Assembly (NCBI GenBank): GCA_016197285.1
Contig: JACPWD010000022.1
Span: 182,502-246,501, forward strand
Reading direction: 5' to 3'
Source: Deltaproteobacteria bacterium
GTDB taxonomy: Bacteria > Desulfobacterota > Binatia > Bin18
Length of the DNA stretch: 64,000 bases
Shown: one piece after another, positions 1 to 64,000 of the stretch
How the letters are laid out: every line of letters begins with the position of its first letter
Position numbering within the stretch: position 1 is the stretch's first letter
Program-made: the position numbers and the translations under genes
The notes under the pieces: generated by a model
What the model saw: the letters and a program-made list of their open reading frames with translations, nothing else
What the model was told of the DNA's origin: nothing
Database searches by the model: none

Positions 1-1175
1 TGCCGCTGGGCATCATGAAAAACCGTCACGATGTTGAGCGGGTCGCGTGCGAAGATTTCGGCTTTGGTCACCACCAGCGCGTCGTCTGCGATCCGCACGC
101 CATCTCGGATCACGCGCTCGCGCAGTTTCCCTAAGAGGCTGTACAAGCGGGGCGTCTCTTTCGCTTGGCAGCGTTCGAGCATGAACTGGGCAAAATTATG
201 GATGATCGTCGCATGCCCGTAATAACACCGCATGAAGCTCGTCACGTCGGGAAACCCATAGGTGAGAGCAAGTTGGTCCTGGTGCTCGAACGTGAGCTGG
301 TCGTTTTCCTCCCCTGCCAGGAGATGCAGTCCGTTGCGCACCTTCCAGACGAAATCGCGGGCTGCTTCGACGGTGGCCAGCAGCGACGCCGAGACTACCC
401 CTTTGGGGATCAGTTCGCGGAGGTCGTGCACCTTATACTTAACCTGGGCGAGCCACCCGGCAGTGTGCAAGTCGCGCAATCCGCCCAGCCCCTCTTTCAG
501 GTCCGGTTCGAGCATGTAGATCGCGCCACCGCATTTCTGGTGGCGCTCCCGGCTTTCTTGCGCCTTGTCCTGAACAAACCGCTCGACGTGCCTGCCGACG
601 ATCTCGCGTTGCATGGCCGTGGCGAACTCTTGCCTCAGCATTTCATCGCCGCAGAGATAGCGATTATCGAGCAGCGCGGTTTTCGCAGTCAGGTCCTGGT
701 TCGCGATGCGCACGCACATGGGGACGTTGCGTACGGCATGCCCGACGTCGAAGCCGGCGTCGATGAGGCTATAATAAATCGTCTCGTAGATCGTCTCGAC
801 GTAAGGCGTAACCTTCCAATGATGCAGCACCAGCAGATCGATATCGGAGTAGAGGTTGAGTTCCCCACGTCCATATCCGCCCAGCGCAAATACCGCGCAC
901 CGTTGCTGCATGAGCGGATGGCGACGGGCATAGAGACGCGTGGCCGCCGCGAATAAGTACGCCACCAGACGGTCAATATACTCCGTGTGGGTGACGACCA
1001 TCGTTGTGCCGCTCGCGCCGGCATCGTGGAGCCGCGCCATTTCTTCCAGTACGCTAGCCCGATAAGTCTTGCTAATATCGCGCAGATTAAGGTTGGGGTT
1101 GGCACCGGACTCTACGTCTTCCGGCGGCAGCGGCGGCAACACGATAGGCTGACGACGGACATCGTCCTCGCTCAT
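1..1175 (-). CDS. glnD: [Protein-PII] uridylyltransferase GlnD, N-terminal part (gene runs off window start)
   Basis: Minus-strand reading from ATG at 1175 gives the nucleotidyltransferase motif ALGGYGRGELNLYSDIDLLVLH typical of GlnD. Not in the ORF track because it has no stop in the window. ATGA overlap with the upstream amidase stop. Confidence 0.7.
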   Translation of the reverse strand, partial: MSEDDVRRQPIVLPPLPPEDVESGANPNLNLRDISKTYRASVLEEMARLHDAGASGTTMVVTHTEYIDRLVAYLFAAATRLYARRHPLMQQRCAVFALGGYGRGELNLYSDIDLLVLHHWKVTPYVETIYETIYYSLIDAGFDVGHAVRNVPMCVRIANQDLTAKTALLDNRYLCGDEMLRQEFATAMQREIVGRHVERFVQDKAQESRERHQKCGGAIYMLEPDLKEGLGGLRDLHTAGWLAQVKYKVHDLRELIPKGVVSASLLATVEAARDFVWKVRNGLHLLAGEENDQLTFEHQDQLALTYGFPDVTSFMRCYYGHATIIHNFAQFMLERCQAKETPRLYSLLGKLRERVIRDGVRIADDALVVTKAEIFARDPLNIVTVFHDAQR

Positions 1176-2479
1176 AGGTTGCTTTCCCTTCGCTCCGAAC
1201 GTAAGAAGCGAAAGAGGCCAAGAAACAAGCCCTCGGCCAGCGCGTCTTGATATTGCGGGTCAGCGAGGAATTTTCCCTCGGCGCGGTGGGTCAGGAAGGC
1301 GGTTTCCACCAACACGCACGGCATATGGGCGCCCACCAACACGTAGAAAGGCCCTTTCTTCACGCCCAGATTGCGCACAGCCGGGTATTTTTCCCGTGCC
1401 CGCGTCACCACAGCAGTTTGCAGATGACGGGCAAGCGCCACGGATTCTTCCGCCTTGCCGTTTTGAATCAGATCGCTCAACACGTAGGATAAGCCGCTTT
1501 TGCCGTCGCTTCTCATATTTCCACGGCGAGATTGCCCACCGTTCTCGAGCGCGGCGAGCCGAATCGTCGCGCGGTCGTTGGTATTATTCAAGTAATAGGT
1601 TTCCACCCCTTGCGTCTCTGCGCTCGTACTGGCGTTGGCATGAATGGAGACGAAGAAGTCGGCCCGCGCCCGATTCGCCCGCGCCACCCGTTTATCCAGT
1701 GGGATGTAGACATCGGACGAACGGGTATACATTACTTTGACCGCGAGTCGCGTCGATAACTTTTTCCCCAACCGCTTGCTAATCGCGAGCACGACGTCTT
1801 TTTCCAACACGCGATCTTCGCTCATGGCTCCAGGATCTTTGCCACCGTGGCCCGGGTCGAGCATGACGATAATCGGGGCTCTCCGGCGCGCGGACTGCAA
1901 TACAGCAGCGGTTTTTCCGCCTCGAGAGCTTTCCTGCTGCGTAGCCAGAGCCTGCCGTGTTCGTATCGGTGCGGGCGACGAGTCCACGACTGGAACTGGA
2001 GGCGCTGGTCGCTTGATTTTCCCTCGGACGTCAAGCACGAGTCGATACGGACCATATAGTTCGAAGGTATTGTATCCCTTGACATTCTCGACCTCGAGGA
2101 TGGCCTGCACGCTGGACGCCGACGATTGTCTCGTCTGGACATGTTTGAGAAACCCATCGTGAACAGCTAACGCGCGCGGCGCTCCCAGACCGGCTTTTGC
2201 CGGAGAGAAATCGACCACTAGACGCGACGGGGAGCCTTTTCGCGTCGCCGGCTCCGTGGAAATTTTGTGGCGGACTTCTTCCGAGAACGTCAGCGTGACG
2301 CGGGTATACTCCTCCGCCGAAACATACTCGACGCTTTGGAGGATCGAAGGAGGAGCAATGTCTTCGGCGCGAGGGAAGGCGCGCGTAGGAAAGACCAGCG
2401 TGCCGAGGGTCGCAAGGAAAAGGGACAACCGAAAACCGAGGGAACTGAAAGAAGAGAGCCGTTTTCGCAAAGCATCCAT
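1172..2479 (-). CDS. N-acetylmuramoyl-L-alanine amidase (AmiC-like, with signal peptide and AMIN-like N-terminal region)
   Basis: 435-aa ORF. N-terminal hydrophobic signal. C-terminal amidase_3-like segment (MLDPGHGG...VSIHANA...ETYYL). Confidence 0.75.
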   Translation of the reverse strand: MDALRKRLSSFSSLGFRLSLFLATLGTLVFPTRAFPRAEDIAPPSILQSVEYVSAEEYTRVTLTFSEEVRHKISTEPATRKGSPSRLVVDFSPAKAGLGAPRALAVHDGFLKHVQTRQSSASSVQAILEVENVKGYNTFELYGPYRLVLDVRGKIKRPAPPVPVVDSSPAPIRTRQALATQQESSRGGKTAAVLQSARRRAPIIVMLDPGHGGKDPGAMSEDRVLEKDVVLAISKRLGKKLSTRLAVKVMYTRSSDVYIPLDKRVARANRARADFFVSIHANASTSAETQGVETYYLNNTNDRATIRLAALENGGQSRRGNMRSDGKSGLSYVLSDLIQNGKAEESVALARHLQTAVVTRAREKYPAVRNLGVKKGPFYVLVGAHMPCVLVETAFLTHRAEGKFLADPQYQDALAEGLFLGLFRFLRSERRESNL

Positions 2480-2587
2480 CTCTCCACTCCTGATAATTCA
2501 AGCCTCACATCGCAGGCGCGCAAAGGCCGCGCTCCCGCTCCTCATCACCCCACCTCTATCAGGTGTCGATTCCCAATACCGCCTCTA

Positions 2588-3859
2588 CTAGGTACCAAAT
2601 TCCCACGAGGCGAGATATTGCTTCTGCTCAGACGTTAGGCGATCGCACTTAATCCCCATACTTGCCAACTTGAGGGTCGCCACTTGCTCTTCGATTTCCT
2701 TCGGGACCAAGTGCACGCAATGTTCGAGTTTTCCGCCGCTTTCCGCCGCCCAGCGCGCAGCCAACGCTTGGGTAGCGAAGCTCATGTCCATCACCGACGC
2801 CGGGTGACCTTCGGCAGCAGCCAAGTTCACCAGGCGCCCTTCTGCGAGAAGGTACACGCGTCGCCCATTCGGCAAAAGATACCCATCTACATTCGGGCGG
2901 CTGTCCTTCTCTACCTGCTTGGCAAGCCCAGTCAGGGCCTTCACATCGATCTCGACATCGAAGTGACCGGAATTGCAGAGAATCGCACCGTCTTTCATCT
3001 GCAGAAAATGCTCTTTGCGGATGACGCTGGTATCGCCCGTCAGTGTAATAAAAATGTCTCCCTCGCGCACGGCGTCGCGCATCGGCATCACGCGGAATCC
3101 GTCCATCGCCGCTTCCAGGGCACGAATCGGGTTGATCTCCGTGACAATGACCTGAGCGCCCATGCCGCGCGCACGCATCGCCACACCCTTCCCGCACCAG
3201 CCGTAGCCGGCAACGACCACCGCCGCGCCGGCCAAGAGAATACTCGTGGCCCGTAAGATCCCATCGATGGTTGACTGCCCGGTGCCGTAGCGATTATCGA
3301 ACAAATACTTCGTGTCCGCGTCATTCACCGCCACTACCGGCAGCTTCAGCACGCCGTTTTTCTCCATCGACCGGAGACGGATGACCCCGGTCGTGGTCTC
3401 TTCCATGCTGGCACAGATCCGCTCCGCTTGTTTCGTGTAGGCAGCATCGGTGTGCAAAAGAGAGACGAGATCGGCACCATCGTCTAACGTCACGACCGGC
3501 TTCTGGTCCAAGACCTGGCGCAGGTGCCGATAGTAAATTTTCTGATCTTCCCCACGGATCGCGAAGGTAGGAATCCCTTCTTTGACCAGAGCGGCAGCCG
3601 TGTCGTCCTGGGTCGAGAGAGGATTCGAGGCGCACAACATCACCTCGGCACCACCCGCCCTAAAGGTGCGCATCAGGTTCGCGGTTTCCGCTGTGACATG
3701 CAGACACGCCGAAAGTTTCATGCCTTTGAGCGGCTGCGTACGCGCAAAAATTTCTTGTACCCGGCGCAGCACCGGCATGTGTTGCTCCGCCCAATCGACC
3801 CGCTTTTTACCGACCGCTGCAAGTTTTAAGTCTTTGACATCGCCACGTTGAGATCCCAT
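2588..3859 (-). CDS. ahcY: S-adenosyl-L-homocysteine hydrolase (adenosylhomocysteinase)
   Basis: Strong AhcY-like sequence (DYKVKD-like start; NAD-binding GYGWCGKG equivalent 'AGYGWCGKGVA'). The track ORF starts at 3937 but would overlap metK. Internal ATG at 3859 has a GAGGA RBS and matches homolog N-termini. Confidence 0.85.
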   Translation of the reverse strand: MGSQRGDVKDLKLAAVGKKRVDWAEQHMPVLRRVQEIFARTQPLKGMKLSACLHVTAETANLMRTFRAGGAEVMLCASNPLSTQDDTAAALVKEGIPTFAIRGEDQKIYYRHLRQVLDQKPVVTLDDGADLVSLLHTDAAYTKQAERICASMEETTTGVIRLRSMEKNGVLKLPVVAVNDADTKYLFDNRYGTGQSTIDGILRATSILLAGAAVVVAGYGWCGKGVAMRARGMGAQVIVTEINPIRALEAAMDGFRVMPMRDAVREGDIFITLTGDTSVIRKEHFLQMKDGAILCNSGHFDVEIDVKALTGLAKQVEKDSRPNVDGYLLPNGRRVYLLAEGRLVNLAAAEGHPASVMDMSFATQALAARWAAESGGKLEHCVHLVPKEIEEQVATLKLASMGIKCDRLTSEQKQYLASWEFGT

Positions 3860-3882
3860 ACGTTCCTCATTCCCTCCTACAC

Positions 3883-5061
3883 TCAGGCCAAGCTCGCCGA
3901 TCGTTTCAGCGTATCGACGCGGTCGGTTCGCTCCCAAGTAAAAAACCCGCCGCGCGCCGGGCGGCCAAAGTGACCATACGAAGCGGTCGCCCGGTAAATA
4001 GGATTTTTCAGTCCTAAGGCTTTAATGATCTCGGCGGGCCGCAAGTCGAAATTCTCGCGCACGATATCCGCCAACTTTTCATCCGGCAGCACCCCGGTGC
4101 CGAAGGTATCGACCAGCACCGACACCGGCTGTGCCATGCCGATCGCATAGGCAACTTGGACTTCACAGCTCCGCGCGAGTTCAGCCGCCACTAAGTTCTT
4201 CGCGATGTAACGCGCCATATACGCAGCAGAACGGTCGACTTTCGAGGGGTCTTTCCCCGAGAACGCCCCCCCGCCGTGACGGCCATACCCACCATAGGTA
4301 TCGACGATGATCTTGCGCCCGGTCAGACCGCAATCCGCGAACGGCCCGCCATGCACGAAACGCCCGGTGGGGTTCACTAAAAAGACCGTCTTGCTGTCGA
4401 GGAATTCCGGCGGCACCACACGTTTAATAATGTCCTCGATCACTGCTTCCTTGATCGTGCCATGCTGCGCGTCGGGGTTGTGCTGCGTCGAGATCAAAAC
4501 CGTATCGGCGCGCGCCGGCCTCCCGTCACGATAATGCACCGTGACCTGCGATTTACTGTCGGGGCGCAGGAACGGCAGTTGCCCGCTCTTGCGCGCCTGC
4601 GTCAACGCTTCCATCAAACGATGGGCGGTATAAATAGGAAAAGGCATGAACTCTTTGGTTTCGTCACACGCGAAACCGAACATCATGCCCTGGTCGCCCG
4701 CGCCTTGCTCTGTATGCAGCCCTTCCCCCTCGGTTACGCCTTGGGAGATGTCGGGCGATTGTAATCCGATCGCGGTCAACACGGCGCAGGTCCCGGCGTC
4801 GAAGCCAAGCTCGGAGCTAGTGTAGCCGATGTCCCGCACCACTTCTCGCGCCAAGTCGGCATAATCGAGCTGCGCGCGTGTGGTAATTTCGCCGGCGATC
4901 ACTACCATCCCAGTTTTCACCAAAGTCTCACAGGCAACGCGGCTGTTTATATCTTGCTGCAGCGCCGCATCCAGCACGGCATCCGAAATCTGATCGCACA
5001 TTTTATCCGGATGCCCTTCGGACACCGATTCCGAAGTAAACAAAAAGTCTTTTGCCGCCAT
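3883..5061 (-). CDS. metK: S-adenosylmethionine synthetase
   Basis: 392 aa; [32 protein letters not shown]... is the canonical MetK N-terminus. Confidence 0.95.
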
Positions 5062-5207
5062 ACAACGAATCTCCTTATGCTCTCACGCTTCTCGCCCGGG
5101 GGGAGAACGGCAGGCGCATCTAATAGAATCCCCCCCGCAGCGTCAAGGGGCAGAACGGCCTCTCTACGACCGAGACAACCCGGCCCCGACGCCTGGAAAA
5201 ATTCCGC

Positions 5208-5495
5208 TCACTCTTCGTAGAAGCGATTTTCGATGACTTGGGTTAAGGCAGCGAGCGCCGCCTGCGCCTCGGCTCCGCTTACCTGGATGTCCAACACGCT
5301 GCCATAGGGAGCGCCCAGGGTCATCAGGTCGAGCATGCTCCGTCCGTTGACCGTCCGCCCCTCCCAGCTCACCTGCACCTCCGCGTTCACCCCGCTCAAC
5401 GCACGCACGAACGTCGCCGCTGCCCGGGCGTGCAGTCCCTGGACATTCAGAAGCGTTAATTGGGCCGACAGAACGTGCCGGTCACTCATATCCAC
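5208..5495 (-). CDS. ptsO: HPr-family phosphocarrier protein (NPr/PtsO-like, in rpoN-ptsN cluster)
   Basis: 95 aa; conserved active-site region GLHARAAATFV; genomic context next to rapZ and ptsN. Confidence 0.7.
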   Translation of the reverse strand: MDMSDRHVLSAQLTLLNVQGLHARAAATFVRALSGVNAEVQVSWEGRTVNGRSMLDLMTLGAPYGSVLDIQVSGAEAQAALAALTQVIENRFYEE

Positions 5496-5504
5496 CTACA
5501 TGTA

Positions 5505-6359
5505 TCAACGATGCACGTCGCGGTGCCGTAACTGAACCTCATACCCCCACCCCTTCACTTGATTCCCCATCTCCTCAGCGATGGCGACCGAGCGATGCCG
5601 TCCCCCCGTGCATCCGATCGCCAGCGTGAGATAACTTTTCCCCTCGCGCAGGTACAGCGGGAGAGTAATCTCCAGCAGGCGGCGCGCGGCAGCGAGAAAT
5701 TGGCGCGTCTCTTCGCGCTGCAAAACGAAGTCCGCCACGGCGGGCTCCATGCCGGTGTGTGCGCGGAGCTGCTCGACAAAGAACGGGTTCGGCAGAAACC
5801 GCACATCGAACATGACGTCGGCATCGGTCGGCACCCCATATTTGAAGCCAAAGGATTCCACCGTCACGATCAAAGAAGCCTGTGGCGATGCCGTGGACAG
5901 CAACTGGCGAAGCTGGTCGCGCAATTCGTGCACGGTCCACGCCGAGGTATCGATGACTTGGTCGGCCAGCTCCCGTAACCAGGTCAAGCGCTCGCGTTCG
6001 GTACGAATGCCGTATTCGACCCCTCCACCACCGGCCAGAGGATGAGGACGACGCGTTTCGCTGAAGCGACGGAGCAACACTTCATCCGCCGCTTCGAAGT
6101 AGAACACTTCCAGGCGCTGGCCACGGCTGCGCAACTCCTTGAGCACCGAGGGATACTCGCCCAGCGAAACACGTTCACGCAGATCGATGCCCAGCGCGAC
6201 GCGCGAGATCGGCTCGGCGCTCTTCTCGCACAATTCCAAAAAGGGCGGAATTAAGGTGACCGGGAGGTTATCGATGCAATAGAATCCCAAGTCTTCCAGC
6301 ACATGCATAGCCGTGCGTCTTCCCGACCCGGCGAGGCCGGTCACTACGATCACGCGCAT
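5505..6359 (-). CDS. rapZ: RNase adapter protein RapZ (P-loop NTPase, YhbJ family)
   Basis: P-loop VTGLAGSGRRT near the N-terminus, FYCIDNLP motif. Track ORF starts at a GTG at 6416 that overlaps ptsN. ATG at 6359 places the P-loop as in RapZ homologs. Confidence 0.8.
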   Translation of the reverse strand: MRVIVVTGLAGSGRRTAMHVLEDLGFYCIDNLPVTLIPPFLELCEKSAEPISRVALGIDLRERVSLGEYPSVLKELRSRGQRLEVFYFEAADEVLLRRFSETRRPHPLAGGGGVEYGIRTERERLTWLRELADQVIDTSAWTVHELRDQLRQLLSTASPQASLIVTVESFGFKYGVPTDADVMFDVRFLPNPFFVEQLRAHTGMEPAVADFVLQREETRQFLAAARRLLEITLPLYLREGKSYLTLAIGCTGGRHRSVAIAEEMGNQVKGWGYEVQLRHRDVHR

Positions 6360-6393
6360 GGGCCGTGCCGGCGAACTCGGCGCCGGCAGCGCC

Positions 6394-6855
6394 TCAGAGT
6401 TTGGCATCTTCTTCACAAATGACTCGATGTAATTCGGCTTGCGTTTGCGCGCTCAGCAATCGCTCGCGAAAGCCTTTGTCTTTCAATAGCCGCGAGACCC
6501 GCGCGAGCGCCTTGAGATGAATCCCCGCCGACTCTTCCGGGGCGACGAGCAGGAAGAAAATTTTCGTCGGCGCGCCGTCAAGGGAATGACATTCGACGCC
6601 CTTGAGGCTGCGCCCAAACGCCGCCACGACGCCCTTCAGACCGGGCAACTTGCCGTGCGGGATGGCGATCCCTTCGCCGATCGCAGTGGTGCCGAGCCGC
6701 TCCCGGTCAAGCAGAACCGAGACCAAGTGCTCCGCCTGAATCCCCGGATGGTGCGCCGCCATGTGCAACGCCAGCTCCCGCAATACCTCGGTCTTCGTTC
6801 CGCTTTGTAACTCCGGAGCGATGAGTTCTTCTTTCAGAATATCGACCATACGCAT
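6394..6855 (-). CDS. ptsN: PTS EIIA-Ntr (nitrogen regulatory IIA)
   Basis: 153 aa; fructose-type IIA fold with GIAIPHGK histidine motif; downstream of rpoN. Confidence 0.85.
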   Translation of the reverse strand: MRMVDILKEELIAPELQSGTKTEVLRELALHMAAHHPGIQAEHLVSVLLDRERLGTTAIGEGIAIPHGKLPGLKGVVAAFGRSLKGVECHSLDGAPTKIFFLLVAPEESAGIHLKALARVSRLLKDKGFRERLLSAQTQAELHRVICEEDAKL

Positions 6856-6877
6856 GGCGAGAGACCTTTCTTGTTCG

Positions 6878-8362
6878 TTATCCGCGCGGGAACGCCAGCC
6901 CGCTCGATGAGGACACGTGCTTCCGCTTCGCTGAAGAAAGAATGTTCATGTTTTCCCTATACTTTGCCACGGTACGGCGCGCAATGGTCACATCTCCGCG
7001 AGACAGGGTCTTGGCGATTTCCTCGTCGCTCAGCGGGTGGGCAGAGTCTTCGCTCTCGATCATCTCGCGGATGCGCTCTTTGACGCTCTCCGCCGACACA
7101 TCCGGTCCGTGCCGTCCTTTCAAACCGGTGGTGAAGAATTTTTTCAGGGGGTAAATACCGCGCGGCGTCGCAATATATTTGCCGGCAATCGCCCGACTCA
7201 CCGTGGACTCATGGACGCCAACCTCTTCGGCCACGTCGCGTAAGACGAGCGGGCGCATGTGAGACACGCCATAGGTCAGAAAATCTTGCTGAAACTTCAC
7301 CAGACTCTGCGCGACGAGCAAGAGCGTCCGCTGACGTTGATGAATACTCTTGATGAGCCACGCGGCGGAGCGCAATTTTTCCTGGACGTACTCTTTGGCC
7401 TCGCCTTCTTCGGCCAACAGGCGACGATAGGAAGCGCTCACCTTCAACCGCGGCAGTCCTTCTTCATTAAGCGTGACGACCCAGTCCTCGCCCACCTTTT
7501 GGACATACACATCCTCGGTCACATAGCGGACGTCGCCTTCGCCAAAATCGCGCCCAGGCTTCGGCTCGAGCGAAGAGATCAATTTGACGGCGTGGGTCAC
7601 TTCTTCGATAGTGACCCCTAAATCTTTGGCAAGGCGGTCGAACCGGCGGATTTCCAACGCCGGCAAATGGTCCCGAATAATGCGTCCGGCGACGGCAAGA
7701 ATCGGGTCGTTCAGGGTAGGATTCTCTAACCCTTGATGACGGAGTTGCAACAGCAGGCACTCCCGCAAGTCGCGCGCACCCACCCCGGACGGATCGCACT
7801 CTTGGATAATCCCCAATACGCGCAAGACCTCTTCGTCGCTCGCGCCGACATTCGCGGCAATCTCTTCGATCGGAGCTTGTAGATAGCCATCGACATCGAG
7901 ATTGCCGATAACCACGGCGGCAATCCGCACCTCTTCTTCCGTCAGAGCGCGGAACCGGAGTTGCCACGCGAGATGTTCCGTCAGGGATTCTGTCCGATTC
8001 GGTTGATTTTCGATGAGATTTTGCCGGTCTTCGTCGGCATCGTCGCTTCCCCACGCCGGGAGCGACGGGGCTCCATCGTTATATGTCTCGAGATAGGAGC
8101 GCCAATCGATGTCTTCAGAAGTGGCAACCTTCTCCGCGGCTTCAGGTGGAGGCGGCTCCTCGCTCATCACCCCGGCCTCGGCAAGAGAGACTTCTTCTTC
8201 TCCCTGTTCGACCGTGAGCACTGGATTCTCCGCCAGCTCTTCGTTGATTAGGGTATCGAGTTCGCCGCGCGGGAGTTGGAGAATCTTGATAGCCTGACGC
8301 AGTTGGGGCGTCATCACTAATCTCTGCGTCAATTTTTGCTGGAGCCTAATATCCAAAGCCAT
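6878..8362 (-). CDS. rpoN: RNA polymerase sigma-54 factor
   Basis: 494 aa; N-terminal Gln/Leu-rich activator-interacting region (LTQRLVMTPQLRQAIKILQLP); C-terminal RpoN box (ARRTVAKYRE). Confidence 0.95.
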   Translation of the reverse strand: MALDIRLQQKLTQRLVMTPQLRQAIKILQLPRGELDTLINEELAENPVLTVEQGEEEVSLAEAGVMSEEPPPPEAAEKVATSEDIDWRSYLETYNDGAPSLPAWGSDDADEDRQNLIENQPNRTESLTEHLAWQLRFRALTEEEVRIAAVVIGNLDVDGYLQAPIEEIAANVGASDEEVLRVLGIIQECDPSGVGARDLRECLLLQLRHQGLENPTLNDPILAVAGRIIRDHLPALEIRRFDRLAKDLGVTIEEVTHAVKLISSLEPKPGRDFGEGDVRYVTEDVYVQKVGEDWVVTLNEEGLPRLKVSASYRRLLAEEGEAKEYVQEKLRSAAWLIKSIHQRQRTLLLVAQSLVKFQQDFLTYGVSHMRPLVLRDVAEEVGVHESTVSRAIAGKYIATPRGIYPLKKFFTTGLKGRHGPDVSAESVKERIREMIESEDSAHPLSDEEIAKTLSRGDVTIARRTVAKYRENMNILSSAKRKHVSSSSGLAFPRG

Positions 8363-8380
8363 CGTCTATCTACTTTCTCA

Positions 8381-9112
8381 TTACAATCGGAACCGTTCGC
8401 CAAGATACACTTGTCTGGCCCGAGCGCTCGCCGTCAGCTCTTGTGGGGTCCCTTCTTCAAACACCTGCCCGTCGTTCAAAATGTACGCCCGATCGCAAAT
8501 GGTCAGGGTCTCACGGACATTATGATCGGTGACCAAAATCCCGATGCCGCGCCCACGTAATTGCAGCATGATTTCTTGAATATCCACCACGGAGAGCGGG
8601 TCGATGCCGGCAAAGGGTTCATCTAACAGCATAAAGAGCGGGTCCATCACCAACGCTCGGGCAATTTCCGTCCGTCGCCGTTCGCCACCGGACAAGGAAT
8701 CCGCCCGATTTTTTGCCAATTGCTCGATCCGTAACTCGCCAAGCAGGCGGTCGGCACGCTCCCGTCGTTCGGCGGCGGAAAGAGGCAAGGTCTCCAAGAT
8801 CGCCAGGAGGTTCTCTTCCACGGTCAGTTTGCGAAACACCGACGCCTCTTGCGGCAGATAGGTCACGCCTTTGCGGGCTCGCTTGTACATCGGCAGCCGG
8901 GTCATGTCCTCGCCATTACAAGAGACCGTCCCTTGGTCGGGCCGAATCAGCCCAACGATGATCGAAAAGGTCGTGGTCTTCCCCGCACCGTTCGGTCCCA
9001 GCAGTCCAACGATTTCTCCTCCTTTGACATTGACGGATACATTGCGCAGCACGGGGCGTTTTCCGTAGGTCTTGCTCAAGCCCTCCCCACGGAGCATTTG
9101 TTCTCCACTCAC
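8381..9112 (-). CDS. lptB: LPS export ABC transporter ATP-binding protein
   Basis: 243 aa; Walker [13 protein letters not shown] signature LSGGERRR, Walker B LLDEP; context lptCAB-rpoN. Confidence 0.9.
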
Positions 9113-9780
9113 GGCTTTTTCGATCCCTTCTTGTCTCCCTCTTGTTGCTCGGGACGGATTTCCATTTCCGCTCGACGATCACCGCCGCCGCCCTCAACGA
9201 TACTGCGTTTCTCGTCGAGGTAGACCGTCACCCGCTCGCCAGACACCCAATTCCCCAGTTCTTGCACACGGGCCTCACCGCTCAAGACGACGACCCGTTG
9301 CGCTTCGTTAAATATGGCTTTTTTCCCCGTGGCTCTCCGATTGCCGGAGATAATATCCACGTGGCCCTCAGCAACGATTTCCTTGAGCCGTTGCTTAGAA
9401 GCGGCAACACCGGGGCTCGCCGGGGTCGGCTCGGCGTTTGCCGATCCTGTGTCGGCGCTGCTGTTGGTCGGCTGCGCGTCTTCGTAGATGACCGTCAACA
9501 GGTCGCTTTTCATGGTAACGTCGCCTTGGATGGCGACGACATCGCCGCGATAGACGATCCGTTTTTTCTCGTACAGGAATTCGAGGTCACGCGAACTGAT
9601 GCGGATCGGCTCGCGCCGCGAGGTCAGGGACAACGAGTCCGCCAAATTCGACTCCGCCGCCTTTTTCTTTCCCTTGCCGCCGTCCGCCGCCTTTTCTTCT
9701 GCCACAGCGGAGTGTCCCCACGCCAGGCAACACCCCATCAGTACGAGGACGCTCATCCATTTCCGGCTGCTCTTCACCAT
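9109..9780 (-). CDS. lptA: LPS transport periplasmic protein LptA (OstA-like)
   Basis: 223 aa; signal peptide, OstA-like beta-jellyroll region; 4-bp overlap with lptB start; immediately after lptC. Confidence 0.75.
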
Positions 9781-10367
9781 TATCCCTCTCGTTTCATCAC
9801 GGTCGTCCGTACATTAGCGGCAAGCGTGAGCCGTTTTGCCGCGACATCCATGGTATAACCTTGCCCCTCGACTTCTATCCCATTGCCAACCACACGCACC
9901 GATCCGGAGGAAGAGATCGTATGCAGCTCGCTGTCGTACACGGCACTCGCTGTCGTAATCACGAAGCCGTTGAGTCGGACTTCGATCTCTCCCGACAACT
10001 CCATGTGTGTCACTTCTTCGTCTCCATCGAGACGGACCCGCCCTTCCTGACACCGCAGAGAAATGACCTCGCCGTCTTTCGGATACAGGCTGACTTCCGG
10101 GCCTTCCACCACAATCTCGCCGTGCTCTTGCGAGTAGCGTGCCTGCCGTGCCGCGATCTCCCAGACTTTCCTGCCATCGCGAATTTTAGCCCGGCGGAAG
10201 TTCTGCATTCGTTGCTCTGCCTCTGGGGCCACATCCTGAGTCAGCCGACGAATCTCCTCGTCATTAGCTTTTTGCGCACGGAGGGAGGACATGACGTAAT
10301 AGCCCACCACCAATAACGAAGCGGTCACGGTCAGCGCGAGGACGAAACGTAATTGCTCTCTACTCAT
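9780..10367 (-). CDS. lptC: LPS export system protein LptC
   Basis: Single N-terminal TM helix (LALTVTASLLVVGYYV) followed by an LptC-like beta-rich domain. Track ORF extends to 10457. ATG at 10367 (MSREQL) gives a typical membrane-anchor start. The alternative start at 10379 is also possible. Confidence 0.65.
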   Translation of the reverse strand: MSREQLRFVLALTVTASLLVVGYYVMSSLRAQKANDEEIRRLTQDVAPEAEQRMQNFRRAKIRDGRKVWEIAARQARYSQEHGEIVVEGPEVSLYPKDGEVISLRCQEGRVRLDGDEEVTHMELSGEIEVRLNGFVITTASAVYDSELHTISSSGSVRVVGNGIEVEGQGYTMDVAAKRLTLAANVRTTVMKREG

Positions 10368-10486
10368 GCGGATTCCCATCGAGTTGTTCAGGATACCACC
10401 CACCCCACCCGGCGCAAAGAGCTTTGGCGAGAAAAGCGCGTCCCAGCCATGCAACAAACGACGACCGAAAAACGCAGGGCTCTGCT

Positions 10487-11326
10487 CTAATGCCCTTTCA
10501 CTAGAGCGTCAAGGGCGCACAAGCGTTGGAGTAGAGCGGCAAGCTGTTCCAGGGGAAAAACGGTGGCGCTGTCGCTGAGCGCGCGAGGGGGATCTTCGTG
10601 CACTTCCATAAACAGGCCATCGACCCCAACCGCGACTGCGGCTCGGGCCAGTGGCGGAATAAATTCCCGTTGCCCGCCGGACATTCCACCTTGGCCGCCG
10701 GGCAACTGTACGCTGTGGGTCGCATCGAAAATCACGGGATATCCGCTCCGTGCCATGATCGGCAGAGACCGGAAGTCGGTCACCAGATTGTTATAGCCGA
10801 AGGCATAGCCGCGCTCGGTCAGGCAGATCCGCCGATTCCCGGTGGAGGCGACCTTTTCGGCGGCATGTTCCATATCCCAGGGCGCTAAGAATTGCCCTTT
10901 CTTAATGTTCACCACCTTGCCACTGTGCCCAGCGGCGAGCAGCAAGTCCGTCTGCCGGCAAAGAAAAGCCGGAATCTGCAAGACGTCCACCGCTTCGGCG
11001 GCGAGCGCAGCCTCTTCCGGCGCATGCACATCGGTGAGGACGGGCACGCCCACTTCGCGTCTGACCTCGGCGAGAATGGCTAGCCCTTCGTGCATTCCTA
11101 ACCCACGAAAGGAAGTGCCGGAAGTCCGGTTGGCCTTGTCGTAGGAGGACTTGTAAATGAACGGCACCCGGAGTCGTTCGGTGAGCTGCCGCAGCGCTTC
11201 GGCATGACGCAGCGCCGAGTCACGGCTTTCGATCACGCAAGGGCCGGCGATCAATACCAAAGGCAAGCCGCCACCACAGCGCACCGCACCGATGGCAATG
11301 GCCTCGGGGGACACTTCGCGCCACAT
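10487..11326 (-). CDS. kdsA: 3-deoxy-8-phosphooctulonate synthase (KDO-8P synthase)
   Basis: 279 aa; strong KdsA-like sequence ([21 protein letters not shown]). Confidence 0.9.
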
Positions 11327-12993
11327 TAGCGTTGCGCCCCACTCGCTTGGCGTAGCATTCCTTCACCGACACCGGCACGCCGTTGCAGCGCAGCTTCGAC
11401 GAAGCCTCTAAATAAAGGATGGCAGTCGAAGGGACGAGATTTGAACTCAGGATGAAATTGCACCCCTACAAACCATGGATGATCCCGCAACTCGACGATC
11501 TCGACCAACTTTCCATCGGGAGACACGCCACTGAAGATCATCCCTTTCGACGCAAATGTGTCCCGATAGGCATTATTGAACTCATAGCGATGACGATGCC
11601 GCTCGGAGATCGTGGACGAGCGATACAGTTCGGCGGCACGACTCCCAGGCGACAACAGGCAGGGATACGCGCCAAGACGCATCGTCCCGCCTTTTTGCAC
11701 GACCCCACGCTGATCGTCCATGAGTGCAATGACAGGATGCGGGGTCTCGGGATCGACCTCGATGGAATTGGCACCGGCCAACCCGCAAACGTTGCGCCCA
11801 AACTCGATCACCGCCATTTGCATACCGAAACAGACGCCGAAAAAAGGAATCCCTTGCTCGCGCGCATAGCGCACGGCGGCAATTTTCCCTTCGGTGCCGC
11901 GCGGCCCGAACCCCATGGGCACGAGCAACCCATCCGCCGTTCGCACGGCTTCCGGCAACACCCCAGTTTCTAAGCGTTCGGAATCGATGTGATCGACCAC
12001 CACGCGGGACTCGTTGGCGAACCCGCCATGCGCTAGCGCTTCGTTGATGCTTTTGTAGGAGTCGATGAGATCCGCGTACTTCCCCACCATGGCGATGCGC
12101 ACGTGGTCCCGAGGATGGCGAAACGTATGGACAATTTTTTCCCACTTGTCCAAATTGGGGGCACCGGTCCAAATGTTCAGCCGTTGGACGATGCGCTCGT
12201 CGAGCCCTTCTTCGTGGAAGACGAGCGGGACTTCATAAATACACTCGACATCTTTGGCGGTAATGACGTCCGCCTCATTCACGTTGCAGAAGAGGGCGAT
12301 CTTCGCCTTTACTTTCGGGTCGAGGTAGCGATCCGTGCGGCAAAGCAACAAGTCGGGCTGAATGCCTAAGCTGGTGAGTTCCTTGACGCTATGCTGCGTG
12401 GGCTTAGTTTTCAACTCGCCAGCGGCGGCAATAAAAGGAACCAGCGTCAAATGCACGTAGAGCACATGCTCCCGTCCCCAATCCCAGCGAAATTGTCGCA
12501 TCGCCTCGATAAACGGCAGACTCTCGATGTCGCCGACGGTACCGCCAACTTCGCAAATCGCCACATCGAATCCGTTCGCGGCAGCCCAAATGCGCTGTTT
12601 AATCTCGTCTGTAATGTGGGGAATCACCTGCACCGTGCCGCCGAGGTAACTCCCCTGCCGCTCCCGCGAAATGACGGCATCGTAGACTTGGCCGGTAGTG
12701 AAGCTGTTCGTGCGGCCCAGCGCCGTGGAGACGTAGCGTTCGTAGTGACCAAGATCCAGGTCGGTCTCCGCTCCGTCCTCGGTGACATAGACCTCGCCGT
12801 GCTGAAACGGATTCATCGTGCCCGGGTCCACATTGATATACGGGTCCATCTTTAGCAACGTGACCTTCAGCCCCCGGCTTTCCAGCAGACCGCCGATCGA
12901 GGCAGCAGCCAGCCCTTTTCCCAGCGAAGACACTACTCCGCCAGTAACAAAAATGAACTTCGTTTTCCGTCCTTCTCTGGCGTTCTCGCTCAT
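11326..12993 (-). CDS. pyrG: CTP synthase
   Basis: 555 aa; N-terminal synthetase domain ([16 protein letters not shown]) and C-terminal glutamine amidotransferase (GVCFGMQ). Confidence 0.95.
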
Positions 12994-13730
12994 AGCATCG
13001 TCTCCTCTGCGCGTTGGAGGTCCTCCGGCGTATCCACCTCAATCGTCGGTCGTTCGGTTTCGCTTACTACAATCTTATAGCCCCACTCCAGGGCGCGCAG
13101 TTGTTCGAGCTGTTCGGTTCGTTCCAACTCCGTGCGCGCTAACTGGGTGAACGTAAAAAGAAAATCACGGCGGTAGACATAGAGACCGATATGCCGATAC
13201 CCCAACGGCATCCGGCCCAGGTCCTCAACACGCTGCGGATCGCGACGGAAAGGAAGCGGGCTGCGCGAAAAGTAGAGGGCAGCTCCGTCCCGATCGGTCA
13301 CCACCTTGACGACATTGGGATTTCGCCATTCTTCCGGTTCCCAAATCGGGGTCTTCACCGTCGCCATCGCGGCGGTGGCGGCCCGGGTCAACGCCGTCAC
13401 AGCATCTTCCACCATCGCTGGAGGAAAAAAAGGCAGGTCGCCCTGCACATTCACGATCACATCAGCCGTGAGAGTGCGCGCCACCTCCGCCAGACGGTCG
13501 GTGCCGGTCGGATGATCCGCGCGCGTCATGGCGACTGTCCCGCCACAGGCACGCACCGCTTGCGCGATCCGCTCGTCATCGGTCGCTACTATCACGGCGG
13601 ATAGCCCCCGGACCAGACAGGTCTGTTCATAGACATGCTGGATCATCGGTTTGCCACGGAGCAGCGCCAGCGGTTTTCCAGGAAAACGAGTGGACCCGTA
13701 GCGCGCGGGAATGAGAGCAACGACTTCCAC
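12990..13730 (-). CDS. kdsB: 3-deoxy-manno-octulosonate cytidylyltransferase (CMP-KDO synthetase)
   Basis: 246 aa; [19 protein letters not shown]-terminus typical of KdsB; overlaps pyrG start. Confidence 0.9.
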
Positions 13731-14015
13731 GCTCGAAAAAATCCTTTACTGTTGTGAATGGGGATTCGGGCTACGGAACTCGACTATAGGGCAGAAGCCT
13801 GGCAAGGTCAAATTCGCGCAGAAAGCCGCGAAAAATCAGGGGGATAAAACAGGCTCTGATCAGGTGGCACCTTTGTGGGTCCTTGCCTCAACCGTGCTCG
13901 ACAGAAATTTTGACCGTGCCGAGTTTGGGTGGAGACGCTAAATGAAGAAGATGTTGCCGTTGGGGTGAAAAGAGAGCGGCAGGTATACTTCGCGAGTCAT
14001 ACCCTGCGCTTTTTC

Positions 14016-14105
14016 TGTCATTCTGAACGAAGCAGAGCGCAGTGAAGAATCTTTTTGCTGAGCCACGAGTGGAGCGAGATTCCTCGCTCCGTTCGGAATG
14101 ACAAC
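14016..14105. repeat. MITE/REP-like imperfect palindromic repeat, family 1 copy A
   Basis: TGTCATTCTGAACG...GAAGAATC ... GAGATTCCTCG...CGGAATGACA. It is one of six dispersed copies and sits in the kdsB upstream region at the island boundary. Confidence 0.7.
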
Positions 14106-14136
14106 ATCGGGCGATAATGGTTATGCGGATAGGCCC

Positions 14137-14532
14137 TTAGTACCGCCTAGAGATCCGTTCGCCTCCATGTTGTTTCATCTCGAACTGGTCTTCAAATAGG
14201 TGGGTAACGCCCTTCCAAGCTTGGTGTCTCTCTTCCCTTTTAAGGAATTTTTTCAAAGCCCGTAACCTTGTTGCAGGCTTGACTCCAAACTTAATCATGC
14301 CTTGGTGAGTACAAAACGGAATATAGTTCTCAGTAAATCTCTTATCGCTTGTTATCAAGATTGCCCCAGCGTCAGTAGACTTCTGAATCACGGTTGGGTC
14401 TTCAGCGTCCTGCCTTAGCCCAGCATCACGAAAGGAAACCACTTTGATCTTTCTCAGAGTGGAAAGATATTCTGAGATCTCGGCTGATAGGCAAGCATCC
14501 ACCAAGAAAGTCAGTTTCCTTTTGGAACTCAT
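14137..14532 (-). CDS. DUF5615-family (PIN-like, Mut7-C related) putative toxin
   Basis: 131 aa; LTFLVDACLS...ISEYL N-terminus resembles DUF5615 proteins that pair with DUF433; low-GC region; 3 nt from the DUF433 ORF. Confidence 0.5.
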   Translation of the reverse strand: MSSKRKLTFLVDACLSAEISEYLSTLRKIKVVSFRDAGLRQDAEDPTVIQKSTDAGAILITSDKRFTENYIPFCTHQGMIKFGVKPATRLRALKKFLKREERHQAWKGVTHLFEDQFEMKQHGGERISRRY

Positions 14533-14535
14533 GCC

Positions 14536-14811
14536 TTATCTTTCCATGACATACCCGGCAAACTGAAGCGCCGCGTGTAATCCTTCTTGGCCAATCGCTG
14601 GAAAGGATTTCAGTATCTTCTTATGCGAGTACCCTGCTTCGACTAACTCAAGAATGGCATAGACAGGAACTCTTGTCTCGGCGACGCAGGGTGCTCCTCC
14701 ATAGATTTTCCTGTTCATAACGATTTTATTATCGACCTTCTCTGCTGCTTGACGAAAAGATTCCTCTATGGAGTCACGAAAATGATCCGCAGAGGACATG
14801 TCAGCATCCAT
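14536..14811 (-). CDS. DUF433-domain protein (putative antitoxin partner). The ORF may extend to 14967.
   Basis: C-terminal IYGGAPCVAETRVPVYAILELVEAGYSHKKILKSFP matches the DUF433 core. Domain-sized protein starts at ATG 14811. Track ORF (143 aa) starts at 14967. Confidence 0.55.
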   Translation of the reverse strand: MDADMSSADHFRDSIEESFRQAAEKVDNKIVMNRKIYGGAPCVAETRVPVYAILELVEAGYSHKKILKSFPAIGQEGLHAALQFAGYVMER

Positions 14812-14963
14812 GCTAGATGCAGGCCATTCTAAGTTAGTGCGCAACGAGCACAAGGACGTTAAGTCTCTGATGATGGAGAATTTCTCCCCGGAGCGCCTAA
14901 CGGGTCGCCTTGCTGATAAGAAGAATCTCTCTTGTTCTGTACTTTTTCGCTTCTGTGCCGCAA

Positions 14964-15671
14964 TCATTTTCTTCTCCTTATCGGTCTTACTGTAGAAAGT
15001 GCAACTTCACTAAGGACAACGACATCATCCTCAACAGTCATCAGTTTCTGCGCGGTAGTCTTTGCTTGTCTATTTAGCCGAACAAAAATTGACTTTCTCA
15101 ATACCCGCTGTTCGGCAAAGCTTACGCCTACTTTATTTTCTTGAAGATTGAGGAAGGTTCCCTCTGCCTGAGCGCCTTCAAAAATTTCGTTCTCTGTGGT
15201 GTTCAATGTCCCAGATAAAAGCAAGGGGAGAGAGAACGCCGAACGATAAGAGTTCCTTGGAAATGCGAAAAATGCCATCTCTTTTAGCTCAATGCTTGCG
15301 TCTGGAGAGATGAATTTATGCAGCCATTGAAATATATCTTCCGCAAATGGCGGCTGTTCCCTGTCCGATTTGATCGCCGTCGTTGGCTCAAGGGCAACAT
15401 GGAAATGCAGCTTGGCCGCTTTGGTTAATTTTTCACGATCCCAGTGAATCCCGACACGTGCTCGATAATCGACTTTTTCACTGGACCGACCACAGGATAC
15501 GGCAAGCGGTTGATTTTTCTTGAACGCTTTTACCAGGTCTTCAAAAGGGAGAACTTCGAGAAATAGATCCTGTAGAAAGTCTTTCTTAGCGATCACTATG
15601 TTCGCTTCAAAGCCTCCACAGTGATGGGACTTGAGTTTTAATGCCTCGCGTTCTTTCCGGGGTGTAGTCAT
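14964..15671 (-). CDS. Hypothetical protein, 235 aa, no recognisable domain; in low-GC island
   Basis: Clean ORF with balanced amino-acid composition, unlike GC-rich antisense ORFs. AT-richer than flanks. Adjacent to the DUF433/DUF5615 pair. Confidence 0.5.
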   Translation of the reverse strand: MTTPRKEREALKLKSHHCGGFEANIVIAKKDFLQDLFLEVLPFEDLVKAFKKNQPLAVSCGRSSEKVDYRARVGIHWDREKLTKAAKLHFHVALEPTTAIKSDREQPPFAEDIFQWLHKFISPDASIELKEMAFFAFPRNSYRSAFSLPLLLSGTLNTTENEIFEGAQAEGTFLNLQENKVGVSFAEQRVLRKSIFVRLNRQAKTTAQKLMTVEDDVVVLSEVALSTVRPIRRRK

Positions 15672-15849
15672 GAAAATTCATCCAGGGAACTAATATGGCA
15701 CGAACGACGCCAACTAAACAACCTTCATCACCGCTCGAAATCAAAATATAAAGGCAGGGTTAGCGGTGTTTCCCCTCGCCGTTGTCGCTTCTCTTCTATA
15801 AGGATTTAGGAGACCTATCGTTCCCCAATTCGGCGGCTTCGTCCATGGC

Positions 15850-16269
15850 TCACACCTCCACCGGGGTCGGCTCGCCCTCCCCCCACACGCGGGCGAGGGT
15901 GGCCTGTATCTTCTTCTCGAAGCGGGCGATCAGTTCACGGTTGGCGGCGACCAACGCTTGCTCCGCTTCAATCTCCTCGACGATTTCCTCGATGAGGCGC
16001 TTGGGGTTCGGCACGGTCTTTTGGTAGCCAGTGATGGAGGTAGGCGTCGGAAACGCCGTGATGACGTAAGGGTTGCCGCGTTCGAGATCCCAGAAGTAAT
16101 GCAGGTTGCCGTTGGAGAGGATGACGAAGCGGCAGTTCTGGGACTTGGCGTATCTACGCACCTGCTCCTTGCCGACGAGCGGGCTTCTGTCTTCGGCTTT
16201 GGCTTCGAGGACGATGAACGGGAAGCCTTTTTCATTGCGGCTTCCTTCTCGGGCATTCCGATTCCTGTC
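15850..16269 (-). pseudogene. Remnant of a type I restriction enzyme R-subunit N-terminal (HsdR_N-like) domain protein
   Basis: Stop-to-stop frame encodes ...GFPFIVLEAKAEDRSPLVGKEQVRRYAKSQNCRFVILSNGNLHYFWDLERGNPYVI, the HsdR_N restriction-enzyme core motif. No start codon precedes the domain. The only start is a GTG in mid-domain. Confidence 0.5.
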
Positions 16270-16303
16270 TCAGCGGCGTTGATCAAAAGGAGAGAGCTAC
16301 TGC

Positions 16304-17173
16304 TCAAGCTGTACTCGGTTGCGCTTCGGCAGGACGGCACTGCACCTGGAGGGCGACCTGCAATGAACTGAAGACACCGGCACCACGAAAGCTCCCCGTA
16401 ACAGGCGCGGCCAAGCGCGGAATTCTCCCAGCAGCGATCACGACATGCTGATCGGCAACTGTGAGCCCACTGGTCGGATCGTACCCGCGCCAGCCGCCGC
16501 CAGGGAGATAGACTTCCGCCCAGGCATGCATGCTCGCGGCGAATACGCTTTTTCCTCCCGTGTACCCGCTGACGAACCGCGCGGCGAGCCCGACAACACG
16601 ACACGATTCGATAAACAGGACGGCAAGGTCGCGGCACGCACCACGCTTTTGCGCCAGCGTCGCCGCTGCCGACTGCGGGTCCCCGTGTTCACGCGTGACA
16701 TAGGTCGTCCGCTCATGAATGCGAGTGTTCAATTGCGCCAGAAACGCCAAGGGTTCCTGTTTCACGTCCGCGGCAATGGAGCGGGCAAATTGATAAAGAG
16801 AGGCATCGTGCTCGCTCACGATGCGATACGACTCCAGGGTCGGACGGATCTCGGTCGCATAGGACACCGGAAGCATCGCTGCGGCGGGGTCGGTAATAAT
16901 GAAGTCGAATGGATTGTCGCGCACGGTCTCTACCGTGAGACGACTCGCGATCTGCAAACGTCGCGTCGCGTCGGCAAACCACACCGACACCACATCGTTC
17001 CCCTCGGCATCTCTTCCCTCCGCCATTCCGGCAGGAAGCGGGTCGATGTTCAGCGCGATCTGTCGAATGCGCTGCGTGCCATCGCTCCGCGGTCGCAAGC
17101 GCAGTTCGTGGGGATTGAGCGCGACAAGGCCACTATAGTTATAAGTCATCGTATGGGAAATCTCGAAAATCAT
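16304..17173 (-). CDS. Transglutaminase-like protein with bacterial transglutaminase N-terminal domain
   Basis: 289 aa; Cys-protease-like core GACRDLAVLFIESCRVVGLAARFVSGY; last gene of the ATP-grasp/alpha-E/Anbu operon. Confidence 0.8.
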   Translation of the reverse strand: MIFEISHTMTYNYSGLVALNPHELRLRPRSDGTQRIRQIALNIDPLPAGMAEGRDAEGNDVVSVWFADATRRLQIASRLTVETVRDNPFDFIITDPAAAMLPVSYATEIRPTLESYRIVSEHDASLYQFARSIAADVKQEPLAFLAQLNTRIHERTTYVTREHGDPQSAAATLAQKRGACRDLAVLFIESCRVVGLAARFVSGYTGGKSVFAASMHAWAEVYLPGGGWRGYDPTSGLTVADQHVVIAAGRIPRLAAPVTGSFRGAGVFSSLQVALQVQCRPAEAQPSTA

Positions 17174-17197
17174 GCGTCCTGTCCGCCGTCTTCCGGC

Positions 17198-17947
17198 TTA
17201 CACCAACACCACGCCGTTGCGCGTATCGAGTCCAGTAAAGACGCGCTCCAGGCTGGTAGCCGGGAGTTCGTGTACGGAACGTCGGAGTTGTTCTTGCCAC
17301 ACTGTGGACATCTCCAGCAGATCGTTCTTCTCGTAGCGATGTTCGACCAGCCGGTGGGAATCTTTGACGTACAAAATGACATCGATGGGGAAATCGACAT
17401 CCGCCGCGCTAATCCGGGTCGAATCGAAGGCCAGGCAACCGACTTTGAGCGCAAACCGCATCGAGTCGTGATGCTGCAGCGTGCGATCGAGAATGGGTTT
17501 GCCATAACCCGAGGCGCCGATGATGTGGTACGGCGTGCCTTGGCCGATTTCCACCCAATTGCCCTGAGGATAGATGAGATAGAGCTTGTGACTGCGATCA
17601 TTGGCGAACTGCCCACCAATGAGGGTATGGATATTGAAATGCAATCCGCCCTCTTCCAACGCTTCTTTATCCTCCTTAGCGACGCGACGGAGTTGCCCGG
17701 CAAACGCATTCACGGCTTTGAAAAGCCGGTCGAACTCCTGACCTTCATCGGCCATGCGTTCCTCGAAGTACGTTAGTGTCTTGTCCCGCAGGGAGCGCAG
17801 GCCGGAGGTCATTACGAACATGGTCTGCCCCTCGTTCGTATAGGTGCTGACTTTGCGCGCGGAGATACATTCGCTGCCGGACAGCACCCGCGTGTCGGCA
17901 ATCCCCACTAGCCCATCTTGTAAATTGATGCCCAGACAAAAAGTCAC
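17198..17947 (-). CDS. Anbu (ancestral beta-subunit) proteasome-like peptidase
   Basis: Proteasome beta-subunit-like fold. A GTG at 17947 gives the N-terminus M-TFCLGINLQDGLVGIADTRV, placing a Thr directly after the initiator as in Anbu. Track ORF starts 9 nt upstream at another GTG. Confidence 0.7.
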   Translation of the reverse strand: MTFCLGINLQDGLVGIADTRVLSGSECISARKVSTYTNEGQTMFVMTSGLRSLRDKTLTYFEERMADEGQEFDRLFKAVNAFAGQLRRVAKEDKEALEEGGLHFNIHTLIGGQFANDRSHKLYLIYPQGNWVEIGQGTPYHIIGASGYGKPILDRTLQHHDSMRFALKVGCLAFDSTRISAADVDFPIDVILYVKDSHRLVEHRYEKNDLLEMSTVWQEQLRRSVHELPATSLERVFTGLDTRNGVVLV

Positions 17948-18013
17948 CAGTTCCACTCCTTCGGTAAGTACCCCACATTATCGATGCTCTAGTACTTCGT
18001 CCATGAACAGATG

Positions 18014-18118
18014 AGGGATTGTCATTCCGAGCCGGAACGCAGTGCAGGCGAGGAATCTCGTGTCGATACTGCCAGCGTGAGATTTCTCGTCGCTCCGCTC
18101 CTCGAAATGACATCCCTC
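18014..18118. repeat. MITE/REP-like repeat family 1 copy B
   Basis: GTCATTCCGAGCCGGAACGCAGTGCAGGCGAGGAATCTCG ... GAGATTTCTCGTCGC...CGAAATGACA; sits in the alpha-E/Anbu intergenic gap; generates spurious ORF 17745..18113. Confidence 0.7.
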
Positions 18119-18142
18119 GAAATTCCCCGGACAGACTACTAG

Positions 18143-19144
18143 CTATCCGCCACTAACAGACATTTGGCTGCTTTTGCCCAACGTAACGGCTCCACCGATC
18201 GGCTGCAAGGTAAAGAACGTTGTAAAGATGTGTTCCCCGACGGTATTGAGTTTGGTTTGCAAGGCGTCCACGAATTCGTGCAACCCCTCGCCGATCACGT
18301 CTTCCACCCGCGCGTAGGCTAATTCCGCGCGCAACTGGCCAAGATGTTGCTCGGCGGAATTACAGAAGGCCCCGACCGGCGAGCCGGCAATAGCGTGGAG
18401 GGATTCGTCGGCTTTGATCAGACAATAGTGAGAAGAGCGGGGGAATTCCCGATCGAGGAGCAGGAAATCCACGATATTATCGGGCGTGAGGTGGTGATGG
18501 CGTTTGCGGTACATCTCGAAGGCACTGGCCGAGCGCAGCACCGCCGCCCATTGGATGTCGTCGAACGGCGTGCCCACATCGTCTGGCGAAGGCAGCAGAA
18601 TGAAGTATTTCACGTCCAGGATACGCGAGGTTTTGTCGGCACGCTCCAATAACCGACCCAACCGACAGAAGTGCCACCCCTCGCCATGCGACATGGTGGC
18701 GTTGGCGAGCCCTTCAAAGAGATGGCTGGCCATTTTGACTTCGCGAAAGAACTCGTAGGGCGCGTCCGCAACCCGTTCGCTCGCCCCAGGATCGGTGACC
18801 ATGAGGTAAAAGGTATTCACCTGCTCCCACATCTCCGACGAGATGATTTCTCGCACCGAACGGGCACTTTCGCGCGCGGCCCGCAGGCACGAAACGATGG
18901 CGTTGGGATTCTCTTTATCGAAGGTCAGGAACTGCACCACGTTTTCGCGCGTGGCGATGCCATGGCGTTCGGCAAAGAGGTCCTCATCGCCGGAAGTCAC
19001 CACCAGCGGATGCCATTGTTCGGTGGCGTCGGCCGGCAGGTCCAGCAGCAATTGCAAATTGACATCGACGAACCGCGCCACATTCTCCGCACGCTCGATA
19101 TAACGACTCATCCAGTACAGACTGTCAGCCACTCGGGAAAGCAT
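18143..19144 (-). CDS. Alpha-E domain protein (DUF403)
   Basis: 333 aa; N-terminus MLSRVADSLYWMSRYIERAEN is the alpha-E signature; follows the circularly permuted ATP-grasp gene. Confidence 0.8.
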   Translation of the reverse strand: MLSRVADSLYWMSRYIERAENVARFVDVNLQLLLDLPADATEQWHPLVVTSGDEDLFAERHGIATRENVVQFLTFDKENPNAIVSCLRAARESARSVREIISSEMWEQVNTFYLMVTDPGASERVADAPYEFFREVKMASHLFEGLANATMSHGEGWHFCRLGRLLERADKTSRILDVKYFILLPSPDDVGTPFDDIQWAAVLRSASAFEMYRKRHHHLTPDNIVDFLLLDREFPRSSHYCLIKADESLHAIAGSPVGAFCNSAEQHLGQLRAELAYARVEDVIGEGLHEFVDALQTKLNTVGEHIFTTFFTLQPIGGAVTLGKSSQMSVSGG

Positions 19145-19156
19145 CGATTCCGCCCC

Positions 19157-20593
19157 CTACTCGAACAGCACCCACGTATCTTTACTGCCACCACCCTGGG
19201 ACGAGTTCACCACCAGGGACCCTTTCTTCAAGGCCACCCGCGTGAGCCCGCCCGGCAAGACAAAAATATCTTCTCCATAGAGCACGTACGGGCGGAGATC
19301 GACATGCCGCCCCTCGAAATGATCGCCAATAATCACCGGTACGCGCGAAAGCGAGAGGGTCGGTTGAGCGATGTAATTGCGAGGATTGGCCTTAATCAAC
19401 CGCGCGAATTGCTCGCGCTGCATCGACGAAGAATGTGGACCGACGAGCATCCCATACCCACCGGACTCATTGGCGGCTTTGACGACCAGCTTGTCCAGAT
19501 TGTCGAGCACGTAGACTTGCTCTTTCTCGTCCGCGCACACATAGGTAGGCACGTTGGGAATCGCACACTCTTCCCCCAGATAATACTTCACGATCTTGGG
19601 CACATAGGCATACACCACCTTATCGTCGGCGATGCCGGTGCCGGGGGCATTAGCGAGCGCGACGCGACCGGCTTTGTACACCTCCAACAAGCCGGGAACA
19701 CCCAGCGTGGAATCCGGGCGAAAGACGAGGGGATCGAGAAAATCGTCATCAATGCGACGATAGAGCACATCGACCCGCTGCAATCCCTTGGTCGTGTGCA
19801 TTTGGAGCAGCCCATCGGCAACAAGCAGGTCGCGCCCCTCCACCAACTCCACTCCCATTTGTTGCGCCAGAAACGAGTGCTCGAAGTAGGCAGAGTTGTA
19901 AATCCCCGGCGTCAGCACGGCCACGGTCGGGGTCTGAGTGTAATCCGGCGCGAGATACTGCAACATCCCCAGCAAATGGCTGGGGTAATCGTCCACCGGT
20001 CGTACGCGCAATTCGCCGAACACCTGGGGAAAGGTCCGCTTCATAATCTGGCGGTTTTCCAGCACATAGGACACGCCGGAGGGACAGCGCAGGTTATCCT
20101 CCAGGACGTACACCTGCCCGTCACCGTCGCGCACCAGATCGGTGCCGGTAATGTGGCACCAGATGCCGCGTGGGGGCGTGAGCCCGATGCATGCGGCACG
20201 GAACGAACGCGCGGAGGCGATAATCTCTTCGGGAACGACCTTATCTTTGAGGATTTTCTGCTGGTGGTAAATGTCGTCGATGAACAGGTTGAGCGCGACC
20301 ACGCGCTGTTTCAAGCCGCGTTCGAGCCGCTCCCATTCCGCCGACTCGACGATGCGCGGAATGATATCGAACGGAAAGATCCGTTCCGTGCCCGCGCTGT
20401 CGCCGTAGACGTTGAAGGTGATCCCCATGTGCAGGAGCGCCCGCTCCGCTGCCTGTTGGCGCTGATGCAGTTCGCCGTCGGAGAGCGAATCGATGCGCTC
20501 TTGCAGCAGGACCGCTCCAGGGCGAGGACGGCCATCGGGTTGGAACATTTCGTCGGAAAACCCCTCGGTATTGTAGCCGTGAAAGGTGATCAT
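19157..20593 (-). CDS. Circularly permuted ATP-grasp protein (type 2; DUF404/DUF407)
   Basis: Sequence typical of cpATP-grasp amidoligases paired with alpha-E. Track ORF starts at 20674. ATG at 20593 (MITFHGYN...) has GGAG upstream. Confidence 0.8.
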
Positions 20594-20869
20594 GGTCCGG
20601 GTGCTCCGCGTCTCTAAACATCGAACGTGGGCTAAAGCAGCATGTAGCGTGCCAGAGAGATGCCGATTCGGCAACCGAAGCGAAACGGCGGGAACGGTTC
20701 AAGTTCGCTAGATTCTGTAGGAGAGAAGTCAGTCCTGCCTGGACTTCTGGTCGCAGTGGTGCTCAGGTTTTAGGCAGCCGTGCCGCATTCATATGCGACG
20801 GCGCCACCTCCGCCAACGCCGCCGTCGGCAGCAAAAGAGGTAGGCTAGGTCATGACCCAGACTCTGAGA

Positions 20870-21370
20870 CTACCCGCCCAATGCTTTACCGAAAGCTTGC
20901 ATGAAGGCTTTTTCTAAGGTCCGGTTCGAGGGCAACGAGCGTTTCGTCATCGCTCCGGCAGCGAGGTCCTCCGCCGTCCAGGCGCGAATTTCGGCAGTCG
21001 CGCCGATACGCACCCGGTCCGGCTTATCGCCAAGGCTCACAACATAACGATACTCCGCACCGACCCAAGAAACCGCGCGGTCGGCTTCCGACAGCGTCGC
21101 CACGTCGGCGAGGGTGTTCACGTCGAGCGCAACGAACGTAGTCGTCACCTGCCCCTGCTCGAACGACGCTTGTTCCGCCGTCAACCCGCGTGCAGCCACT
21201 GCCCGCAACACCGCCTCCCACAGATCCCGACGCATGTTGTCATCCGGTGTCTCTACTGTTGCACGTTCCCCTAGCGGCAGAGCAACCAGGTCAGCCGCCA
21301 GGGCGCGCTGAAGCAGGCCCTGGGGGAAAAATGCCAGCATCAGATACAGAGCGAGACGTCGTACGAACAT
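20870..21370 (-). CDS. Hypothetical secreted protein
   Basis: Signal-peptide-like MFVRRLALYLMLAFFPQGLLQRALA from internal ATG 21370. Track start 21430. No recognisable domain. Confidence 0.45.
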   Translation of the reverse strand: MFVRRLALYLMLAFFPQGLLQRALAADLVALPLGERATVETPDDNMRRDLWEAVLRAVAARGLTAEQASFEQGQVTTTFVALDVNTLADVATLSEADRAVSWVGAEYRYVVSLGDKPDRVRIGATAEIRAWTAEDLAAGAMTKRSLPSNRTLEKAFMQAFGKALGG

Positions 21371-21469
21371 GAGATTGTCGGTTGTGGCGGGAAGATGGCG
21401 GCCCGAGGGCGAGGACGCTCCCGGGCGCACCGTGCGAGGACACGCCCGGCCTTGTAGGTGTGGAGATGA

Positions 21470-21928
21470 TTATTGATCCTGTATCTGTGTCGCCGTCGTA
21501 GGGGTCTTCTGATTGAAGTTATCGTAACATTGCAAGACCAAGGCATAGGACGTACTACCGCCGAATGCGTTCCCCACCGTGGCGTACCCCTGCATCGCGC
21601 CGATCGCGGGATCGCGAAACAAACTGGTCCAGTCAACAGCACCAAGCCCACCACCCAACACGAACGCCGCTACGGATTTCCCTTTGGTGGGTCCAGGGGC
21701 GAGCCCGGTGAGGGTGAGGGTAACGTAGTCGGCATCGGCATCGTTGTCGCGAATCTCTCCGTAGATGGAGCGCGTCGGACCGGTACACTTGACCTTATAG
21801 ACATCGAGACAAGCCAGATGCTCACAACCAACGCTCCCGAAAAAATCCACCGCCCACACGGAGGCCACGTTTCCGCTCACGAGTGTCAACGCCATTCCCC
21901 AAGCCGCCAGCAATTTCTTCATGGACAT
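21470..21928 (-). CDS. Hypothetical small secreted Cys-containing protein
   Basis: 152 aa; N-terminal signal peptide MSMKKLLAAWGMALTLVSGNVASVWA; mature part Gly/Thr-rich with 5 Cys; no homology recognised. Confidence 0.5.
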   Translation of the reverse strand: MSMKKLLAAWGMALTLVSGNVASVWAVDFFGSVGCEHLACLDVYKVKCTGPTRSIYGEIRDNDADADYVTLTLTGLAPGPTKGKSVAAFVLGGGLGAVDWTSLFRDPAIGAMQGYATVGNAFGGSTSYALVLQCYDNFNQKTPTTATQIQDQ

Positions 21929-22254
21929 ATTTTTTCCTTTCTTGATTGATGACGAGGGCGAAGCAAGTACAAAGGATTCGGATGAGGTGGCGCACGGGCA
22001 GTAGGTACCATAGAGCAGGCTCCTTGCCCCCTACTTACTCATAGTGCACTCTCAAGTCTACACTCAGTCGATTTGTCAACTATAAAGTGACCATCGACCT
22101 CGGCATAACGCCCAAGCCCATCGCGAGCCAGCAAGACGCGCCCTTTCACATTCACCAGAACCGCAAGCGGGCGGCAGCCCCGTGCGGAACAATCGAATGG
22201 AGACGGGGCAGGCTTCTCCTTCTCTGCTGGGATTCAGCGTTGCCTCATCCCAGC

Positions 22255-23857
22255 CTACGGCCCTGCCACAAGGTCGCGAGCAAGTACAGTGCGTTTTCCC
22301 CCCCGCCTCCTAGCGGGTGACACTTTTAGACGACCACTCTGAAGGGACACAAGACGCTCCGCCACTCCCGCGAGCGCCTCTAGATCATCGCGGTTGTACT
22401 CAAGAAGGTCCATTTTGAGTACGACACGCCTGTTTTTGTCACGGGAGAGTCGGTACTCCTGGTACAAGGATAGGGCGACAAGGCCATCTTGTATGCGGCT
22501 TACTTTCGATATAGCGAAGTAACTTGCCACTTGGCCAAGCTTATAGCGATTTTCACTTCCGTGCGACCCGGGGGCGCGGGCGTCCCGCCCGCAGGAAAAG
22601 CGACCGAGACGGTCGCGCTCCCAGGAAAAAAGGTCGCATCCATTCGCAAACCGCTATAAGTTGAGGGATCGGGAACCGTACCGCGTTCCTAACATATTGA
22701 AACAGATCTAAATGTTTAGAGGTAACTGCATCCAACTCGTGACCGAGCTTTAGGCGTTGCGCTGCGTTTCGCAATTGAGGCATGTCCGCACCATTGCCAC
22801 TCCAAGTCACAACAGGTAGCGAGGGATTCGCCATCGAAATCTCGGCTAGGCGCTTGAGATTTCGTTTCTCCTGAATTGACGTCTCTGCCCACAGCGCGAA
22901 GTATTCGCGGCCATTCGGTCTCACCAAACAGATCCCAACGAGCCAAATAAGCCCGCTGGGGACGTACTCAAGGTCTAGGGCCAGAAATCCGCCATCCAAC
23001 CGGAGAGGATTCCCGAACAGCACCGGGGACGAGGCAGAATAGCTCGCGGCATGGTGTTTCCAGTGGTCAACTTGAGCGGGCGAGACAAAACATTTTCGAT
23101 CACGGAGCTTCTCGACAAGAGAGGAAGACTCGACCGAGAGAAGTTCATCATAATCGCTAATACCGATATCTTCGAAATGCCGCGCGTAGACTCGCCCCAT
23201 CCCCCAGAGCCGCGTAAGGTCTTTCTTCGCACGCGTGGCGCGGTCGATTTCCTCGCGCATAATCCCACTACAAACGGTGCATCCACAAATACGCGGCGTG
23301 ACGCCGAGATCGCGCGCCTTCCGGATGTCTTGTAACAAGTCGAGTACTTGGTCGAGGCGGTGCGATGGGATCTCAACCTCCACTTGTTCGTCAACTCCAT
23401 CACGACGCAAGAGAAGGTAACCGCGTGGAGGAACCTTTCTTTTCCTGAGGGGTTCGAGGAGCATCCAGTAAAATGCCAACTCCAATTCGTCAGAGCGCTG
23501 GACGGCTTTGTGAGATTTTATCTCTATCGGGATCAACGCGCCTTGAGCCGTGTCTATCGCGTCGGGCTTCCCGTAGATCTGAAGCTTCGCATTCTCGAAA
23601 AGTGGAACGCCGAAGAGGCGGATTGACTCTTCAGCGAATACCCTGGGAAGGTCATTGGGTTCAATTGAGAGAGGAATTGCTTTTGCCTCTACGACGCTAT
23701 GGAATTCGACGCCTTCTTGGATCAAACGGATCTGCATTTCAGTGACCGTCTCCTCAAATGCTATGAGGCCGCGATCAAGCAGATAGAATGCGTACGGGCA
23801 GCGCAGATATCTCGTTAGGTCGGTTTTGCTAACCCAGATTGGGGGGCGGGTCGGCAT
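22255..23857 (-). pseudogene. TM0106-family RecB-like nuclease (Cas4-like PD-(D/E)XK + HhH + RNase H-like), disrupted by frameshift/insert
   Basis: ORF 22553..23857 has a Cas4-like nuclease with CGCTVCSG cysteine cluster, HhH (ISDYDELL) and an RNase H-like segment. The conserved C-terminal IPxLW...YNxxDxxAL motif continues in another frame, ORF 22255..22530 (IQDGLVALSLYQEYRL...LLEYNRDDLEAL). The junction 22553..22640 contains two GC hairpins. Confidence 0.55.
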
Positions 23858-24166
23858 TTGCTGCTCCCTTCACAATCCTTAATTCTAGCCACAGATCGAC
23901 ACACCATTTTCTCCCGATATCACAGCGTTCACCACACAAAGCGTTCCGGCGGAAACCCAATATGCCTTACGCAGTAAGAAGTCAACAAGCAAAACTTCGT
24001 GATGATGCCTGCGTAGCGCTCCTCCTTGGTCATCGCGCCGAGCACCCCTCGCCACCCTCAGCATGAATGCCACCGTCCGCCGCCGACTGGACGACTCCCT
24101 GACCGAACGACCGAAAGACTCGCTCTCCCCCTTTCGTTTGCAGCCCTCACCTTCTAGTCTGTAGGC

Positions 24167-25960
24167 ATGTACGGATTTCACGGTCGCCTGCTCCAGGTCG
24201 ATCTCACCACCGGCTCTTACGCTTGGCGAGATGTGGCTGACGCTCGGCTACGCCAGGTGCTCGGCGGGATCGGTCTCGGGACGCAGTTGCTCTACGAGTA
24301 CGCGCCCACTCGGGTCGAGCCATTTGCCCCGGAGAATCCGCTGATTTTCACCAGCGCTCCGCTGGTCGGTTCGGGTCTGACCACGACCGCGAAATTCGCC
24401 GTCGTCACCGCCTCGCCGCTCACCGGGTTTATCGCCGATTCGCTCTCGTCAAGTTTCTTCGCTTTGGAACTCAAACGCATCGGTATCGATGCCCTCGTCA
24501 TCACCGGCACGGCGTCCACACCGGTCTTTTTGCGGGTGACGGACGACTCGGTTGAGATACGCGACGCTTCTCACCTCTGGGGCAAAAGCCCGCACGAGAC
24601 TGAAGCCGCTATTCGCCAGGAACTGCAAGAAAGAGAGGCGCGCGTCGCGGCAATTGGCGTCGCTGGGGAACGGCTGGTGCGTTACGCCACCATCAGCAAC
24701 GAAGGTCGCCACGCCGGACGTGGCGGCGTCGGTGCGGTGATGGGGGCCAAACGGCTGAAAGCCATCGCCTTGCGTGGACGCGCACGAGTGCGCGTCGCCA
24801 ATCCAGCCCGCGTCGAAACTATCGCCGATGCCCTCCGCCACAAAAGCCTCGGCTCGCTAACCGCCAAATACCGTGAAATCGGCACGGTCGCGAATCTGGC
24901 GGTGTTCAACCGCTTGGGAGTCCTCCCTACCCACAATTTTCAACAAGCGACGTTCGCACACGCCGACGCGCTGAGTGGCGAGAGTCTGCTGACGAATTCG
25001 TTCAGTCGCGTGCAAGGTTGCGCGTCGTGTACGATCCGCTGCGAACGCCTCTTCAAAGCACTCAACGGCGAAGAACAGCGCCTCGAATACGAGACCTTGT
25101 TCGCGTTAGGGCCGCTGTGTGGCATCGACAACCCCGATGCGGTCCTCCAAGCGGCACAGCGTTGTGACCACTATGGGCTCGATACTATCAGCACCGGCGG
25201 CACCATCGCCTGGGCAATGGACTGCGCAGAAAAGGGCTTGCTGCCGGCGGCGCAACGTCTGGGGCTGCGGTTTGGCAATGCCGAAGCGCTGTTAGCAACA
25301 ATCGATGCTATCGCTACCAGGAGCGGCATGGGCGCGCTTTTCGCCGAAGGATCAAGGCGCGCGGCGGCAATGGTTGGCAAAGAGGCCGAGTATCTGGCCG
25401 TGCATGTCAAAGGGATGGAATTACCCGGCTACGAACCGCGCGGACTCCAAACCATGGCCCTCGGTCTCGCCGTCAGCCCACGCGGTGCCTGCCACAACCG
25501 CTCGGGTGCGTATGAAGCCGACTTCTCTGGGCAGGTAGATCGACTGCAATCCGATCCGCAGCGTGGTGCGCTCGTGGCTGCGTCGGAAGATTTTTCCGCA
25601 GTGCTGGATTCGCTGATCGTCTGTAAGTTCCTCCGCAAATGTTTTACCGACTTCTATCCGGAAGCAGCGGACCTCCTCGCAGGCGTGACCGGCTGGGACT
25701 TCTCGCCTACCGAGCTGCAGCGAGTTGGAGAGCGCATTAACACGCTGAAAAAGCTGTTTAACGTACGCCAGGGATGGCAACCTGAAGATGACAATCTCCC
25801 GCTCCGGCTCTTGCAAGAACCGCTGGCTACCGGCGTGGGCCAAGGAACCCTTTTGACTTCTGTGGAATTGCACGAAATGATTCGGGGGTATTATCGAGTT
25901 CGCGGCTGGGATGAACAAGGGTTCGTTCCGGAAGAGAAATTGCAAGAATTAGGTTTGTAG
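24167..25960 (+). CDS. Aldehyde:ferredoxin oxidoreductase (tungsten-containing AOR family)
   Basis: 597 aa; AOR N-terminal domain and Fe-S/pterin-binding motifs (CxxC...C...TGG-rich segment); ATG at 24167. Confidence 0.85.
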   Translation: MYGFHGRLLQVDLTTGSYAWRDVADARLRQVLGGIGLGTQLLYEYAPTRVEPFAPENPLIFTSAPLVGSGLTTTAKFAVVTASPLTGFIADSLSSSFFALELKRIGIDALVITGTASTPVFLRVTDDSVEIRDASHLWGKSPHETEAAIRQELQEREARVAAIGVAGERLVRYATISNEGRHAGRGGVGAVMGAKRLKAIALRGRARVRVANPARVETIADALRHKSLGSLTAKYREIGTVANLAVFNRLGVLPTHNFQQATFAHADALSGESLLTNSFSRVQGCASCTIRCERLFKALNGEEQRLEYETLFALGPLCGIDNPDAVLQAAQRCDHYGLDTISTGGTIAWAMDCAEKGLLPAAQRLGLRFGNAEALLATIDAIATRSGMGALFAEGSRRAAAMVGKEAEYLAVHVKGMELPGYEPRGLQTMALGLAVSPRGACHNRSGAYEADFSGQVDRLQSDPQRGALVAASEDFSAVLDSLIVCKFLRKCFTDFYPEAADLLAGVTGWDFSPTELQRVGERINTLKKLFNVRQGWQPEDDNLPLRLLQEPLATGVGQGTLLTSVELHEMIRGYYRVRGWDEQGFVPEEKLQELGL

Positions 25961-25974
25961 AGGAAGACGCGCAT

Positions 25975-28842
<2,868 letters not shown>

Positions 28843-28872
28843 GCGCCTATCCGGATAACCACTATCGCCCGA

Positions 28873-28970
28873 TTGTCATTCTGAGCGCAGCGAAGAATCT
28901 TGCTTTCACCGCCGAAGAAAGATGTTTCGCGGAGTTTATCCTGAGCGTAGTCGAAGGGCTCAACATGACA
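28873..28970. repeat. MITE/REP-like repeat family 1 copy C, flanked by TATCCGGATA palindromic direct repeats
   Basis: TGTCATTCTGAGCGCAGCGAAGAATC ... GCGGAGTTTATCCTGAGCGTAGTCGAAGGG; CCTATCCGGATAAC at ~28848 and GTTATCCGGATAGG at ~28981. Confidence 0.7.
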
Positions 28971-29285
28971 CGTTGCTCACCGTTATCCGGATAGGCACTG
29001 AGTACAAGGCACCCTAAATGACAATTCTCAGTTGGATGTTTTTCATAGGGTCGATTCTGGTTTTATCGCTGGGCCTCTCCATCTACTACCAAGACAAGAA
29101 AGACGCCCGGCACCGCAAAAAATGATCGCTCTCCTGTCATTAGGCACCCGGAAAACAGCAAACCAAGCTCTCAGCTCTCAAGATGGAGAAAATCCATGTC
29201 CCAGCTCATCGAACCAGGGTCCCTGCCCATGAGGAAAAGAACACCGAATCGTTCTTCACTTTCAACTTTTCACTTCTTCCTACCT

Positions 29286-30647
29286 TCACCAAATCTTCCC
29301 CGGGTTCAGAATCCCTTTCGGATCGAACACCTGCTTGATCCCCTTCATCAGCTCCAGCGCCGGGCCATGTTCTTGCTGCACGTACTTGCGGCTGCCAAGG
29401 CCAATGCCGTGCTCCCCCGAAGCCGTACCGCCGACGGATAAGACGAAGGCGACGATTTCATCTTTCGCCTGATTGGCTGCGGCCCAGCGCGGGGTGTCCG
29501 CCGGATCTTCGCGCAACAGCGCGTGCAAAATACCGATGCCAGCATGACCAAAGGTATGCAGAAGAACACCATGCCGCTCAGCGATGGCATAGCTCTGTTC
29601 GACTACTTCCGGCAACCGAGAGATAGGAAACCCCATGTCGGTACGAATCGTCTTCGCCTGCGGCTTGAACGCTTGGATCGCTCGTGTGGTGAAATGGCGG
29701 ACCTCCCAAGGGTTACGCCCGTTGGGCAACGAAATTAGTCTTCCGGTTTGCTCTTCGCACAGCGCCACGGCAGTGGCAAACACGGCATCTACTGCTGGCT
29801 CTGTCCCATGCACTTCCACGAAAAGCGAGGGTTGTTCGAGCAGACCGAACCCTTGAAAGCGGTTGAGCGCCGCAATTGACCGGCGGTCCAGGAACTCGAC
29901 CGCCGCCAGATCGACCCCATACTGCATCATCTCAGCAATCGCCGTCACCGCCAACTTTTCGTTAGGAAAGGCGAACGCGCCCTGTTTTTTGGCCTGCGGC
30001 AAGCCAATGAGGGACAAGGTCAGCTCCGTGGCAATGGCCAACGTTCCTTCGGACCCGACCAGCAACCCGAGCAAATGATACCCGGATGAGGTTTTGCGGC
30101 TCCGGGTACCAAGGTGCAGTGTGTCACCCGTTCCTGTCACCACGGTCGCGGCTTTCACATGATCGCGCGTGCCGCCGTATTTCACCGAGTAAATGCCGCT
30201 AGCGTTGTTCGCCGCCATGCCGCCAATCGTGGCGACATCCGAACTCCCACCCGGTGACGGCGGAAAGAAGAGTCCATAGGGCTTCAACTGCTCGTTGAGC
30301 TGGTTGTAGACCATGCCAGGTTGGACGGTCACTTGCAGGTCTTCCGCGTGCACGGTCACAATCCGGTTCATCAGCGACAGGTCCAGGACAATACCGCCGT
30401 GCACGGGAATCGGGTTGCCTTCCAAGCTGGACCCGGCGCCGCGCGCCGTGACTGGAATCTCACGCTCGTAGGCGTAACGCACGACTCGGCTCACTTCGTC
30501 AGTCGTCAGCGGCCACGCCACCACGTCCGGCAGCGCCGCCGGGCACGACGACTCGTCATGAGAAGCAATTTCGAGATCGGCAGGTTTGACCGAGACGCGA
30601 TCCGGTAAGAGAAGAGCGGCAAGATCGACGGCAAGAGGCATACCCAC
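29286..30647 (-). CDS. FAD-linked oxidase (GlcD / D-lactate dehydrogenase family)
   Basis: 453 aa; FAD-binding PCMH domain (RGAGSSLEGN) and C-terminal oxidase domain ending ...VFDPKGILNPGKIW. Confidence 0.85.
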   Translation of the reverse strand: MGMPLAVDLAALLLPDRVSVKPADLEIASHDESSCPAALPDVVAWPLTTDEVSRVVRYAYEREIPVTARGAGSSLEGNPIPVHGGIVLDLSLMNRIVTVHAEDLQVTVQPGMVYNQLNEQLKPYGLFFPPSPGGSSDVATIGGMAANNASGIYSVKYGGTRDHVKAATVVTGTGDTLHLGTRSRKTSSGYHLLGLLVGSEGTLAIATELTLSLIGLPQAKKQGAFAFPNEKLAVTAIAEMMQYGVDLAAVEFLDRRSIAALNRFQGFGLLEQPSLFVEVHGTEPAVDAVFATAVALCEEQTGRLISLPNGRNPWEVRHFTTRAIQAFKPQAKTIRTDMGFPISRLPEVVEQSYAIAERHGVLLHTFGHAGIGILHALLREDPADTPRWAAANQAKDEIVAFVLSVGGTASGEHGIGLGSRKYVQQEHGPALELMKGIKQVFDPKGILNPGKIW

Positions 30648-30721
30648 TCCGTCAAGAACCCAGAAGCCAGGAGCCAGAATCTAGAAGAAAAATATTCTGA
30701 CTTCTGACTTCTGAATTCCAC

Positions 30722-32557
30722 TTATTGTGTATTATCCTTCTTCTTCGGCCGCAGATGCTGTTGCAAGACTCTCTTGCGCATGCGGATCGACTGCGGCGTC
30801 ACCTCGACCAGCTCGTCGTCGGAGATCCACTCCAAGGCGTCCTCAAGACCCATCTCGCGGTGCGGCGTCAAGCGCACGGCTTCATCGTGCCCGGAGGCGC
30901 GCATGTTCGTGAGCTTCTTTTCGCGGCAGGCGTTTACATCGAGATCTCGGTCGCGCGAATACTCGCCGACCACCATGCCTTCGTAGACCGGAGTTCCAGA
31001 GGGCGTGAATAAAACCCCGCGCTCTTGCAGGTGAAACAGGGCATAGGGCACGGTAGGACCTTCGCGGTCCGAGACCAGCGCGCCGTTCGTGCGGCTTTGA
31101 ATCGGCCCCTGCCACGGCGCATAGCCATTGAACAACGAGTTCATAATCCCCGTCCCGCGCGTATCGGTAAGGAAATGCGAGCGAAAACCGATCAACCCGC
31201 GCGAGGGAATCGAGAATTCTAAGCGGACACGGCCAGACCCCAGGTGATCCATCTTCGTCATGATGCCTTTACGAACCGCCAGCAGTTGCGACACCACGCC
31301 GATGTACTCCTCGGGCACGTCGATCAGCAGCAGCTCCATGGGTTCGTGCGGTTTGCCCTCGACATCTTTGGTGATAACGACCGGCTTCGAGACTTGCATT
31401 TCATAGCCCTCACGTCGCATGGTCTCGATGAGGATCGCGAGCTGCAACTCGCCGCGGCCCATGACACGAAACGAGTCGGGCGACTCGGTTTCCTCGACGC
31501 GGAGGCTGACATTCTTCCGCAATTCCGCCCAGAGCCGCTCGCGTATCCTGCGGGACGTGACGAATTGCCCTTCTCGCCCGGACCAGGGACTGGTGTTGAC
31601 GCCGAAAATCATGGCGATGGTCGGCTCGTCCACACGAAGGGCGGGCAGCGGCATGGGGGTTTCCTTGTCGGAAATCGTCTCGCCGATTTGGATCTCTTCG
31701 ATCCCAGCGACGGCCACCACATCGCCGGCCTGCGCGGACTCGATCTCCATACGTTTGAGTCCTTGCCAACTGTAAAGCTGGGTAATTTTACACGGGGTTT
31801 GTGATCCATCGAGGCGACAGACGGTGTAAAAGCTCGTGGCCCGTAGCTCGCCGCTGACAATCCGCCCGATCGCCAGACGCCCCACATAATCGTTGTAATC
31901 GAGGTTATTCACCTGAAACTGAACAACGGCAGTCGGGTCGCTCAGCGGCCCCGGCAACGCCGAGATAATCAGATCGAAGAGCGGACGCAGATCTTCGGAT
32001 TCATCATCGAGTGTCCGTTTGGCAATCCCGGCGCGGGCGTTGGTATACACGACCGGAAACTCGATTTGCTCATCGCTGGCACCCAGGTCGATAAAGAGAG
32101 CGTACACTTCGTCCAGCACTTCGCCGATACGCGCATCTGGACGGTCGATCTTGTTGATGCACACAATCGGCGACAAACCGGCTTCGAGCGCTTTCTTGAG
32201 CACGAAGCGCGTCTGCGGCAGCGGCCCTTCGGACGCATCCACCAGCAGCATGACGCCATCCACCATGGCCAAGGAGCGTTCCACCTCGCCGCCGAAGTCC
32301 GCATGACCAGGGGTATCCACGAAATTGATCTTGACCCCATGGTACGAAATCGCCGCATTCTTCGCCAAGATGGTGATGCCACGCTCGCGCTCCAGCTCGA
32401 ACGAGTCCATGATGCGGTCAACGACCTGCTCTTTTACGCGGAACGTACCGCTTTGGCGCAGCAGCGCATCAATCAGTGTAGTTTTGCCGTGATCGACATG
32501 GGCGATGATAGCGACATTACGGATGTCGCTTCGCCGGGACGTATTCGCCTGTGACAT
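30722..32557 (-). CDS. typA: Translational GTPase TypA/BipA
   Basis: G domain [22 protein letters not shown]. Track ORF begins at a TTG at 32632. ATG 32557 ([20 protein letters not shown]) is preceded by GGAGG with a 4-nt spacer. Confidence 0.9.
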
Positions 32558-32760
32558 GATCCTCCCGAGAAAATAAAAGAGGGCCGGAAAAGGTTCGGCC
32601 CTCTGGATAGACAATGGGAGCATTGTGCCCAATCCCTAGCGCGAAGTCGAGCGAGAATGCCGCATTTTTTACGAAAAGGCAGAGCGAGCTGGAAATTTGT
32701 CGGTGCGTTCACGAGCCGGGGAGCGTGGCCAGCTTCGCTTGAACATGGTACAGAAGCGGC

Positions 32761-33327
32761 ATGGACAAAAAAGCCTACGATATCCTTCTGTTCAGTTACT
32801 ACCGCGAGGCCGAACTCCGCGGGGCGGATCTCATTTTGCGGTTGATCAATCGCGCCGAGAATCTGTCGCTGCAAGAAAAACTGACCAAACACCTCGCCGA
32901 CGAAACCAATCATGCCTGGCTGTGGACGGATCGCATTCGTGCCCTGGGAGGCGTCCCCGCGCGCATTGCCGACGGCTATCATCGCCATTTACGCCGCAAA
33001 ACCGGGTTGCCTTCACACCTGCTCGACCTGCTGGCGCTGACCTGCGTGGTCGAAGAGCGCGCCCAGAAACGCTACGATGAGCATGCCTCGCGCCCGGATG
33101 TCGATGCCGATACCCTGGCCGTATTGAAGCAGATGCGCGCCGACGAAGAAGATCATTTAGCCTGGGTCAAAGAAAAGCTCGCAGAGTTGGAGCAAACGGA
33201 AGGCAAGGACAAAGTCGCGGCCACTATCGAGCGTTTCCGGCAATTGGAAGAAGCCGCGTTTGCGGAAATGCGCGTCGATGAACAACAGGCGTTAAACGAC
33301 ATCGCGGCCAATGCGGCAGCAGAGTAA
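32761..33327 (+). CDS. Ferritin-like domain protein
   Basis: 188 aa; paired E...H metal-binding helices (ADETNHAW, ADEEDHLAW) typical of the ferritin-like/rubrerythrin superfamily. Confidence 0.55.
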   Translation: MDKKAYDILLFSYYREAELRGADLILRLINRAENLSLQEKLTKHLADETNHAWLWTDRIRALGGVPARIADGYHRHLRRKTGLPSHLLDLLALTCVVEERAQKRYDEHASRPDVDADTLAVLKQMRADEEDHLAWVKEKLAELEQTEGKDKVAATIERFRQLEEAAFAEMRVDEQQALNDIAANAAAE

Positions 33328-33353
33328 GACGCGATAGCAAAGGAGTGCAGCTC

Positions 33354-34166
33354 ATGGAAACCTTACGCTTCGACCGCACTGGCCATGTCGGCTGGCTGTG
33401 GTTGAACCGCCCCCAGAAACTCAATGCCATGACCGCCCAGATGTGGGACGAGCTGCGCGAGCTAGGACAAACCTTGCGCGACGATCCCGACCTGCGAGCC
33501 TTGGTGGTCATTGGCGAAGGACGCTCGTTTTCCACCGGCATCGACACCTCGCAGTTTGGTGGCGACCTGCTCGGCAGTAGCAGTCAGCCCTCAAAAGTCG
33601 GGGCGGCGGACGATCCCGTGGTCACGGCGATCCTGCGCACGCAGGAAGCCTTCACGTGGCTGGAAGAAACCCCGTATCCCACCATTGCCGCTGTGCGTGG
33701 ACATGCTTTGGGTGCGGGTATGCAACTGGCGCTCGCCTGCGACATGCGCGTGGTCGCCCGCAGTGCGCAATTCGGTTTGCTGGAACATCGCTACGGTTTG
33801 GTGCCGGATCTCGGTGGCACGCAACGCCTTCCGCGTTTGGTTGGTGCTGGCAAAGCGAAGGAACTGATCTTTACGGCGAAAATTATTGACGCCGAGGAAG
33901 CGCAACGTCTGGGCATGATCGAACAACTCGTCGAGGACGAAGCACTGGAATCGGCTGCCACGACTCTAGCGGAAACCATCGCTGCCCAACCGCCGCTGGC
34001 CGTCCGTTATGCCAAACGCGCGATTAACGCCGCGCTCGACACCCCGATCCGACAGGGCCTACGCCTGGAAGCCGAAGGCCAAGCCGTCTGTCTGCGTTCG
34101 GAGGATTTCAAGGCAGCGATTCGCGCGTATAAAGAACGACAGGTGCCGCAATACAAAGGGCGGTAA
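33354..34166 (+). CDS. Enoyl-CoA hydratase/isomerase family protein (crotonase)
   Basis: Crotonase fold (ALVVIGEGRSFSTGIDT...AAVRGHALGAGMQLALACDMRV). ATG 33354 has AAGGAG 8 nt upstream. Track ORF starts at a GTG at 33345. Confidence 0.85.
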   Translation: METLRFDRTGHVGWLWLNRPQKLNAMTAQMWDELRELGQTLRDDPDLRALVVIGEGRSFSTGIDTSQFGGDLLGSSSQPSKVGAADDPVVTAILRTQEAFTWLEETPYPTIAAVRGHALGAGMQLALACDMRVVARSAQFGLLEHRYGLVPDLGGTQRLPRLVGAGKAKELIFTAKIIDAEEAQRLGMIEQLVEDEALESAATTLAETIAAQPPLAVRYAKRAINAALDTPIRQGLRLEAEGQAVCLRSEDFKAAIRAYKERQVPQYKGR

Positions 34167-34191
34167 CACAACACCAAGGAGGCTTACCATG

Positions 34192-35013
34192 GCGGATCAA
34201 GGCTACGCACGCCCGGAAATGCTCGTCACCACCGACTGGCTGGCAGCGCATCTTCAGGACGGAAACATTCGTATCGTCGATTGCGACAACCGCGACGCCT
34301 ATCGTCGCGCCCACATTCCGGGCGCGGTAACGTTTCGCGGTCATCAGTATCTCAAAGAAAAAGAAGGTGCCGTCCACATCATGGGTCCCGAGCAATTCGC
34401 CGAGGCCATGGGGGCGATGGGCATCGGCGACGACACGCTAGTGATTGCGTACGACAGTTTCAGCGGTCTCTATGCGACGCGCTTCTGGTGGGCGCTCAAT
34501 TACTACGGCCATACCCAGGTCAAAGTCGTGAATGGCGGGTGGGACAAATGGCTGGCGGAAGGACGCCAGGTCGTTATGGCGGAGCCGCGCCCACCGAAAG
34601 CGACCTTCACCGCACGGGTGCACGAGGAACTCATCGCCCGCTGGGATTATGTGAAAGATTCCATCACCACGCCTGGCCGAGTCCTACTCGATGTCCGTTC
34701 CGACGGCGAATGGACCGGCGAGAACGCGCGCGGCACCAAACGTGGCGGACGCATTCCCAGCGCCGTCCATCTGGAGTGGCTCAACTACGTCGATAGCAAA
34801 ACCAAAGAGTTCAAACCCGCCGCCGAGCTGCGGGCGATGTTCGAGGCGATAGGGGTCAAGCCAGAGAGCGAAGTCGTCACTTATTGACAAGGCGGCATCC
34901 GTGCGGCGCACGGATTATTCACGCTCCGCCTGCTCGGCTTCGACCGCGTCCGCAACTACGACGCCTCCTGGGGAGAATGGGGCAACCGCGAAGACTTACC
35001 GTTGGAGAAGTAA
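34192..35013 (+). CDS. Rhodanese-domain sulfurtransferase with in-frame UGA at the catalytic position (putative selenocysteine-containing rhodanese)
   Basis: Two rhodanese domains. GGAGG RBS before ATG 34192. The ORF stops at TGA 34885-34887 exactly where the active-site Cys belongs ([12 protein letters not shown]). The same frame continues 42 codons with the rhodanese C-terminal signature [17 protein letters not shown] to TAA 35011-35013. Confidence 0.7.
34888..34930 (+). promoter_or_regulatory. Candidate bacterial SECIS stem-loop downstream of the rhodanese UGA
   Basis: Perfect 7-bp stem ATCCGTG/CACGGAT with 5-nt loop CGGCG begins 10 nt after the UGA; flanking GGCGGC/CCGCC could extend the helix. 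Confidence 0.5.
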
Positions 35014-35075
35014 CCACTCCGTCGAGGCGAACAGCACTTCGTCTCGACGGCTCAGGACCAAAAGGAATGAGGGTT

Positions 35076-35267
35076 ATGGCACGAAGAACCGTCACCGCCC
35101 GGGTTGAAGAAAAACAATTGCAACAAGCGCGTCGATATCTGAAAACTCGAACTCCGTCCGAGACGATGAAAGCAGCGCTGGACTTTGTGACGGAAAAGGC
35201 CGCGCATGAACGGGTGGTGCGGAGATATAGCGGAGTAGGCCAACCCGATGCCTTCCAAGACAGTTGA
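35076..35267 (+). CDS. vapB: VapB-like antitoxin (type II TA)
   Basis: 63 aa, MARRTVTARVEEKQLQQARRYLKTRTPSETMKAALDFV...; overlaps the PIN toxin start by 20 nt; AAAGGA upstream. Confidence 0.65.
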   Translation: MARRTVTARVEEKQLQQARRYLKTRTPSETMKAALDFVTEKAAHERVVRRYSGVGQPDAFQDS

Positions 35268-35670
35268 GTTCGCTGTCCTCGACACTTCGGTGTACATTGA
35301 GAACTTCCGCACCGGGCGTTTCACCCAGCGCATTATGGAAAGTTCGTTCCTCTTTCGCGGAGTCTCCGTTGTGGTTCATGAACTGCTCAGAGGGGCGAGG
35401 AGACCAGAAGAACGGGACTTCGCCCTTGAACTGGCAACAAATCTGCGGATGTACACACCAACAGAACGCATCTGGTTGGATAGCGGAACCATCGTTGCCC
35501 ATCTAGCAGCAGCAAAGGGGTATGAACGACGGAAGATTCAAGAAATTTCTTTTGATGTGTTAATCGCTTTAACAGCTCGCTCTATTGGAGCAACAGTGAT
35601 TACCACCAACCGGCAAGATTTCGAGGATATTCAGCGCTATCGTCAGTTTCATTTCCTTTGCTGGGAGTAA
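35248..35670 (+). CDS. vapC: PIN-domain toxin VapC
   Basis: 140 aa; N-terminal AVLDTSVYIE with conserved Asp, PIN fold acidic residues downstream. Confidence 0.75.
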   Translation: MPSKTVEFAVLDTSVYIENFRTGRFTQRIMESSFLFRGVSVVVHELLRGARRPEERDFALELATNLRMYTPTERIWLDSGTIVAHLAAAKGYERRKIQEISFDVLIALTARSIGATVITTNRQDFEDIQRYRQFHFLCWE

Positions 35671-35689
35671 GTGCGTCTCATAAACCTTA

Positions 35690-35770
35690 CGCTTTCCTCC
35701 TTTTCATCTCTTCCCTTTTCCCCCCTTCGCCTTTTCCCCTTTTCGCCCGTATTCATCCTTCCCGCCAACC
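35690..35770. repeat. CT-rich low-complexity repeat (related copy at ~45055..45200)
   Basis: TTTTCATCTCTTCCCTTTTCCCCCCTTCGCCTTTTCCCCTTTTCGCCCGTATTCATCCTTCC shares the CTTTTCGCCC and TTCATCCTTC blocks with the 45055..45200 tract. Confidence 0.5.
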
Positions 35771-35854
35771 CTTTACACCGTCTCGGGTTTTCCGGTACCA
35801 TCGCGGCTTGGAATCACGCATGGCCAATCCCCTCCAAACCCGCAACTACAAAGC

Positions 35855-37831
35855 TTGATCGCAGGTGCCGCTGCCATTAGCGCCGGGGTGATCGCACCTT
35901 GCTATTTGCAGCCGGAGTGGATGGCTGCCGCTGGCGCGGCGAGTGCTGTTGGCGGCATCGGCGGCAATCTCGTGTCGCAGTTTCTCGCCCGGTTCTTTAG
36001 CCGCCAGGAAACTGACCCCCGACGCCCGGACCTCAACCACGACCTGCTCAAGCTGGTCAGCAACGCCGTGGTGCGTGAGGTCGCCGCCTGCGAACGGGAA
36101 GAAGGACCGACCCTGTCTTCGGCGGAGCACGCCTGTCTGCTGGTGTTCGGAGACAACGTCGGCGCGGCCTTCGAACAACTCGCGCACAGCGGCCAGTTCC
36201 CTAACCTCGCCCCGCTGGACGTGAAAGACGTGAAACAGTTACTCGCAGACTCGGCCCGTAGCGAATCGTTGCCGCGGGTGGGCACAGTGGACGAGTGGCG
36301 GCAAATCGTGAGCCAGCTCAACCTGGACAGTAAGGCTGGACTCGAAGGTTCAACCGAGACCTTACTTGCGCAGCGCCTGCATGCGCGGTTGTGGGACGCC
36401 ATCCACAGCGAGTTGAAGCAAGACTTTGCTGGCGAAGGCCGCGCCTACGCCGCTTTGCACCTGAGCTTCATGGGCGAGGTGCTGGCCACGCTGAACACGT
36501 TGGTGCGACTGCCGCACGAACAAACCCAGCTTACGCAAGAATTGCTGAACGAATTACAGGCGCACAAAACCCGCGCAGCCGACCCGAAAGTCCACGACCT
36601 GCTGACCTTACTGACGCAAGATGAAGCCCAGCGCGCCGCAGAATTTCGTCAGCGATTCGATCATCTTGATACCCAATGGGGGCTCGCGCTCGAAAAACTG
36701 ACGAAGATTGAGGTCACGGTCACACAGATCGACACCAAGCTTGACAACCTTGCTGACATACTGTTCTCTCGCCTGTCGGAGAAAGACCAAGAGATCGGCG
36801 CACTCAAAGCCCAACTCCAAGCCACCTTGCAGCGCGCCGCGCAAGCCCAAGGCAAAGGCGACACCGCCGCTGGCAATGCTTTGGAGCAAATCCGCAAAGA
36901 CGGCGACCCGAAAAAGTTGGGCGAGTTCTTGGATCGGCAATTAGACGTAGAACAGCCTCGGCTAGCGGAACAACAGACCAACGTGATCCAGCTTTTACGC
37001 GAACGCGCGGCGGTGGCCTACGTCACCGGTGAGATCGCTCGCGCCGAGCAGTGCCTGCAACAGATTCTTTCCTTGCTGCCCGAGGACCTCGACGCTATTA
37101 ACCGGCTCGGCCAGGTCTACAAACTGCACGGCGACCTCGACGCGGCAGAGCGTCAGTACCGCCGGGTGCTCGATCTGGCACCAAGACATGCAAGAACCAT
37201 CGGCAACTTAGGACTAATTGCCGAGACTCGGGGACAGCTCAACGAGGCCAAGCACCTACACAAAGAAGCGTTGGTGATCGACCAGCAACTTGGGAACTTA
37301 GAAGGCCAAGCCAGGCATTTGGGCAACCTGGGGCTCATTGCCCGAACCCGGGGGCAGCTCGACGAGGCTGAACGCTTGCACCGCGAATCCTTAGCCATCT
37401 TCCAGCAGTTGGGTCACTTAGAGTACCAAGCCAATCAGTTAGGCAACCTGGGGCTCATTGCCCGAACCCGGGGGCAGCTCGACGAGGCTGAACGCTTGCA
37501 CCGCGAGGCCTTAGCCATCGACCAGCAACTTAGGAACTTAGAGGGCCAAGCCAGTGACTTGGGCAACCTGGGAGCGATTGCCTTGACCCGAGGGCAGTTG
37601 GACGAGGCCGAGATCTTGCACCGCGAGGCCTTGGCCATCAACCAACAGTTGGGCCGCTTAAAGGGCCAAGCTAATCAGTTGGGCAACCTGGGGATCATTG
37701 CCAAGCAACGAGGCAATGGCGCGGAGGCGCAGCGGTCATGGACCGAAGCGCGGGATTTGTTTGCACAGGTGGGGATGAAGCCACAACTGGAGCAAGTGCA
37801 GGGGTGGTTGGATGGATTGCCGGGGGAGTGA
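35855..37831 (+). CDS. TPR-repeat protein with ~350-aa N-terminal domain of unknown function
   Basis: 658 aa; C-terminal half has 40-aa TPR-like units (GNLGLIAxTRGQLDEAExLHREALxIxQQLGxLEGQA). Track start is a TTG at 35855. First ATG at 35921. Confidence 0.7.
   Translation: MIAGAAAISAGVIAPCYLQPEWMAAAGAASAVGGIGGNLVSQFLARFFSRQETDPRRPDLNHDLLKLVSNAVVREVAACEREEGPTLSSAEHACLLVFGDNVGAAFEQLAHSGQFPNLAPLDVKDVKQLLADSARSESLPRVGTVDEWRQIVSQLNLDSKAGLEGSTETLLAQRLHARLWDAIHSELKQDFAGEGRAYAALHLSFMGEVLATLNTLVRLPHEQTQLTQELLNELQAHKTRAADPKVHDLLTLLTQDEAQRAAEFRQRFDHLDTQWGLALEKLTKIEVTVTQIDTKLDNLADILFSRLSEKDQEIGALKAQLQATLQRAAQAQGKGDTAAGNALEQIRKDGDPKKLGEFLDRQLDVEQPRLAEQQTNVIQLLRERAAVAYVTGEIARAEQCLQQILSLLPEDLDAINRLGQVYKLHGDLDAAERQYRRVLDLAPRHARTIGNLGLIAETRGQLNEAKHLHKEALVIDQQLGNLEGQARHLGNLGLIARTRGQLDEAERLHRESLAIFQQLGHLEYQANQLGNLGLIARTRGQLDEAERLHREALAIDQQLRNLEGQASDLGNLGAIALTRGQLDEAEILHREALAINQQLGRLKGQANQLGNLGIIAKQRGNGAEAQRSWTEARDLFAQVGMKPQLEQVQGWLDGLPGE
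37198..37720 (+). repeat. Tandem 120-bp repeats (4-5 units) inside the TPR gene
   Basis: Near-identical 120-nt units beginning ~37198, 37318, 37438, 37558, 37678 (e.g. GGCAACCTGGGGCTCATTGCCCGAACCCGGGGGCAGCTCGACGAGGCTGAACGCTTGCACCGCGA twice verbatim). Confidence 0.8.
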
Positions 37832-38362
37832 AGACTCAGGAAGAAAAGGCAAAAATGAGGACGAAAAGAGCAGATCCCATTTGTCGTCCCCCGAGCGGCG
37901 CATCGCGCCTGCATGATGGTAGCCGTGGGTTTCAACCCACGGCGGAGGGAATCCCACAAAGGCAGAGGCAATACGAGATTCCTCACCGTCACTTCGTTCT
38001 GGTTCGGAATGACAACCCCTACAGGCAAACTGACAGACAGTGGGTTTCAACCCACGGCGCATGGATACCACAAGACATCTGCCGCTACATCGTCCGGCCT
38101 TGAAAGACCGGCCTACCGTCGTGCGCCTCGCTGCGGCGCTGGCCAGCCCGCTGCGCGGAAGATCGTAGCCCACGACGTGAGTCGTGGGGAACATGAGGGA
38201 AGGGCAACGGGGAACAGGCAACAGCGAAAAGGATTGACAAAAAGAGCAGGCCCCGTTCGTCATTCCGCCAGCGGCGTGTCGCGCCGGAAACTGCAACGGC
38301 TGTCATCGGCTAGCGCCGGTAATGTGGCGCGCCCCCGCCCATGGTGGCGCACCACGTTTCAC
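37832..38362. repeat. Repeat-fragment-rich noncoding region (two CCGTGGGTTTCAACCCACGG hairpins plus a partial family-1 arm)
   Basis: GTGGGTTTCAACCCACGGCG occurs at ~37924 and ~38039. Partial family-1 arm GAGATTCCTCACCGTCACTTCGTTCTGGTTCGGAATGACAAC lies at 37975..38016. No convincing ORF. Confidence 0.6.
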
Positions 38363-39232
38363 TCAAGACGCAATGCGATCGCTGTGACCGACTAACTCGG
38401 AGGCTGGATCGCCCGACACGCGGGTGTGCTTCATGACCCGTGCTTCGCGATAGTCGAACGGGCGGGCACGGTGCAACACACAGCGGTTGTCCCACACCAC
38501 GACATCACCAGGCTGCCAGGCATGGCTGTACGTTCGCGGTGCCTGACACGCGAACGTGACGAGACTGTCAAGGAGCCTTTCTGACTCCTCAGGCGCAAGA
38601 CCGGGAATGCCATAGGCATGACGACCGATGAAGAGCGACTTGCGTCCCGTCACTGGATGCACCTTCACCAAGGGGCGCAGCGGCGGCTCGCCGGTGTGAA
38701 AGCCGTAACTCGATCCGCGCTCGGCCTTGTGGCCGATGCGGCCCTGCGAATAGTACAGTGAGTGATAGGCTGAGAGCGTAGCGATATGGGCTTTGGTCAC
38801 CTCGTCGAGCGCATCGTAGGCGGCGCGCATGTCTGCCCACTCGGTCTGTCCGCCAGCCGAGGGAACAACGCGCGCCGATAAGACAGAGGCCTTCGCCGCC
38901 AAGGGCATGTAGGAGCTGTCGGTATGCCAGCCCTCGTTGCCACGCATGAGCTGCATGCCGACCTCGTCGTCGTTCATCACTGTGCCGTCTGGGCGCTGAT
39001 TACTGATCGGCACGATCTCACGGTCAGCCACCAGATGTTCGATAGCGCCGAAGCGGCGACCGAAGCCGATCTGCGCGGCCTCGTTGAGATGCTGGCCGGG
39101 AAAGATCAGCACAGCATGGGTATGGAAGGCACGTTCGATATCGGTCCAGACCGCGTCATTGAGTTTGGCGAGGTCGACACCAGTGACGATGGCGCCGAGA
39201 GTGGCTCCAGTCGGAGTAATCGTAAGTGTCAT
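38363..39232 (-). CDS. TauD/TfdA-family Fe(II)/2-oxoglutarate-dependent dioxygenase
   Basis: HTD...H facial-triad pattern (WHTDSSY..., ...HRA). ATG 39232 (MTLTITPTG) is preceded by GGAGGG. Track ORF starts at 39280. Confidence 0.8.
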   Translation of the reverse strand: MTLTITPTGATLGAIVTGVDLAKLNDAVWTDIERAFHTHAVLIFPGQHLNEAAQIGFGRRFGAIEHLVADREIVPISNQRPDGTVMNDDEVGMQLMRGNEGWHTDSSYMPLAAKASVLSARVVPSAGGQTEWADMRAAYDALDEVTKAHIATLSAYHSLYYSQGRIGHKAERGSSYGFHTGEPPLRPLVKVHPVTGRKSLFIGRHAYGIPGLAPEESERLLDSLVTFACQAPRTYSHAWQPGDVVVWDNRCVLHRARPFDYREARVMKHTRVSGDPASELVGHSDRIAS

Positions 39233-39266
39233 GAGTCTCCCTCCTGCGTATATCGCGCAACGCCGA

Positions 39267-40286
39267 TCAGTATCCTTCACCTGTTAAATGGTAGATAACG
39301 ACGCACCGAACCTCAATGCTCCAGCGGGCTGGCGCAGTGGGCGGGGTAGACGCATCGTCGAAGGAACTATGAAAACTAAAAGTGCACGGCGCGTGTGGGT
39401 CGTCACTATCAGGCCGCTGCCCCTTGGACTGCGCAAGGGGGCCAGCCGAATCCCATTGCTTAATGAGGACGGCCTCGTCGCGCGTCATCGCCGGGTAGTA
39501 GTACCACGCGTGTCGCGGGTCCGGTTTGGAAAAATAGTTCTCGCCCACACGGTCGGCATAGTGTAACTCAAACACGCTGAGGTCTGGCGGAGTTACCGTT
39601 TGTGCATCACACAGGGCCAGGGCATGGGTCGCGACCGGCTCCTCCGCAATATTGCGCCACACGTTAATGATGGCGAAGCGACCGTGCGCACTGATCGCCT
39701 GCTCGACCTCCGCCGGGTCGAGCAAAGACGCTCCCGGGGCGATGGCCGAACGCAGCGTATCATTCCCACGCGGCTCTTGTGCCAGGAGTTGCAAACGCTC
39801 AGGGGCGCTGGTGAGAGTGTAATCTCCATGCGCTATACGCGCCGGGCCTTGCACTTCCTGTCCGCCGCGAATGCGTTGCTTGCTGCGTTTCCCGTCCGTA
39901 GACCGGACGTTGTGGTCAAACGCAACCACTGTTGCGGCCCCAGTAACCTCGTGAACCAACTGCTCACATTCGCGGTAGTACTGTTGAATAACGTCTTGGT
40001 GGTCGAGAAAGTCGAGGTCCGGATGCGCCACAGGACGAAAACACAGCTCAAACCCGTTTTTCTCGACCGTGCGACGTTGGTCCCCTTCGAGCAGTCGGGC
40101 GTTACGGACTGTGAGCTGACGCTCGTCGTAGACGACCCCTTCCAGTTCGGAGTCGCTCCCGTCAGCGTTCCGCCGCAGGAGCATCTTGCCGTTTCGATAT
40201 AAGGAACTGGCCACCGAGGAAGCGAGATAATTCAGCCGGCCCACACTAGCTTCACGGTCGGTCGCCTGTGCTGTGGATTGCGTCAT
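39267..40286 (-). CDS. Hypothetical protein, possibly CmcJ/NvfI-like non-heme iron hydroxylase family
   Basis: 339 aa; contains HGD...(H) pattern and general resemblance to CmcJ-like proteins. Assignment is tentative. Confidence 0.4.
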   Translation of the reverse strand: MTQSTAQATDREASVGRLNYLASSVASSLYRNGKMLLRRNADGSDSELEGVVYDERQLTVRNARLLEGDQRRTVEKNGFELCFRPVAHPDLDFLDHQDVIQQYYRECEQLVHEVTGAATVVAFDHNVRSTDGKRSKQRIRGGQEVQGPARIAHGDYTLTSAPERLQLLAQEPRGNDTLRSAIAPGASLLDPAEVEQAISAHGRFAIINVWRNIAEEPVATHALALCDAQTVTPPDLSVFELHYADRVGENYFSKPDPRHAWYYYPAMTRDEAVLIKQWDSAGPLAQSKGQRPDSDDPHAPCTFSFHSSFDDASTPPTAPARWSIEVRCVVIYHLTGEGY

Positions 40287-40367
40287 GTGTGCCTCCTTGT
40301 GTCTAAGTAGAACCGCAAAAAGATTTATGCTCAGCCTTTTTCATCCCAGAGGGACGGTTGATGGCAG

Positions 40368-40387
40368 CCGGGGGTTTTAACCCCCGG
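40368..40387. repeat. Short hairpin repeat CCGGGGGTTTTAACCCCCGG (same family as 37924/38039 hairpins)
   Basis: 7-bp stem and 6-nt loop; shares the CCG(N)GGGTTT(Y)AACCC(N)CGG form with the two hairpins downstream of the TPR gene. Confidence 0.5.
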
Positions 40388-40398
40388 TAGGAAGGCTC

Positions 40399-41268
40399 TT
40401 AGACATGTAACCGATACCCGTCGCCATCGCGCACAAGCTTTCCCGCAGTGGGACCGGCAAAATGCGTCCCAATAATCAGCGTAGGCGTATCCGCATATTC
40501 CGCGAAGACCCGGCGACGGGTAGCGATGGCGGCATTGTTGTCCTCGTCCGCGGAAATGGACAAGGCGGGATCATGAAATTGGATCGGGTGGTGCATGAAA
40601 TCGCCGGTAATCAAGGCTTTCTCGCCTTTGGATTCAATCAGGACCGAGCAGTGACCGGGAGTATGCCCTGGGGTCGGCACGAGGCGGACACCATCACAAA
40701 CTTGTGCCGGTCCTTCCACCGGTTTCGCCAGGCCAGCGTCAAACACCGGCTGGACCGAGTCCGCGAAGGTGCGGCGTTGCATTTGCATGAACGCGTCTTT
40801 GTGGTTTTCGGCAATGGTGCCGTAGAGGGCGACGTCCTTTTTGTCCATCAGATAGGAAGCCTTCGGGAACGTAGGAACCCACTTGCCATCGACCAGTCGT
40901 GTATTCCACCCCACATGATCGAGATGTAAGTGCGTACACAGCACGTAATGAATGCTTTCTGGGGGATAGCCCGCCGCGCTCATGTCTTCCAAGAACGAGG
41001 TGGAGAGGTTGCTCATGATGGAAAAGGGCTCGCGATCGCGCCCATTGCCAATGCAGGTGTCGACGACCAGCTTCGCGCCAGGCGTAGCAACCACCAGGGA
41101 ATGAATGCTCACGCTGAGTTTCCCTTCCGGCGTTACGAAGTGGGGGAATAACCACGGAACTTTTCTGACCACCGCCGGCGTCGCGGCAGGGATCAAGTCG
41201 AATTCCGGGTAGAGAATTTCCGTGATTTTAGTAATCGTTGCGTCGCCGACTTTCCATCTCAGATTCAT
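40399..41268 (-). CDS. MBL-fold metallo-hydrolase
   Basis: HLHLDHVG zinc-binding motif and downstream His/Asp ligands. Start taken at ATG 41268 (MNLRWKVG). Track start 41295. Confidence 0.8.
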   Translation of the reverse strand: MNLRWKVGDATITKITEILYPEFDLIPAATPAVVRKVPWLFPHFVTPEGKLSVSIHSLVVATPGAKLVVDTCIGNGRDREPFSIMSNLSTSFLEDMSAAGYPPESIHYVLCTHLHLDHVGWNTRLVDGKWVPTFPKASYLMDKKDVALYGTIAENHKDAFMQMQRRTFADSVQPVFDAGLAKPVEGPAQVCDGVRLVPTPGHTPGHCSVLIESKGEKALITGDFMHHPIQFHDPALSISADEDNNAAIATRRRVFAEYADTPTLIIGTHFAGPTAGKLVRDGDGYRLHV

Positions 41269-41312
41269 CTGTGCCTCCTCCTTTTTGCGTGACATGCGTT
41301 ACCATATGAGAG

Positions 41313-42641
41313 TCATTTGAAACCCAGCGAGGCCAGCGGGCTACGATCCACGACGGGCGCACGCTTGGTCCCGGCATGCAATGCGACCGAGCCGGGCGTG
41401 CGCTCAAACGGGTCCGGCAGATCGAGCGCGCGCGCGTGCTCCTTAAGTGCCGGCATCACCTCTTCCGCGAATAAGCGCATGCTGGTGCGTCGCTCGTCAT
41501 CACTATGCGGCCCCTGGAGGCTCAGGATGATGAAGATGCCGACGCGCAGCGTGCTCATGATTCCCTTGATTTTGGGGATGACGGTCTGAGGGGTGCCGAC
41601 GATCACCTGCATGTTTTGCTGACCGCGCATCAACGCCGCCTGCAGCTTGCGCCGGACTTCGGTGTAATCGATCTCAGCAGCAGCGCCCTGCATCTGCTCC
41701 CTTATCTTCTCGCCGCTGATCCCGAGCCACGCACTGGTCTGGGTCTTCGCCAAGGTGCGAATGGCGGTTTTCGAGTTGTAGCCCGGCGGCATCATGAATT
41801 CCGCCGCCGAGAACGCGTTCTGCCCACCGCCATAGACGAACCCCGCAGCGGCTTGCTGGGCTTTTTCCTCGGTCTCTCCCAAGGCCGTTGCAACCATATA
41901 GCCGAAATTCTCCGGCCCGGCTTGATAGCCATGCTTGGCTGCTTCGTCCGCGTAGAAGTCCCACAGATCGCATGTGGGCACCAGCGGTGTGCCGAGCCCG
42001 ATATAGGGATAGCGATGCGCGGCGCACCACTCGACAGTCTCGGGGCTAAGCGTCCCAGGAATCCACATAGGCGGATGGGGTTTTTGGTAGGGCAGCGCCC
42101 ACGGATTGACGTGGCGATAATGAAAATGCTTTCCCTCGTAGCGCCACGGTCCGGGGCGCGTCCAGGCCTGGATGATAAAGTCGTGCGCTTCGTTGAACAG
42201 CTCGCGATTGTACGCGGGATTGGCATTATTGAAGAACTGCTCGCTGCCCGCGCCGCGCACCCAGCCGGTGACCAGTCGGCCACGCGAGATCAAATCGATC
42301 TCGGCCAGCTCTTCGGCTAGCCGCAGCGGATGCTTGTTGACCGGCAGCGGATTGCCAATGAGTACCAGACGGGCACGCTTAGTGCGATAAGCCAGAATGG
42401 CCGCCTCGACGTTCATCACCGACCCCATGCAGATCGGGTTGCCGTGATGCTCATTCAGGGCAAGGACATCGAAGCCGAGGTCCTCAGCGTAGCAATATTC
42501 ATCGAGGTAGTAGTGGTAGTCAGCGGCCGCCTTGTCGCGATCGAAATGCTCGTTCGAGACGGCGAAGAACGCGCGGTTTTTCAAAATAAGCTCTTCCGGT
42601 AGCCCGCGATACGGCCGTTCGGTAAAATATCCTACTTGCAT
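41313..42641 (-). CDS. LLM-class flavin-dependent oxidoreductase (luciferase-like monooxygenase)
   Basis: 442 aa; TIM-barrel luciferase-like sequence features. Confidence 0.75.
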   Translation of the reverse strand: MQVGYFTERPYRGLPEELILKNRAFFAVSNEHFDRDKAAADYHYYLDEYCYAEDLGFDVLALNEHHGNPICMGSVMNVEAAILAYRTKRARLVLIGNPLPVNKHPLRLAEELAEIDLISRGRLVTGWVRGAGSEQFFNNANPAYNRELFNEAHDFIIQAWTRPGPWRYEGKHFHYRHVNPWALPYQKPHPPMWIPGTLSPETVEWCAAHRYPYIGLGTPLVPTCDLWDFYADEAAKHGYQAGPENFGYMVATALGETEEKAQQAAAGFVYGGGQNAFSAAEFMMPPGYNSKTAIRTLAKTQTSAWLGISGEKIREQMQGAAAEIDYTEVRRKLQAALMRGQQNMQVIVGTPQTVIPKIKGIMSTLRVGIFIILSLQGPHSDDERRTSMRLFAEEVMPALKEHARALDLPDPFERTPGSVALHAGTKRAPVVDRSPLASLGFK

Positions 42642-42682
42642 CTGGTGGTCCCTCGATTGATGGTGTTCAGCTCGGAGACAAG

Positions 42683-42922
42683 CTAGGGGGAATTCTGACC
42701 GAACTCTGCGGTCAAGCTATTGAGTTCCGCCTGCAGCTTATCAAGCTCCTCTTCCAACTGCCCTTGCAGCGCCCCGTAGGCACTTGGGTGCAGTGTTTCA
42801 CTGCGAGTCAGCAGGTCGTCCAGTTCCTTTTGTTTTCGTTCGAGCTCAACGCGGAGCAGCTCAACCTGGCGGTGAGCTACTGCGTTGTCTCCGCCCACTT
42901 CACGTTCTAGCCTCGCTCCCAT
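42683..42922 (-). CDS. Hypothetical small coiled-coil protein
   Basis: 79 aa from ATG 42922; heptad-rich (LLRVELERKQKELDDLL...LEEELDKLQAELNSL); no homology recognised. Confidence 0.35.
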   Translation of the reverse strand: MGARLEREVGGDNAVAHRQVELLRVELERKQKELDDLLTRSETLHPSAYGALQGQLEEELDKLQAELNSLTAEFGQNSP

Positions 42923-43020
42923 GTTGCTTGTCCTTTCCTGGCGAGCAATCCAGCTGCCAGTACGGTGCATGTTCCCGAGGAAAGGTCCTGCCGGTCTCTT
43001 TCGTCACGCCACCCTCAAGC

Positions 43021-44880
43021 TTACTTTGCCGGGCCAAAACAGTACGGCTGGAGGGTGTCCTGTGCGGCGAGACGGAACTTGTGCCAGCGGCCACCGCCGT
43101 AATAGGCAAGGCTTCCGGGCTCGGCGTCTCCATGCCCGTTGTAATACGACAGACAGTCGCGCAGTGAGGCACTCATGATGTCTACCTGGCGGCAGTGCTG
43201 GGCGTACTCCTCTTGCGGCTGGCGATGCAGGTCGACGATGGTCTCGCCTCGGTCACGCAGGGTTGACAACATCCACACAAGGTAGTCGCCATGCGCGTCG
43301 ATGGCGTCAGTGAAGTTGAAACTACCACCGCCGCCCTGAGGGCCAGTGACGACGAAGAGGTTCGGGAAGTCTTTCACGTGGAGACCGAGAAAGGTCTTGG
43401 TGCCCTCGGCAGCCCACGTCTCTGCGATGGTGCGGCCGTCGCGGCCTCTCGTCTTCTCGAATAAGCCGCTTGCCATCCATTGGAACCCCGTCGCATAGAT
43501 CAACACATCGAGGGGATACTCAACCCCATCGTGCACGACCCCCTTTGCGTTGATCTGGCTCACGCCCATCGGTGCCGTGTCCACCAAATGGACATGCGGC
43601 TTGTTGAACGCCGGCAGAAATTCGTCGTGGAACGTGGGCCGCTTGCACCCGTATGGGTAATACGGCTTCAGGGCCGCAGCGATCTTGGGATCTTTAACGA
43701 TAGTGTCAACCCGCGCCCGGATCTGCTCCATGATCCGGAAACTCGTGTTCAGTTGCTTCTGTATCAGCTCCTCAGGCGCTAGTCGGGTTTCGTGCTGCTT
43801 GCGCTCTCGGAAATCAGCGACCTTGCCAGCGAGGTAGTCGTCGTTGGCCTGGATCGCGGTGCGGCCCTCGGAGATCCGGGCGAATCGCACCCGGCGGGCT
43901 CGCGCCCAGCCTGGCTCATGGGACCACTGGTCGATCTCCTCCGGCGTCGTTTCGCGCTGGTCACGGATATCAATCGTCGACGGTGTGCGCTGGAACACAT
44001 GCAGTTGGCCGGCGATCTTCGCCAGCTCCGGAATGACTTGCACCGCCGTCGCCCCGGTGCCAATGATGCCGACTCGCTTCCCTTCCAAGGCGATATTGTA
44101 CTTCCAGCGCGAGGTGTGAAACGACTCGCCCTGAAACGTCTCCATGCCCTCAATACGGGCCAGCTTCGGTGTGGTGAGAATCCCATTCGCGTAGACCAGG
44201 TACCGCGCCCGCATGGCGTCGCCACGGTTCGTGTACACGGTCCAACGGCCAGCCGCTTCATCCCACATGGTCTTCTCGACCGTGGTGTGAAACAGACAGT
44301 GGTCGTAGAAGCTAAATTTTTGGGCCATCTTCTGGCAATACTCGAAGATCTCAAACCCCGACGCAAATTTCATCGTCGGGAAATAGCCCATCTCCTCCAG
44401 TAAAGGGAAATAACTGTACGACTCCACGTCACAGGCAATCCCTGGATATCGGTTCCAGTACCAGGTCCCGCCGACATCGCCGCCCTTCTCACAGAACCGT
44501 ACGTCGGTGAATCCCGCTTGGCTCAGCTTGTGCCACAACAACAGACCTCCGAAACCGCCGCCCACCACAAGGATTTCGCATTCGTCGGTCAGGGCGTCGC
44601 GAGGGACTGGGGCCGCAGAGTACACGTCCTCAAGGTATTTGCTAAACTCGCCCTCCATCGCCATGTAGTCCGCAGCCCCCCGACGAGCCTCCTTGTTAGC
44701 GAGATACTTCGCCTGCTCCTCGGCGTTAAACACCGCGCCCGGCGGCGGCGGCGGCAGCGTCTTGAGCGACTCCTCCTGGGTGACTGAGTAGCCTCTCCCT
44801 ACCACATCATCCATCGTACTGGCGGCACGGGTGTTGAAGATCTTTCGTCCGGTATCGGGGTCAATTCTAATCGACATCAT
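43021..44880 (-). CDS. Baeyer-Villiger monooxygenase (FAD/NADPH-dependent flavin monooxygenase)
   Basis: 619 aa; FAD motif VVGGGFGGL, BVMO fingerprint GGTWYWNRYPG, second dinucleotide motif GIIGTGATAVQ. Confidence 0.85.
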   Translation of the reverse strand: MMSIRIDPDTGRKIFNTRAASTMDDVVGRGYSVTQEESLKTLPPPPPGAVFNAEEQAKYLANKEARRGAADYMAMEGEFSKYLEDVYSAAPVPRDALTDECEILVVGGGFGGLLLWHKLSQAGFTDVRFCEKGGDVGGTWYWNRYPGIACDVESYSYFPLLEEMGYFPTMKFASGFEIFEYCQKMAQKFSFYDHCLFHTTVEKTMWDEAAGRWTVYTNRGDAMRARYLVYANGILTTPKLARIEGMETFQGESFHTSRWKYNIALEGKRVGIIGTGATAVQVIPELAKIAGQLHVFQRTPSTIDIRDQRETTPEEIDQWSHEPGWARARRVRFARISEGRTAIQANDDYLAGKVADFRERKQHETRLAPEELIQKQLNTSFRIMEQIRARVDTIVKDPKIAAALKPYYPYGCKRPTFHDEFLPAFNKPHVHLVDTAPMGVSQINAKGVVHDGVEYPLDVLIYATGFQWMASGLFEKTRGRDGRTIAETWAAEGTKTFLGLHVKDFPNLFVVTGPQGGGGSFNFTDAIDAHGDYLVWMLSTLRDRGETIVDLHRQPQEEYAQHCRQVDIMSASLRDCLSYYNGHGDAEPGSLAYYGGGRWHKFRLAAQDTLQPYCFGPAK

Positions 44881-45054
44881 CTGCTCTCCTTTATTCGCAT
44901 ACCTCTCTAGTGCAAGTTCCCTGAGTCATTCGTCCCGGGAAACCTCCGAGACTCTACCCTACCGTGTGCCAAATATCTAGGTCGTAATGAACCGTACCAA
45001 GTATTGAGATTGGCAAATGATTGAAGGGGCGCTGGTGCCGCTCATCACATCCCT

Positions 45055-45200
45055 CTCCTCCTGTCCTTCTCCCCAATGGGGAGAAGGGAACGAAAAATGG
45101 GAGGGTTCGCTGCGCCGCCCCTACCTGGCCTTTTCGCTCCTTCGCCATTTCCCCTTTTCGCCCTTCTTTCATCCTTCATCCTTCATCCTTCCGCATTCAC
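45055..45200. repeat. CT-rich low-complexity repeat with TTCATCC(T) triplet
   Basis: ...CCCCTTTTCGCCCTTCTTTCATCCTTCATCCTTCATCCTTCCGC...; related to 35690..35770. Confidence 0.5.
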
Positions 45201-46381
45201 GCCTCTTTCGTCACCACCAACCCGCTGCCGCGTAGCATGGGCGAACCGTCAATGGCGCAAACGGCGGCGGCACCGGAGATCTGCCGCTGCTCGGCGCGTC
45301 CGGTGACTTGAAAGACGGCTTCGGCGATGTGGCCCATGCCGTGCAACCGGCCTTCGCTGAGACTGCCGCCGAAGGTATTGACTGGCAACTCGCCTTCCAA
45401 GGCGATGCGCCCATCTTGAATGAAACTCCACGCTTCGCCTGCTCCGCAAAATCCGGCGGCTTCCAGCCAGTATAAGGTGGATGGGCTGAATCCGTCGTAG
45501 AGCTGCGCCGCGTCCATATCGCGCGGCCCGAGCCCAGACGACGCCCACAATTTTGTCGCCAACGATTGTCCACAGGCAATGTAATCGTCGAGCGCATAGT
45601 GAAACAGCGTGCGACGGCGGCTGGTGTTTTGCCCATAGCCGGCGATGTACGCCGGCGGGTTGCGTAAGTCGCGCGCGCGCGCCGCAGTAGTCAGCACCAA
45701 CGCGACGCAGCCCTCCACCGGAATGTCACAGTCGAAGAGACACAAGGGCTCAGCAATCCAGCGCGAGGCCAGATAATCGTCGTGGGTCATCGGCGTGGTG
45801 TAAAAGAACGCGCGAGGATTCAGGTTGGCATTGCGCCGACTATTGGTAACAAAGGTCGCGAGATGTTCACGTGTCGCGCCGTATTTATGCATGTAGCGCT
45901 GCCACTGCATGGCGTGCCACTGAAAAATGCTGGTAGCACCGTAAGGCGCGACAAATTGCGCCTCGCCCGACGCCCGAGTGCTAGACCACGCGCCGTAGCG
46001 CCCACGCGGTTGGTGCAACGCTCGCCACACCAAGACGTAGTCGCAGGCACCAGCGAGCAGTGCATGCACGGCTTCGATCACCGGGCTGGCAATCATGCCG
46101 GCCTCGATTTGCGCGTACCAGCGGATGTCGGACGCTAGCGGCAACTGGTTCAGGATGTACATGACACTGACGATGTCCTCGCCATCGCGATTCCCCGCCC
46201 CCAAAGCTGGCAGCTCTGGGTAGGTTGTCAGTCCGTCGATTTGTTCCGGTGCCACACCGGCATCGGCCATGGCCGCCTGACAGGCATCAATAGCCAATAA
46301 CCCCAGCGGCTTTTGCGAATGGCGCGTCAACTGCGAGTAGCCTACGCCGACGATTGCGGTTTTACCTTTACCTGACCACAT
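45197..46381 (-). CDS. Thiolase-like protein (SCP-x/Ltp-type, partner of DUF35)
   Basis: Thiolase fold. ATG 46381 (MWSGKGKTAIVGVGYSQ) is 29 nt after the DUF35 gene. Track ORF starts at 46738 and runs through the DUF35 gene region in another frame. Confidence 0.75.
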   Translation of the reverse strand: MWSGKGKTAIVGVGYSQLTRHSQKPLGLLAIDACQAAMADAGVAPEQIDGLTTYPELPALGAGNRDGEDIVSVMYILNQLPLASDIRWYAQIEAGMIASPVIEAVHALLAGACDYVLVWRALHQPRGRYGAWSSTRASGEAQFVAPYGATSIFQWHAMQWQRYMHKYGATREHLATFVTNSRRNANLNPRAFFYTTPMTHDDYLASRWIAEPLCLFDCDIPVEGCVALVLTTAARARDLRNPPAYIAGYGQNTSRRRTLFHYALDDYIACGQSLATKLWASSGLGPRDMDAAQLYDGFSPSTLYWLEAAGFCGAGEAWSFIQDGRIALEGELPVNTFGGSLSEGRLHGMGHIAEAVFQVTGRAEQRQISGAAAVCAIDGSPMLRGSGLVVTKEA

Positions 46382-46410
46382 GATGTTCTTGCCCTTTACG
46401 TTCGAGGAAG

Positions 46411-46833
46411 TTATTCGGCAATGACCCGAAACATTGGCAACGAAATCTCCTCGTTTACGTCCTCGAAATACACTTCCACTCGCCCGCCAATCTTGACCTG
46501 CTCGCGCTCCGAGCCTGGGAGATTGGCCACCATGAACAAGCGCGGCTGCTCGTCCAGTTCCACCAGCAGATTCACATACGGCACCTGCTGCTCGAATCCA
46601 GCGATGTTTTGTTGGAACATGACCGAGAAGGTATAGACCGTGCCCTTTCCGCTCACCGGCACGAAAGCGAGGGTCTGGGATTGGCAGGCGTCGCACACCG
46701 TGCGCGGCGGGTGATTGAAGTAGCCGCAGGCGCTGCACTGCTGGACAACAAGCCGGTGTTGTCGTGCGGCATCCCAGAACGGACGGGTGAGTTCGTCGGC
46801 TGCCGGAAGAGGTCGTTGTTGCTGTTCCGCCAT
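46411..46833 (-). CDS. DUF35 OB-fold/zinc-ribbon protein (thiolase-associated)
   Basis: 140 aa; rubredoxin-like zinc ribbon CSACGYFNHPPRTVCDAC followed by OB fold; canonical pairing with the thiolase-like gene. Confidence 0.75.
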   Translation of the reverse strand: MAEQQQRPLPAADELTRPFWDAARQHRLVVQQCSACGYFNHPPRTVCDACQSQTLAFVPVSGKGTVYTFSVMFQQNIAGFEQQVPYVNLLVELDEQPRLFMVANLPGSEREQVKIGGRVEVYFEDVNEEISLPMFRVIAE

Positions 46834-47110
46834 AAGGTCCTCCGCTATTGTCGTAATCCCGCTTGCTTCAGTAACGGCAGTTCATGCCGAAGATCCCGAG
46901 TTTCATCTTCTGCTCGTTAAAGACCGGTACGTGTTTGCGGCGATACTCCATCAACTCGGTTGCATTCATAGGCGTCTTTCCTCTATTGTCATCCCCGGTT
47001 CCGGCACGGACGCGCCGAGGGTCCAGTATGCACAGGCTTGATATCTACATCTGTACGAAAAGCAAGTGTACGGTCAAGCAATCTGACAAGAACTCCGAGG
47101 AGAATGATCC

Positions 47111-47503
47111 ATGAACCAAATCTACGGCCTCGGCATCGCCGGGTTGTCCGTCATCATTGCCGCAGTTACTTCGGGAATACGGCTCAAACCCTACCTGGAT
47201 GCCGGTGTGGAACGCACGCCCATGACCTTCGCGGCATATCCTGCCCTCATTGCGATCGCCATCACCGTGCCGGTCGTGTTTGCTATCCGCTGGCTTACCA
47301 GGAAGAAAAACATCGCCATCGGTCCGGTGACCTTTTCCGGGAATCTTCCCTTCATCACCCTAGGTTGCCTACTCTACGCCGCAATCGCCGTCCTATTTTT
47401 TCCTTACCAAGCAGCGCCTCCCCCGCCGGCGAAAGATGCAATACATACGCGGCTGACCGACACAGACACGAGCGAGAAAGGGCTGACATGGAAGAGCACC
47501 TGA
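47111..47503 (+). CDS. Hypothetical small membrane protein
   Basis: 130 aa with 3-4 predicted TM helices. Confidence 0.45.
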   Translation: MNQIYGLGIAGLSVIIAAVTSGIRLKPYLDAGVERTPMTFAAYPALIAIAITVPVVFAIRWLTRKKNIAIGPVTFSGNLPFITLGCLLYAAIAVLFFPYQAAPPPPAKDAIHTRLTDTDTSEKGLTWKST

Positions 47504-47883
47504 GCGTCGATTCGTTTTCCGCATTGTTGGGATTGCAGGTGGAAGAAGCCCGAGTGGACTTTTGCCGCCTGCGGATGCCGTTCCGACCGGACCTGCGCAC
47601 GACTGCCGAGGTCGTGCATGGGGGCGCTATTGCCTCGCTGATCGATACGGCGGCGGTCGTAGCCGTGTGGTCCAATGTCGATGCCGATACCACCCGGGGA
47701 GCTACCGCGAGTCTGACAGTCAATTACTTAGCGGCGTCAGGGCGGGAGGACTTAATCGCCAACGCGCAGGTCATTCGTCGCGGTAGAAGCGTCGTCTTCG
47801 TGGATGTCGATGTCTTCGCCCTCCGAGGCGAGCGCATCGCCAAGGGTGTGGTCACCTACAAACTCGGACGCGGCGGGAAATAA
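47488..47883 (+). CDS. PaaI-family hotdog-fold thioesterase
   Basis: HGGAIASLIDTA motif. ATG 47488 has AAAGGG 6 nt upstream. The track gives a longer overlapping ORF from 47038. Confidence 0.75.
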   Translation: MEEHLSVDSFSALLGLQVEEARVDFCRLRMPFRPDLRTTAEVVHGGAIASLIDTAAVVAVWSNVDADTTRGATASLTVNYLAASGREDLIANAQVIRRGRSVVFVDVDVFALRGERIAKGVVTYKLGRGGK

Positions 47884-47889
47884 GCCCGA

Positions 47890-49101
47890 CTATGTCGTCT
47901 TTCGCCGCCGCAAATGAAACGCGGCGCGTCCGGCATGGAGCATGAAGGTAAGCGCCGCCCACGCCAGCACGAGTTGGAAAGCCGGAAGCGAGGTACCGGT
48001 CAGAAATCCCACAAGTAGAACGACGAGATACATGCCACGACGCCCGCCAAGAAAACACAGCCGCCGATCGAAAGCCGACATCTCATCCAGAGGTTTGCCT
48101 GTGGTACGGGTGAACCACGCTCCCAGTAACTGATCGACCAGAGTACAAGCGATCACAGCCATGCCGATGCCCCACGCCGTAGGGTGGTGCGTCTGCGCCA
48201 GCCGTTCGGCAAGTGCGAGATACCATAGATTTTCGGAGAACAGTTTCGTCGCGAATTCTTGCCGCGTGAGCGGTGCGGCCATAAGTTTGAGGCGAGCGAG
48301 CTTGCCCTCGACTCCATCCAGAAGAATCGTCATCCACGAGAAGAGCACCGCCAGCACGAACCAGCCTTGGTAAAAGAGCGAGGCTCCGGCCAACGCAAAA
48401 GCCAGAGAAAGGAGCGCTACTTGGCTCGGCGTCACTGCCGTCGTGCATAAGGCAGTGACAATCCGATTCTCTACGGCTGGATGGACATACTTCTCCAACA
48501 CATCTGCCGGACGTTGCGACACTCGATCGAGCAACAGCCGCCAGCCGCGCTGAAGATCTTCGTCCGAGGTCATTTTCTCGCAGTACGGCGGCGCACTCCC
48601 ATGATTCTCGGTGTCGTGCCCGGACACTGCCAAGAGCGAGACGCGCTGCGCTTTATGAAAGACTTCGTTACCCATGGAGAGGTGACGCGGAGCAAGCATG
48701 CCCACGCGCCACGGCGGCGGAAAGACCCCATTGCCCAAGATCATGAACGCGGGAGGAGGCTGCCTAGACATCGTGGCCAAGACCCGACGATCGACGAGCA
48801 GGTTGGCATCGAGGAGCAAAAACGGCTTGTCGAGTTCTTGATGGAGCGCAGGGAGGATAGTCAACGGGTCCGCTGTCCCGATTTCCAACGGGCTGTGAAT
48901 TACCTCCATATCCAGCGCTCTCGGCACGGTAAACAACGGCATAGGATCGCCGGGCGGATGCAGCACCCACGCTTTTTCTACGCCAACTTGACTCAAGAGG
49001 CGGAGGTTCCGCTCCAGCAAGGTCATACCACCCAACCAGCGCCACTCTTGCCCGGGAATCTTGAAAAGAACGGCTTGCATGAGGAGCCAGGAAAGCCGCA
49101 A
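47890..49101 (-). CDS. Fusion protein: N-terminal sugar/alcohol-phosphate nucleotidyltransferase-like domain + C-terminal CDP-alcohol phosphatidyltransferase-like membrane domain (IPCT/DIPPS-like architecture)
   Basis: The N-terminal ~220 aa resemble MobA-like NTP transferases. The C-terminal ~180 aa are polytopic membrane with a DG...AR-like motif (LLDGVEGKLARL). Confidence 0.5.
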   Translation of the reverse strand: MRLSWLLMQAVLFKIPGQEWRWLGGMTLLERNLRLLSQVGVEKAWVLHPPGDPMPLFTVPRALDMEVIHSPLEIGTADPLTILPALHQELDKPFLLLDANLLVDRRVLATMSRQPPPAFMILGNGVFPPPWRVGMLAPRHLSMGNEVFHKAQRVSLLAVSGHDTENHGSAPPYCEKMTSDEDLQRGWRLLLDRVSQRPADVLEKYVHPAVENRIVTALCTTAVTPSQVALLSLAFALAGASLFYQGWFVLAVLFSWMTILLDGVEGKLARLKLMAAPLTRQEFATKLFSENLWYLALAERLAQTHHPTAWGIGMAVIACTLVDQLLGAWFTRTTGKPLDEMSAFDRRLCFLGGRRGMYLVVLLVGFLTGTSLPAFQLVLAWAALTFMLHAGRAAFHLRRRKTT

Positions 49102-49104
49102 CGC

Positions 49105-50247
49105 TTAATACCCTTGCAACTGTGCCCAGCGTTGGCGATGCCACGAGGCATCCCCGAAGGTCATCTCTGCGGCGCGGGCACGTTTGAGGTAAAAGCCGGC
49201 ATCGTGCTCGTCGGTCATGCCAATGCCACCGTGCATTTGTACGCCTTCGTTGGCTGCCAGGACGTAAGCATCGGAGCAGCGAGCTTTAGCGAGACAGACC
49301 AGTTGGGTAAAGTCTGCCGTGCCAGCATCCACCGCGCGCGCCGCTGCCATCACCGTGGACCGCGCCAGTTCGATTTCCATGAACAACTTGGCGGCACGAT
49401 GCTTCAACGCTTGGAAGGTGCCGATGATGGTACCGAATTGCACCCGCGTTTTCAGATATTCCAGCGTCATCTCGAAAATCTGACTCATGCCGCCGAGCAT
49501 TTCGGCACAGAGTCCTACTGTGGCGCGATCCACCACATGAGAGAGCATGGGATATCCGCCGTCCACCGTGCCGACAACCTGCGCCTGACTCACCTTCACC
49601 CCGTTCAGGCCGACTAACGCAGCAGCACGGTCATCCACGCGATGCTGAAGAGTTACACTCACCCCCGGGGTATCGCGCGAGACGAGAAACAGTGTGATAC
49701 CGTTGGGGTCGTTCGCTTCTCCCGCCGTGCGCGCGGACACGAGGAAAGCCTCCACAGCGCCGCCGTCCAACACCTGAATCTTCTCGCCGGATAACACCCA
49801 GCTCTCGCCTTGTCGTTCCGCTTTCGTTGCCACCCGCTGCAGATCGTAACGACTCCGCGCTTCTTGATAGGCCACCGTGAGAATCCGCTCACCCGCAGCC
49901 AAGCCGGGCAGCGAGGCTTCCTTCTGTGCGGCGCTCCCCGCGTGTGCGAGCAACTGCCCGGCGAGCAACACAGTAGAAAGAAACGGCTCTGGAGCCAGTG
50001 TACGGCCCAGCGCTTCCAGCACGACGACGAAATCCGCCATGCCCATTCCTGCTCCGCCATATTCTTCGGGAACCAAAATACCCACCCATCCCAGCTCCGC
50101 CATCTGCTTCCACAGATCGGGAGAAAATCCCACAGGGTCACCGGCGTCGCGTAAAGCGCGCAGACGGCTCAGCGGCGAGTGCTGACGCACGAAGTCGTGA
50201 GCGGTTTTGCTTAACAGTTCTTGATCTTCGGTAAGGACGAGTTCCAC
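49105..50247 (-). CDS. Acyl-CoA dehydrogenase
   Basis: 380 aa; classic ACAD N-terminus (LTEDQELL), catalytic C-terminal domain; GTG start with GGAGA RBS. Confidence 0.85.
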   Translation of the reverse strand: MELVLTEDQELLSKTAHDFVRQHSPLSRLRALRDAGDPVGFSPDLWKQMAELGWVGILVPEEYGGAGMGMADFVVVLEALGRTLAPEPFLSTVLLAGQLLAHAGSAAQKEASLPGLAAGERILTVAYQEARSRYDLQRVATKAERQGESWVLSGEKIQVLDGGAVEAFLVSARTAGEANDPNGITLFLVSRDTPGVSVTLQHRVDDRAAALVGLNGVKVSQAQVVGTVDGGYPMLSHVVDRATVGLCAEMLGGMSQIFEMTLEYLKTRVQFGTIIGTFQALKHRAAKLFMEIELARSTVMAAARAVDAGTADFTQLVCLAKARCSDAYVLAANEGVQMHGGIGMTDEHDAGFYLKRARAAEMTFGDASWHRQRWAQLQGY

Positions 50248-50259
50248 GGTGAGTCTCCT

Positions 50260-51447
50260 CTAGTCCGGCAGCCCCAGCACCCGCTTGGCAATGATATTGA
50301 GCTGAATCTCGCTGGTGCCGCCTTCGATGCTGTTGCCACGTGAGCGCAGCCAATCGCGGGTCAGCGTCAGTTCGCGTTCGGTAAAGCCGGCACCTTCCCA
50401 GCCCAGCGCCTGCGGACCGGTAATCGCCAGCAACAGTTCCTGACGACGCTGGTTCAGTTCTGTCCCGTAAATCTTGAACATCGAGCTTTCCGGACCAGGC
50501 GGGCGACCTGCCTTGGCGGCATCGCGGGAACGATCCGCCGTCAGTTTGAACGCGAGGTTATCCATCTCATACTGCACGATGCGTTGGCGCAGCCCATCGT
50601 CGGCAAGGCGTTCGCCGTCGAACTCGACGTAGTCGCGCGCCCAGTCGCGCATGGTGCGCTTTTTCCCTCCACCGCCAAACGCGGCGGCAATCATCGTGCG
50701 CTCGTGGTTCAACAGGGCTTTGGCCACGGTCCACCCGTCATTCACCCGGCTGATCACATTCTTGGCCGGCACGAGCACATCGGTCAGGAAGGTTTCGCAA
50801 AAAGGCGAAGAGCCGCTGATGAGCTTAATCGGCTTGGCCTCCACTCCCGGGGTCGTCATGTCCAGCAAGATAAAAGTGATGCCTTCCTGCTTTTTGGCTT
50901 GCGGGTCGGTGCGGACCAGCATGAACATCCAGTCGGAGTAGTTCGCGTAGGAGGTCCAGACCTTCTGACCGTTGATGACGTAATGATCGCCGTGCAGCAC
51001 GGCTTTGGTCTGAAGAGAAGCCAGGTCGCTGCCCGAGCCGGGCTCGGAATACCCCTGACACCAGCGAATCTCGCCGCAGACAATCTTGGGGATATGCTCG
51101 CGTTTCTGCTCTTCCGTGCCATATTGCAGGAGCACAGGGCCGATCATGGTCAGCCCGAACCCGGAGAGCGGCTCGGGCAAGCGCAGGGCCGCCATCTCTT
51201 CTCGAAGGATCTTCGCTTCGGCTTTCGACAACCCGCCGCCGCTATATTGCGCGGGCCATTCCGGCGCTGTCCAGCCACGCGCGGCCATGACCTCCATCCA
51301 GCGTTTCATGTTGGGATTCGGGTAGGTCGCTCTGCGCCCGCCCCAGTTGCCCTCGCCGATAGCAAGAGTGAGCCCTCTCACCCCGACTGGAGCATTGTCC
51401 GACAACCACTGACGAGTTTCCGCGCGAAATTGTCCGAGATCGACCAT
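50260..51447 (-). CDS. Acyl-CoA dehydrogenase family protein
   Basis: ACAD fold. ATG 51447 is preceded by GGAGG with an 8-nt spacer. Track start 51531. Confidence 0.8.
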   Translation of the reverse strand: MVDLGQFRAETRQWLSDNAPVGVRGLTLAIGEGNWGGRRATYPNPNMKRWMEVMAARGWTAPEWPAQYSGGGLSKAEAKILREEMAALRLPEPLSGFGLTMIGPVLLQYGTEEQKREHIPKIVCGEIRWCQGYSEPGSGSDLASLQTKAVLHGDHYVINGQKVWTSYANYSDWMFMLVRTDPQAKKQEGITFILLDMTTPGVEAKPIKLISGSSPFCETFLTDVLVPAKNVISRVNDGWTVAKALLNHERTMIAAAFGGGGKKRTMRDWARDYVEFDGERLADDGLRQRIVQYEMDNLAFKLTADRSRDAAKAGRPPGPESSMFKIYGTELNQRRQELLLAITGPQALGWEGAGFTERELTLTRDWLRSRGNSIEGGTSEIQLNIIAKRVLGLPD

Positions 51448-51586
51448 GGTGGAGCCCTCCTGTGGCGGGCCAAGGTGTACCGCCGCTTTCTTTCCTAACG
51501 AAGCTGTCTCGATCTTGCTAGGGTCCCTCAAAAAAAAGGGCAGCCTCGCCGGGCTGCCCTTGCTCGAACAACTGACAATTGCGGTG

Positions 51587-52726
51587 CTACTTCGCCACCA
51601 CTTGCCCCAGGGTCACAGGGACCGGAGCATCGACACTGGCGATGACTTTATGGGGATTGAAAACCGGAAGAATGTATTTCCCCATGCGTTGAATGGAACG
51701 CATGATGTTGGCGTGCGGAATGCGTCCGGCTTGTTTGAAACAGATCACTTGGCTGAGGCCGGAGCGATGAAAGTTTTCCAGCTTGCGCATCACTTCGTCG
51801 GGATTTCCCACGGCCACCATGTGATGCTCTTTGAGCTGGGCATCGGTCGCATCTTTCGGGTCGGCCTCCATGGCGAATACATTACGCAGATACTCGTAGG
51901 AGTACAGTTTATTCTTCACCATGAGCGGCTCGAACAGCTTGGCGACGTTGTGCAGGAACCAACGGGCACCGTCCAGACCGATCGCCTCTTCTTCTTTGTT
52001 TTCCGCCACGTGCACGATGGCCACACCGGCGAAATTCTCGTTGATGACTTTGGGAATCACATCGGTCCGGTGCGTGCACGCTTGCCGATACGTGGCCATG
52101 GCTTGTTGCACCTGTTCCCAATTGAAGTTGAAACTCAGCACGCCGAGCCCACGGTTGCCGGCCATTTCATAGCTATCCGGAGCCACGCACGCCATCCACA
52201 TGGGAGGATGCGGCTTTTGGATCGGCTTGGGCACCACACGGCGCGGCGGCACTTTCATCAGCTTGCCGTCGTATTCGAGGATGTCTTCCGTCCACGCTTT
52301 GACGATAATTTCCAGCGCTTCGCGCACTTCGTCGCGGGTGCGGTCGTAGTTCACGCCGAAGCCGTCGAGTTCCTGCGCGGTGGTCGAGCGCCCGGTCCCG
52401 ATATCGACGCGCCCGTTGCTCATGATGTCGAGCACAGCGGCCTGCTCGGCGATTTTGATGGGATGGTTGAAATTGAAGGGCAACAGCCGCACGCCGTGGG
52501 CGATACGGATATTCTTGGTGCGCTGGGTCACCGCGCCATAGAACACCTCCGGCGCCGGGCTATGGGAATATTCTTCCAGGAAGTGGTGCTCGACCTCCCA
52601 GACATAGTCGAAACCGAGTCGATCCGCGAGTTCGATTTGCGCCAGCGCTTCCCAGTAGATGTTATATTCGCTCAGCGCGTGCCAGGGGCGCGGGGTTTCC
52701 ATTTCATACAGTAGACCAAATTTCAT
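51587..52726 (-). CDS. LLM-class flavin-dependent oxidoreductase
   Basis: 379 aa luciferase-like TIM-barrel sequence (MKFGLLYEME...). Confidence 0.8.
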   Translation of the reverse strand: MKFGLLYEMETPRPWHALSEYNIYWEALAQIELADRLGFDYVWEVEHHFLEEYSHSPAPEVFYGAVTQRTKNIRIAHGVRLLPFNFNHPIKIAEQAAVLDIMSNGRVDIGTGRSTTAQELDGFGVNYDRTRDEVREALEIIVKAWTEDILEYDGKLMKVPPRRVVPKPIQKPHPPMWMACVAPDSYEMAGNRGLGVLSFNFNWEQVQQAMATYRQACTHRTDVIPKVINENFAGVAIVHVAENKEEEAIGLDGARWFLHNVAKLFEPLMVKNKLYSYEYLRNVFAMEADPKDATDAQLKEHHMVAVGNPDEVMRKLENFHRSGLSQVICFKQAGRIPHANIMRSIQRMGKYILPVFNPHKVIASVDAPVPVTLGQVVAK

Positions 52727-52782
52727 GAGATGCTCCTTCTTGCTACTCAGCCATGGGAGTTTTGAGGGATAGGCAAAAGAAG

Positions 52783-52869
52783 GTCATTCCCGCGAAAGCG
52801 GGAATCCAGGCAATATAATCACAAGCTTCTGCTGTACATTTCTGGATGCCCGCCTGCGCGGGCATGACG
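52783..52869. repeat. MITE-like element, family 2 (GTCATTCCCGCGAAAGCGGGAATCCAG ... CTGGATGCCCGCCTGCGCGGGCATGAC)
   Basis: Two hairpin-forming arms that are imperfect inverse complements flank a ~35-bp AT-rich core. Sits in the intergenic gap between two LLM genes. Confidence 0.65.
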
Positions 52870-52902
52870 GTAAACTCTGCCTCACGATTCAATTGAATGA
52901 GG

Positions 52903-54024
52903 TTACGCCGCCTTGGCGGGCGCGGGCATCGTCAACGGGGCCGGGGTTTCGAGCAGTGGTGTGGTCTTCCACTTCCTGAGTTCCGGCATTACGTGTTTCA
53001 CGAAGCAGCGCATGCTGCCTTCGGCTTCCTCGAACGGCATCCCGGCGTAGCTGAAGTTGCACATGAGGCCGTTCATGTCGATGGTGTCTTTCATGAACTG
53101 CAGCTTCTCTAGCACCTGGTCCGGCGTGCCCCACGGCATCAGCTTGGCGAAGTCAGCCGCCGCGCCGTCCATGCCGTGTTTCGCGATGAACTTGCCGACG
53201 TTGCTGTAAAACTCGTAGCTCTTGTGCGTGCCGAATTTCTCGGAGGTCATTTCGTAGTGGTTCATCGCCGTGTGATAGTAGGCGGTGATCCACTTCATGG
53301 CTCGTTCTTCCGCGCGGTCTTTATTTTCGTCGACGTAGAAGAATCCACCACTCAACGGTTGAGGCGGCTCGGTGCCGTTCACTTCGCGCCAGACTTTATG
53401 GTAGACCGCGAAGTCCTGCTTCACCGCATCCCACGGCTTCTGGGGAATCACCAGCACGCCGACTCCGAGTTTCGCCATGATCGGCATGGATTCCGGCGAC
53501 ACGGCTGCCGCGTAAGCGCGACCTTTGAAGGAGCGGGCTGGGAACGGACGAATCTGGCGGCGCGGTTGGTTGGTGACCAAGCCACCTTCCATATACCCGG
53601 TCTCCAGCGCTTTCAGAATCAGTTCGGCATATTCGACGAAGCGGCCGCGCCCCTCGTTCTGGTCGAGGCGGAAACCTTCGTACTCGATCCGCGCCAAACC
53701 GCGCCCGATCCCGAGAATGAAACGACCGTTGGAAAGATGATCGAGCAGCGAAATCTGCTCGGCCACACGGACGGGATCGTGCCACGGGAGGACGACGACC
53801 ATCGAGCCGAGTTTCACGCGGCTGGTCTTGCCCGCCATATACGACAAGAATTGCAGAACATCCGGACACATCGTGTAGTCGTCAAAATGGTGCTCGATCG
53901 ACCACACCGAATCGAACCCAAGCGGCTCGGCGAGTTCGGCGAGCCGGACTTCGTTGCGATACACCTCTGCGTCCGAGAGGGCATTGCCGGGGTTCTGAAA
54001 AGCTGCACCGTAACCAATATGCAT
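52903..54024 (-). CDS. LLM-class flavin-dependent oxidoreductase
   Basis: 373 aa luciferase-like sequence; third LLM paralog in 13 kb. Confidence 0.8.
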   Translation of the reverse strand: MHIGYGAAFQNPGNALSDAEVYRNEVRLAELAEPLGFDSVWSIEHHFDDYTMCPDVLQFLSYMAGKTSRVKLGSMVVVLPWHDPVRVAEQISLLDHLSNGRFILGIGRGLARIEYEGFRLDQNEGRGRFVEYAELILKALETGYMEGGLVTNQPRRQIRPFPARSFKGRAYAAAVSPESMPIMAKLGVGVLVIPQKPWDAVKQDFAVYHKVWREVNGTEPPQPLSGGFFYVDENKDRAEERAMKWITAYYHTAMNHYEMTSEKFGTHKSYEFYSNVGKFIAKHGMDGAAADFAKLMPWGTPDQVLEKLQFMKDTIDMNGLMCNFSYAGMPFEEAEGSMRCFVKHVMPELRKWKTTPLLETPAPLTMPAPAKAA

Positions 54025-54263
54025 GAGGACCTCCTTCGTGGGGCAAAAATGAGTGTTCTATATAGCGGACGAGACGTGCGGGGACAATCCTGAACGCTCA
54101 GGCGGGGCCGGTCTTCGGTTCTAGCTGTTCTTCAGCGAGCAAAGTGCGTTTCAAGTTCCAGGTTTTAAGAAGGCTGACATTCGCCGTCACGGGCTGCTAC
54201 AAGAATGCTGCTTTTCAGTTCGTACAGAATCCCAACCGAGCAGCGGCCATATGCACCGCTCAG

Positions 54264-54494
54264 TTAGGCGGAGAGGGCAAGGGCTTTAGCCACCCCGTCC
54301 GGCAATTCGACAGTGACAAAATACTTCGTGGGGTACAAATAGTCTTCGCCTGACTCATCAATGACACGGAGGTAGCCGTCTTGAGCCGCTGTCTGGTCCG
54401 GCAATACTTGATAGACTTTGCGGATCTCAAGATCGTCGCAGCCTGTGTTTTGTATACAAAGGACAAATTCTGCTTGGGGTTTTCTTCGCTTCAT
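54264..54494 (-). CDS. Hypothetical small protein (76 aa)
   Basis: Balanced composition and lower local GC. The ATG at 54494 has a weak RBS. Track ORF starts at a GTG at 54515. No homology recognised. Confidence 0.35.
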   Translation of the reverse strand: MKRRKPQAEFVLCIQNTGCDDLEIRKVYQVLPDQTAAQDGYLRVIDESGEDYLYPTKYFVTVELPDGVAKALALSA

Positions 54495-54533
54495 ACCTTC
54501 TAAACCAACCGTCACGAGATTGGCACACCAGAG

Positions 54534-54620
54534 TTGTCACCCTGAACCCTTCGACTTCGCTCAGGATAAACTCCGTGAAGGGTCTCGCCGTGAGATTCTT
54601 CGCTGCGCTCAGAATGACAG
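54534..54620. repeat. MITE/REP-like repeat family 1 copy D (inverse orientation of copy C)
   Basis: CCCTTCGACTTCGCTCAGGATAAACTCCG ... GAGATTCTTCGCTGCGCTCAGAATGACA is the reverse complement arrangement of copy C. Confidence 0.7.
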
Positions 54621-54807
54621 GGCCGGGTGGTCGCGTCGTAAAGTGTACGAATGTCATGCCTTCCAGTTTAGTCCAGGAATTGCCTAATCTCTGTTGGAGT
54701 TCACTTCCATTCGTTGCCACGTGAGTCTGAAGTGCCAGCGGGAGATGACGGTGGGACGGTAGGGCGGACACTGCCGCCCTACCATTCACTATGACTTTCT
54801 ACGCTTA

Positions 54808-56532
54808 TCAGCAGCGCAGCAGCCGCCCCGGCAGCGAGCCGGTGGCTTGACCGTTCTCGAACGTCACTTGGCCGTTGACCATGATCCACCGGTAGCCTTC
54901 CGCGCCTTGTACGCGCCGCCAGTTGTTGGGCGGGACGTCGTAAAGCACTTCCATCGGCTTGACGGCAAGTTTCGCCAGATCGTACACGAGCAGGTCCGCC
55001 GCCAGTCCTTCCTTGACCGCGCCGCGATCTCTGAACCCCGCCACCCAGGCCGGCAAGTAACTCAGATGATAGTGCGCCTGCTCCAGGGTAATCATGCCGG
55101 TGTCGCGCACCATCCACGTCAGGAGATCGGTGACATACGCCCCCAAGGTCTGAAACTTGGTGTGGGCACCGCCGTCGGAGAAACCGGCGACCGTGCGATG
55201 GCTCAACAGCTCTTTGCAATACTCCGGGCTCTGGTTGCGGACAGGCGTTAGCCATTCCGTCTTCCAGTTGTCGGCAGCGGAGATGTCGATCAGTACGTCA
55301 ACGACGTGCTTATTCTCTTCCTTGGCGATGTCGCGGATCGTCCGATCGCGGTACTGCTTGCGCAAGTCGGCGTTCTCGATCTTGCGGCAAACGAAATCGG
55401 CAATGTCACCCAAGGCTTTCGGTTGTTTGCTGCGGTCGTACTCTTCCCGCATCGACTGCCGTAGTTTGGGGTTGACCAACTTCGCCTTGCGTTCTTCCGC
55501 CGTGCCCAAGGTCGCCTCGCGCCATGCATCGACATTATCGAAGAGGTTCCACTGCTCTTCGAGAGAGAAGCGGAAATCGAGACGCATGGTCAAGCCGTGC
55601 GCCACTAACGGAACCCCGCGTTTGTTGCATTCGTCCACGACATTCAGCATGGTGCGAAAGACTTGTGGCCTTTCATCTGTCACCAACACGGCGTTGAACA
55701 ACGTGGGCCGACTACTGAGTTCCGCAAGCCGTCCGGCGAAACCCATGTCGCGGCGCGGACCTTCGGTGCCTTCGTCCAATGCGCCGGAGACCTGGGCGAA
55801 TTGAATCGTGCCACGGTCATAGTCCGCAAGCATCTTGGCCATGTTGAGATAGAACTCGTCTCCCATCAAGTCCGACACCATGAGGGTGCCGTCATAGTCG
55901 CGTTGCACCGACGCGCCATAGCCAGTGAGGCGTTGCGCGGCCCAGCCGCCGGCACCGCACGCCATGGCTTCGTGCATAACGCGGATAATCTCCGCCATTT
56001 CCTTGTCGTTGGGTTGGCGGGCCTTCGCCTCGTTCCACCCGCCCATGACGTAACTCACCAACGGCGTGACGGGAACAAGCTGGATCATGTTGATCGCTTT
56101 GGGCATGCGATCCATGTGGTCCATCCACTGTGGAAAGGTTTCCCAATCGAACGGCATGGTCGCCTTCATCGCTTCGAAGGGAATCGCTTCGTTGCGTTCC
56201 ATGGACAACATGGAACGGTCGGCGTCTTTATGACGCACGGGCGCAAAGCCAAAGCCGCAATTGCCGTTCGTCACCGAAGTCACGCCATGCCAACTACCGA
56301 TCGTGCAGTGTGGGTCCCAGTGGATCGGCGCGTCGTAATGCGCGTGCAAGTCCACCGCCCCGGGCGCAACAACCAACCCCGAAGCATCGAGCACTTGCGT
56401 GGCATCGTTGCTTTTCAAATGACCGATCTTGGTGATGACGCCGTTTTTGATGCCGACATCGGCGCGGTAGGGCGGCACCAACGTTCCATCGACAATCGTT
56501 CCCCCTTTGATAAGGGTATCGAAGTCTGCCAT
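54808..56532 (-). CDS. N-acyl-D-amino-acid deacylase (D-aminoacylase) family amidohydrolase
   Basis: 574 aa; metal-dependent amidohydrolase motifs (VDLHAHYD, GNCGFGFAPV); GGAGG RBS. Confidence 0.8.
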   Translation of the reverse strand: MADFDTLIKGGTIVDGTLVPPYRADVGIKNGVITKIGHLKSNDATQVLDASGLVVAPGAVDLHAHYDAPIHWDPHCTIGSWHGVTSVTNGNCGFGFAPVRHKDADRSMLSMERNEAIPFEAMKATMPFDWETFPQWMDHMDRMPKAINMIQLVPVTPLVSYVMGGWNEAKARQPNDKEMAEIIRVMHEAMACGAGGWAAQRLTGYGASVQRDYDGTLMVSDLMGDEFYLNMAKMLADYDRGTIQFAQVSGALDEGTEGPRRDMGFAGRLAELSSRPTLFNAVLVTDERPQVFRTMLNVVDECNKRGVPLVAHGLTMRLDFRFSLEEQWNLFDNVDAWREATLGTAEERKAKLVNPKLRQSMREEYDRSKQPKALGDIADFVCRKIENADLRKQYRDRTIRDIAKEENKHVVDVLIDISAADNWKTEWLTPVRNQSPEYCKELLSHRTVAGFSDGGAHTKFQTLGAYVTDLLTWMVRDTGMITLEQAHYHLSYLPAWVAGFRDRGAVKEGLAADLLVYDLAKLAVKPMEVLYDVPPNNWRRVQGAEGYRWIMVNGQVTFENGQATGSLPGRLLRC

Positions 56533-56545
56533 AGCATCCTCCTTT

Positions 56546-56568
56546 GCTGATAGCTGTCAGCTATCAGC
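56546..56568. promoter_or_regulatory. 23-bp perfect palindrome GCTGATAGCTGTCAGCTATCAGC; candidate operator
   Basis: Perfect inverted repeat about a central T, 4 nt upstream of the GGAGG SD of the D-aminoacylase gene. Flanked by further GCTNTCA heptads to ~56585. Confidence 0.55.
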
Positions 56569-56677
56569 GATCAGCTTTCAGTCAGAAAGCCGGGATTTGG
56601 TAAGGCTGTTTGGATGAGGTAGGAAGACAAGGGGCTTTAATCTCCTTGTCCGAACCTGGTCCTCGATCCTCTTGTTG

Positions 56678-58426
56678 TTACGCAGCTACATCGTAACTTC
56701 GCAACATCTTGCCCGGCAACGCGCCGGTGCACTTGCCGTCCTCGAAGGTGATCTGACCATTCACTATGAGGTAGTTATAGCCATCCGCCTTCTGTACCCG
56801 CCGCCAGTCGCCATCGGGCAGATCCTGGATCGTCTCCATCGGCCGCACCGCCAGCTTCTCCAACTCGTAGACCACGATGTCCGCCGGCATGCCTTCCCGG
56901 AGCCAGCCGCGGTCACGGATGCCAATGGCCCAACCCAGCATCGCCGAAAGCCGCCAGTGCGCTTCTTCCAGGGTCATAATTTGCTTATCGCGCACCCAGT
57001 GGGCGAGGAAGTGAGTGGGATAACGGCCCAGGGTCAGGAACTTGGTGTGGGCTCCGCCATCCGAGGCGCCGATCAGACACAGCGGGTGCTTGATGATCGT
57101 GGTCAGGGCTTCCTCGTCATTGTTGATGAAGCCCTGCATGGCGAACTCGGCTTTCAAGTCCTCTTCTACCGACAGGTCCAGCATGACGTCGATCGGATGC
57201 TTCCCCTGCTCTTTGGCAATCTCGCCAATCGTCCGGCCTTTCAGGGACTTGTTCTTGGCCAGATGCACGTCATCGACAAACGTCTCGTCCCATCTGAACA
57301 TCCGCACTTGGCCCTGTTCGCCATCCGGGCTGGTTCCCGGCATCAGCGTCGGCGCTTTTTCCATGTCGCGCTTCAGGGCTGGGCGCCGGGCTGGGTCCGC
57401 TAGCTTGGCCTTGCGCTCGGCCAGCGTGCCGACCGTGGCTTCGTTCCACGCCGGCAGTTGGTCGAACAGCCCGATGGTTTCCATGGTAAACTCAAACTCG
57501 ATCGGCATGCAGATATTGACCGCCAGTACTGGCGCTTCACGATAGGCCTTCTCCGTCCACGCCAGTTGCTCACGCCAAGTGTTGGGAGAGGTGGGATCAT
57601 AAATGACCGCGTTCCAATTCACCGGACGCCCACTGGTCTTGGCTAGTTCCAACAAGAAGTCCATTCCCAGACCCTGCAGGGCGTGACCCATGGTCCACTC
57701 GATCGAGCCGCGGTTAAACTCCCGCATCACTGACGCCATTTCCAGGAACTCTTCGCGCGGCGCCACATGGGTCGGCAGATAGCCGCCGTCATAGTCACGG
57801 TTGGCCATGCTGAAGCTGGCGGAAAAGCCAAACCCGCCCGCCTGTAAGCCTTCCCGCAGAATGTGCTTGATCTCCGCCACTTGCTCCGGCTTGGTTTTGT
57901 ACTTCGGGTCCCGCGCCGCATCGTTGCCTAGCACCCAGGCGCGTAACGGGGAGTACGGCACCAGCGAAGCCGCGTTCACGCCCAGCTCGCCACGGTCCAG
58001 GCTGGTGAGAAATTCGGGAAACGTCTCCCAATCCCAACGCATCCCGGCCTGCATGCAGGAGAGCGGGATGGACTCGGTGCGCTCCATGCGCCGCATGGCC
58101 CGCTCGCGGTCCTCCGGGCGCACCGGGGCAAAGCCGAAGCCGCAGTTGCCGATGGCCACCGTCGTCACTCCGTGCCAGCCTGACAAGGTGGCATACGGGT
58201 CCCATTTGGTCCCGCCACTGAGGGCGGCGTCATAGTGAGTGTGAATGTCCATGAACCCAGGCGCCACGATACGGCCGGTGGCGTCGATGACGCGCGTAGC
58301 ACTCCCCTGAACATTCCCCATGGCCACGATTTTTCCGCCACGGATGCCAATGTTCCCTCGATATGCCGGCATCCGCAGGCCATCGATGATCGTGCCGTTT
58401 TTAATTAAGAGATCGTACTCAGCCAT
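56678..58426 (-). CDS. D-aminoacylase family amidohydrolase (paralog of 54808..56532)
   Basis: Conserved MDIHTHYD, GNCGFGFAPV. ATG 58426 (MAEYDLLIKNGT) is preceded by GGAGG. Track start 58501. Confidence 0.8.
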   Translation of the reverse strand: MAEYDLLIKNGTIIDGLRMPAYRGNIGIRGGKIVAMGNVQGSATRVIDATGRIVAPGFMDIHTHYDAALSGGTKWDPYATLSGWHGVTTVAIGNCGFGFAPVRPEDRERAMRRMERTESIPLSCMQAGMRWDWETFPEFLTSLDRGELGVNAASLVPYSPLRAWVLGNDAARDPKYKTKPEQVAEIKHILREGLQAGGFGFSASFSMANRDYDGGYLPTHVAPREEFLEMASVMREFNRGSIEWTMGHALQGLGMDFLLELAKTSGRPVNWNAVIYDPTSPNTWREQLAWTEKAYREAPVLAVNICMPIEFEFTMETIGLFDQLPAWNEATVGTLAERKAKLADPARRPALKRDMEKAPTLMPGTSPDGEQGQVRMFRWDETFVDDVHLAKNKSLKGRTIGEIAKEQGKHPIDVMLDLSVEEDLKAEFAMQGFINNDEEALTTIIKHPLCLIGASDGGAHTKFLTLGRYPTHFLAHWVRDKQIMTLEEAHWRLSAMLGWAIGIRDRGWLREGMPADIVVYELEKLAVRPMETIQDLPDGDWRRVQKADGYNYLIVNGQITFEDGKCTGALPGKMLRSYDVAA

Positions 58427-58496
58427 GAGAACCCTCCTTATCGCTCTGACGAGCGGGTTAGTGATTACGACAACCTGTTCCCAGGTCCAACCGGAA

Positions 58497-58605
58497 GCCA
58501 TCAGCCGTCAGCGATCAGCACTCAGCCAGGCAAAGGACAAAGGTCTGGTCCGACGCCCGAACTTTCTGGTTTGGCTGAAAGCTGATGGCTAATAGCTGAC
58601 AGCTT
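58497..58605. promoter_or_regulatory. Two clusters of 7-bp-period TCAGC/GCTGA repeats upstream of the second D-aminoacylase
   Basis: CATCAGC CGTCAGC GATCAGC ACTCAGC (58497..58527) and GCTGAAA GCTGATG GCTAATA GCTGACA GCTT (58574..58605). The second cluster is an imperfect version of the 56546 palindrome. Confidence 0.45.
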
Positions 58606-58786
58606 GTTCTCGTCCCGCCCTCCAACCGATCCCCATCGGCCATTCCCTTCGGCGGGACGTTTCTTGACCTCTACCACACGGCCATCCCATTTGACAGAGA
58701 GACGGCGAAATTTCTTGTTACCCGCGCGGGCAGTGCCGGGAACGACTACTTTACAATCTGGTCCCCCTTGGCCAGAATGCAAAGCT

Positions 58787-59113
58787 ATGGCGAAAAAACG
58801 AACGGCTAGTGGAAAGGGGGCCGCTCTTCTTGAGGAACTCAAAGCAGTGGCGAAGCAACTGGGCATTCGCGTGCGTGAAGAAAAACTCCTCAGAGAAGTG
58901 GGCTATCGGGTGCGGGGTGGTGGATGCCGGGTACATGATCAAAACATGGTGTTCCTGGATCGCGATCAACCGCCATCGGAACGTATCGAAATTCTTCTTG
59001 ACGAACTCGGGCAACATCCCGTGGATACAACGCAACTGTCCCCGGCGGCGCGCCGCCTGCTGAGCGGAGGAACACGTGAGCAACCGCCTGGAAATCTTCC
59101 GGCAGTGGATTAA
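58787..59113 (+). CDS. Hypothetical protein (108 aa) upstream of and overlapping fur
   Basis: ATG 58787 in frame with track ORF 58604..59113. Overlaps the fur start by 38 nt. No homology recognised. Confidence 0.35.
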   Translation: MAKKRTASGKGAALLEELKAVAKQLGIRVREEKLLREVGYRVRGGGCRVHDQNMVFLDRDQPPSERIEILLDELGQHPVDTTQLSPAARRLLSGGTREQPPGNLPAVD

Positions 59114-59531
59114 AGAACAGGGCTTGAAGGCGACCTCGCAACGCGAGGATATCGCGCAAGTCTTTCTGGCCGCGAATCGCCACATCAGCGTGGAGGAGCT
59201 GTACAGCGAGGTGCGGCATGTGAATCCCCGCGTCGGTTATGCCACGGTGTACCGCACGATGAAGCTGTTGATCGAATGCGGACTCGCGGTGGAACGTCAC
59301 TTCGCCGATGGACAGGCGCGGTTCGAGAAGGTCGAGGAGGAGCGCCACCATGACCACATCATCTGCGAGCGCTGCGGTCGCATCATCGAGTTTGTCGATC
59401 CGCAGATCGAGCAAATGCAAGCCAAGGTGGCGCGGCAATACGGGTTCCTGGCCACTGACCACAAGATGGAAATCTACGGCATCTGTCAGGAATGCCGCGA
59501 GGGACGAGAGTCTCGTCAAACGGCCAGTTGA
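59076..59531 (+). CDS. fur: Fur-family transcriptional regulator
   Basis: 151 aa; DNA-binding helix region plus HHDHIICERCGRIIEF metal-site motif and C-terminal CxxC; GTG start with GGAGG RBS. Confidence 0.85.
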   Translation: MSNRLEIFRQWIKEQGLKATSQREDIAQVFLAANRHISVEELYSEVRHVNPRVGYATVYRTMKLLIECGLAVERHFADGQARFEKVEEERHHDHIICERCGRIIEFVDPQIEQMQAKVARQYGFLATDHKMEIYGICQECREGRESRQTAS

Positions 59532-60292
59532 AACAGGGCTTCTGTATTCCTCTTAGTCGCTTCGACAACCTCTGCCAGACCGAGCCCTCGGACCTCGGCG
59601 ATGGCTTGCGCCACCTGCGCGACATACGCAGGCTCGTTCCGTTTCCCGCGATACGGGACCGGGGCAAGCAAAGGACAGTCGGTTTCGACTAAAAGGCAAT
59701 CCAGCGGCACGACTTTCGCCACGGCGCGTAAGGCATGAGCGCTTTTGAAGGTGACGATGCCGCTGAAGGAAAGATACAGCCCAAGCGCGAGCAGTTCACG
59801 AGCTTCGTCCGCGCTGCCGGTGAAGCAGTGCATAACGCCGCGCACCCTCCCGCCACCCTCTTCACGCAACGTGGCCGCTGCTTCCGTGTAAGCGTCGCGC
59901 ACATGCATCGACAGCGGCAGCTCCAGCTCGCACGCCAGCCGGATGAACCGGCGAAAATGCGCACGTTGGTCTTCTCTGGGTGAGTTATCGTAGTAGAAGT
60001 CGAGCCCGGTTTCGCCCAGGCCAACGACCTTGGGATGCTGGGCGAGTTGGCGCAACTGCGCGTAGGTCTCCTCGGTAATGGTCTTGGCATCGTGAGGATG
60101 CACGCCAACGACGGCAAAAATAGACGGATGAGCTTGAGCCAAAGCCACAGCTTTTTCGTTATGGGAAAAATCGCCGTTGGCACCGATGACGATGAAGCGT
60201 CCCACGCCGGCGGCATGAGCACGCGCGAGGACTGCCTCCAGGTCTTCGTCGAAGAGGCGGTCAGTCAGATGACAGTGCGAATCGATGAGCAT
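59516..60292 (-). CDS. tatD: TatD-family hydrolase (DNase)
   Basis: MLIDSHCHL N-terminus from ATG 60292, conserved His/Glu/Asp metal ligands. Track start is a GTG at 60298. Confidence 0.85.
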   Translation of the reverse strand: MLIDSHCHLTDRLFDEDLEAVLARAHAAGVGRFIVIGANGDFSHNEKAVALAQAHPSIFAVVGVHPHDAKTITEETYAQLRQLAQHPKVVGLGETGLDFYYDNSPREDQRAHFRRFIRLACELELPLSMHVRDAYTEAAATLREEGGGRVRGVMHCFTGSADEARELLALGLYLSFSGIVTFKSAHALRAVAKVVPLDCLLVETDCPLLAPVPYRGKRNEPAYVAQVAQAIAEVRGLGLAEVVEATKRNTEALFQLAV

Positions 60293-60328
60293 AGGCACCC
60301 TACTACTTCGTCCACCGGAATAAGAAGG

Positions 60329-60446
60329 GTGTCATTCCGAGCCGAAATGCCATGGAGGCGAGGAATCTCGTGTTGTCTCTGCCAGCTTGAGATTCCTCGT
60401 CGCGGAGTTTACCCCGAGCGAAGTCGAGGGGCCTTTCGCAATGACA
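60329..60446. repeat. MITE/REP-like repeat family 1 copy E
   Basis: GTCATTCCGAGCCGAAATGCCATGGAGGCGAGGAATCTCGTG ... GAGATTCCTCGTCGCGGAGTTTACCCCGAGCGAAGTCGAGGGG ... CAATGACAG; between tatD and metG. Confidence 0.7.
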
Positions 60447-60472
60447 GCCTTCAGGATCACCCAGGCGGATAA

Positions 60473-61999
60473 TTACGTCAGTCGCGGGAACAGCGGTTGC
60501 GGTTTCTGGACGAGATGCCCTGGTGCGAAAGCCTTGCCCCAAGGCAGGTCATACGCGCGTTTGAGTTCGGCTGGAAACGCTAGGGAGGCGAAAATTTTCT
60601 CACAGGTGTCCGGCAAGAACGGCGTCAGCAGTTGGGCGGAGACGCGCAGGGCTTCCAGCAAGTTATGGAGAATAGCGCCGACGCGGGGCAGCGAGGCCGG
60701 ATCTTTCGCCAAGGTGAAGGGCGCGGTCTCGGTAATGTACTTGTTCGCTTGATCCGTGGCGCGGAACACCGCCTCTAGCGCCCGACTGAGCGACAGATTG
60801 GCCACGTGCTGTGCGACCTCGGTCGCGGCTTGAGCGAAGGCCGCCGCCAGCCGTTGGTCGATCTCCGGCGCGGGATCGTTTAGCGGTTGAACCACGCCGT
60901 TGAAGTACCGATCCTGCATCGCCAGCGACCGGCTCACCAGATTACCGATATTATTGGCCAACTCGGCGTTGTAGTGGGCATGAAGACTGTCCTCGCGGAA
61001 ATCTGCGTCTTGGCCGAAGACACTCTCGCGCAAGAGGAAATAACGAAACGCATCGAGCCCAATTTTAGCTTTCATGTCCAAGGGCGAAATCACATTGCCC
61101 AGGCTTTTGGACATCTTCTGCCCTTCCACTGTCCAGAAGCCGTGCACGTTCAAATGCCGATACAATGGCACCCCCATCGCCATCAGCATGGTCGGCCAGA
61201 ACACGCCGTGCGGCTTGAGAATGTCTTTTCCGATAAAGTGTTCAGCCTCGGGCCAGAATCGCTCGAACACGTCCTCGCCTTTGTATTTCAAGGCGCTGAT
61301 GTAATTCAGCAGCGCATCGAACCAAACATAAGTGACGTAGCGGGAATCGAAGGGCATCTCGATGCCCCAGGTCAGGCGCGTCTTGGGACGGGAAATCGAC
61401 AGGTCGCCGATCGGCTCGCGCAGCATGGCCACGACTTCATTCCGAAAACCCTCCGGGCGGATGAAGTCGGGATGAGCTTCAAGATGCCGAATCAAGCGCT
61501 CCTGATACTTGCTCATGCGAAAGAAGTAGGTTTCTTCTTCGATCTGTTTCGGTTCGGTCAGATGGTCGGGACATTTGCCGTCGCGGAGTTCTTTGGTCGT
61601 GTAAAAGCGCTCGCAGCCGAAGCAGTACAAGCCCTGATAGCCGCCAAAGTAGATGTCGTCAGTGTCGTACAAACGTGCGAGCACTTCCTGGACATAACGG
61701 ATGTGGTGCTCATCCGTGGTGCGGATGAAGTGATCGTAGGTAATGTCGCATTCATCCCACGCGGCACGAAACGAGGCGCTGACTTGGTCCGTCAATGCTT
61801 TAGGCGACAGCCCGGCAGCGGCGGCGGCTTTTTCGATCTTGTCGCCGTGCTCGTCGGTGCCGGTGAGAAAAAACGTGTCCCAACCGCGCGCCCGATAGTA
61901 GCGGGCCAAGGTGTCGGTAATCAGCATGGTGTAGGCGCTGCCCAGATGCGGGTCGCCGTTCACGTAGTAGATAGGGGTGGTGATATAAATCCGTGGCAT
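60473..61999 (-). CDS. metG: Methionine--tRNA ligase (short form)
   Basis: HIGH-like PHLGSAYT, zinc knuckle CFGCERF...CPDH, KMSKS. ATG 61999 (MPRIYITTPIYYVNG) has a GAGGA RBS. Track ORF over-extends to 62500 through repeat copy F. Confidence 0.9.
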   Translation of the reverse strand: MPRIYITTPIYYVNGDPHLGSAYTMLITDTLARYYRARGWDTFFLTGTDEHGDKIEKAAAAAGLSPKALTDQVSASFRAAWDECDITYDHFIRTTDEHHIRYVQEVLARLYDTDDIYFGGYQGLYCFGCERFYTTKELRDGKCPDHLTEPKQIEEETYFFRMSKYQERLIRHLEAHPDFIRPEGFRNEVVAMLREPIGDLSISRPKTRLTWGIEMPFDSRYVTYVWFDALLNYISALKYKGEDVFERFWPEAEHFIGKDILKPHGVFWPTMLMAMGVPLYRHLNVHGFWTVEGQKMSKSLGNVISPLDMKAKIGLDAFRYFLLRESVFGQDADFREDSLHAHYNAELANNIGNLVSRSLAMQDRYFNGVVQPLNDPAPEIDQRLAAAFAQAATEVAQHVANLSLSRALEAVFRATDQANKYITETAPFTLAKDPASLPRVGAILHNLLEALRVSAQLLTPFLPDTCEKIFASLAFPAELKRAYDLPWGKAFAPGHLVQKPQPLFPRLT

Positions 62000-62080
62000 A
62001 TGTCCTCGAAGAGGTCTCAAACAGTTTACGGGAGTTGAACCTTGCACTAACAAATCAGGGGGCCACGGACGAAGAGGGGT

Positions 62081-62176
62081 TGTCATTCCGAGCCGCAATG
62101 CAATGGAGGCGAGGAATCTCGTGCTGGTCCTGCTCTCGTGAGATTCTTCGTCGCTGCGCTCCTCAGAATGACATTC
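62081..62176. repeat. MITE/REP-like repeat family 1 copy F
   Basis: TGTCATTCCGAGCCGCAATGCAATGGAGGCGAGGAATCTCGTG ... GAGATTCTTCGTCGCTGCGCTCCTCAGAATGACA; between metG and holB. Confidence 0.7.
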
Positions 62177-62237
62177 CTCAGCCTCACAAGCATCATATGG
62201 ACAAACTACTAGTCGCCCGTGGCACTCGCTCCTTCCC

Positions 62238-63260
62238 TTACTCCCGAGCAAGTTGTAACAGCAGGTCCTCGACCGCGAGTTGCCGGTTGGCATTGCGACC
62301 GAGGGCTTGGATCGTATCATAGACGAGGGTGAGTTGTCGTAGTGCTCCCTCGACACCCAGTGCGGCGGCACGCTGAGACATGACGGCGGCGTTTTCCTGG
62401 TGACGCACGATCCCCTCCTGCCCCAACACGGCGCACCGCAGGACTTCTTCGTACCAGGACAACGCGAGTTCCAGGCGATTGCCGGTCGGGCGTTCCTCAC
62501 CAGCTTCTGTCTGAGCTTTGGACTTCTTCACACGGTCGGCAATCAACCATTCCGCAAACCGTGACAGATCGGAGAATGACGCACCGGGCAGCTTGTGCAG
62601 TTCTTCCTCGACGTATTTGCGCTCTTCGGTGAACAATTCCGGATCGAGTGTCAAAGCGCGTCCCAAACTGCCACGACTGTGAAGCGCCAGGACGTGGGCA
62701 GTGGCGGCATCTTTGCCGTAATCCTGGAGCAACTGTGCTTCGACCACCTCGGAAGAAAGCGGGGAAAACCGCACTTGTTGGCAGCGGGACAATAAGGGGC
62801 GAGACAGGGTCGCGGCATTGACCGTGAGCAGAATCAACAACGCATCCCCTGGCGGCTCCTCCATCAGTTTGAGCAGAGCGCTCTGCGCCTGGGCCGTAAG
62901 CAGATGGGCATCGTCAAGCACGGCGACCTTCTTTCCGCCCGAGATAGGTTTCAAACTCAGCATCCGTTGCAGATGACGCACTTGATCGATGACAACGGAT
63001 TGTTTGCCGGCCTCGGGCGCCACTAGCACAATGTCGGGATGCGTTCCCGCCGCGACCGAGGCACACGCAGCGCAGGCACCGCACCCTTCCTGGGGTCGTT
63101 CCCGGCACAACATCGCTTGGGTTAACGCCATCGCGGTGGTTTTCTTCCCGACGCCCGTCGGACCGATAAAGAGATAAGCGTGCGCCAGGCGATCGCTCGC
63201 CAGCGCTTTGCGCAGCGTCGCGAGTGCTTGGTCTTGGCCGTGAATAGTGTCGAACAGCAT
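62238..63260 (-). CDS. holB: DNA polymerase III subunit delta'
   Basis: 340 aa; AAA+ clamp-loader fold with GPTGVGKKT, zinc module CGACAACAS, SRC motif (LLSRCQQV). Confidence 0.85.
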   Translation of the reverse strand: MLFDTIHGQDQALATLRKALASDRLAHAYLFIGPTGVGKKTTAMALTQAMLCRERPQEGCGACAACASVAAGTHPDIVLVAPEAGKQSVVIDQVRHLQRMLSLKPISGGKKVAVLDDAHLLTAQAQSALLKLMEEPPGDALLILLTVNAATLSRPLLSRCQQVRFSPLSSEVVEAQLLQDYGKDAATAHVLALHSRGSLGRALTLDPELFTEERKYVEEELHKLPGASFSDLSRFAEWLIADRVKKSKAQTEAGEERPTGNRLELALSWYEEVLRCAVLGQEGIVRHQENAAVMSQRAAALGVEGALRQLTLVYDTIQALGRNANRQLAVEDLLLQLARE

Positions 63261-63269
63261 GGGTGCGTA

Positions 63270-63923
63270 TTACGTAGTGCGTGGTCCGTGGTCCGCCAAT
63301 CGCGTTAAGACGAGGGCGAGGATCTCCTGGCTGATCTCTTCCAGTGGGCGCAGCGAATCGATCACTCGGACGCGGCTCGGTTCCGTGTGAGCAACTGATA
63401 AAAACCCCTGTCGTACCCGTTCGTGGAAGGCGGCGGATTCCGCCTCGAAGTGGTCCACGGTCTCAGTCGTTCCTCGGCGTTTGCCCGCGCGCCGCAGTCC
63501 TTCTTCAACCGAAAGATCCAAAAGAAAAGTGAGATCCGGTTTATAGCCTCCACAAGCGAAGTCATTCAAGCGCAGCAACAGATCATGCTCAATGCCACGG
63601 CCATGGCCTTGGTAGGCAAGGGTAGAATCCGCGAAACGGTCGGAGATCACCACTTTCCCAGCCCGCAGTCCCGACGCGACCACTTCTTCGACATGCTGAG
63701 CGCGATCCGCTAGCATCAGCAGCAGTTCCGCACTTTTGGCGAGAGGGGCATCTGTCGAGTGCAGCAAGATTTGCCGCAACGTCTGCCCCGTTGCCGTGCC
63801 CCCCGGCTCGCGCGTGGCGACGACGTCGTAACCACGTTCCAGCAGGGACTGCGCCAGCGCGGCCACATGCGTACTTTTTCCGCAGCCTTCGATTCCCTCG
63901 AAAGTAATGAAGAATCCAGTCAT
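63270..63923 (-). CDS. tmk: Thymidylate kinase
   Basis: 217 aa; P-loop FITFEGIEGCGKST, LID region; upstream of holB as in many bacteria. Confidence 0.9.
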   Translation of the reverse strand: MTGFFITFEGIEGCGKSTHVAALAQSLLERGYDVVATREPGGTATGQTLRQILLHSTDAPLAKSAELLLMLADRAQHVEEVVASGLRAGKVVISDRFADSTLAYQGHGRGIEHDLLLRLNDFACGGYKPDLTFLLDLSVEEGLRRAGKRRGTTETVDHFEAESAAFHERVRQGFLSVAHTEPSRVRVIDSLRPLEEISQEILALVLTRLADHGPRTT

Positions 63924-64000
63924 GGGTCGCCTATCTTACCGAGGTCTACGCACGACGGAAAGGGAGAAGCTGCCGCCTCTTGTCCTCTTCCCAGGGACGG

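What the first reader, a model, noticed from the sequence alone, without database searches (positions are those of the whole stretch)
14016..62176. Dispersed family of ~90-120-bp imperfect palindromic MITE/REP-like elements (six full copies plus a fragment)
The copies are at ~14016, 18014, 28873, 54534 (inverted orientation), 60329 and 62081, with a fragment at 37975. They share the arms GTCATTC(C/T)GAGC...GAGGAATCTCG and CGAGATTC(C/T)TCG...GAATGACA. Some carry an inner module (GCGGAGTTTA(C/T)CC(C/T)GAGCG(A/T)AGTCGA(A/G)GGG). All are intergenic. Two bracket metG inside an otherwise conserved tatD-metG-holB-tmk cluster. One splits the Anbu operon and one marks the island boundary at kdsB. They cause the ORF finder to over-extend metG and to call spurious ORFs (e.g. 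17745..18113 MSFRGAERREISRW...). Their long hairpins could act as transcription terminators or mRNA stabilisers.
Basis: seen in the sequence. Interest (0 to 1): 0.55.

Follow-up and report, generated by a model that had tools for sequence, protein, structure and literature searches.

The report
Mobile hairpin repeats (TGTC-type REP/MITE)
The seven repeats are real copies of a small non-coding mobile element whose centre is a pair of short hairpins also found in over 20 bacterial phyla; this class is already described, so the find is a well-characterised new member rather than a new kind of thing.

Summary
All seven reported copies exist and all are intergenic. They are not chance similarity. 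A structure model built only from hairpins of other phyla recovers exactly the arms of these seven elements (10 units, E<=0.002) and nothing else in 64 kb.

Each arm is a REP unit: unpaired TGTC head, 5-bp stem, invariant tandem G.A/A.G, 2-bp stem, GNA or longer loop, CT tail. Six copies are head-to-head heterodimers and one is a singleton. This matches the published CGTC/TGTC-tagged REP superfamily (Di Nocera 2013), which has no known transposase.

- The "inner module" is a 27-nt loop variant of one arm.
- The repeated unit is larger than reported (143-171 bp). It includes lineage-specific inverted-repeat "shells" that end at TA.
- Close relatives (94-97% identical flanking proteins) lack the element at all three sites tested. 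One empty site fits a TA duplication within the metG stop codon.
- The core hairpin occurs in more than 20 phyla and shows strong compensatory covariation.

No U-tract terminator is present. Any effect on mRNA is untested. Best reading: a non-autonomous mobile element mobilised in trans.

The parts
13986..14140 (.). Element c14016 with its shells, 155 bp, flanked by TA at 13984-5 and 14141-2. It lies between the DUF5615/PIN-like gene (14137-14532, -) and kdsB (12990-13730, -). The stop codon of the upstream gene (14137-9) lies inside the element's terminal CTAAGG.
14016..14052 (+). REP unit: TGTC ATTCT GA AC[13-nt loop]GT GA AGAAT CT. Its AC/GT inner pair is compensatory relative to the usual GC/GC.
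   Evidence: (E 9e-7)
14077..14103 (-). REP unit: TGTC ATTCC GA AC GGA GC GA GGAAT CT (short GNA loop).
   Evidence: (E 3e-8)
17992..18139 (.). Element c18014 with type-1 shells (GTACTTCGTCCAT... / ...GGACAGACTAC), 148 bp, TA at 17990-1 and 18140-1. It starts 1 nt after the alpha-E stop codon (18143-5) and lies upstream of Anbu. It is absent from L158 (alpha-E 97% identical) and L162.
18020..18058 (+). REP unit with a 13-nt loop closed by GCC/GGC.
18080..18112 (-). REP unit with stem ATTTC/GAAAT (compensatory) and a nested second GA-GC-GGA-GC-GA motif.
28842..29002 (.). Element c28873 with type-2 shells (AGCGCCTATCCGGATAAC... / ...GTTATCCGGATAGGCACTGAG), 161 bp. The left TA (28840-1) is the TA of the stop codon TAA of ORF 25975-28842. 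The right TA is at 29003-4. It lies between convergent genes.
   Evidence: (I6)
28874..28900 (+). REP unit, canonical 27-mer TGTCATTCTGAGCGCAGCGAAGAATCT.
   Evidence: E 2e-10
28920..28970 (-). REP unit with stem ATGTT/AACAT (compensatory) and a 27-nt loop.
   Evidence: (D13, I4)
37976..38014 (-). Singleton REP unit (ACC/GGT compensatory inner stem, 13-nt loop). A type-1-like shell remnant extends to about 38040 and a degenerate partner remnant lies at 37950-37975. It lies between convergent TPR and TauD genes.
   Evidence: (E 7.5e-5)
54503..54645 (.). Element c54534 in inverted orientation, about 143 bp. The left TA is at 54501-2. The right end is uncertain (a TA lies at 54646-7). The left shell and core are 87.5% identical to a copy at a different place in relative L123 (86-196).
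54593..54619 (-). REP unit, canonical 27-mer identical to 28874-28900.
   Evidence: (I9)
54535..54585 (+). REP unit with stem ACCCT/AGGGT, inner AC/GT (both compensatory) and the 27-nt 'module B' loop.
60303..60473 (.). Element c60329 with type-1 shells, 171 bp. TA at 60301-2 and 60474-5; the latter is inside the metG stop codon. It is absent from L122, L123, L124 and L127. The empty site reads ...ACG TAA GG...
60330..60368 (+). REP unit with a 13-nt loop.
60388..60446 (-). Degenerate REP unit with an intact TGTC head, carrying the 27-nt 'module B' loop (60402-60432 on the + strand).
62050..62209 (.). Element c62081, about 160 bp. The right end is firm (…GGACAAACTAC|TA at 62210-1). The left end is probable (TA at 62048-9). 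It lies between holB (stop at 62238) and metG (start at 61999). Relative L122 has only 25 nt here.
62081..62119 (+). REP unit with a 13-nt loop.
62141..62173 (-). REP unit with a nested second GA-GC-GCA-GC-GA motif.

Best explanation
The copies belong to one family of non-autonomous mobile DNA elements, 143-171 bp long with no ORF.

Anatomy. The centre of each is a head-to-head pair of REP hairpin units of the CGTC/TGTC-tagged superfamily. A unit reads 5'-TGTC | 5-bp stem | G.A/A.G tandem mismatch | 2-3-bp stem | loop (GNA, 13 nt, a nested copy of the motif, or 27 nt) | CT. Around this core lie lineage-specific inverted-repeat shells that end at a TA on each side.

How it most likely works. 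The whole unit, shell plus core, is moved by an enzyme encoded elsewhere. It lands at TA dinucleotides. In this 59% GC genome such TAs are often the TA of a stop codon, so copies end up directly downstream of ORFs and inside operons, where they are co-transcribed.

Shown:
- family membership of the copies;
- conservation of the hairpin structure;
- presence/absence polymorphism at three sites;
- the extent of the inserted DNA;
- TA at the ends.

Inferred:
- that the TA is a target-site duplication (one empty site supports this);
- the identity of the mobilising enzyme (unknown);
- any effect on mRNA stability or on translational coupling.
For: (1) Family and structure. Model R1, built from arms in other phyla, recovers 10 units only in these elements. 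On 31 unconstrained partner arms the local hairpin is 87% paired. Six of 7 pairs carry double compensatory changes (27 cells), and 0 of 500 shuffles reach this. Slid controls give 20-49% paired. G10, A11 and A20 are invariant or near invariant. Inside the window, 12 of 13 arms have 5/5 stem pairs despite different stems: ATTCC, ATTCT, ATTTC, ATGTT and ACCCT.

(2) Mobility. L122 (MetG 94% identical) has holB-metG and metG-tatD gaps of 25 and 7 nt, against 238 and 174 nt in the window. The blastn breakpoints fall exactly at the elements, which add about 215 and 167 nt. L123, L124 and L127 also lack them. L158 (alpha-E 97%) and L162 lack the alpha-E/Anbu copy. L123 carries a c54534-like copy at another locus.

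(3) Unit larger than the core. The DNA missing from the relatives includes the shells. The same shell recurs around the same core in unrelated metagenome contigs. For example L151 reads TA|GTACTTCGTCCAT...core...GGACAGAGTAC|TA. Flank similarity far exceeds the null (scores 12-29.5 against a null maximum of 13). Shell motifs occur only next to cores.

(4) TA ends. Eight of 8 well-defined ends in the window are TA. At metG-tatD the empty site has one TA (ACG TAA GG) and the filled site has two.

(5) No linked gene. No ORF family recurs within 1.5 kb in 120 loci.

(6) Multi-copy in the source. Short-read contigs of the same organism end inside the cores.

(7) Literature. CGTC/TGTC-tagged REPs are described as mostly head-to-head dimers, intergenic, close to ORF 3' ends, without a dedicated transposase, and sometimes embedded in larger palindromes (PMC3733652).
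Against: - No transposase with matching ends was found. Only 64 kb of the genome plus short loci could be examined.
- The TA duplication rests on a single clean empty site. At the alpha-E/Anbu site the empty allele's spacer has diverged and shows no TA. At holB-metG the left boundary is ambiguous.
- In Acidobacteriota the outer palindrome runs through the TA (CACAGACTTAACAGG...), so TA ends are not universal.
- If the shell is what the transposase recognises, the cross-phylum conservation of the core is unexplained.
- Absence in relatives could in principle reflect loss rather than gain. Gain is more parsimonious because 4 of 4 and 2 of 2 relatives are empty.
Confidence: 0.62

Rival explanations
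1. REPIN-like mechanism. The mobile unit is the head-to-head REP doublet itself. It would be mobilised as single-stranded DNA by a HUH/Y1 (RAYT- or IS200-like) enzyme that recognises the hairpin plus the unpaired TGTC head. The shells would be pre-existing palindromic targets or hitch-hikers.
For: - The architecture is that of a REPIN: two inverted hairpin units with a conserved unpaired tetranucleotide head on the outside.
- Selection acts on each local hairpin rather than on arm-to-arm pairing. All six dimers are heterodimers, and compensatory changes lie within arms.
- GC-GNA-GC with tandem 5'-YGAR-3' G.A pairs is a motif known from the literature to be unusually stable in single-stranded DNA. 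This rests on my own knowledge and was not tested here.
- The core is conserved across more than 20 phyla while the shells are not.
Against: - The DNA absent from empty sites includes 26-66 nt beyond each TGTC head.
- Shell-only copies were not found.
- No Y1/RAYT-like or other ORF recurs next to the repeats in 120 loci.
- Di Nocera et al. found no transposase flanked by CGTC repeats.
- The head is TGTC, not the GTAG recognised by known RAYTs.
Confidence: 0.2
2. Host-selected structural element. The hairpins would be kept because they act in cis as mRNA 3'-end protectors, processing sites, decouplers of translationally coupled genes, or binding sites for a conserved host protein. Their spread would be secondary.
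For: - They lie downstream of ORFs, inside operons or between convergent genes (7 of 7 in the window). In the metagenome loci, convergent contexts outnumber divergent ones 5 to 1.
- The cores fold into long hairpins of -30 to -44 kcal/mol with z-scores of -1.8 to -4.5.
- Extreme conservation of the unpaired and non-canonical positions suggests a specific binding partner.
Against: - The elements are absent from the same intergenic sites in relatives with 94-97% identical flanking proteins, whose genes are tightly packed or overlapping. They are therefore dispensable there.
- There is no association with any gene class.
- No U-tract is present, and terminator-like matches do not exceed shuffles.
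- No Rfam family matches.
Confidence: 0.12
3. Chance GC-rich similarity or an assembly artefact.
For: None found. The source is a metagenome-assembled genome, so artefacts had to be considered.
Against: - The motif count is far above shuffles.
- An independent model finds only these sites.
- The same elements occur in isolate genomes (Pedobacter, Mucilaginibacter) and in many independent assemblies.
- Each copy has unique flanks and unique arm variants.
Confidence: 0.01

Closest known systems
CGTC-tagged REPs (Di Nocera, De Gregorio & Rocco 2013, BMC Genomics 14:522). These include Neisseria dRS3 (CGTC-1) and Rickettsia RPE-4/RPE-6.
   Same: [quoted passage not shown]
- A stem of 8-9 positions that begins with A-T.
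- A short unpaired tail.
- Predominantly head-to-head dimers 20-100 bp apart, and often heterodimers.
- Intergenic, between unidirectional or convergent ORFs and near their 3' ends.
- No linked transposase.
- Some dimers sit inside larger lineage-specific palindromes (H. neapolitanus).
- A CGTC-2-type arm (…CTGAACTTGTTTCAG…) occurs as the partner of this type within one dimer (L037).
   Different: - The stem carries an invariant tandem G.A/A.G mismatch.
- The loop is a GNA triloop, or a long insertion of 13 or 27 nt, or a nested copy of the motif.
- The tail is CT(C/T), not CCA.
- The hosts found here go far beyond the five phyla reported.
- I could not see the paper's Figure 2 consensus sequences. 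Whether this exact subtype was already listed as one of CGTC-1 to CGTC-4 is therefore unverified.
REPINs mobilised by RAYTs (GTAG-tagged REPs of Pseudomonas and E. coli)
   Same: An inverted doublet of short hairpin units, each with a conserved unpaired tetranucleotide. The elements are intergenic, multi-copy and non-autonomous.
   Different: The head is TGTC rather than GTAG. No RAYT was found near any copy. The inserted unit extends beyond the heads.
E. coli BIMEs (mosaics of REPs with other short motifs)
   Same: Mosaic, modular build. The same core combines with different outer motifs: shell types 1, 2 and 3. Copy c14016 has a type-1 shell on the left and a type-2 shell on the right.
   Different: The motifs are unrelated in sequence. 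The host-protein binding reported for BIMEs (my own knowledge of the literature) was not examined here.
TA-duplicating bacterial MITEs (Neisseria Correia/NEMIS; IS630-derived elements such as RUP)
   Same: Length of 100-200 bp, terminal inverted repeats, TA at both ends, insertion in intergenic or operon-internal positions, and co-transcription. This comparison rests on my own knowledge of those families.
   Different: There is no sequence similarity to those elements. The cognate transposase is unknown. The TA duplication is supported by only one empty site. The interior is a universal REP dimer rather than remnant IS sequence.

Membership tests
CGTC/TGTC-tagged REP superfamily | Unpaired terminal tetranucleotide CGTC (TGTC or CCTC variants accepted). 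| tested here: met
   All 13 arms in the window start with TGTC. In 31 arms from other phyla, positions 2-4 (GTC) are >=90% conserved and are not paired.
CGTC/TGTC-tagged REP superfamily | Stem of 8-9 positions whose first two pairs are A-T / T-A. | tested here: met
   ATTCY-GA-GC / GC-GA-RGAAT makes 9 positions (7 Watson-Crick pairs plus 2 G.A). The first pairs are A-T and T-A in 11 of 13 window arms. Covariation supports the stem. The two G.A mismatches are a departure from the published stems.
CGTC/TGTC-tagged REP superfamily | Loop of 4-5 nt. | tested here: inconclusive
   The commonest loop is GNA: 3 nt, or 5 nt if the closing C-G is counted. It accounts for 91 of 142 loops. Window arms also have 13-nt, nested and 27-nt loops. 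The paper mentions atypical loops in some families.
CGTC/TGTC-tagged REP superfamily | Short unpaired 3-nt tail (consensus CCA). | tested here: inconclusive
   A conserved tail exists but reads CT(C/T/A) rather than CCA.
CGTC/TGTC-tagged REP superfamily | Mostly head-to-head dimers (heads outside), often heterodimers. | tested here: met
   Six of 7 window elements are head-to-head dimers with spacers of about 20-25 nt, and all six are heterodimers. Seventy-eight such dimers were found in the fetched loci.
CGTC/TGTC-tagged REP superfamily | Intergenic, between unidirectional or convergent ORFs, close to ORF 3' ends. | tested here: met
   Five copies are unidirectional, 2 convergent and 0 divergent. 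Three elements begin within 0-2 nt of a stop codon.
CGTC/TGTC-tagged REP superfamily | No dedicated transposase gene flanked by the repeats. | tested here: met
   No ORF family recurs within 1.5 kb of the repeat in 120 loci; the best cluster covers 5 loci. None of the Pfam-scanned flanking genes is a transposase.
REPIN / RAYT system | GTAG (GTRG) head recognised by the RAYT. | tested here: not met
   The head is TGTC.
REPIN / RAYT system | A RAYT (Y1 transposase) gene flanked by the REPs somewhere in the genome. | not testable with these tools
   Only 64 kb of a 285-kb contig was available. None was seen next to copies in 120 loci.
TA-duplicating (IS630/Tc1-mariner-type) MITE | TA target-site duplication. 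| tested here: inconclusive
   TA is present at 8 of 8 well-defined ends and at most ends in the metagenome copies. One empty site has a single TA where the filled site has two. A second empty site is too diverged to judge. Acidobacterial shells do not end at TA.
TA-duplicating (IS630/Tc1-mariner-type) MITE | Terminal inverted repeats matching those of an autonomous IS that encodes a DDE transposase. | not testable with these tools
   Shell inverted repeats exist.
Intrinsic (Rho-independent) terminator | GC-rich hairpin followed directly by a U-tract on the transcribed strand. | tested here: not met
   No such site lies at the elements on the transcribed strand. Counts do not exceed shuffles.
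Any Rfam RNA family | Match to a curated covariance model. | tested here: not met
   There were 0 hits at gathering thresholds over the whole window. With E<=10 over 59500-62500, only noise appeared and none of it lay at the elements.

The most novel reading that the evidence does not exclude
The 27-nt TGTC hairpin (5-bp stem, invariant tandem G.A, GC-GNA-GC tip) may be a universal recognition module for a still-unidentified and very widespread enzyme or host factor that acts on single-stranded DNA or RNA. Lineage-specific MITE shells would have repeatedly captured or retained it. That would make it one of the most broadly distributed sequence-specific repeats in prokaryotes: more than 20 bacterial phyla including CPR, and possibly archaea. 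It would also give the 'orphan' CGTC REP superfamily its missing mobilisation or maintenance mechanism.
Probability: 0.2. Interest if true: 0.7.

Novelty: new member of a known kind. Interest (0 to 1): 0.38.

Why it matters
Annotation. These elements break short-read assemblies at their arms. They over-extend real genes such as metG and create spurious ORFs with recurring peptides (…CHSERSEES…, …SFRGAERREIS…). Masking them would improve annotation of many MAGs.

Biology. They have been inserted recently into essential, normally compact operons (holB-metG-tatD and alpha-E-Anbu). This gives natural filled-site and empty-site pairs for testing what REP-type hairpins do to polycistronic mRNAs.

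Open question. The CGTC/TGTC REP superfamily has had no known mobilising enzyme since 2013. Three results here give concrete handles for finding one: the moved unit includes TA-ended inverted-repeat shells, insertion coincides with stop-codon TAs, and the core hairpin covaries as a local structure across phyla.

Tried and rejected
- Rfam. A gathering-threshold scan of the whole window and an E<=10 scan of 59.5-62.5 kb matched nothing at the elements.
- Linked gene. I suspected GIY-YIG, RAYT or TnpB. Clustering all ORFs within 1.5 kb of 142 matches in 120 loci gave no recurrent family.
- Literature by sequence string. Six 13-mers returned only unrelated primer hits. A search for GCGAAGC, hairpin and repeat returned nothing relevant. 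The 2025 RepRanger paper does not mention this motif.
- Plasmid collection. There was no real hit, so there is no evidence that cultured-organism plasmids carry it.
- Terminator reading. Rejected on sequence grounds.
- Orientation bias. All window copies have the same arm order relative to upstream transcription, but 26 metagenome loci did not confirm a bias, so I make no claim.
- Thermodynamics of single arms. The nearest-neighbour model gives only -0.7 to -6.4 kcal/mol with no significant z-score. The model does not capture sheared G.A pairs or GNA loops, so this neither supports nor refutes special stability.
- Integron attC and CRISPR. Considered and dropped. There is no R''/R' core site (RYYYAAC/GTTRRRY) and no regular spacing.
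- Source contig. Exact-protein look-ups returned only short Logan contigs, so I could not retrieve more of the 285-kb contig.

Full report
**1. Observation**

The TGTC…GACA core coordinates are:
- 14016-14103
- 18020-18112
- 28874-28970
- 54535-54619 (inverted orientation)
- 60330-60446
- 62081-62173
- a single arm at 37976-38014

The 12-mer GTCATTCYGARC with up to one mismatch occurs 10 times against 1.5 expected, and 0 of 100 shuffles reach that count. Repeat finding links the copies (D2, D13, I1-I4, I8, I9).

Flanking genes were identified with Pfam. They are kdsB and a DUF5615/PIN-like plus DUF433 pair; alpha-E and the Anbu proteasome homologue; a molybdopterin oxidoreductase and an FAD oxidase; a TPR protein and TauD; an amidohydrolase and a luciferase-like oxidoreductase; and tatD, metG, holB and tmk. 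All seven copies are intergenic. Five lie between co-directional genes, two between convergent genes and none between divergent genes.

The metG ORF is over-extended through the repeat. The true start MPRIYITTP is at 61999. The ORF MSFRGAERREISRW… is a repeat translation.

**2. Anatomy**

The elements are modular. Each arm is one hairpin unit:

5'-TGTC | 5-nt stem | GA | 2-3-nt stem | loop | 2-3-nt stem | GA | 5-nt stem | CT

Twelve of 13 arms have 5/5 stem pairs, even though the stems differ: ATTCC/GGAAT, ATTCT/AGAAT, ATTTC/GAAAT, ATGTT/AACAT and ACCCT/AGGGT. The inner pair is GC/GC or the compensatory AC/GT.

There are four loop types:
- GNA (3 nt)
- a 13-nt loop GNAAYGNANTGNA closed by GCC/GGC
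- a nested second GA-GC-GNA-GC-GA
- a 27-nt loop

It sits inside the 3' arm of c28873, c54534 and c60329 rather than between the arms.

Six elements are head-to-head dimers with the TGTC heads outside, and all six are heterodimers. The seventh is a singleton with a degenerate partner.

**3. The hairpin is a conserved structure found across phyla**

The records come from:
- Nitrospirota and Nitrospinota
- Chloroflexota and Acidobacteriota
- Planctomycetota and Verrucomicrobiota
- Bacteroidota, including the isolates Pedobacter and Mucilaginibacter
- Ignavibacteria and Fibrobacterota
- Gemmatimonadota, Armatimonadota and Abditibacteriota
- Firmicutes
- Alpha-, Beta-, Gamma- and 'Delta'-proteobacteria, and Campylobacterota
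- Omnitrophota and CPR groups
- one Nanoarchaeota MAG

In 91 of 142 matches the loop is GNA.

I then took the second arm of each dimer, which the search pattern did not constrain, and aligned 31 distinct ones. On the structure ....(((((..((...))..))))).. the results were:
- 87% of cells pair.
- Six of 7 pairs show changes on both sides (27 cells).
- The covariation score is 0.377 against 0.191±0.021 in shuffles, and 0 of 500 shuffles reach it.
- Sliding the partners by 1-3 columns gives only 20-49% pairing.
- G10 and A11 are invariant, and G19 and A20 are at least 90% conserved.

The compensatory changes preserve each arm's own hairpin, not pairing between the two arms.

A covariance model from these 31 foreign arms finds exactly the 10 short- and medium-loop arms of the window at E 2e-10 to 2e-3. 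Nothing else scores below E=0.1. The three arms with 27-nt loops are missed, as expected.

**4. Mobility**

The MetG protein is 100% identical to an NCBI MAG protein labelled 'Deltaproteobacteria bacterium' on a 285,739-bp contig. The nearest named relatives are Methylomirabilota for MetG and Candidatus Binatia for alpha-E.

Orthologous loci were fetched from relatives. The intergenic gaps compare as follows:

| Locus | MetG identity | holB-metG gap | metG-tatD gap |
|---|---|---|---|
| Window | - | 238 nt | 174 nt |
| L122 | 94% | 25 nt | 7 nt |
| L123 | 87% | 67 nt | 12 nt |
| L124 | 85% | 84 nt | overlapping |
| L127 | 85% | 100 nt | overlapping |

The blastn breakpoints between L122 and the window fall exactly at the elements. 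L122 4982/4986 corresponds to window 62232/62014, and L122 6527/6524 to window 60473/60303 (alignments).

At the Anbu operon, L158 (alpha-E 97% identical) and L162 (82%) have a 60-nt spacer without the element.

Conversely, L123 carries a c54534-like copy (87.5% identical) upstream of tmk, where the window has none.

So three of three tested sites are polymorphic, and the family is present at different places in relatives.

Short-read contigs from the same organism stop inside the cores on both sides of metG and after holB. This is expected for a multi-copy repeat.

**5. The moved unit is larger than the core**

The DNA missing from the relatives includes 26-66 nt on each side of the TGTC…GACA core. 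These shells are themselves repeated and inverted.
- Type 1 (GTACTTCGTCCAT… / …GGACAGACTAC) flanks c18014, c60329, the right side of c62081 and the left side of c14016.
- Type 2 (AGCGCCTATCCGGATAAC…) flanks c28873 on both sides and c14016 on the right. Between these copies it is 41 nt long at about 90% identity (scores up to 29.5 against a null maximum of 13; I6).
- c54534 has a third type, shared with L123.

Shell motifs occur only next to cores.

A metagenome scan with the lineage-specific long-loop arm returned 30 contigs. In these the same shells surround the same core at unrelated sites. L151 reads TA|GTACTTCGTCCATCAGAATTTGAGGGAT[core]CTCCTCAGAATCACCCGGACAGAGTAC|TA. L145 and L135 are similar, and the L128/L140/L150/L154 subfamily has its own shell.

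Across phyla, about a third of 78 dimers sit in outer inverted repeats that differ by lineage.

In the window every well-defined end abuts TA, 8 of 8. At metG-tatD the relatives read ACG-TAA-GG. The window reads ACG-TA[ATTATCC…GAAGTAG]TA-GGG. That is one TA in the empty site and two in the filled site, and the left one completes the metG stop codon. The stop codons of ORF 25975-28842 and of alpha-E likewise coincide with or abut the flanking TA. The stop codon of the DUF5615 gene lies inside the end of c14016.

I infer TA-targeted insertion with TA duplication. In a 59% GC genome this would naturally place copies at stop codons. This rests on one clean empty site, so I treat it as probable rather than shown.

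**6. What it is not**

- No Rfam family matches.
- No intrinsic terminator is present. There is no U-tract on the transcribed strand, and terminator-like hits do not exceed shuffles.
- No ORF recurs next to the repeats in 120 loci.
- There are no hits in the plasmid collection.

As RNA, the cores fold into long hairpins of -30 to -44 kcal/mol with z-scores of -1.8 to -4.5. Single arms are not exceptional in the nearest-neighbour model. That model does not describe sheared G.A pairs or GNA triloops. From my own knowledge of the literature, d(GCGAAGC) and tandem 5'-YGAR-3' G.A pairs are unusually stable in DNA. This is a lead and was not tested here.

**7. Comparison with what is known**

Di Nocera et al. 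2013 (PMC3733652) define CGTC-tagged REPs by these features:
[quoted passage not shown] - loops of 4-5 nt and 3-nt tails;
- mostly head-to-head dimers 20-100 bp apart, often heterodimers;
- an intergenic position between unidirectional or convergent ORFs, close to their 3' ends;
- no dedicated transposase;
- in Halothiobacillus neapolitanus, every dimer embedded in a larger palindrome.

Neisseria dRS3 and Rickettsia RPE-4/-6 belong to this superfamily.

The window's elements meet the head, stem, dimer, location and orphan criteria. They differ in the tandem G.A mismatch, the GNA or long loops, and the CT tail. A CGTC-2-type arm pairs with this type within a single dimer in L037, which ties the two together.

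I therefore file the elements as a new member or subfamily of a known kind. I could not see the paper's Figure 2, so prior listing of this exact consensus cannot be excluded.

**8. Mechanism and rivals**

- Best reading (0.62): a non-autonomous mobile element that moves as shell plus core and is mobilised in trans.
- Main rival (0.2): REPIN-like single-strand mobilisation through the TGTC hairpins. The hairpin-level selection and the cross-phylum core favour it. The breakpoints at the shell ends and the absence of any linked HUH gene argue against it.
- Purely host-selected regulatory role (0.12): unlikely, given absence at orthologous sites in close relatives.

What remains unexplained is why the core is nearly invariant across phyla while the shells are lineage-specific.

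Noticed in passing
window 37923-37944 and 38041-38062; also 37860-37909 vs 38236-38285; L122:1992-2058 vs window 38092-38159: A second, unrelated repeat lies in the TPR/TauD spacer. The perfect palindrome CCGTGGGTT-TC-AACCCACGG occurs twice, flanking the singleton REP. Surrounding segments are repeated at 78% identity. One segment matches relative L122 at a different locus at 82%. This is probably another dispersed intergenic repeat family of the lineage.
   Followed up: partly
L158:1772-1835 (alpha-E/Anbu spacer of a 97% relative): The 'empty' allele contains an 11-nt string, CGCCTGCACTG, identical to the loop region of the c18014 long-loop arm. It lies within a small palindrome, GGCAGTGCGCCTGCACTG. 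It could be a remnant of an earlier element or chance (rough expectation about 0.002). It is unexplained.
   Followed up: no
window 56552-56585, 58496-58529, 58572-58604: Heptad-like repeats AGCTGTCAGCTATCAGCGATCAGC… occur in direct and inverted copies (79-91% identity) in the spacers around the two paralogous Amidohydro_3 genes, 54808-56532 and 56678-58501 (D14, I7). L122 has only one of the two paralogues.
   Followed up: no
window 14001-16000: This is a low-GC block (0.48 against about 0.59) holding a DUF433 plus DUF5615/PIN-like pair (14137-14967) and a 235-aa ORF with no Pfam match. The same kind of gene pair sits at other positions in relative L122 (10347-10987; DUF433 alone at 2940-3164), so these cassettes also move around.
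   Followed up: partly
window 37202-37681: A 120-nt tandem repeat (3 copies, 77-78% identical) lies inside the TPR-protein gene 35855-37831. It corresponds to repeated TPR units at the DNA level.
   Followed up: no
L001 and L163 (Logan contigs of run SRR12113391): Short-read contigs of what appears to be the same organism end inside the REP cores on both sides of metG and after holB. The elements fragment short-read assemblies.
   Followed up: yes
L048, L042, L046, L019, L009 (Acidobacteriota loci): In Acidobacteriota the same TGTC dimer core sits inside a different conserved outer palindrome, CACAGACTTAACAGGCTGCGGAAAAA … TTTTTCCGCAGCCTGTTAAGTCTGTG. In L048 two such composites lie about 200 bp apart. 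The start ACAGGYTG resembles mariner-type inverted-repeat starts; this comparison is from memory and was not tested.
   Followed up: partly
L037 (Nanoarchaeota MAG) and CPR loci L055, L071: The core hairpin also turns up in an archaeal MAG and in CPR bacteria. In L037 its partner arm is of the CTGAACTTGTTTCAG (CGTC-2-like) type. MAG contamination cannot be excluded for the archaeal case.
   Followed up: no

Follow-up and report, generated by a model that had tools for sequence, protein, structure and literature searches.

The 235-aa protein encoded at positions 14964..15671 of the 64,000-nt stretch of Deltaproteobacteria bacterium (Binatia) DNA analyzed here, hereafter called the window, is the first product of a small, mobile, three-gene cassette. 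In this cassette it always precedes a DUF433 antitoxin-like protein and a DUF5615 PIN-like protein. On balance, we read this triad as a three-part variant of the DUF433-PIN-like (COG2442 / COG4634-type) type II toxin-antitoxin (TA) module. The features of the region, given with their coordinates in the window and their strand, are as follows:

14016..14103, no strand: MITE-like palindromic element with 18-nt terminal inverted repeats, which adjoins the cassette trailer
14093..15847, minus strand: mobile cassette of 1,755 bp (leader, three genes and trailer), the span common with locus L007
14137..14532, minus strand: DUF5615 PIN-like protein (Mut7-C group), putative nuclease toxin, 131 aa (Pfam PF18480)
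14536..14967, minus strand: DUF433 (COG2442) antitoxin-like protein, 143 aa (Pfam PF04255, 59.2 bits, 3.4e-16)
14964..15671, minus strand: orphan, first cistron, 235 aa, a conserved ORF without Pfam match
15693..15713, minus strand: conserved leader motif TTGGCGTCGTTCGTGCCATAT, ~20-40 nt upstream of the orphan start
15850..16239, minus strand: scar of a restriction-modification operon, an HsdR-like nuclease fragment joined to the C-terminus of an N-6 DNA methylase

The first-pass annotation of this DNA described a drop in GC content relative to the flanks, and both sliding windows and GC3 values, which were not uniform, confirmed it (~0.46 in 14000-15800 vs ~0.58). The GC content of the 400-nt windows between 14000 and 15799 was 0.453-0.470, compared with 0.54-0.65 on either side, and that of the cassette was 0.458, with 0.585 and 0.584 in its two 4.85-kb flanks. 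The GC3 of the cassette genes was 0.485 (DUF5615), 0.493 (DUF433) and 0.428 (orphan), versus 0.66-0.71 in the comparison genes pyrG, kdsB, transglutaminase, Anbu and Alpha-E. On one side the cassette is bordered by kdsB (CTP_transf_3, E 3e-54), and on the other by transglutaminase, a proteasome-like Anbu gene and Alpha-E. Its limits were given by L007 (positions 175-1940), which is 96.6% identical to the window across exactly 14093..15847 and has different flanks on both sides, so that the 1,755-bp cassette is a discrete and recently mobile unit. In addition, loci L001 and L006 share 89% identity along 1.92 kb and diverge beyond it, and the GC content of the cassette was 3-18 points below that of its flanks in all nine loci with a measurable flank. 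The segment 14093..15847 is a true low-GC island, i.e., a compositionally foreign, horizontally acquired islet that is demonstrably mobile; the horizontal acquisition that had been proposed for it is borne out by its deviant composition and by the L007 copy in another context. Exact look-up of KdsB and transglutaminase, intended to find an empty site, led back to this same genome alone (L014), where the island is in place.

The MITE copy reported beside the low-GC segment was recovered through its terminal inverted repeats (14016-14033, TGTCATTCTGAACGAAGC; 14086-14103, GCTCCGTTCGGAATGACA) and through the repeat count, since the window has four copies of the arm motif where chance would give 0.33. 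Arms other than those of this element lie at 28875 and 54602, and another element spans 18020-18112. In L007 a different and longer member of the same MITE family begins at the identical nucleotide. The MITE was rejected as a part of the cassette, because it is found only in the window/L014 and in L007 and belongs to a host repeat family. Hallmarks of integration (integrase or transposase, tRNA target, direct repeats) were looked for and not found: there are no tRNA genes in the window, Pfam detected no recombinase domain within the cassette, the flanking direct repeats are short and at chance level, and a host MITE adjoins one end.

The first-pass annotation had also counted a decayed restriction gene without a start codon as a member of the island. 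The decay was confirmed. The frame that carries GFPFIVLEAKA...RFVILSNGNLHYFWDLERGNPYVI is present at 15850..16239, it is preceded by in-frame stops, it has neither a start codon before the domain nor a helicase, and it matches only profile positions 47-100 of 110 in HSDR_N_2 and positions 60-133 of 768 in the NCBIfam model restrict_EcoAI. Residues 2-81 are 67.5% identical to residues ~68-147 of 849-aa DEAD/DEAH (HsdR-like) proteins of E. coli plasmids, whose genes are followed by an N-6 methylase gene, and the last ~24 aa match the very C-terminal end of an N-6 DNA methylase encoded after such a helicase. The frame is thus what is left of a restriction-modification operon, and it is unrelated to the cassette. 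Its membership of the island did not stand: the low-GC block ends at ~15800-15847, so that the remnant lies outside it, and its GC content of 0.60 and GC3 of 0.81, together with the lack of remnant homologues in any other cassette locus, led us to reject it as a cassette component. Hence the presumed island consists of two unrelated neighbours.

The three ORFs of the cassette lie on the minus strand in the order orphan, DUF433, DUF5615. The search for the same arrangement in other genomes, proposed as a check, yielded 15 distinct triads: the order orphan, DUF433 and DUF5615 on the same strand was kept in 15/15 distinct loci that had a homologue and a long enough contig, the orphan proteins being 23-98% identical to that of the window and coming from Binatia, Acidobacteriota and unbinned metagenomes. 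Because the orphan always precedes DUF433 and DUF5615, it is the first cistron of the operon and not an independent gene of an island; the TA-like pair of the first-pass annotation is therefore present, but the orphan that had been set apart from it belongs to the same operon. The stop of the orphan and the start of DUF433 overlap by 4 nt (ATGA) in 10 of the 15 loci, and the gap between DUF433 and DUF5615 is 3-6 nt in 13 of them (3 nt in the window). Furthermore, the three proteins diverged together, their pairwise identities being correlated with r = 0.73-0.89 (105 pairs). When the toxin was used as query, only six matches were obtained (55-97% identity), and in the single context inspected (P0029) genes for a DUF433 protein and for a 239-aa protein without Pfam match again lie upstream. 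No relatives of the orphan were found in phage, plasmid and IMG/VR collections. The orphan family is very rare, and the lineages known to carry it are so far all uncultured and of soil type (Binatia, Acidobacteriota).

The claim that the 235-aa ORF has no recognisable domain was confirmed, since it had no match in Pfam, PADLOC, PHROGs or NCBIfam, Pfam matched none of 20 family members analyzed separately, and a PDB search with the family sequence profile gave chance matches only (best E 0.029). It is nevertheless a genuine gene: full-length homologues reach down to ~23% identity with the arrangement always the same, and its pN/pS relative to L007 is 0.15. The gene is conserved and evolves under purifying selection, and its product founds a protein family without known relatives. 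The structure prediction that had been suggested gave an AlphaFold model with a pLDDT of 92.6, so that the predicted fold is confident but unmatched; comparison of this model returned only weak helix-grip / TBP-like echoes, i.e., a weak likeness to alpha+beta folds such as those of TATA-binding protein, the phosphoglucomutase C-terminal domain and START / Bet v 1. The orphan proteins are the largest and family-defining component of the triad, they are mostly basic and end in a basic C-terminal tail, and they share the motif PPFAE(D/E)xxxW. The invariant residues are F37, D68, P108, A110, E111, W116 and P149, and C18, Y69 and S144 are near-invariant (Tyr69 and Ser144 only ~90% conserved). Since none of the invariant residues is Lys, Arg or His and most are aromatic or proline, the orphan is probably not an enzyme. 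D68 and E111, with the near-invariant C18, Y69 and S144, could form an active or ligand site.

As to the second cistron, the PF04255 match covers the full profile (1-56) and places the conserved DUF433 domain at the C-terminal residues 82-137 of the 143-aa protein, and the DUF433 family profile matches 2GA1 in the PDB at 3.7e-6. The domain is preceded by a poorly conserved N-terminal extension of ~75 aa in the window and of ~50-90 aa across the triads, so that the length of the protein (123-158 aa across the triads) exceeds the usual 70-80-aa single-domain size (PMC2701414). The third cistron passes the gathering cut-off of PF18480 (DUF5615; 29.6 bits vs 23.8) and falls slightly under that of PF18478 (PIN_10; 25.1 vs 26.2 bits). 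D12, D45 and D63 are invariant both in the DUF5615 family alignment and in the 14-row fused alignment, and in a weak match (E 0.67) to the PIN domain 1O4W, both D45 and the D63 of "litsDk" are aligned. The family has a pI of 9.2-11.1, and the pN/pS of the window gene relative to L007 is 0.11. The AlphaFold model of this protein has a pLDDT of 48.7, its N-terminal half being a low-confidence beta-alpha-beta-alpha-beta arrangement, so that the PIN-like fold is assigned from the sequence alone. The DUF5615 protein would be a basic PIN-like nuclease with three invariant aspartates, and the putative toxin of the triad.

PIN-COG2442 pairs are predicted TA systems, in which PIN was the only conserved neighbour of COG2442 found by Makarova et al. 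(PMC2701414), and the putative toxins COG4634 and PIN_10 also occur in pairs with DUF433 (PMC5499597). One such pair, Synechocystis vapBC10, is an experimentally proven TA system whose antitoxin binds its own promoter (PMC3834315). As in the VapBC-type PIN-COG2442 pairs (Synechocystis vapBC10; M. tuberculosis VapBC45, Rv2018/Rv2019), which are likewise small, mobile and tightly coupled, DUF433 is encoded right upstream of the PIN-like nuclease, and the general type II layout of a closely spaced, co-oriented antitoxin and toxin is kept. The cassette departs from the two-gene architecture by adding a third gene, of a new family, that overlaps the antitoxin start, and its 123-158-aa antitoxins, with their variable N-terminal extension, differ from the usual COG2442 antitoxins of 70-80 aa. 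In Rhizobium/Sinorhizobium plasmids a long DUF433 protein (217-221 aa) is followed by DUF5615 with a 4-nt overlap. This DUF433 protein is also N-terminally extended, by an extension ~50 aa longer than that of the cassette antitoxin, no orphan is encoded upstream, and the identity to the cassette proteins is 27-30% for DUF433 and near zero for the toxin, the cassette toxin being a very divergent sub-clade in which only the N-terminal FLxDxCLS motif aligns with rhizobial DUF5615. Thus, the extension alone does not imply an orphan partner, and the idea that it serves uniquely to dock the orphan was weakened, because two-gene pairs also carry an extended DUF433. By analogy with the rhizobial plasmid pairs, a third gene is evidently not required for a DUF433-DUF5615 pair to function. 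The toxin-antitoxin-chaperone (TAC) systems (PMC5105189, PMC6377645) also consist of three co-transcribed genes, with a poorly conserved antitoxin extension and a dedicated third protein, and they offer a working analogy for a third component that gates the toxin. They differ in that the TAC third component is a SecB-like chaperone, which the orphan is not, and in that the TAC antitoxin extension (ChAD) is C-terminal, whereas that of the cassette antitoxin is N-terminal.

Upstream of the orphan, the leader motif was kept across the window, L007, L008, L002 and L016, where the coding DNA is only ~67-70% identical, and in L007 an 11-nt unit of it is in tandem duplicate. Judged from this conservation, the motif may be an operator or a promoter element. 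The structure of the leader RNA is not unusual (z +1.29), Rfam gave no match to it, and promoter and terminator scans of the locus gave nothing above chance. In the mechanism that we propose, the last gene would encode the toxin, a basic PIN-like nuclease of the Mut7-C group, and the middle gene a DUF433 DNA-binding antitoxin that would neutralise it and probably bind the conserved leader motif, so that the operon would be under its control. The orphan, whose translation is coupled to that of the antitoxin, would be an obligatory third subunit, most likely a non-catalytic binding or regulatory partner that sets the amount of active antitoxin, and the level so set would determine the timing of nuclease release. 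Tentatively, the orphan may be a dedicated gatekeeper of the PIN-like toxin and the founder of a structurally new family. It would act either directly as a sensor of phage or stress signals or, in partnership with the antitoxin, as an "addiction partner" other than SecB, and the 1.75-kb cassette, which moves with no recognisable recombinase, may represent a new class of three-part TA/abortive-infection system.

Clearly less likely than the TA-module reading is one of the triad as an anti-phage abortive-infection system, in which the orphan would sense the infection, bind a phage product and free the PIN-like nuclease. It overlaps with the TA mechanism proposed above, the main difference being the biological purpose. 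Several observations fit it. In L001/L011 the cassette comes directly after a complete type I hsdM-hsdS-hsdR-ygjP set and before a PIN/PhD pair, in L002 it is next to an IS1595 transposase and a 1,174-aa AAA_16/TPR NTPase, and in the window it abuts the restriction-modification scar; the low GC content and the mobility of the cassette are also typical of defence genes. Moreover, DUF433-PIN_10 pairs embedded in restriction islands are on record (PMC5499597), three-part TA systems with a phage-sensing third component are known (10.1101/2024.02.24.581848; PMC11618068), and a parallel may be drawn with toxin-antitoxin-chaperone systems, in which a phage protein captures the third component. Against it, PADLOC at E<=1 gave no match for the three cassette proteins and weakly matched only the scar, to type I models, and that scar is unrelated to the cassette. 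The neighbours seen in L012 and L019 are all housekeeping genes or others without a link to defence, in L013 infB lies upstream and only a weak PIN match downstream, and the window has the housekeeping context of kdsB and the Anbu operon beside the scar. As to the usual signature of a defence island, which the first-pass annotation had recognised here, defence or mobile-element neighbours were seen in only two of the six long contexts (L001/L011 and L002), the restriction remnant is unrelated and PADLOC matched none of the cassette proteins; with six contexts, which are too few for a verdict, the defence-island reading is weakly supported.

It is unlikely that the orphan of this mobile cassette is instead its mobility protein, such as a nickase or a Rep-like enzyme that processes DNA, with DUF433 and DUF5615 as an addiction module that stabilises a minimal selfish element. 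Still less likely, the orphan itself would be the effector or toxin, for instance an inhibitor that binds ribosomes or nucleic acids, with DUF433 as regulator and DUF5615 as accessory nuclease. Its size, its family-defining position and its mostly basic character with a basic tail would suit such a role, as would the helix-grip / TBP-like echoes, since these fold classes include at least one known toxin, RatA. Type II TA systems, however, usually begin with a gene other than the toxin, and the three invariant aspartates and the strong purifying selection of the PIN-like protein fit an active nuclease toxin. Finally, the lack of a recognisable domain in any profile library might suggest that the 235-aa ORF arose by chance or is a passenger functionally independent of the TA pair. 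This reading is effectively refuted by homologues to ~23% identity in a fixed arrangement, a pN/pS of 0.15, a pLDDT of 92.6 and the conserved 4-nt overlap with DUF433.

Few TA types are as abundant, or have been studied as little, as the DUF433-PIN-like pairs. The practical reach of the present finding is limited by the rarity of the family, which so far comes only from uncultured soil-type lineages, and the three-gene 1.75-kb construct is compact enough to be synthesised and tested directly. If the orphan is indeed the third part of a TA system, it would stand next to the SecB-type TAC systems as a second kind of three-part TA logic.

The cassette, which comprises a leader, the genes for the 235-aa orphan, DUF433 and DUF5615 proteins and a trailer (14093..15847, reverse strand, 1,755 bp), coincides with a pronounced drop in GC content. 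In 400-nt windows the GC content is 0.453-0.470 over positions 14000-15799 and 0.54-0.65 on either side; the whole cassette has a value of 0.458, against 0.585 and 0.584 in its 4.85-kb flanks. GC3 is likewise reduced in the orphan (0.428), DUF433 (0.493) and DUF5615 (0.485) genes relative to the host genes pyrG, kdsB, transglutaminase, Anbu and Alpha-E (0.66-0.71). The first-pass annotation had proposed a low-GC island that also took in a restriction-enzyme remnant; the drop in GC and GC3 was confirmed, but the block ends at ~15800-15847, so that the remnant (GC 0.60, GC3 0.81) lies outside it. The DUF5615/DUF433 pair and the 235-aa ORF were found where that annotation had placed them:

Genes of the cassette
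14137..14532, reverse strand: DUF5615 protein (putative PIN-like toxin), 131 aa; Pfam score 29.6 bits (gathering threshold 23.8), with PIN_10 slightly short of its own threshold
14536..14967, reverse strand: DUF433 protein (antitoxin-like), 143 aa; Pfam DUF433, 59.2 bits
14964..15671, reverse strand: orphan, 235 aa; no Pfam match

The orphan is a real, conserved protein. No recognizable domain had been seen in it, and PADLOC, NCBIfam and PHROGs gave no match either, yet five full-length relatives (46-98% identity) were retrieved when 5.8 billion proteins were searched with a word index, and when 1.84 billion cluster representatives were scanned exhaustively with HMMER, only 20 relatives emerged at E<=1e-3, 7 of them at E<=1e-30. 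Of the changes that separate it from the near-identical copy in locus L007, 10 are synonymous and 5 non-synonymous (pN/pS 0.15; 0.11 for the DUF5615 gene). The doubt raised earlier, that the ORF might lack conservation, is thereby removed. The family is very rare; so far, all of its members come from uncultured Binatia or Acidobacteriota or from metagenomic contigs that are unbinned. The HMMER scan also matched short orphan segments, in 6-8 separate stretches (E ~1e-5), to P0021 (923 aa) and P0022 (2069 aa), which are probably repeat or low-complexity artefacts.

When the three-gene arrangement was sought in other genomes, using exact-protein look-ups, GTDB genomes and JGI metagenomes, 15 distinct triads remained after the removal of duplicates, some members being only 23-36% identical to those of the window. 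In every locus recovered, the gene directly downstream of the orphan homologue encodes a DUF433 protein (123-158 aa) and the next one a DUF5615 protein (131-142 aa), all three being on one strand. A local HMM scan of all loci detected the full triad wherever the contig was long enough, with only L016 and L022 being cut by contig ends; the GTDB triads, whose domains were confirmed, belong to two Binatia MAGs and one Acidobacteriota MAG. A search started from the toxin gave only six matches, all 55-97% identical, and the one whose context was inspected (P0029) is preceded by a DUF433 gene and a 239-aa Pfam-less protein. Furthermore, the orphan stop and the DUF433 start overlap by 4 nt (ATGA) in 10 of the 15 loci, 3-6 nt separate the DUF433 gene from the DUF5615 gene in 13 of them, and the pairwise identities of the three proteins co-vary (r = 0.73-0.89, 105 pairs). 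From this linkage, the tight spacing, the co-varying identities and the pN/pS values, we conclude that the orphan is the first cistron of a three-gene operon inherited and selected as one unit.

The cassette is also a discrete mobile unit. L007 (positions 175-1940) is 96.6% identical to the window over 15847..14093 only, both of its flanks being unrelated, and L001 and L006 share 89% identity across 1.92 kb and diverge beyond. In all nine loci with a measurable flank the GC content of the cassette is 3-18 points below its surroundings. Neither an integrase, nor a tRNA, nor a convincing flanking repeat was found as a hallmark of integration. The neighbourhoods differ from locus to locus:

Genomic contexts of the cassette
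Window: kdsB and the Anbu operon
L001/L011: complete type I hsdMSR-ygjP system upstream, PIN/PhD pair downstream
L002: IS1595 and an AAA_16/TPR NTPase
L012: TPR protein and thiolase
L013: infB upstream, weak PIN match downstream
L019: MutY, TatD, transglycosylase and ACT-domain protein

Short tandem repeats of the GTAACCCCG type follow directly behind the Acidobacteriota cassette (L013, 11210-11275).

The MITE reported beside the island was confirmed as an element with 18-nt inverted ends at 14016-14103, adjoining the trailer. The window contains four occurrences of its arm motif (0.33 expected), with further copies of the family at 18020-18112, 28875-28891 and 54602-54618. These short palindromes, with ends TGTCATTC(C/T)GA(A/G)CG..., are dispersed in intergenic regions, one of them between Anbu and Alpha-E, and the 62 nt at 14073-14134 are 85% identical, in inverted orientation, to 28845-28904. 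A different, longer member (L007, 1930-2068) starts at the exact same nucleotide after the trailer. The MITE was rejected as a part of the cassette, since its family belongs to the repeats of the host, is found elsewhere in the window and is absent beside the cassette loci other than these two; MITE copies might conceivably serve the cassette as sites of recombination or landing.

The restriction-enzyme frame noted earlier is present at 15850..16239 (reverse strand), although it covers only the second half of HSDR_N_2 (positions 47-100 of 110), with in-frame stops upstream; in NCBIfam it matches positions 60-133 of 768 of the EcoAI-type R subunit. Its residues 2-81 are 67.5% identical to residues ~68-147 of 849-aa HsdR-like DEAD/DEAH proteins of E. 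coli plasmids, in which an N-6 DNA methylase gene follows, and its final ~24 residues correspond to the very end of such a methylase on a Paracoccus plasmid, where the gene again lies downstream of a DEAD/DEAH helicase. Judged from these matches, the 390-bp remnant is the scar of an R-then-M operon that lost its 5′ end, and the chimera implies one large internal deletion, by which the N-terminus of R and the C-terminus of M became fused. The GC3 of the remnant exceeds that of the surrounding host genes and no such remnant was found beside any other cassette; hence, it is unrelated to the cassette. The closest intact relative is an operon of the E. coli IncF plasmid pCys-6 (L027, 5800-12240), in which genes for a DEAD/DEAH helicase and an N-6 DNA methylase are combined with one for an AAA-like ATPase of the TrlF family, an architecture unlike the classical hsdRMS arrangement.

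These data are better explained by a toxin-antitoxin-like cassette that is solitary and self-mobile and inserts between genes than by a defence island, and a role in abortive infection is possible. The defence island put forward in the first-pass annotation could draw on the L001/L011 and L002 neighbourhoods, on the restriction scar in the window and on a DUF433-PIN_10 pair that has been described within a restriction island (PMC5499597), but it is a weak reading, because the neighbours in L012 and L019 are housekeeping or otherwise non-defence genes, L013 offers only the weak PIN match, the cassette proteins have no PADLOC match, and no orphan relatives occur among phage, plasmid or IMG/VR contigs.

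In the DUF5615 family alignment D12, D45 and D63 are invariant, and the family profile weakly matches the PIN domain 1O4W, with D45 and the D63 of 'litsDk' aligned. These proteins are uniformly basic (pI 9.2-11.1); the AlphaFold model was unusably poor (pLDDT 48.7). The C-terminal domain of DUF433 is strongly conserved and matches PDB 2GA1, whereas its ~75 N-terminal residues are variable and gap-rich. In the leader, a motif at 15693..15713 is kept among cassettes whose coding DNA is only ~67-70% identical, and is a candidate operator; an 11-nt unit of it (TTCGTGCAATA) is single in the window (15693-15705) and tandemly duplicated in L007 (~320-345). The leader RNA showed no unusual structure and no Rfam match. 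Within the 1.92-kb unit that they share, L001 (~7905-7942) and L006 (~253-290) have an inverted repeat with perfect 13-bp arms (ATCCCTTTAACTG ... CAGTTAAAGGGAT) and a 12-nt spacer, ~60-100 nt ahead of the orphan start; the leader of the window has no counterpart of it.

The predicted fold of the orphan is confident (pLDDT 92.6, pTM 0.87), with about nine antiparallel strands plus helices, but Foldseek found no convincing PDB match (best E 0.06), and the viral structure library gave one unnamed protein (TM 0.43). In the 20-sequence alignment F37, D68, P108, A110, E111, W116 and P149 are invariant (motif PPFAE(D/E)xxxW); no basic residue or histidine is, the conserved positions being chiefly aromatic or proline, and most members carry a basic C-terminal tail. 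Because of these features, we infer that the orphan would be a non-catalytic subunit which controls antitoxin availability by binding or regulation.

A survey predicted that PIN-COG2442 pairs are toxin-antitoxin modules and noted no further conserved neighbour (PMC2701414); COG4634 and PIN_10 make up the Mut7-C group of PIN-like proteins, putative toxins with DUF433 as their partner (PMC5499597). For one such pair, vapBC10 of Synechocystis, toxin-antitoxin function has been proven: the antitoxin is a substrate of ClpXP proteolysis, and it binds to its own promoter and activates it (PMC3834315). The nearest working analogy for the proposed role of the orphan is provided by toxin-antitoxin-chaperone systems (PMC5105189, PMC6377645); however, the third protein of the cassette is not SecB-like, its gene comes first in the operon instead of last, and the antitoxin is extended at its N-terminus, so the cassette does not belong to that family. 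On rhizobial plasmids, a long DUF433 protein (217-221 aa) is paired with a DUF5615 protein in two-gene units that lack the orphan; therefore, an extension of the antitoxin alone does not call for a third partner. Such pairs lie in Rhizobium tropici pRtrCIAT899b (L029, 1252-4899), where a HipA/HTH pair and another gene for a long DUF433 protein lie alongside and complete a small toxin-antitoxin cluster, and in Sinorhizobium pSS05631a (L030, 3821-4896). The DUF433-DUF5615 pair is of a known type, and what is new here is the invariable third gene, the unmatched fold of its product and the recombinase-free mobility of the cassette. The cassette makes a clean three-gene construct in which all the functional roles, each of them an inference so far, are open to testing.

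What the first reader, a model, noticed from the sequence alone, without database searches (positions are those of the whole stretch)
14964..15671. Orphan 235-aa protein with no recognisable domain inside the defence-like island
Clean, non-biased ORF (not Arg/Ala-rich like GC antisense ORFs), AT-richer than the genome, positioned directly upstream of the DUF433/DUF5615 pair with which it may be co-transcribed (start of DUF433 ORF overlaps its stop by 4 nt if the long start is used). Could be a novel effector of the putative TA/defence module.
Basis: inference. Interest (0 to 1): 0.5.

Follow-up and report, generated by a model that had tools for sequence, protein, structure and literature searches.

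The report
Third gene of a toxin-antitoxin cassette
The 235-aa "orphan" is a real, conserved protein of an undescribed family that always sits as the translationally coupled first gene of a mobile three-gene cassette with a DUF433 antitoxin and a PIN-like toxin. It is most likely an accessory partner of the antitoxin rather than a stand-alone effector.

Summary
The ORF at 14964..15671 (-) is real, under purifying selection (dN/dS 0.11-0.35), and matches no Pfam, NCBIfam, PADLOC, PHROGs or PDB-sequence entry. It is not a true orphan. A profile search of 1.84 billion representatives finds 33 relatives.

In all 16 other distinct loci with enough downstream sequence, the gene is followed by the same pair. 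That pair is a DUF433 protein with an unusual 65-85-aa N-terminal extension and a DUF5615 PIN-like protein. Two of these loci are decayed. X's stop overlaps the DUF433 start (ATGA) in 11 of the 13 loci examined at the junction.

The cassette has 10-14 points lower GC than its flanks, sits in unrelated contexts, and is often next to an IS1595 transposase. Distant homologues (15-25% identity) head a different coupled trio: X-like, an unknown protein with a variable N-terminus, then DUF7689.

Best reading: X is the third component of a tripartite VapBC45-type toxin-antitoxin module. It probably binds the antitoxin's N-terminal extension, which carries a conserved K[F/W]x[V/I/L] motif. This is functionally analogous to, but unrelated to, the SecB-like chaperone of TAC systems. 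The mechanism is inferred, not shown.

The parts
14093..15847 (-). Extent of the shared mobile unit: leader, X, long DUF433 and DUF5615, plus about 40 nt of 3' tail.
   Evidence: blastn of the window flanks against L008, a contig with different outer flanks. Homology runs from 176 nt upstream of X (89% identity) to about 42 nt past the DUF5615 stop, then stops. GC is 0.458 against 0.582 in the flanks.
15672..15847 (-). Conserved 5' leader with a shared motif TTGGCGTCGTTCGTGCCATATTAG (about 15690-15713). This is a candidate promoter or operator.
   Evidence: 89% identical to L008. Related motifs lie 25-50 nt upstream of X in L002, L007, L008 and L017 (read by eye). The imperfect palindrome TGGCGTCGTTCGTGCCA was picked up. 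The sigma-70 scan found no more sites than shuffles do, so its function is inferred.
14964..15671 (-). Gene X: a 235-aa protein of an unnamed family, first gene of the cassette. NCBI record MBI3247202.1, 'hypothetical protein'.
14974..14979 (-). AAGGAG Shine-Dalgarno-like sequence for the DUF433 gene, lying inside X's C-terminal RRRK codons, 6 nt before the ATG.
   Evidence: Sequence read. The same purine-rich junction is present in the other loci. The analogous GAGGAG sits in the EEKK tail of the distant X-like genes.
14964..14967 (-). ATGA overlap: the stop of X (TGA) overlaps the start of the long DUF433 gene (ATG). This is a signature of translational coupling.
   Evidence: Conserved in 11 of the 13 loci examined. 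Also found between X-like and the middle gene in L010 and L012, and in L009 if the long start is used.
14743..14967 (-). N-terminal extension (about residues 1-75) of the DUF433 protein. It diverges fast but is always in frame.
   Evidence: The frame is open from the ATGA in all loci. dN/dS is 0.30-0.64, against 0.06-0.23 for the DUF433 domain. Stand-alone DUF433 domains are 70-80 aa (PMC2701414).
14872..14883 (-). K-F-S-I (residues 29-32), an instance of the conserved K[F/W]x[V/I/L/T/F/W] motif in the extension. Proposed X-binding element.
   Evidence: The motif is present at residues 28-37 in 16 of 16 extensions, against 8.3% of shuffled extensions. That it binds X is inference.
14557..14724 (-). 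DUF433 (COG2442) domain, residues 82-137: three-helical DNA-binding antitoxin domain.
   Evidence: Pfam PF04255, E 3.4e-16. Matches PDB 2ga1 at E 0.002. Predicted or validated antitoxin of PIN toxins (PMC2701414, PMC3834315, PMC5175181).
14137..14532 (-). DUF5615 / PIN_10 (Mut7-C-like PIN) protein, 131 aa: predicted ribonuclease toxin.
   Evidence: Pfam PF18480 at E 6.9e-07 and PF18478 at E 1.9e-05. Invariant D12, D45, T-x-DKRFTE (D63, E68) and H76 across 12 cassettes. There is a 3-nt gap after the DUF433 stop.
14015..14104 (-). 90-nt palindromic hairpin element just downstream of the cassette. It may be a terminator, a stabiliser or a REP/MITE-like repeat.
   Evidence: RNA fold of -41.7 kcal/mol, z -3.2. 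Partial copies lie at 28845-28904 and 54592-54619 in the window.

Best explanation
Gene X is the first gene of a horizontally mobile three-gene operon: X, then a long DUF433 protein, then a DUF5615 PIN-like protein. The operon is a tripartite elaboration of the known DUF433/PIN-like (VapBC45-type) type II toxin-antitoxin pair.

**Shown here**
- X is a conserved coding gene.
- It is always linked to this pair.
- It is translationally coupled to the antitoxin gene.
- The antitoxin in these cassettes always carries an extra 65-85-aa N-terminal extension.
- Distant X homologues head a second, unrelated coupled trio whose middle protein also has a variable N-terminal segment.

**Inferred**
- X is a non-enzymatic alpha/beta protein with a large TBP-like antiparallel sheet.
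- It binds the antitoxin's N-terminal extension through the short aromatic motif K[F/W]x[V/I/L].
- Binding controls the stability or availability of the antitoxin, and therefore whether the PIN-like RNase is held in check.
- This is the logic of toxin-antitoxin-chaperone (TAC) systems. There a dedicated accessory protein recognises an aromatic 'addiction' segment on the antitoxin, can be combined with different toxin-antitoxin pairs, and can act as the phage sensor.
- X is not related to the SecB-like TAC chaperone, and the extension is N-terminal rather than C-terminal.
For: 1. The gene is real and constrained. There are 5 close homologues and 33 cluster representatives. dN/dS is 0.11-0.35.
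2. Linkage is invariant. Counting the window, 15 distinct loci carry an intact X, long DUF433 and DUF5615 in that order, and two more (L026/L027, L028) carry decayed copies. No locus with enough downstream sequence lacks the pair.
3. Searching from the antitoxin side gives the same result. All four long-DUF433 homologues whose contigs I looked up are preceded by X, or in L026 by an N-terminally truncated X.
4. Translational coupling is conserved. The ATGA overlap is present in 11 of the 13 loci examined, with an AAGGAG motif in X's tail.
5. The extension is specific to these cassettes. Ordinary DUF433 is 70-80 aa (PMC2701414). Here it is 143-158 aa, with the frame always open although dN/dS is 0.3-0.64. 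A K[FW]x[VILTFW] motif is present in 16 of 16 extensions, against 8% of shuffles.
6. The family is modular. X-like proteins at 15-25% identity head X-like, a 126-158-aa unknown protein and DUF7689 trios, again with ATGA coupling and a variable N-terminus on the middle protein.
7. The downstream pair is a bona fide TA type. Rv2019/Rv2018 and VapBC10 have been validated experimentally (PMC5175181, PMC3834315), and PIN_10/COG4634 are classed as TA toxins (PMC5499597). The PIN acidic residues are invariant here.
8. X does not look like an enzyme. Across the family the only polar positions conserved at 90% or more are C18 and D68. The most conserved segment, YRSAFSLPLLLSG (142-154), leads into the only internal stretch of very low confidence in the model (residues 155-166, pLDDT below 50). 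That pattern is typical of a partner-dependent interface.
9. There is a TAC precedent. An aromatic ChAD pattern is recognised by the chaperone, the chaperone can be swapped between TA pairs, and it acts as the phage sensor (PMC5105189 and bioRxiv 10.1101/2024.02.24.581848).
Against: - No physical or predicted X-extension interaction was obtained. Complex prediction was not possible with the tools.
- X is encoded first, not last as in TAC. The extension is N-terminal.
- X has no similarity to SecB or to any known chaperone.
- The extension motif is short, and the sequences are related by descent, so 16 of 16 overstates the independence of the observations.
- The context of most distant family members (P0017-P0027 and others) could not be examined.
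- A basic pI (about 9.4-10 in many members) and TBP-like topology would fit nucleic-acid binding equally well.
- The function of the DUF7689 trio is unknown, so describing it as 'two different TA pairs' is itself an inference.
Confidence: 0.45

Rival explanations
1. X is a second toxin or effector. The middle protein would be a dual antitoxin: its N-terminal extension neutralises X and its DUF433 domain deals with the PIN-like protein, giving a toxin-antitoxin-toxin arrangement.
For: The extension/X linkage and the coupling are equally expected if the extension is an X-neutralising segment. In the decayed locus L026/L027 both X and the PIN gene are truncated while the middle gene is intact, the usual decay pattern in which toxins are lost and the antitoxin is kept. 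C18, D68 and, in distant members, the DYHxH motif could form an active site.
Against: The His residues are not conserved in the window's clade (DYRAR). No enzyme or pore-forming fold is matched. X has no membrane segment. Each trio already has an obvious enzyme-like third gene (PIN-like, or DUF7689). A single decayed lineage is weak evidence.
Confidence: 0.2
2. X is a DNA- or RNA-binding regulator of the operon, a third-component regulator like omega in omega-epsilon-zeta or PaaR2 in PaaR2-PaaA2-ParE2. It would use a TBP-like concave sheet.
Confidence: 0.15
3. X is an unrelated hitch-hiking gene, for example an IS1595 passenger, with no functional link to the toxin-antitoxin pair. Alternatively, it is not a gene.
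For: IS1595 transposase genes lie next to the cassette in L002, L025 and L029. No expression data are available.
Against: X is linked to the pair in every locus examined, and the 4-nt overlap is conserved. Selection is purifying. Many loci, the window included, have no transposase nearby.
Confidence: 0.04

Closest known systems
Toxin-antitoxin-chaperone (TAC) systems: M. tuberculosis HigBA-SecB(TA), E. coli HigBAC and CmdTAC
   Same: A tripartite operon built on an ordinary type II TA pair. The antitoxin carries an extra, poorly conserved segment absent from stand-alone relatives, with an aromatic recognition pattern. The same accessory family is combined with unrelated TA pairs (PMC5105189, PMC6377645, bioRxiv 10.1101/2024.02.24.581848).
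DUF433 (COG2442) with a PIN-like toxin: two-gene TA systems VapBC45 (Rv2018/Rv2019) and VapBC10 (ssr2962/slr1767)
   Same: Genes 2 and 3 of the cassette carry the same domains in the same antitoxin-then-toxin order. The toxin is probably an RNase (PMC5175181).
   Different: Those systems have two genes. Their DUF433 is either bare (70-80 aa) or fused to a winged HTH (Rv2018) (PMC2701414). None has an X-like gene or this N-terminal extension.
Three-component TA modules with a regulator as first gene: omega-epsilon-zeta and PaaR2-PaaA2-ParE2 (from my own knowledge)
   Same: The extra component is encoded first in the operon, upstream of the antitoxin and toxin.
   Different: Those first genes are small RHH or HTH repressors. 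X is a 235-aa alpha/beta protein with no DNA-binding motif detected, and it is coupled to an extension on the antitoxin.
TATA-binding-protein-like fold (TBP-domain superfamily)

Membership tests
DUF433/PIN-like (VapBC45-type) type II toxin-antitoxin | Antitoxin with a DUF433 (COG2442) domain | tested here: met
   PF04255, E 3.4e-16, residues 82-137 of the 14536..14967 product. PDB 2ga1, E 0.002.
DUF433/PIN-like (VapBC45-type) type II toxin-antitoxin | Adjacent downstream Mut7-C-like PIN toxin (DUF5615 / PIN_10 / COG4634) with conserved acidic residues | tested here: met
   PF18480 at 6.9e-07 and PF18478 at 1.9e-05. 3-nt intergenic gap. D12, D45, D63 and E68 are invariant in 12 cassettes. Their mapping onto the active site is by analogy only.
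DUF433/PIN-like (VapBC45-type) type II toxin-antitoxin | Two-gene architecture with a short (70-80 aa) or wHTH-fused antitoxin | tested here: not met
   There are three coupled genes, and the antitoxin is 143-158 aa with a novel N-terminal extension. X itself has no counterpart in the family.
DUF433/PIN-like (VapBC45-type) type II toxin-antitoxin | Toxin arrests growth and the antitoxin neutralises it | not testable with these tools
   Needs expression assays. Shown only for Rv2019/Rv2018 and VapBC10.
TAC (toxin-antitoxin-chaperone) | Third component is a SecB-like chaperone | tested here: not met
TAC (toxin-antitoxin-chaperone) | Antitoxin carries an extra addiction segment, absent from stand-alone homologues, with an aromatic pattern | tested here: inconclusive
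   The extension is present and specific to X-linked antitoxins, and has a K[FW]x[VIL] motif. It is N-terminal, however, and its binding to X is untested.
TAC (toxin-antitoxin-chaperone) | The same accessory family is associated with different TA pairs | tested here: met
   X-like proteins head both DUF433/DUF5615 trios and unknown/DUF7689 trios. That the second pair is a TA pair is inferred.
TAC (toxin-antitoxin-chaperone) | Antitoxin stability and toxin control depend on the accessory protein | not testable with these tools
   Requires co-expression and stability assays.
TBP-domain superfamily | Pseudo-twofold duplicated alpha/beta domain with significant structural similarity to TBP | tested here: inconclusive
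Catalogued anti-phage defence systems (PADLOC-DB 2.0) | Any component matches a defence-system model | tested here: not met
   0 hits at E<=1 for X, DUF433 and DUF5615, and 0 hits for the DUF7689-type trio.

The most novel reading that the evidence does not exclude
X defines a previously unrecognised, non-SecB class of toxin-antitoxin accessory proteins. It would be an 'addiction partner' that docks onto a short aromatic motif in an N-terminal extension of the antitoxin. It would have been recruited independently to at least two unrelated toxin/antidote pairs (PIN-like RNase; DUF7689 putative Cys/His enzyme). By convergence with TAC chaperones, it would serve as the trigger (phage protein) sensor of an abortive-infection module.
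Probability: 0.3. Interest if true: 0.7.

Novelty: new variant of a known kind. Interest (0 to 1): 0.5.

Why it matters
Tripartite toxin-antitoxin systems are where sensing and regulation were added to a simple two-gene switch. So far the well-understood accessory is the SecB-like chaperone of TAC systems. There the chaperone reads an aromatic segment on the antitoxin, and a phage protein competing for it fires the toxin.

A second, structurally unrelated accessory family that plugs into different toxin/antidote pairs through an N-terminal extension would show that this 'addiction' logic evolved more than once. It would also give a new portable control module.

The finding gives a function-level hypothesis for an unnamed protein family, and context for Pfam DUF7689. 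The practical limits are that the family is rare (33 clusters among 1.84 billion representatives) and so far confined to uncultured bacteria (Binatia-type MAGs and metagenomes). Any test will need heterologous expression.

Tried and rejected
- **Family libraries.** Pfam, NCBIfam, PADLOC and PHROGs gave nothing for X and nothing beyond DUF7689 for the distant trio.
- **PDB by sequence.** A profile search gave only noise, E >= 0.08.
- **Internal duplication.** No signal with hhalign.
- **HUH-nuclease idea** (DYHVH in distant members, HFHV in close ones). Rejected because neither His pair is conserved across the family.
- **Cys-His-Asp triad idea.** Rejected for the window's clade for the same reason.
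- **Basic RRRK tail as a functional motif.** Better explained by the embedded Shine-Dalgarno sequence for the next gene.
- **Promoter/terminator scan.** No more sites than in shuffles.
- **Rfam on the leaders.** Nothing.
- **Flanking direct repeats or att-like sites.** None convincing.
- **Plasmid, phage and IMG/VR searches** for X, X-like and DUF7689. No match.
- **Context of the other distant subgroups** (P0017-P0027 and others).

Full report
**1. The observation**

The ORF listing returns a 235-aa ATG-initiated ORF at 14964..15671 on the minus strand. It lies in a 2-kb trough of G+C: 0.47-0.49 at 14001-16000, against about 0.59 in the rest of the window.

Directly downstream on the same strand are a 143-aa ORF (14536..14967) and a 131-aa ORF (14137..14532). 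The first has a DUF433 domain at residues 82-137 (PF04255, E 3.4e-16). The second matches DUF5615 (E 6.9e-07) and PIN_10 (E 1.9e-05).

The stop of the 235-aa ORF and the ATG of the long DUF433 ORF overlap as ATGA. The protein, here called X, has no hit in Pfam, PADLOC, NCBIfam or PHROGs. A profile search of PDB sequences gives only noise.

The exact sequence is in NCBI as MBI3247202.1, 'hypothetical protein', from a MAG labelled Deltaproteobacteria bacterium. Its neighbours are annotated as a DUF433 domain-containing protein and a DUF5615 family PIN-like protein.

**2. It is a real gene and not a true orphan**

The indexed search of 5.8 billion proteins finds five homologues at 46-98% identity. 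An exhaustive profile search of 1.84 billion cluster representatives finds 33 proteins at E <= 1e-3, nine of them at E <= 1e-30.

The distant members are 210-245 aa and share a few motifs with X:
- a Cys at the start of the first strand (C18);
- D68, within DYHxH in distant members but DYRAx in the window's clade;
- PPFAED...W (108-116);
- F-x-F-P (135-138);
- S-x-F-x-LPL (144-150);
- G171.

Codon comparisons give dN/dS of 0.19 against a 98%-identical copy, about 0.11 against 57%-identical copies, and 0.35 within another clade.

**3. The gene never travels alone**

I collected loci in three ways:
- exact look-up of the homologues;
- scans of GTDB genomes, which found two Candidatus Binatia chromosomes, and of JGI metagenomes;
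- a search from the antitoxin side, followed by contig look-ups.

tblastn with the three window proteins shows that every locus with enough downstream sequence has X, then the long DUF433, then DUF5615, in that order. Counting the window, that is 15 distinct intact loci plus two decayed ones.

The surroundings differ:
- downstream of a complete type I R-M system and a YgjP-like gene in one Binatia chromosome;
- between a TPR protein and a thiolase in another;
- next to an SRA-HNH gene;
- next to IS1595-family transposase genes in three lineages;
- between kdsB and a transglutaminase-like gene in the window.

In seven loci with X cassettes the cassette is 3-14 G+C points below its flanks, 10-14 points in six of them. 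Comparison of the window with contig L008 delimits the shared unit to about 14093-15847: 176 nt of leader, the three genes, and about 40 nt of tail. A second clade shares a 2.1-kb unit at about 90% identity across three contexts.

This is a small mobile module. No copy was found on sequenced plasmids, phages or IMG/VR contigs.

**4. Coupling, and the unusual antitoxin**

In 11 of the 13 loci where I examined the junction, the DUF433 ORF starts at an ATG that overlaps X's TGA. It is preceded by AAGGAG-like purines that double as X's C-terminal Arg/Lys codons. This also explains the basic tail of X.

DUF433 antitoxins are normally 70-80 aa (Makarova et al. 2009, PMC2701414). Here they are 143-158 aa. 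The added N-terminal 65-85 residues evolve quickly (dN/dS 0.30-0.64, against 0.06-0.23 for the domain), but the frame is open from the coupled ATG in every locus.

Within this otherwise unalignable extension one short motif persists. K-[F/W]-x-[V/I/L/T/F/W], preceded by basic residues, occurs at residues 28-37 in 16 of 16 sequences. Only 8.3% of shuffled extensions contain it. The sequences are related by descent, so this reflects conservation and is not an independent-sample statistic.

**5. Modularity**

Three distant X-like proteins (15-25% identical to X) could be placed on contigs: P0029, P0041 and P0039. Each is the first gene of another trio: X-like, a 126-158-aa protein with no Pfam match, then a 165-167-aa DUF7689 protein.

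The ATGA overlap between X-like and the middle gene recurs in L010 and L012, and in L009 if the upstream ATG is used. A GAGGAG sequence sits in the tail codons.

The middle proteins have a conserved C-terminal 90 residues and a variable N-terminal segment that contains a G-P-W motif at residues 22-26. By eye, DUF7689 has a papain-like 'YNCLAWALG ... HFARQ ... DIEH' pattern. This is my reading and is untested.

The constant element across two otherwise unrelated trios is therefore X plus an N-terminal add-on on the middle protein.

**6. Structure**

An AF2 model from six sequences had pLDDT 73.9. With twelve sequences that include distant members it rose to pLDDT 83.4 and pTM 0.80, and all five models agreed. 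The order of elements is beta-alpha-alpha-beta-beta-beta-alpha, then beta-(beta)-[low-confidence 155-166]-beta-beta-alpha.

I conclude only that X is an alpha/beta two-layer protein with a large antiparallel sheet of TBP-like topology, with no confidently identifiable homologue of known function. The most conserved segment, YRSAFSLPLLLSG, leads into the only internal stretch of very low confidence in the model. That is common for regions that order on a partner.

**7. What it most likely does**

The downstream pair belongs to an established TA type:
- COG2442/DUF433-PIN pairs were predicted by Makarova et al..
- The COG4634/PIN_10 Mut7-C-like group is classed as TA toxins by Matelska et al. 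(PMC5499597).
- Rv2019/Rv2018 was shown to be an RNase toxin with a neutralising antitoxin (PMC5175181).
- VapBC10 was validated in Synechocystis (PMC3834315).

The PIN-like protein here keeps invariant D12, D45, T-x-DKRFTE and H76.

X is thus an added third component. Four features together match the defining logic of TAC systems: invariant linkage, translational coupling to the antitoxin, an antitoxin extension found only with X, and re-use of X-like proteins with a different pair that shows the same add-on. In TAC systems a dedicated chaperone recognises an aromatic 'ChAD' segment on the antitoxin, can be transplanted between TA pairs, and can be titrated by a phage protein to fire the toxin (PMC5105189, PMC6377645, bioRxiv 10.1101/2024.02.24.581848).

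My best explanation, at confidence about 0.45, is that X binds the N-terminal extension and thereby controls antitoxin stability or availability. Encoding X immediately upstream, with coupled translation, would place it in position as the antitoxin's N-terminus emerges. Every step after 'X is a linked, coupled third component' is inference.

**8. Rivals**

- **Second toxin, neutralised by the extension (0.2).** This is compatible with the linkage and with one decayed locus where X and PIN are both truncated but the middle gene is intact. However, X lacks conserved catalytic-looking residues in the window's clade.
- **Unrelated passenger gene, or not a gene (0.04).** This is contradicted by the linkage, the coupling and the purifying selection.
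- The remaining probability is for roles I have not thought of.

**9. Comparison with known systems, and novelty**

Genes 2 and 3 pass the domain and order tests for the DUF433/PIN-like TA family. The cassette fails that family's two-gene, short-antitoxin architecture.

X fails the one structural criterion for TAC (a SecB-like chaperone) and differs from TAC in gene order and in the end of the antitoxin that is extended. It should not be filed as TAC, although it may work like one. No PADLOC model matches any component.

I rate it a new variant of a known kind: a tripartite TA module with a novel accessory family. Interest is moderate at 0.5. The comparative signal is clean and the convergence with TAC would be instructive. 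But the family is rare, confined to uncultured lineages, and the mechanism is untested.

Noticed in passing
window 15850-16161 (-): A 103-aa ORF just upstream of the cassette has weak similarity to the N-terminal nuclease region of type I restriction R subunits (HSDR_N_2 at E 0.011; EcoAI-type HsdR at E 0.04). It looks like a gene remnant. In the Binatia chromosome L001 the homologous cassette sits right after a complete hsdM-hsdS-hsdR-ygjP cluster.
   Followed up: partly
window 14015-14104; partial copies at 28845-28904 and 54592-54619: A 90-nt near-perfect hairpin (GTCATTCCGAAC...GTTCAGAATGAC; -41.7 kcal/mol, z -3.2) lies immediately after the DUF5615 stop. The first 60 nt after the stop recur twice elsewhere in the window at about 85% identity. 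This suggests a REP/MITE-like dispersed repeat.
   Followed up: partly
L002 6901-7881, L029 3214-4221, L025 6035-6949 (probably also L007 2-322): IS1595-family transposase genes (Zn_ribbon_IS1595 + DDE_Tnp_IS1595) lie directly next to the cassette in several lineages. Homology between L002 and L007 extends into the transposase gene. The cassette may travel as an IS1595 passenger.
   Followed up: partly
L026 4561-5633 / L027; L028 1170-2707: Decayed copies. In L026/L027, X lacks its first ~100 residues next to a DUF772 transposase, and the PIN gene stops after residue ~62, while the DUF433 gene is intact. In L028 the PIN gene is frameshifted and called as a 205-aa fusion with DUF433.
   Followed up: partly
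L009 7111-7608, L010 7118-7621, L012 1538-2041: The DUF7689 proteins (third gene of the distant X-like trios) show a 'YNCLAWALG ... HFARQL ... DIEH' pattern, which reads like a papain-like Cys/His enzyme. No paper mentions DUF7689 and no PDB sequence matches.
   Followed up: no
L001 7669-8000 (also L006, L025, L028): About 330 nt upstream of X is roughly 90% identical across four contexts. It includes a perfect 10-bp inverted repeat, CCTTTAACTG-N12-CAGTTAAAGG, about 94 nt before the called start. There is no Rfam match. This could be an operator or a structured leader.
   Followed up: partly
L001 7971-8000, L006 319-348: The called starts of X in these loci are probably 30 nt too short. tblastn alignment to the window protein begins at an upstream in-frame ATG, giving MGKDQKRASP....
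   Followed up: no
L008 ~310-345 versus window 15690-15713: The conserved leader motif TTCGTGC(C/A)ATA is tandemly duplicated in L008 relative to the window.
   Followed up: no
window 16304-20674 (-): By eye from the ORF translations, the genes after the island look like four things in turn: a transglutaminase-like protein, a proteasome-type protease-like protein, an alpha-E-domain protein, and a circularly permuted ATP-grasp protein. That is a known conserved gene cluster. I did not check it with any tool.
   Followed up: no

Follow-up and report, generated by a model that had tools for sequence, protein, structure and literature searches.

An intact Anbu operon with a candidate sigma-54 promoter in the genome of an uncultured bacterium

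Introduction

What is a proteasome-like protein doing beside a predicted amide-forming ligase, and what switches such a pair on? The question is raised by a cluster of four genes within the 64,000-nucleotide stretch of DNA analyzed here (hereafter, the window). An earlier note had placed these genes in a neighborhood known from comparative genomics with an undefined role, and the literature agrees (PMC3235984, PMC5666114, PMC6376114, PMC8665760). A tagging and peptidase function has been predicted for it, as cited in PMC3495828 and PMC6376114. The operon's ATP-grasp protein liberates phosphate from ATP (PMC6376114), and epoxomicin reacts with Thr1 of Pa-Anbu (PMC5666114). Purified Anbu proteins were inactive toward standard proteasome substrates, no complex of Anbu with other operon proteins was detected, and neither a substrate, a tag, nor proteolytic activity has been demonstrated for any Anbu (PMC6376114, PMC5666114).

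The locus described here, on the chromosome of an uncultured bacterium, carries an intact Anbu operon. It is a further instance of the already described four-gene cluster and ordinary in kind. The system itself is thus known; what is new is a candidate sigma-54 element upstream of the first gene.

Results

The four genes and their order

Four intact open reading frames, all on the minus strand, together span positions 16304-20593, separated from 5' to 3' by gaps of 12, 195, and 24 nt. They encode, in this order, a cpATP-grasp ligase, an Alpha-E protein, Anbu, and a transglutaminase-like protein, the set of genes whose clustering on one strand marks an Anbu operon. The complete co-directional operon proposed in the earlier note is therefore real, and its gene identities and order were confirmed by Pfam and PDB sequence matches (for Anbu, by PDB matches and not by a Pfam cut-off). 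The gap between Alpha-E and Anbu is likewise present, although it measures 195 nt and not the 196 nt first given. Across the 80 nearest genome loci, the order Alpha-E, Anbu, transglutaminase was found in 48; the ligase is also present in 46 of these, and the contig ends first in the other two, making ligase-AlphaE-Anbu-TGase the majority order.

The first gene (19157..20593, minus strand, ATG start) encodes a 478-aa cpATP-grasp type 2 ligase. The protein matches CP_ATPgrasp_2 over its full length (positions 1-374 of 374; 4.5e-168, 559 bits, above cut-off) and PDB entry 3N6X across residues 14-476 (2e-168). Homologues align from residue 1-2, and an identical 478-aa gene call is carried by Logan contig L081. 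A longer reading frame beginning at TTG 20674 would overrun the sigma-54 promoter motif described below.

The second gene (18143..19144, minus strand, stop codon TAG at 18145-18143) encodes the helical partner protein of the system, an Alpha-E domain protein of 333 aa with a full-length Pfam match (positions 1-294 of 294; 2.4e-108, 363 bits, above cut-off). Its two ER motifs, E17-R18 and E167-R168, are invariant in an alignment of 31 sequences. Sequence searches returned no solved homologue, and the AF2 model, of low confidence (pLDDT 65), yielded no fold match.

The last gene (16304..17173, minus strand, 289 aa) encodes a transglutaminase-like cysteine peptidase or amidase of the COG1305 type, in which both Bact_transglu_N (1e-22, 81 bits) and Transglut_core (1.1e-21, 78 bits) were matched above their cut-offs. 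The protein also matches PDB 3ISR (3.3e-8), with whose equivalent motifs its Cys180-His216-Asp232 triad aligns (GACRD, HAWAEVY, and YDPT). The ortholog in the close relative L001 is 86% identical.

The Anbu protein

The third gene (17198..17947, minus strand, GTG start, 249 aa) encodes a proteasome beta-like Ntn hydrolase that we describe as Anbu-2-like. In profile searches of the kind foreseen by the earlier note, the other three proteins exceeded their cut-offs, and Anbu fell just short of the Proteasome model PF00227 (score 22.1 bits, gathering cut-off 22.4; E = 1.3e-4). This marginal miss is typical of the clade, most of whose members have no precomputed PF00227 match. A separate Pfam "Anbu" model does not exist, and the identity was taken from PDB sequence and fold matches. 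A phmmer search of the PDB matched only Anbu entries (5LOY, 5NYJ, 5NYF, 5NYW, and 5LOX; E 7e-36 to 3e-26), with alignments beginning at residue 1-2. The AF2 model (pLDDT 83) carries a C-terminal helical extension, with helices at 207-226 and 230-243, and Foldseek placed Anbu structures at ranks 1-31 (TM 0.70-0.91, rmsd 1.5-3.8 A), followed by 20S beta at a TMq of about 0.6. Judged by sequence and modeled fold, the product resembles the solved Anbu proteins more than it does 20S beta or HslV.

The proposed start at GTG 17947, with Thr1 as the first residue behind the initiator, was also upheld. The codon ACT (Thr, 17944-17942) follows the GTG directly, leaving no propeptide, and a Shine-Dalgarno sequence, AAGGAG, is seen on the minus strand at 17956-17961. 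Because this element lies 8 nt upstream and homologues start at the same position, alignment and sequence context identify GTG 17947 as the real start. The block AAGGAGTGGAAC(C/T)GGTGAC at the Anbu start is kept in the relatives L001 and L087; an initiator codon stands immediately 5' of the Thr codon in nearly all loci checked; and both Thr1 and the run initiator-Thr-Phe-Cys-Leu-Gly occur in 79 of 81 clade members.

The catalytic residues D17 and K31 and the oxyanion residue G48 are present in every clade member (81/81); Lys31 corresponds to the Lys32/33 expected of an Anbu, the numbering being shifted by deletions in the clade. The S1 pocket, V20-A29-T46-R50-R53, is basic and Arg-lined, with R50 conserved in 81/81 members and R53 and A29 in 78/81 each. 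This pocket suggests that the enzyme cuts after acidic residues. When compared with Anbu-1 from Klebsiella and Azospirillum, the window's Anbu also has two deletions. In its residue pattern, indel pattern, and phyletic neighbors, it appears similar to Anbu-2 as published.

A candidate sigma-54 promoter

A candidate -24/-12 element, TGGCACGCTACATGCT (20639..20654, minus strand; GG-N10-GC, with the GC at 20640-20641), ends 45 nt upstream of the ligase ATG and matches 11 of 12 consensus positions. The pattern TGGCAC-N5-WTGCW has its sole match in the 64 kb window here, against 0.14 expected. When eight upstream regions were aligned, TGGCA..TGCT emerged as the only invariant block, lying about 41-45 nt from the ATG in five and about 65 nt in three. 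Of 56 related loci, 18 carry a comparable motif in the 150 nt upstream, compared with 4% of control segments, an enrichment of about 8-fold; many more distant relatives, e.g., most Bryobacterales loci, lack it in their upstream regions. Together, these motif data make a sigma-54 promoter in front of the operon probable.

The gene for sigma-54 itself, rpoN (6878..8362), lies in the same window. Scanning all frames of the 64 kb revealed no GAFTGA or Walker-A signature of a sigma-54 activator (bEBP); the missing activator may be encoded outside the window. In the relative L084, a cpATP-grasp/Alpha-E pair with 85% identity in Alpha-E is immediately preceded by amt and an NtrC-type activator. Links of this kind are known elsewhere: COG3484 belongs to the proteobacterial sigma-54 regulon (PMC12316311), nitrogen limitation strongly induces the Anbu operon (PMC3235984, note added in proof), and P. 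putida PP_2685/PP_2688, induced on nitrate relative to ammonium, have been used as nitrogen-limitation-responsive genes (PMC8050072).

A palindromic repeat between Alpha-E and Anbu

Most of the 195-nt gap is occupied by a palindromic intergenic repeat of about 150 nt (17989..18142), which begins right behind the Alpha-E TAG. Three further copies lie at 60300-60403, 62063-62179, and 37950-38020, giving four in the window. The element contains nested inverted repeats, and its RNA is predicted to fold into a hairpin of -59.6 kcal/mol (z = -3.2; estimates range from -59.6 to -70 kcal/mol). Its core motif pair, GTCATTCCGAGC...GCGAGGAATCTCG, was found in metagenome contigs of diverse origin, at least 120 of them; the repeat thus belongs to a very widespread type. 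Rfam gave no match. A short-read assembly of the same organism breaks within the repeat.

In the two closest relatives, L001 and L087 (identities of 94% for Anbu and 92% for Alpha-E), the gap measures 51 nt and lacks the repeat, and by blastn the window is longer by about 138 nt. These comparisons point to an insertion that is recent and specific to this lineage, immediately after the stop codon of Alpha-E. The earlier note had called it a MITE. Like REP/MITE-type repeats, the element is small, non-coding, intergenic, and multicopy, with terminal inverted repeats and an empty site in close relatives; unlike them, it has no clear target-site duplication and no partner transposase identified within the window. 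The flanks (TAG|CTAG...CTAG|AGC) contain no unambiguous duplication, and the relative's intergenic DNA is too diverged to define the target. The MITE assignment is therefore partial, supported by the inverted termini, small size, copy number, and empty site but not by a duplication.

Does the insertion divide the operon? On such an account, the repeat splits the cluster into a ligase/Alpha-E unit and an Anbu/transglutaminase unit, through termination, a new promoter, or both. Of 67 related loci, 62 have a smaller gap, the median being a 4-nt ATGA overlap; the hairpin is very stable; and Anbu has its own Shine-Dalgarno sequence. However, on the transcribed strand the hairpin has no trailing T-run, a terminator scan of the gap's minus strand was empty, and neither a sigma-70-like nor a sigma-54-like promoter was found on that strand. 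Because neither a terminator nor a promoter was found in the element, the transcriptional separation raised in the earlier note has no computational support. Nor is the Anbu Shine-Dalgarno sequence due to the insertion, since the empty-site relatives have the same one in their 51-nt spacer. We thus regard the split as quite unlikely.

Discussion

Which activity, then, does the operon most plausibly serve? The reading that we favor, with a probability of about 0.6 as a whole, is that of an Anbu-2-like operon read from a sigma-54 promoter as a single transcript, with a tagging and a hydrolytic half, into which a repeat was recently inserted. It is inferred, with good support, that all four genes are transcribed from the candidate element 45 nt upstream of the first. 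A sigma-54 promoter implies that the operon would be switched on by an enhancer-binding activator, and, judging from Pseudomonas, limitation of nitrogen or nutrients is the likely cue. Going by family knowledge, the ATP-grasp and Alpha-E proteins would use ATP to form an amide bond, attaching a tag, either an amino acid or a peptide, to a protein or peptide, and Anbu and the transglutaminase-like hydrolase would process, remove, or degrade the tagged material. The insertion would lengthen the 51-nt spacer to 195 nt and add a stable hairpin to the polycistronic mRNA. The operon is predicted most likely to remain a single transcript, the repeat at most modulating the relative stability or expression of its halves.

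Nitrogen might instead be scavenged without any tag, with Anbu and the transglutaminase degrading proteins or peptides, or deamidating glutamine, and the ATP-grasp/Alpha-E pair acting on a small molecule. This hypothesis, given in PMC6376114, would suit the candidate sigma-54 promoter, the amt-ntrC neighborhood in L084, and the induction in Pseudomonas under nitrogen limitation (PMC3235984, PMC8050072). It nevertheless leaves unexplained the tight, often translationally coupled linkage of ligase and Alpha-E to Anbu, and bulk peptidase activity has not been seen for Anbu in vitro (PMC6376114); we consider it unlikely. Still less probable is a biosynthetic role, in which the ATP-grasp enzyme assembles, without the ribosome, a small peptide or amide metabolite and Anbu and the transglutaminase serve as maturation peptidases, not as a degradation machine. 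Such was the original comparative-genomics view, as cited in PMC5666114; 3N6X, the nearest ligase of solved structure, entered the PDB as a putative glutathionylspermidine synthase, and cpATP-grasp/Alpha-E/transglutaminase triads also exist without Anbu. Yet Anbu assembles into large open rings that have many active sites and a substrate channel like that of the proteasome, and proteasome inhibitors react with it (PMC5666114), which favors polypeptide substrates; in the window, no gene for a precursor peptide, an exporter, or another biosynthetic function adjoins the operon.

The favored tagging and hydrolysis reading can be extended to a starvation-induced, sigma-54-controlled tag-and-degrade system. 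Here, proteins would receive acidic (Glu/Asp-type) tags from the cpATP-grasp/Alpha-E pair, the Arg-lined pocket of this Anbu-2 clade would read them and cut there, the transglutaminase-like protein would act as an eraser, and the repeat would decouple the halves at the RNA level. This version is improbable in its full form. If true, it would be a bacterial analogue of polyglutamylation-dependent proteolysis, and with a working decoupler, the writer and reader/eraser halves could reach different levels in the window's lineage.

Comparison with known systems

The Anbu-less triads combine the same three other families as the window's operon without a proteasome-like gene, and include fused cpATP-grasp-Alpha-E proteins with a DUF2126 transglutaminase. 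In the relatives L013, L014, and L090, a triad of this type adjoins the Anbu cluster; no second triad adjoins the operon in the window.

The Anbu-1 operon of Pseudomonas, Yersinia, and Klebsiella (COG2308-COG2307-COG1305-COG3484; e.g., PA1733, PP_2685-2688, and Klebsiella plasmid NZ_CP084831) shares with the window a co-directional cluster of the same four families, Thr1 immediately after the initiator with no propeptide, the absence of an AAA+ partner, and the link to sigma-54 and nitrogen limitation (in the window, through the candidate promoter). It differs in order: Anbu precedes the transglutaminase in the window, whereas the Klebsiella plasmid has the classical proteobacterial ligase-AlphaE-TGase-Anbu. 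The window's Anbu is only about 30-35% identical to Anbu-1 proteins, its basic pocket (R50, R53) contrasts with the amphiphilic T20-F30-T48-L52-S55 of Anbu-1 (PMC5666114), and a palindromic repeat separates Alpha-E from Anbu in the window.

Anbu-2, with Cytophaga hutchinsonii CHU_3460 as the reference (Fuchs et al. 2017, PMC5666114), has the pocket I20-A29-R46-R50-T53. The window's Anbu has two one-residue deletions relative to Anbu-1, which give it the published pocket numbering 29, 46, 50, and 53. Against the published pocket pattern, it agrees at A29 and R50 and has a hydrophobic residue at position 20 as well; two of the five residues differ, T46 replacing R46 and R53 replacing T53, so that the second arginine sits at another pocket position. 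The window's clade includes Planctomycetota, Verrucomicrobiota/Kiritimatiellia, and Desulfovibrio-type bacteria, the groups in which Anbu-2 has been described, together with Chloroflexota, Fibrobacteria, Binatia, and Bryobacterales (Acidobacteriota), which are missing from the list in the 2017 paper.

Identity and layout of the operon

The four minus-strand genes at 16304–20593 had been read in an earlier note as a complete operon, and this reading proved correct, with four families each represented by an intact ORF. In gene order, they encode a cpATP-grasp ligase of 478 aa with an ATG start (19157..20593), an Alpha-E protein of 333 aa (18143..19144), the proteasome-like hydrolase Anbu of 249 aa with a GTG start (17198..17947), and a transglutaminase-like (TGase-like) protein of 289 aa (16304..17173), separated by spacers of 12, 195, and 24 nt. 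The G+C content of the genes (0.56–0.61) lies near that of the window (0.58), giving no sign of a foreign island. Two plus-strand ORFs without family support (16445..17776 and 18671..20617) were taken as shadow ORFs of G+C-rich coding DNA, and the minus-strand ORF 17745..18113 was likewise taken as a high-GC shadow ORF. A TTG at 20674 was rejected as the ligase start: it would cross the promoter motif, and both the homologues and an independent gene call use ATG 20593.

Pfam searches returned the families that had been named beforehand for three of the products. The ligase matches CP_ATPgrasp_2 over its full length (4.5e-168) and resembles PDB 3N6X (2e-168); the Alpha-E protein matches its Pfam family over its full length (2.4e-108) and carries two invariant ER motifs, E17-R18 and E167-R168; and the TGase-like protein combines Bact_transglu_N (1e-22) with Transglut_core (1.1e-21), resembles PDB 3ISR, and contains the Cys180/His216/Asp232 motifs. 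For Alpha-E, phmmer found no solved relative in the PDB, and a Foldseek search of the PDB with its AlphaFold2 model (pLDDT only 65) yielded no matching structure (best E 0.55, TM ≤ 0.21) and was uninformative on the fold. None of the four proteins matched NCBIfam or PADLOC, the latter result providing no link to known defence systems. Across the window, Rfam at gathering thresholds gave no match and a tRNA search found none.

Pfam lacks a dedicated Anbu model, and the Anbu protein scored 22.1 bits against Proteasome (PF00227), just under the 22.4 cut-off. Decisive for its identity are the PDB comparison and the predicted fold. A phmmer search returned Anbu entries only (5LOY at 6.8e-36, then 5NYJ, 5NYF, 5NYW, and 5LOX), with alignments beginning at residue 1–2. 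The AlphaFold2 model (pLDDT 83) has the Anbu-typical C-terminal helical extension; its best 31 Foldseek matches are all Anbu chains (TM 0.70–0.91, rmsd 1.5–3.8 Å), and 20S beta subunits rank next at a TMq of ~0.6.

Several features flank the operon or lie elsewhere in the window. Just downstream, the low-G+C region 14000–15700 (0.45–0.47 vs 0.58 for the window) holds a DUF433/DUF5615-PIN-like pair, probably a toxin-antitoxin system, and a 235-aa ORF without a family match; it looks like inserted foreign DNA. A 103-aa minus-strand ORF at 15850–16161 likewise has no family match; 73 nt of it (15876–15948) align at 93% identity with sequence following the TGase gene in the closest relative, and it is possibly the remnant of a gene retained at a syntenic position. 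Directly upstream of the operon, two small minus-strand ORFs (186 and 152 aa; 20870–21928) have signal-peptide-like N-termini and no convincing family match. Farther upstream, a 434-aa protein (22553–23857, minus strand) joins a Cas4-like PD-(D/E)XK nuclease domain to an RNase_H_2 domain, and no CRISPR array was noticed nearby. Finally, three copies of a 240-nt unit lie 120 nt apart at 37202–37681 (77–78% identity), inside a TPR-repeat protein gene (35855..37831).

Initiator threonine and Anbu subtype

Anbu is propeptide-free, its catalytic Thr1 being exposed by removal of the initiator Met (PMC5666114). The proposal that GTG 17947 places Thr directly behind the initiator was borne out. This codon lies 8 nt behind the Shine-Dalgarno (SD) sequence AAGGAG (17956–17961) and gives a product beginning M-T-F-C-L-G-I; homologues at 67 related genome loci start exactly at this position, mostly with ATG-ACN, and among 81 aligned clade members the initiator is followed by Thr in 79 and by Ser in 2. 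The start of the longest ORF, GTG 17956, overlaps the SD and was rejected, the homologues starting at 17947. At five Fibrobacteria-type loci (L046, L059, L063, L070, and L079), the codon before Thr1 is ATC; no in-frame ATG, GTG, or TTG occurs upstream of it, and most have an SD-like purine-rich stretch just upstream of the ATC. These sequences suggest a non-canonical ATC initiator that keeps the initiator-Thr arrangement.

Fuchs et al. (2017) distinguished two Anbu subtypes, with S1 pockets of T20-F30-T48-L52-S55 in Anbu-1 from P. aeruginosa and I20-A29-R46-R50-T53 in Anbu-2 from C. hutchinsonii (PMC5666114). When aligned with two Anbu-1 proteins from Klebsiella and Azospirillum plasmids, the window's Anbu showed the same two one-residue deletions that yield Anbu-2 numbering, and its pocket reads V20-A29-T46-R50-R53. 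Among the clade members, D17, K31, G48, and R50 are each present in 81/81, and R53 and A29 each in 78/81. The nearest genome relatives belong to Planctomycetota, Verrucomicrobiota/Kiritimatiellia, Desulfovibrio-type bacteria, Binatia, Bryobacterales, Chloroflexota, and Fibrobacteria. From the deletions, the pocket residues, and the phyla of these relatives, the protein is called Anbu-2-like, as judged against the published pocket residues of C. hutchinsonii. A plasmid collection yielded Anbu-1-type matches only, at <35% identity, which served as the canonical gene-order comparison.

The Arg50/Arg53 pocket suggests a preference for acidic P1 residues or substrates. Compared with the hydrophobic substrates and inhibitors applied to Anbu-1, acidic substrates have seen much less testing; an Anbu-2-type operon with this pocket offers a handle on them.

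A candidate sigma-54 promoter

A candidate sigma-54 promoter, TGGCACGCTACATGCT (20654..20639, minus strand), lies 45 nt upstream of the ligase ATG. It has the GG-N10-GC arrangement and agrees with the consensus at 11 of 12 positions, and the pattern TGGCAC-N5-WTGCW occurs once in the 64 kb window against 0.14 expected. The motif is conserved: TGGCA(C/T)...TGCT is the sole invariant block of the aligned upstream regions, standing ~41–45 nt from the operons in L086, L088, L090/L091, and L002 and ~65 nt away in the Binatia loci L011, L012, and L016. Within 150 nt upstream, a motif of ≥ 9/12 was present in 18 of 56 loci vs 4% of control segments, and one of ≥ 10/12 in 7 of 56 vs 0.7% of controls. 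The window encodes sigma-54 itself, ~12 kb from the operon (rpoN, 6878..8362, minus strand; Sigma54_AID, CBD, and DBD domains), and no sigma-54 enhancer-binding activator. The neighbours of rpoN are kdsA-like, pyrG, and kdsB-like genes, which mark this as a housekeeping part of the chromosome in a Gram-negative-type bacterium.

On a further contig (L084, 931–6610), an ammonium transporter, an NtrC-type sigma-54 activator, cpATP-grasp, and Alpha-E (85% identical to the window's) follow one another in this order; a TGase gene lies on the other strand, and Anbu is absent. In P. putida, nitrogen limitation induces the operon (PMC3235984, note added in proof; PMC8050072), and COG3484, to which Anbu belongs, has been assigned to the proteobacterial sigma-54 regulon (PMC12316311). 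The candidate promoter agrees with both reports; its conservation in a non-proteobacterial lineage would carry the nitrogen/starvation link beyond Pseudomonas, and hints at inducing conditions.

A palindromic repeat between Alpha-E and Anbu

The 195-nt spacer between Alpha-E and Anbu contains an imperfect palindrome of ~150 nt (17989–18142) that begins directly 3' of the Alpha-E stop codon. Further copies lie at 62063–62179 (81%), 60300–60403 (80%), and, inverted and partial, 37950–38020 (77%); these are intergenic, adjoining tatD, metG, holB, and a TPR-protein gene. The RNA of the transcribed strand folds into a single long hairpin (-59.6 kcal/mol, z = -3.2).

The claim that a repeat inserted here is upheld by empty sites in relatives, which prove the insertion to be recent. 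The closest public genome, MAG contig SYOC01000421 (L001), shows 84–86% DNA identity and 94% identity in Anbu, and its alignment with the window breaks exactly at the repeat, where 64 nt stand opposite 202 nt. In L001 and a second close relative, L087, the spacer measures 51 nt, contains the same AAGGAGTGGAAC(C/T)GGTG block, and lacks the element. Spacers at this position are typically tight, with a median of -4 across 67 loci and an ATGA overlap in 28; only 5 of the 67 exceed the window's, two of those holding another gene. With the insertion, Alpha-E has a slightly different C-terminus (SVSGG* vs AISDGQA*), in a tail of low conservation and low model confidence. No target-site duplication could be defined. 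Assemblies typically stop at repeats, and a short-read assembly of the same organism with identical sequence (L081) ends inside the element.

Rfam gave no match in the gap at E ≤ 1. A strict pattern for the repeat had no match in the metagenomes; with a looser two-anchor pattern, the core motif pair GTCATTCCGAGC-N10-20-GCGAGGAATCTCG occurred in at least 120 metagenome contigs, placing the element in a very widespread type of palindromic repeat. In L092–L171, from many metagenome datasets, the two motifs enclose a variable stem-loop, often paired with its own reverse complement, and pairing in the variable stem is seemingly kept via compensatory changes. Possibly, this module represents a repeat or structured element of very wide occurrence that is absent from Rfam.

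The earlier note further proposed that the element may separate Anbu and TGase transcriptionally from the ligase genes. This part gained no support: on the minus strand the hairpin is not followed by a T-run and a terminator scan of that stretch was negative, the gap yielded no sigma-70-like promoter, the window's only sigma-54-like motif sits outside it, and the Anbu SD predates the insertion. The likeliest effects would instead be the loss of close coupling and a hairpin that possibly alters RNA stability or processing of the two halves, as reasoned from known REP-type hairpins within operons. Alleles with and without the 150-nt hairpin between the ligase and protease halves form a natural pair for probing stoichiometry.

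Proposed function and comparison with known systems

From family knowledge, the ATP-grasp enzyme would form an acyl-phosphate and then ligate an amine, with Alpha-E as its obligatory partner, and the TGase-like Cys-His-Asp enzyme and the Thr1 hydrolase Anbu would work on the ligase product. Phosphate release from ATP was measured for a Yersinia ATP-grasp ortholog (PMC6376114), the TGase-like enzyme is predicted to reverse peptide tags (PMC3495828), and the multi-site ring of Anbu, together with its reaction with epoxomicin, has led to the view that it is a processive protease (PMC5666114). Beside the observed families, catalytic residues, promoter motif, and insertion, this tag-and-process model commands moderate confidence at best, since a substrate is known for no Anbu; as of 2021, "no function is known" (PMC8665760). 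Its rivals are nitrogen scavenging without tagging, and synthesis of a small molecule or peptide. The present locus makes the function of Anbu operons only slightly more tractable.

The Anbu operon is widespread, and ancient enough to figure in models of proteasome origin. In a census of the 80 nearest loci, the order Alpha-E, Anbu, TGase was found in 48 (46 with the ligase; the contig stops before it in the remaining two), ligase-AlphaE-Anbu without TGase directly behind in 13, solitary Anbu in 9, ligase-AlphaE-TGase-Anbu in 2, and other or partly truncated arrangements in the remaining 8. Solitary Anbu genes that share 67–72% identity with the window's and lack any directly adjoining same-strand cpATP-grasp, Alpha-E, or TGase gene occur in L003–L008, L013, L015, and L017, mostly Kiritimatiellia/Verrucomicrobia MAGs (L013 is a Binatia MAG and L008 is unclassified). 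In L090 (9109–15861), L013, and L014, a second, convergent system adjoins the Anbu cluster, comprising a fused cpATP-grasp-Alpha-E protein (843 aa), a 1110-aa Bact_transglu_N/Transglut_core/DUF2126 protein, and a small TGase.

The canonical order, ligase-AlphaE-TGase-Anbu, is that of the annotated Klebsiella plasmid operon and, by locus-tag numbering, of P. putida (PP_2688, ligase; PP_2685, Anbu). The window differs in placing Anbu before TGase; because 48 of the 80 nearest loci share this order, it follows the usual order of its clade, unlike the textbook one. The operon is thus a known, widely distributed system in clade-typical form, to which the present analysis adds the Anbu-2-like assignment, the swapped gene order, the conserved candidate sigma-54 promoter, and the empty-site evidence for a recent insertion.
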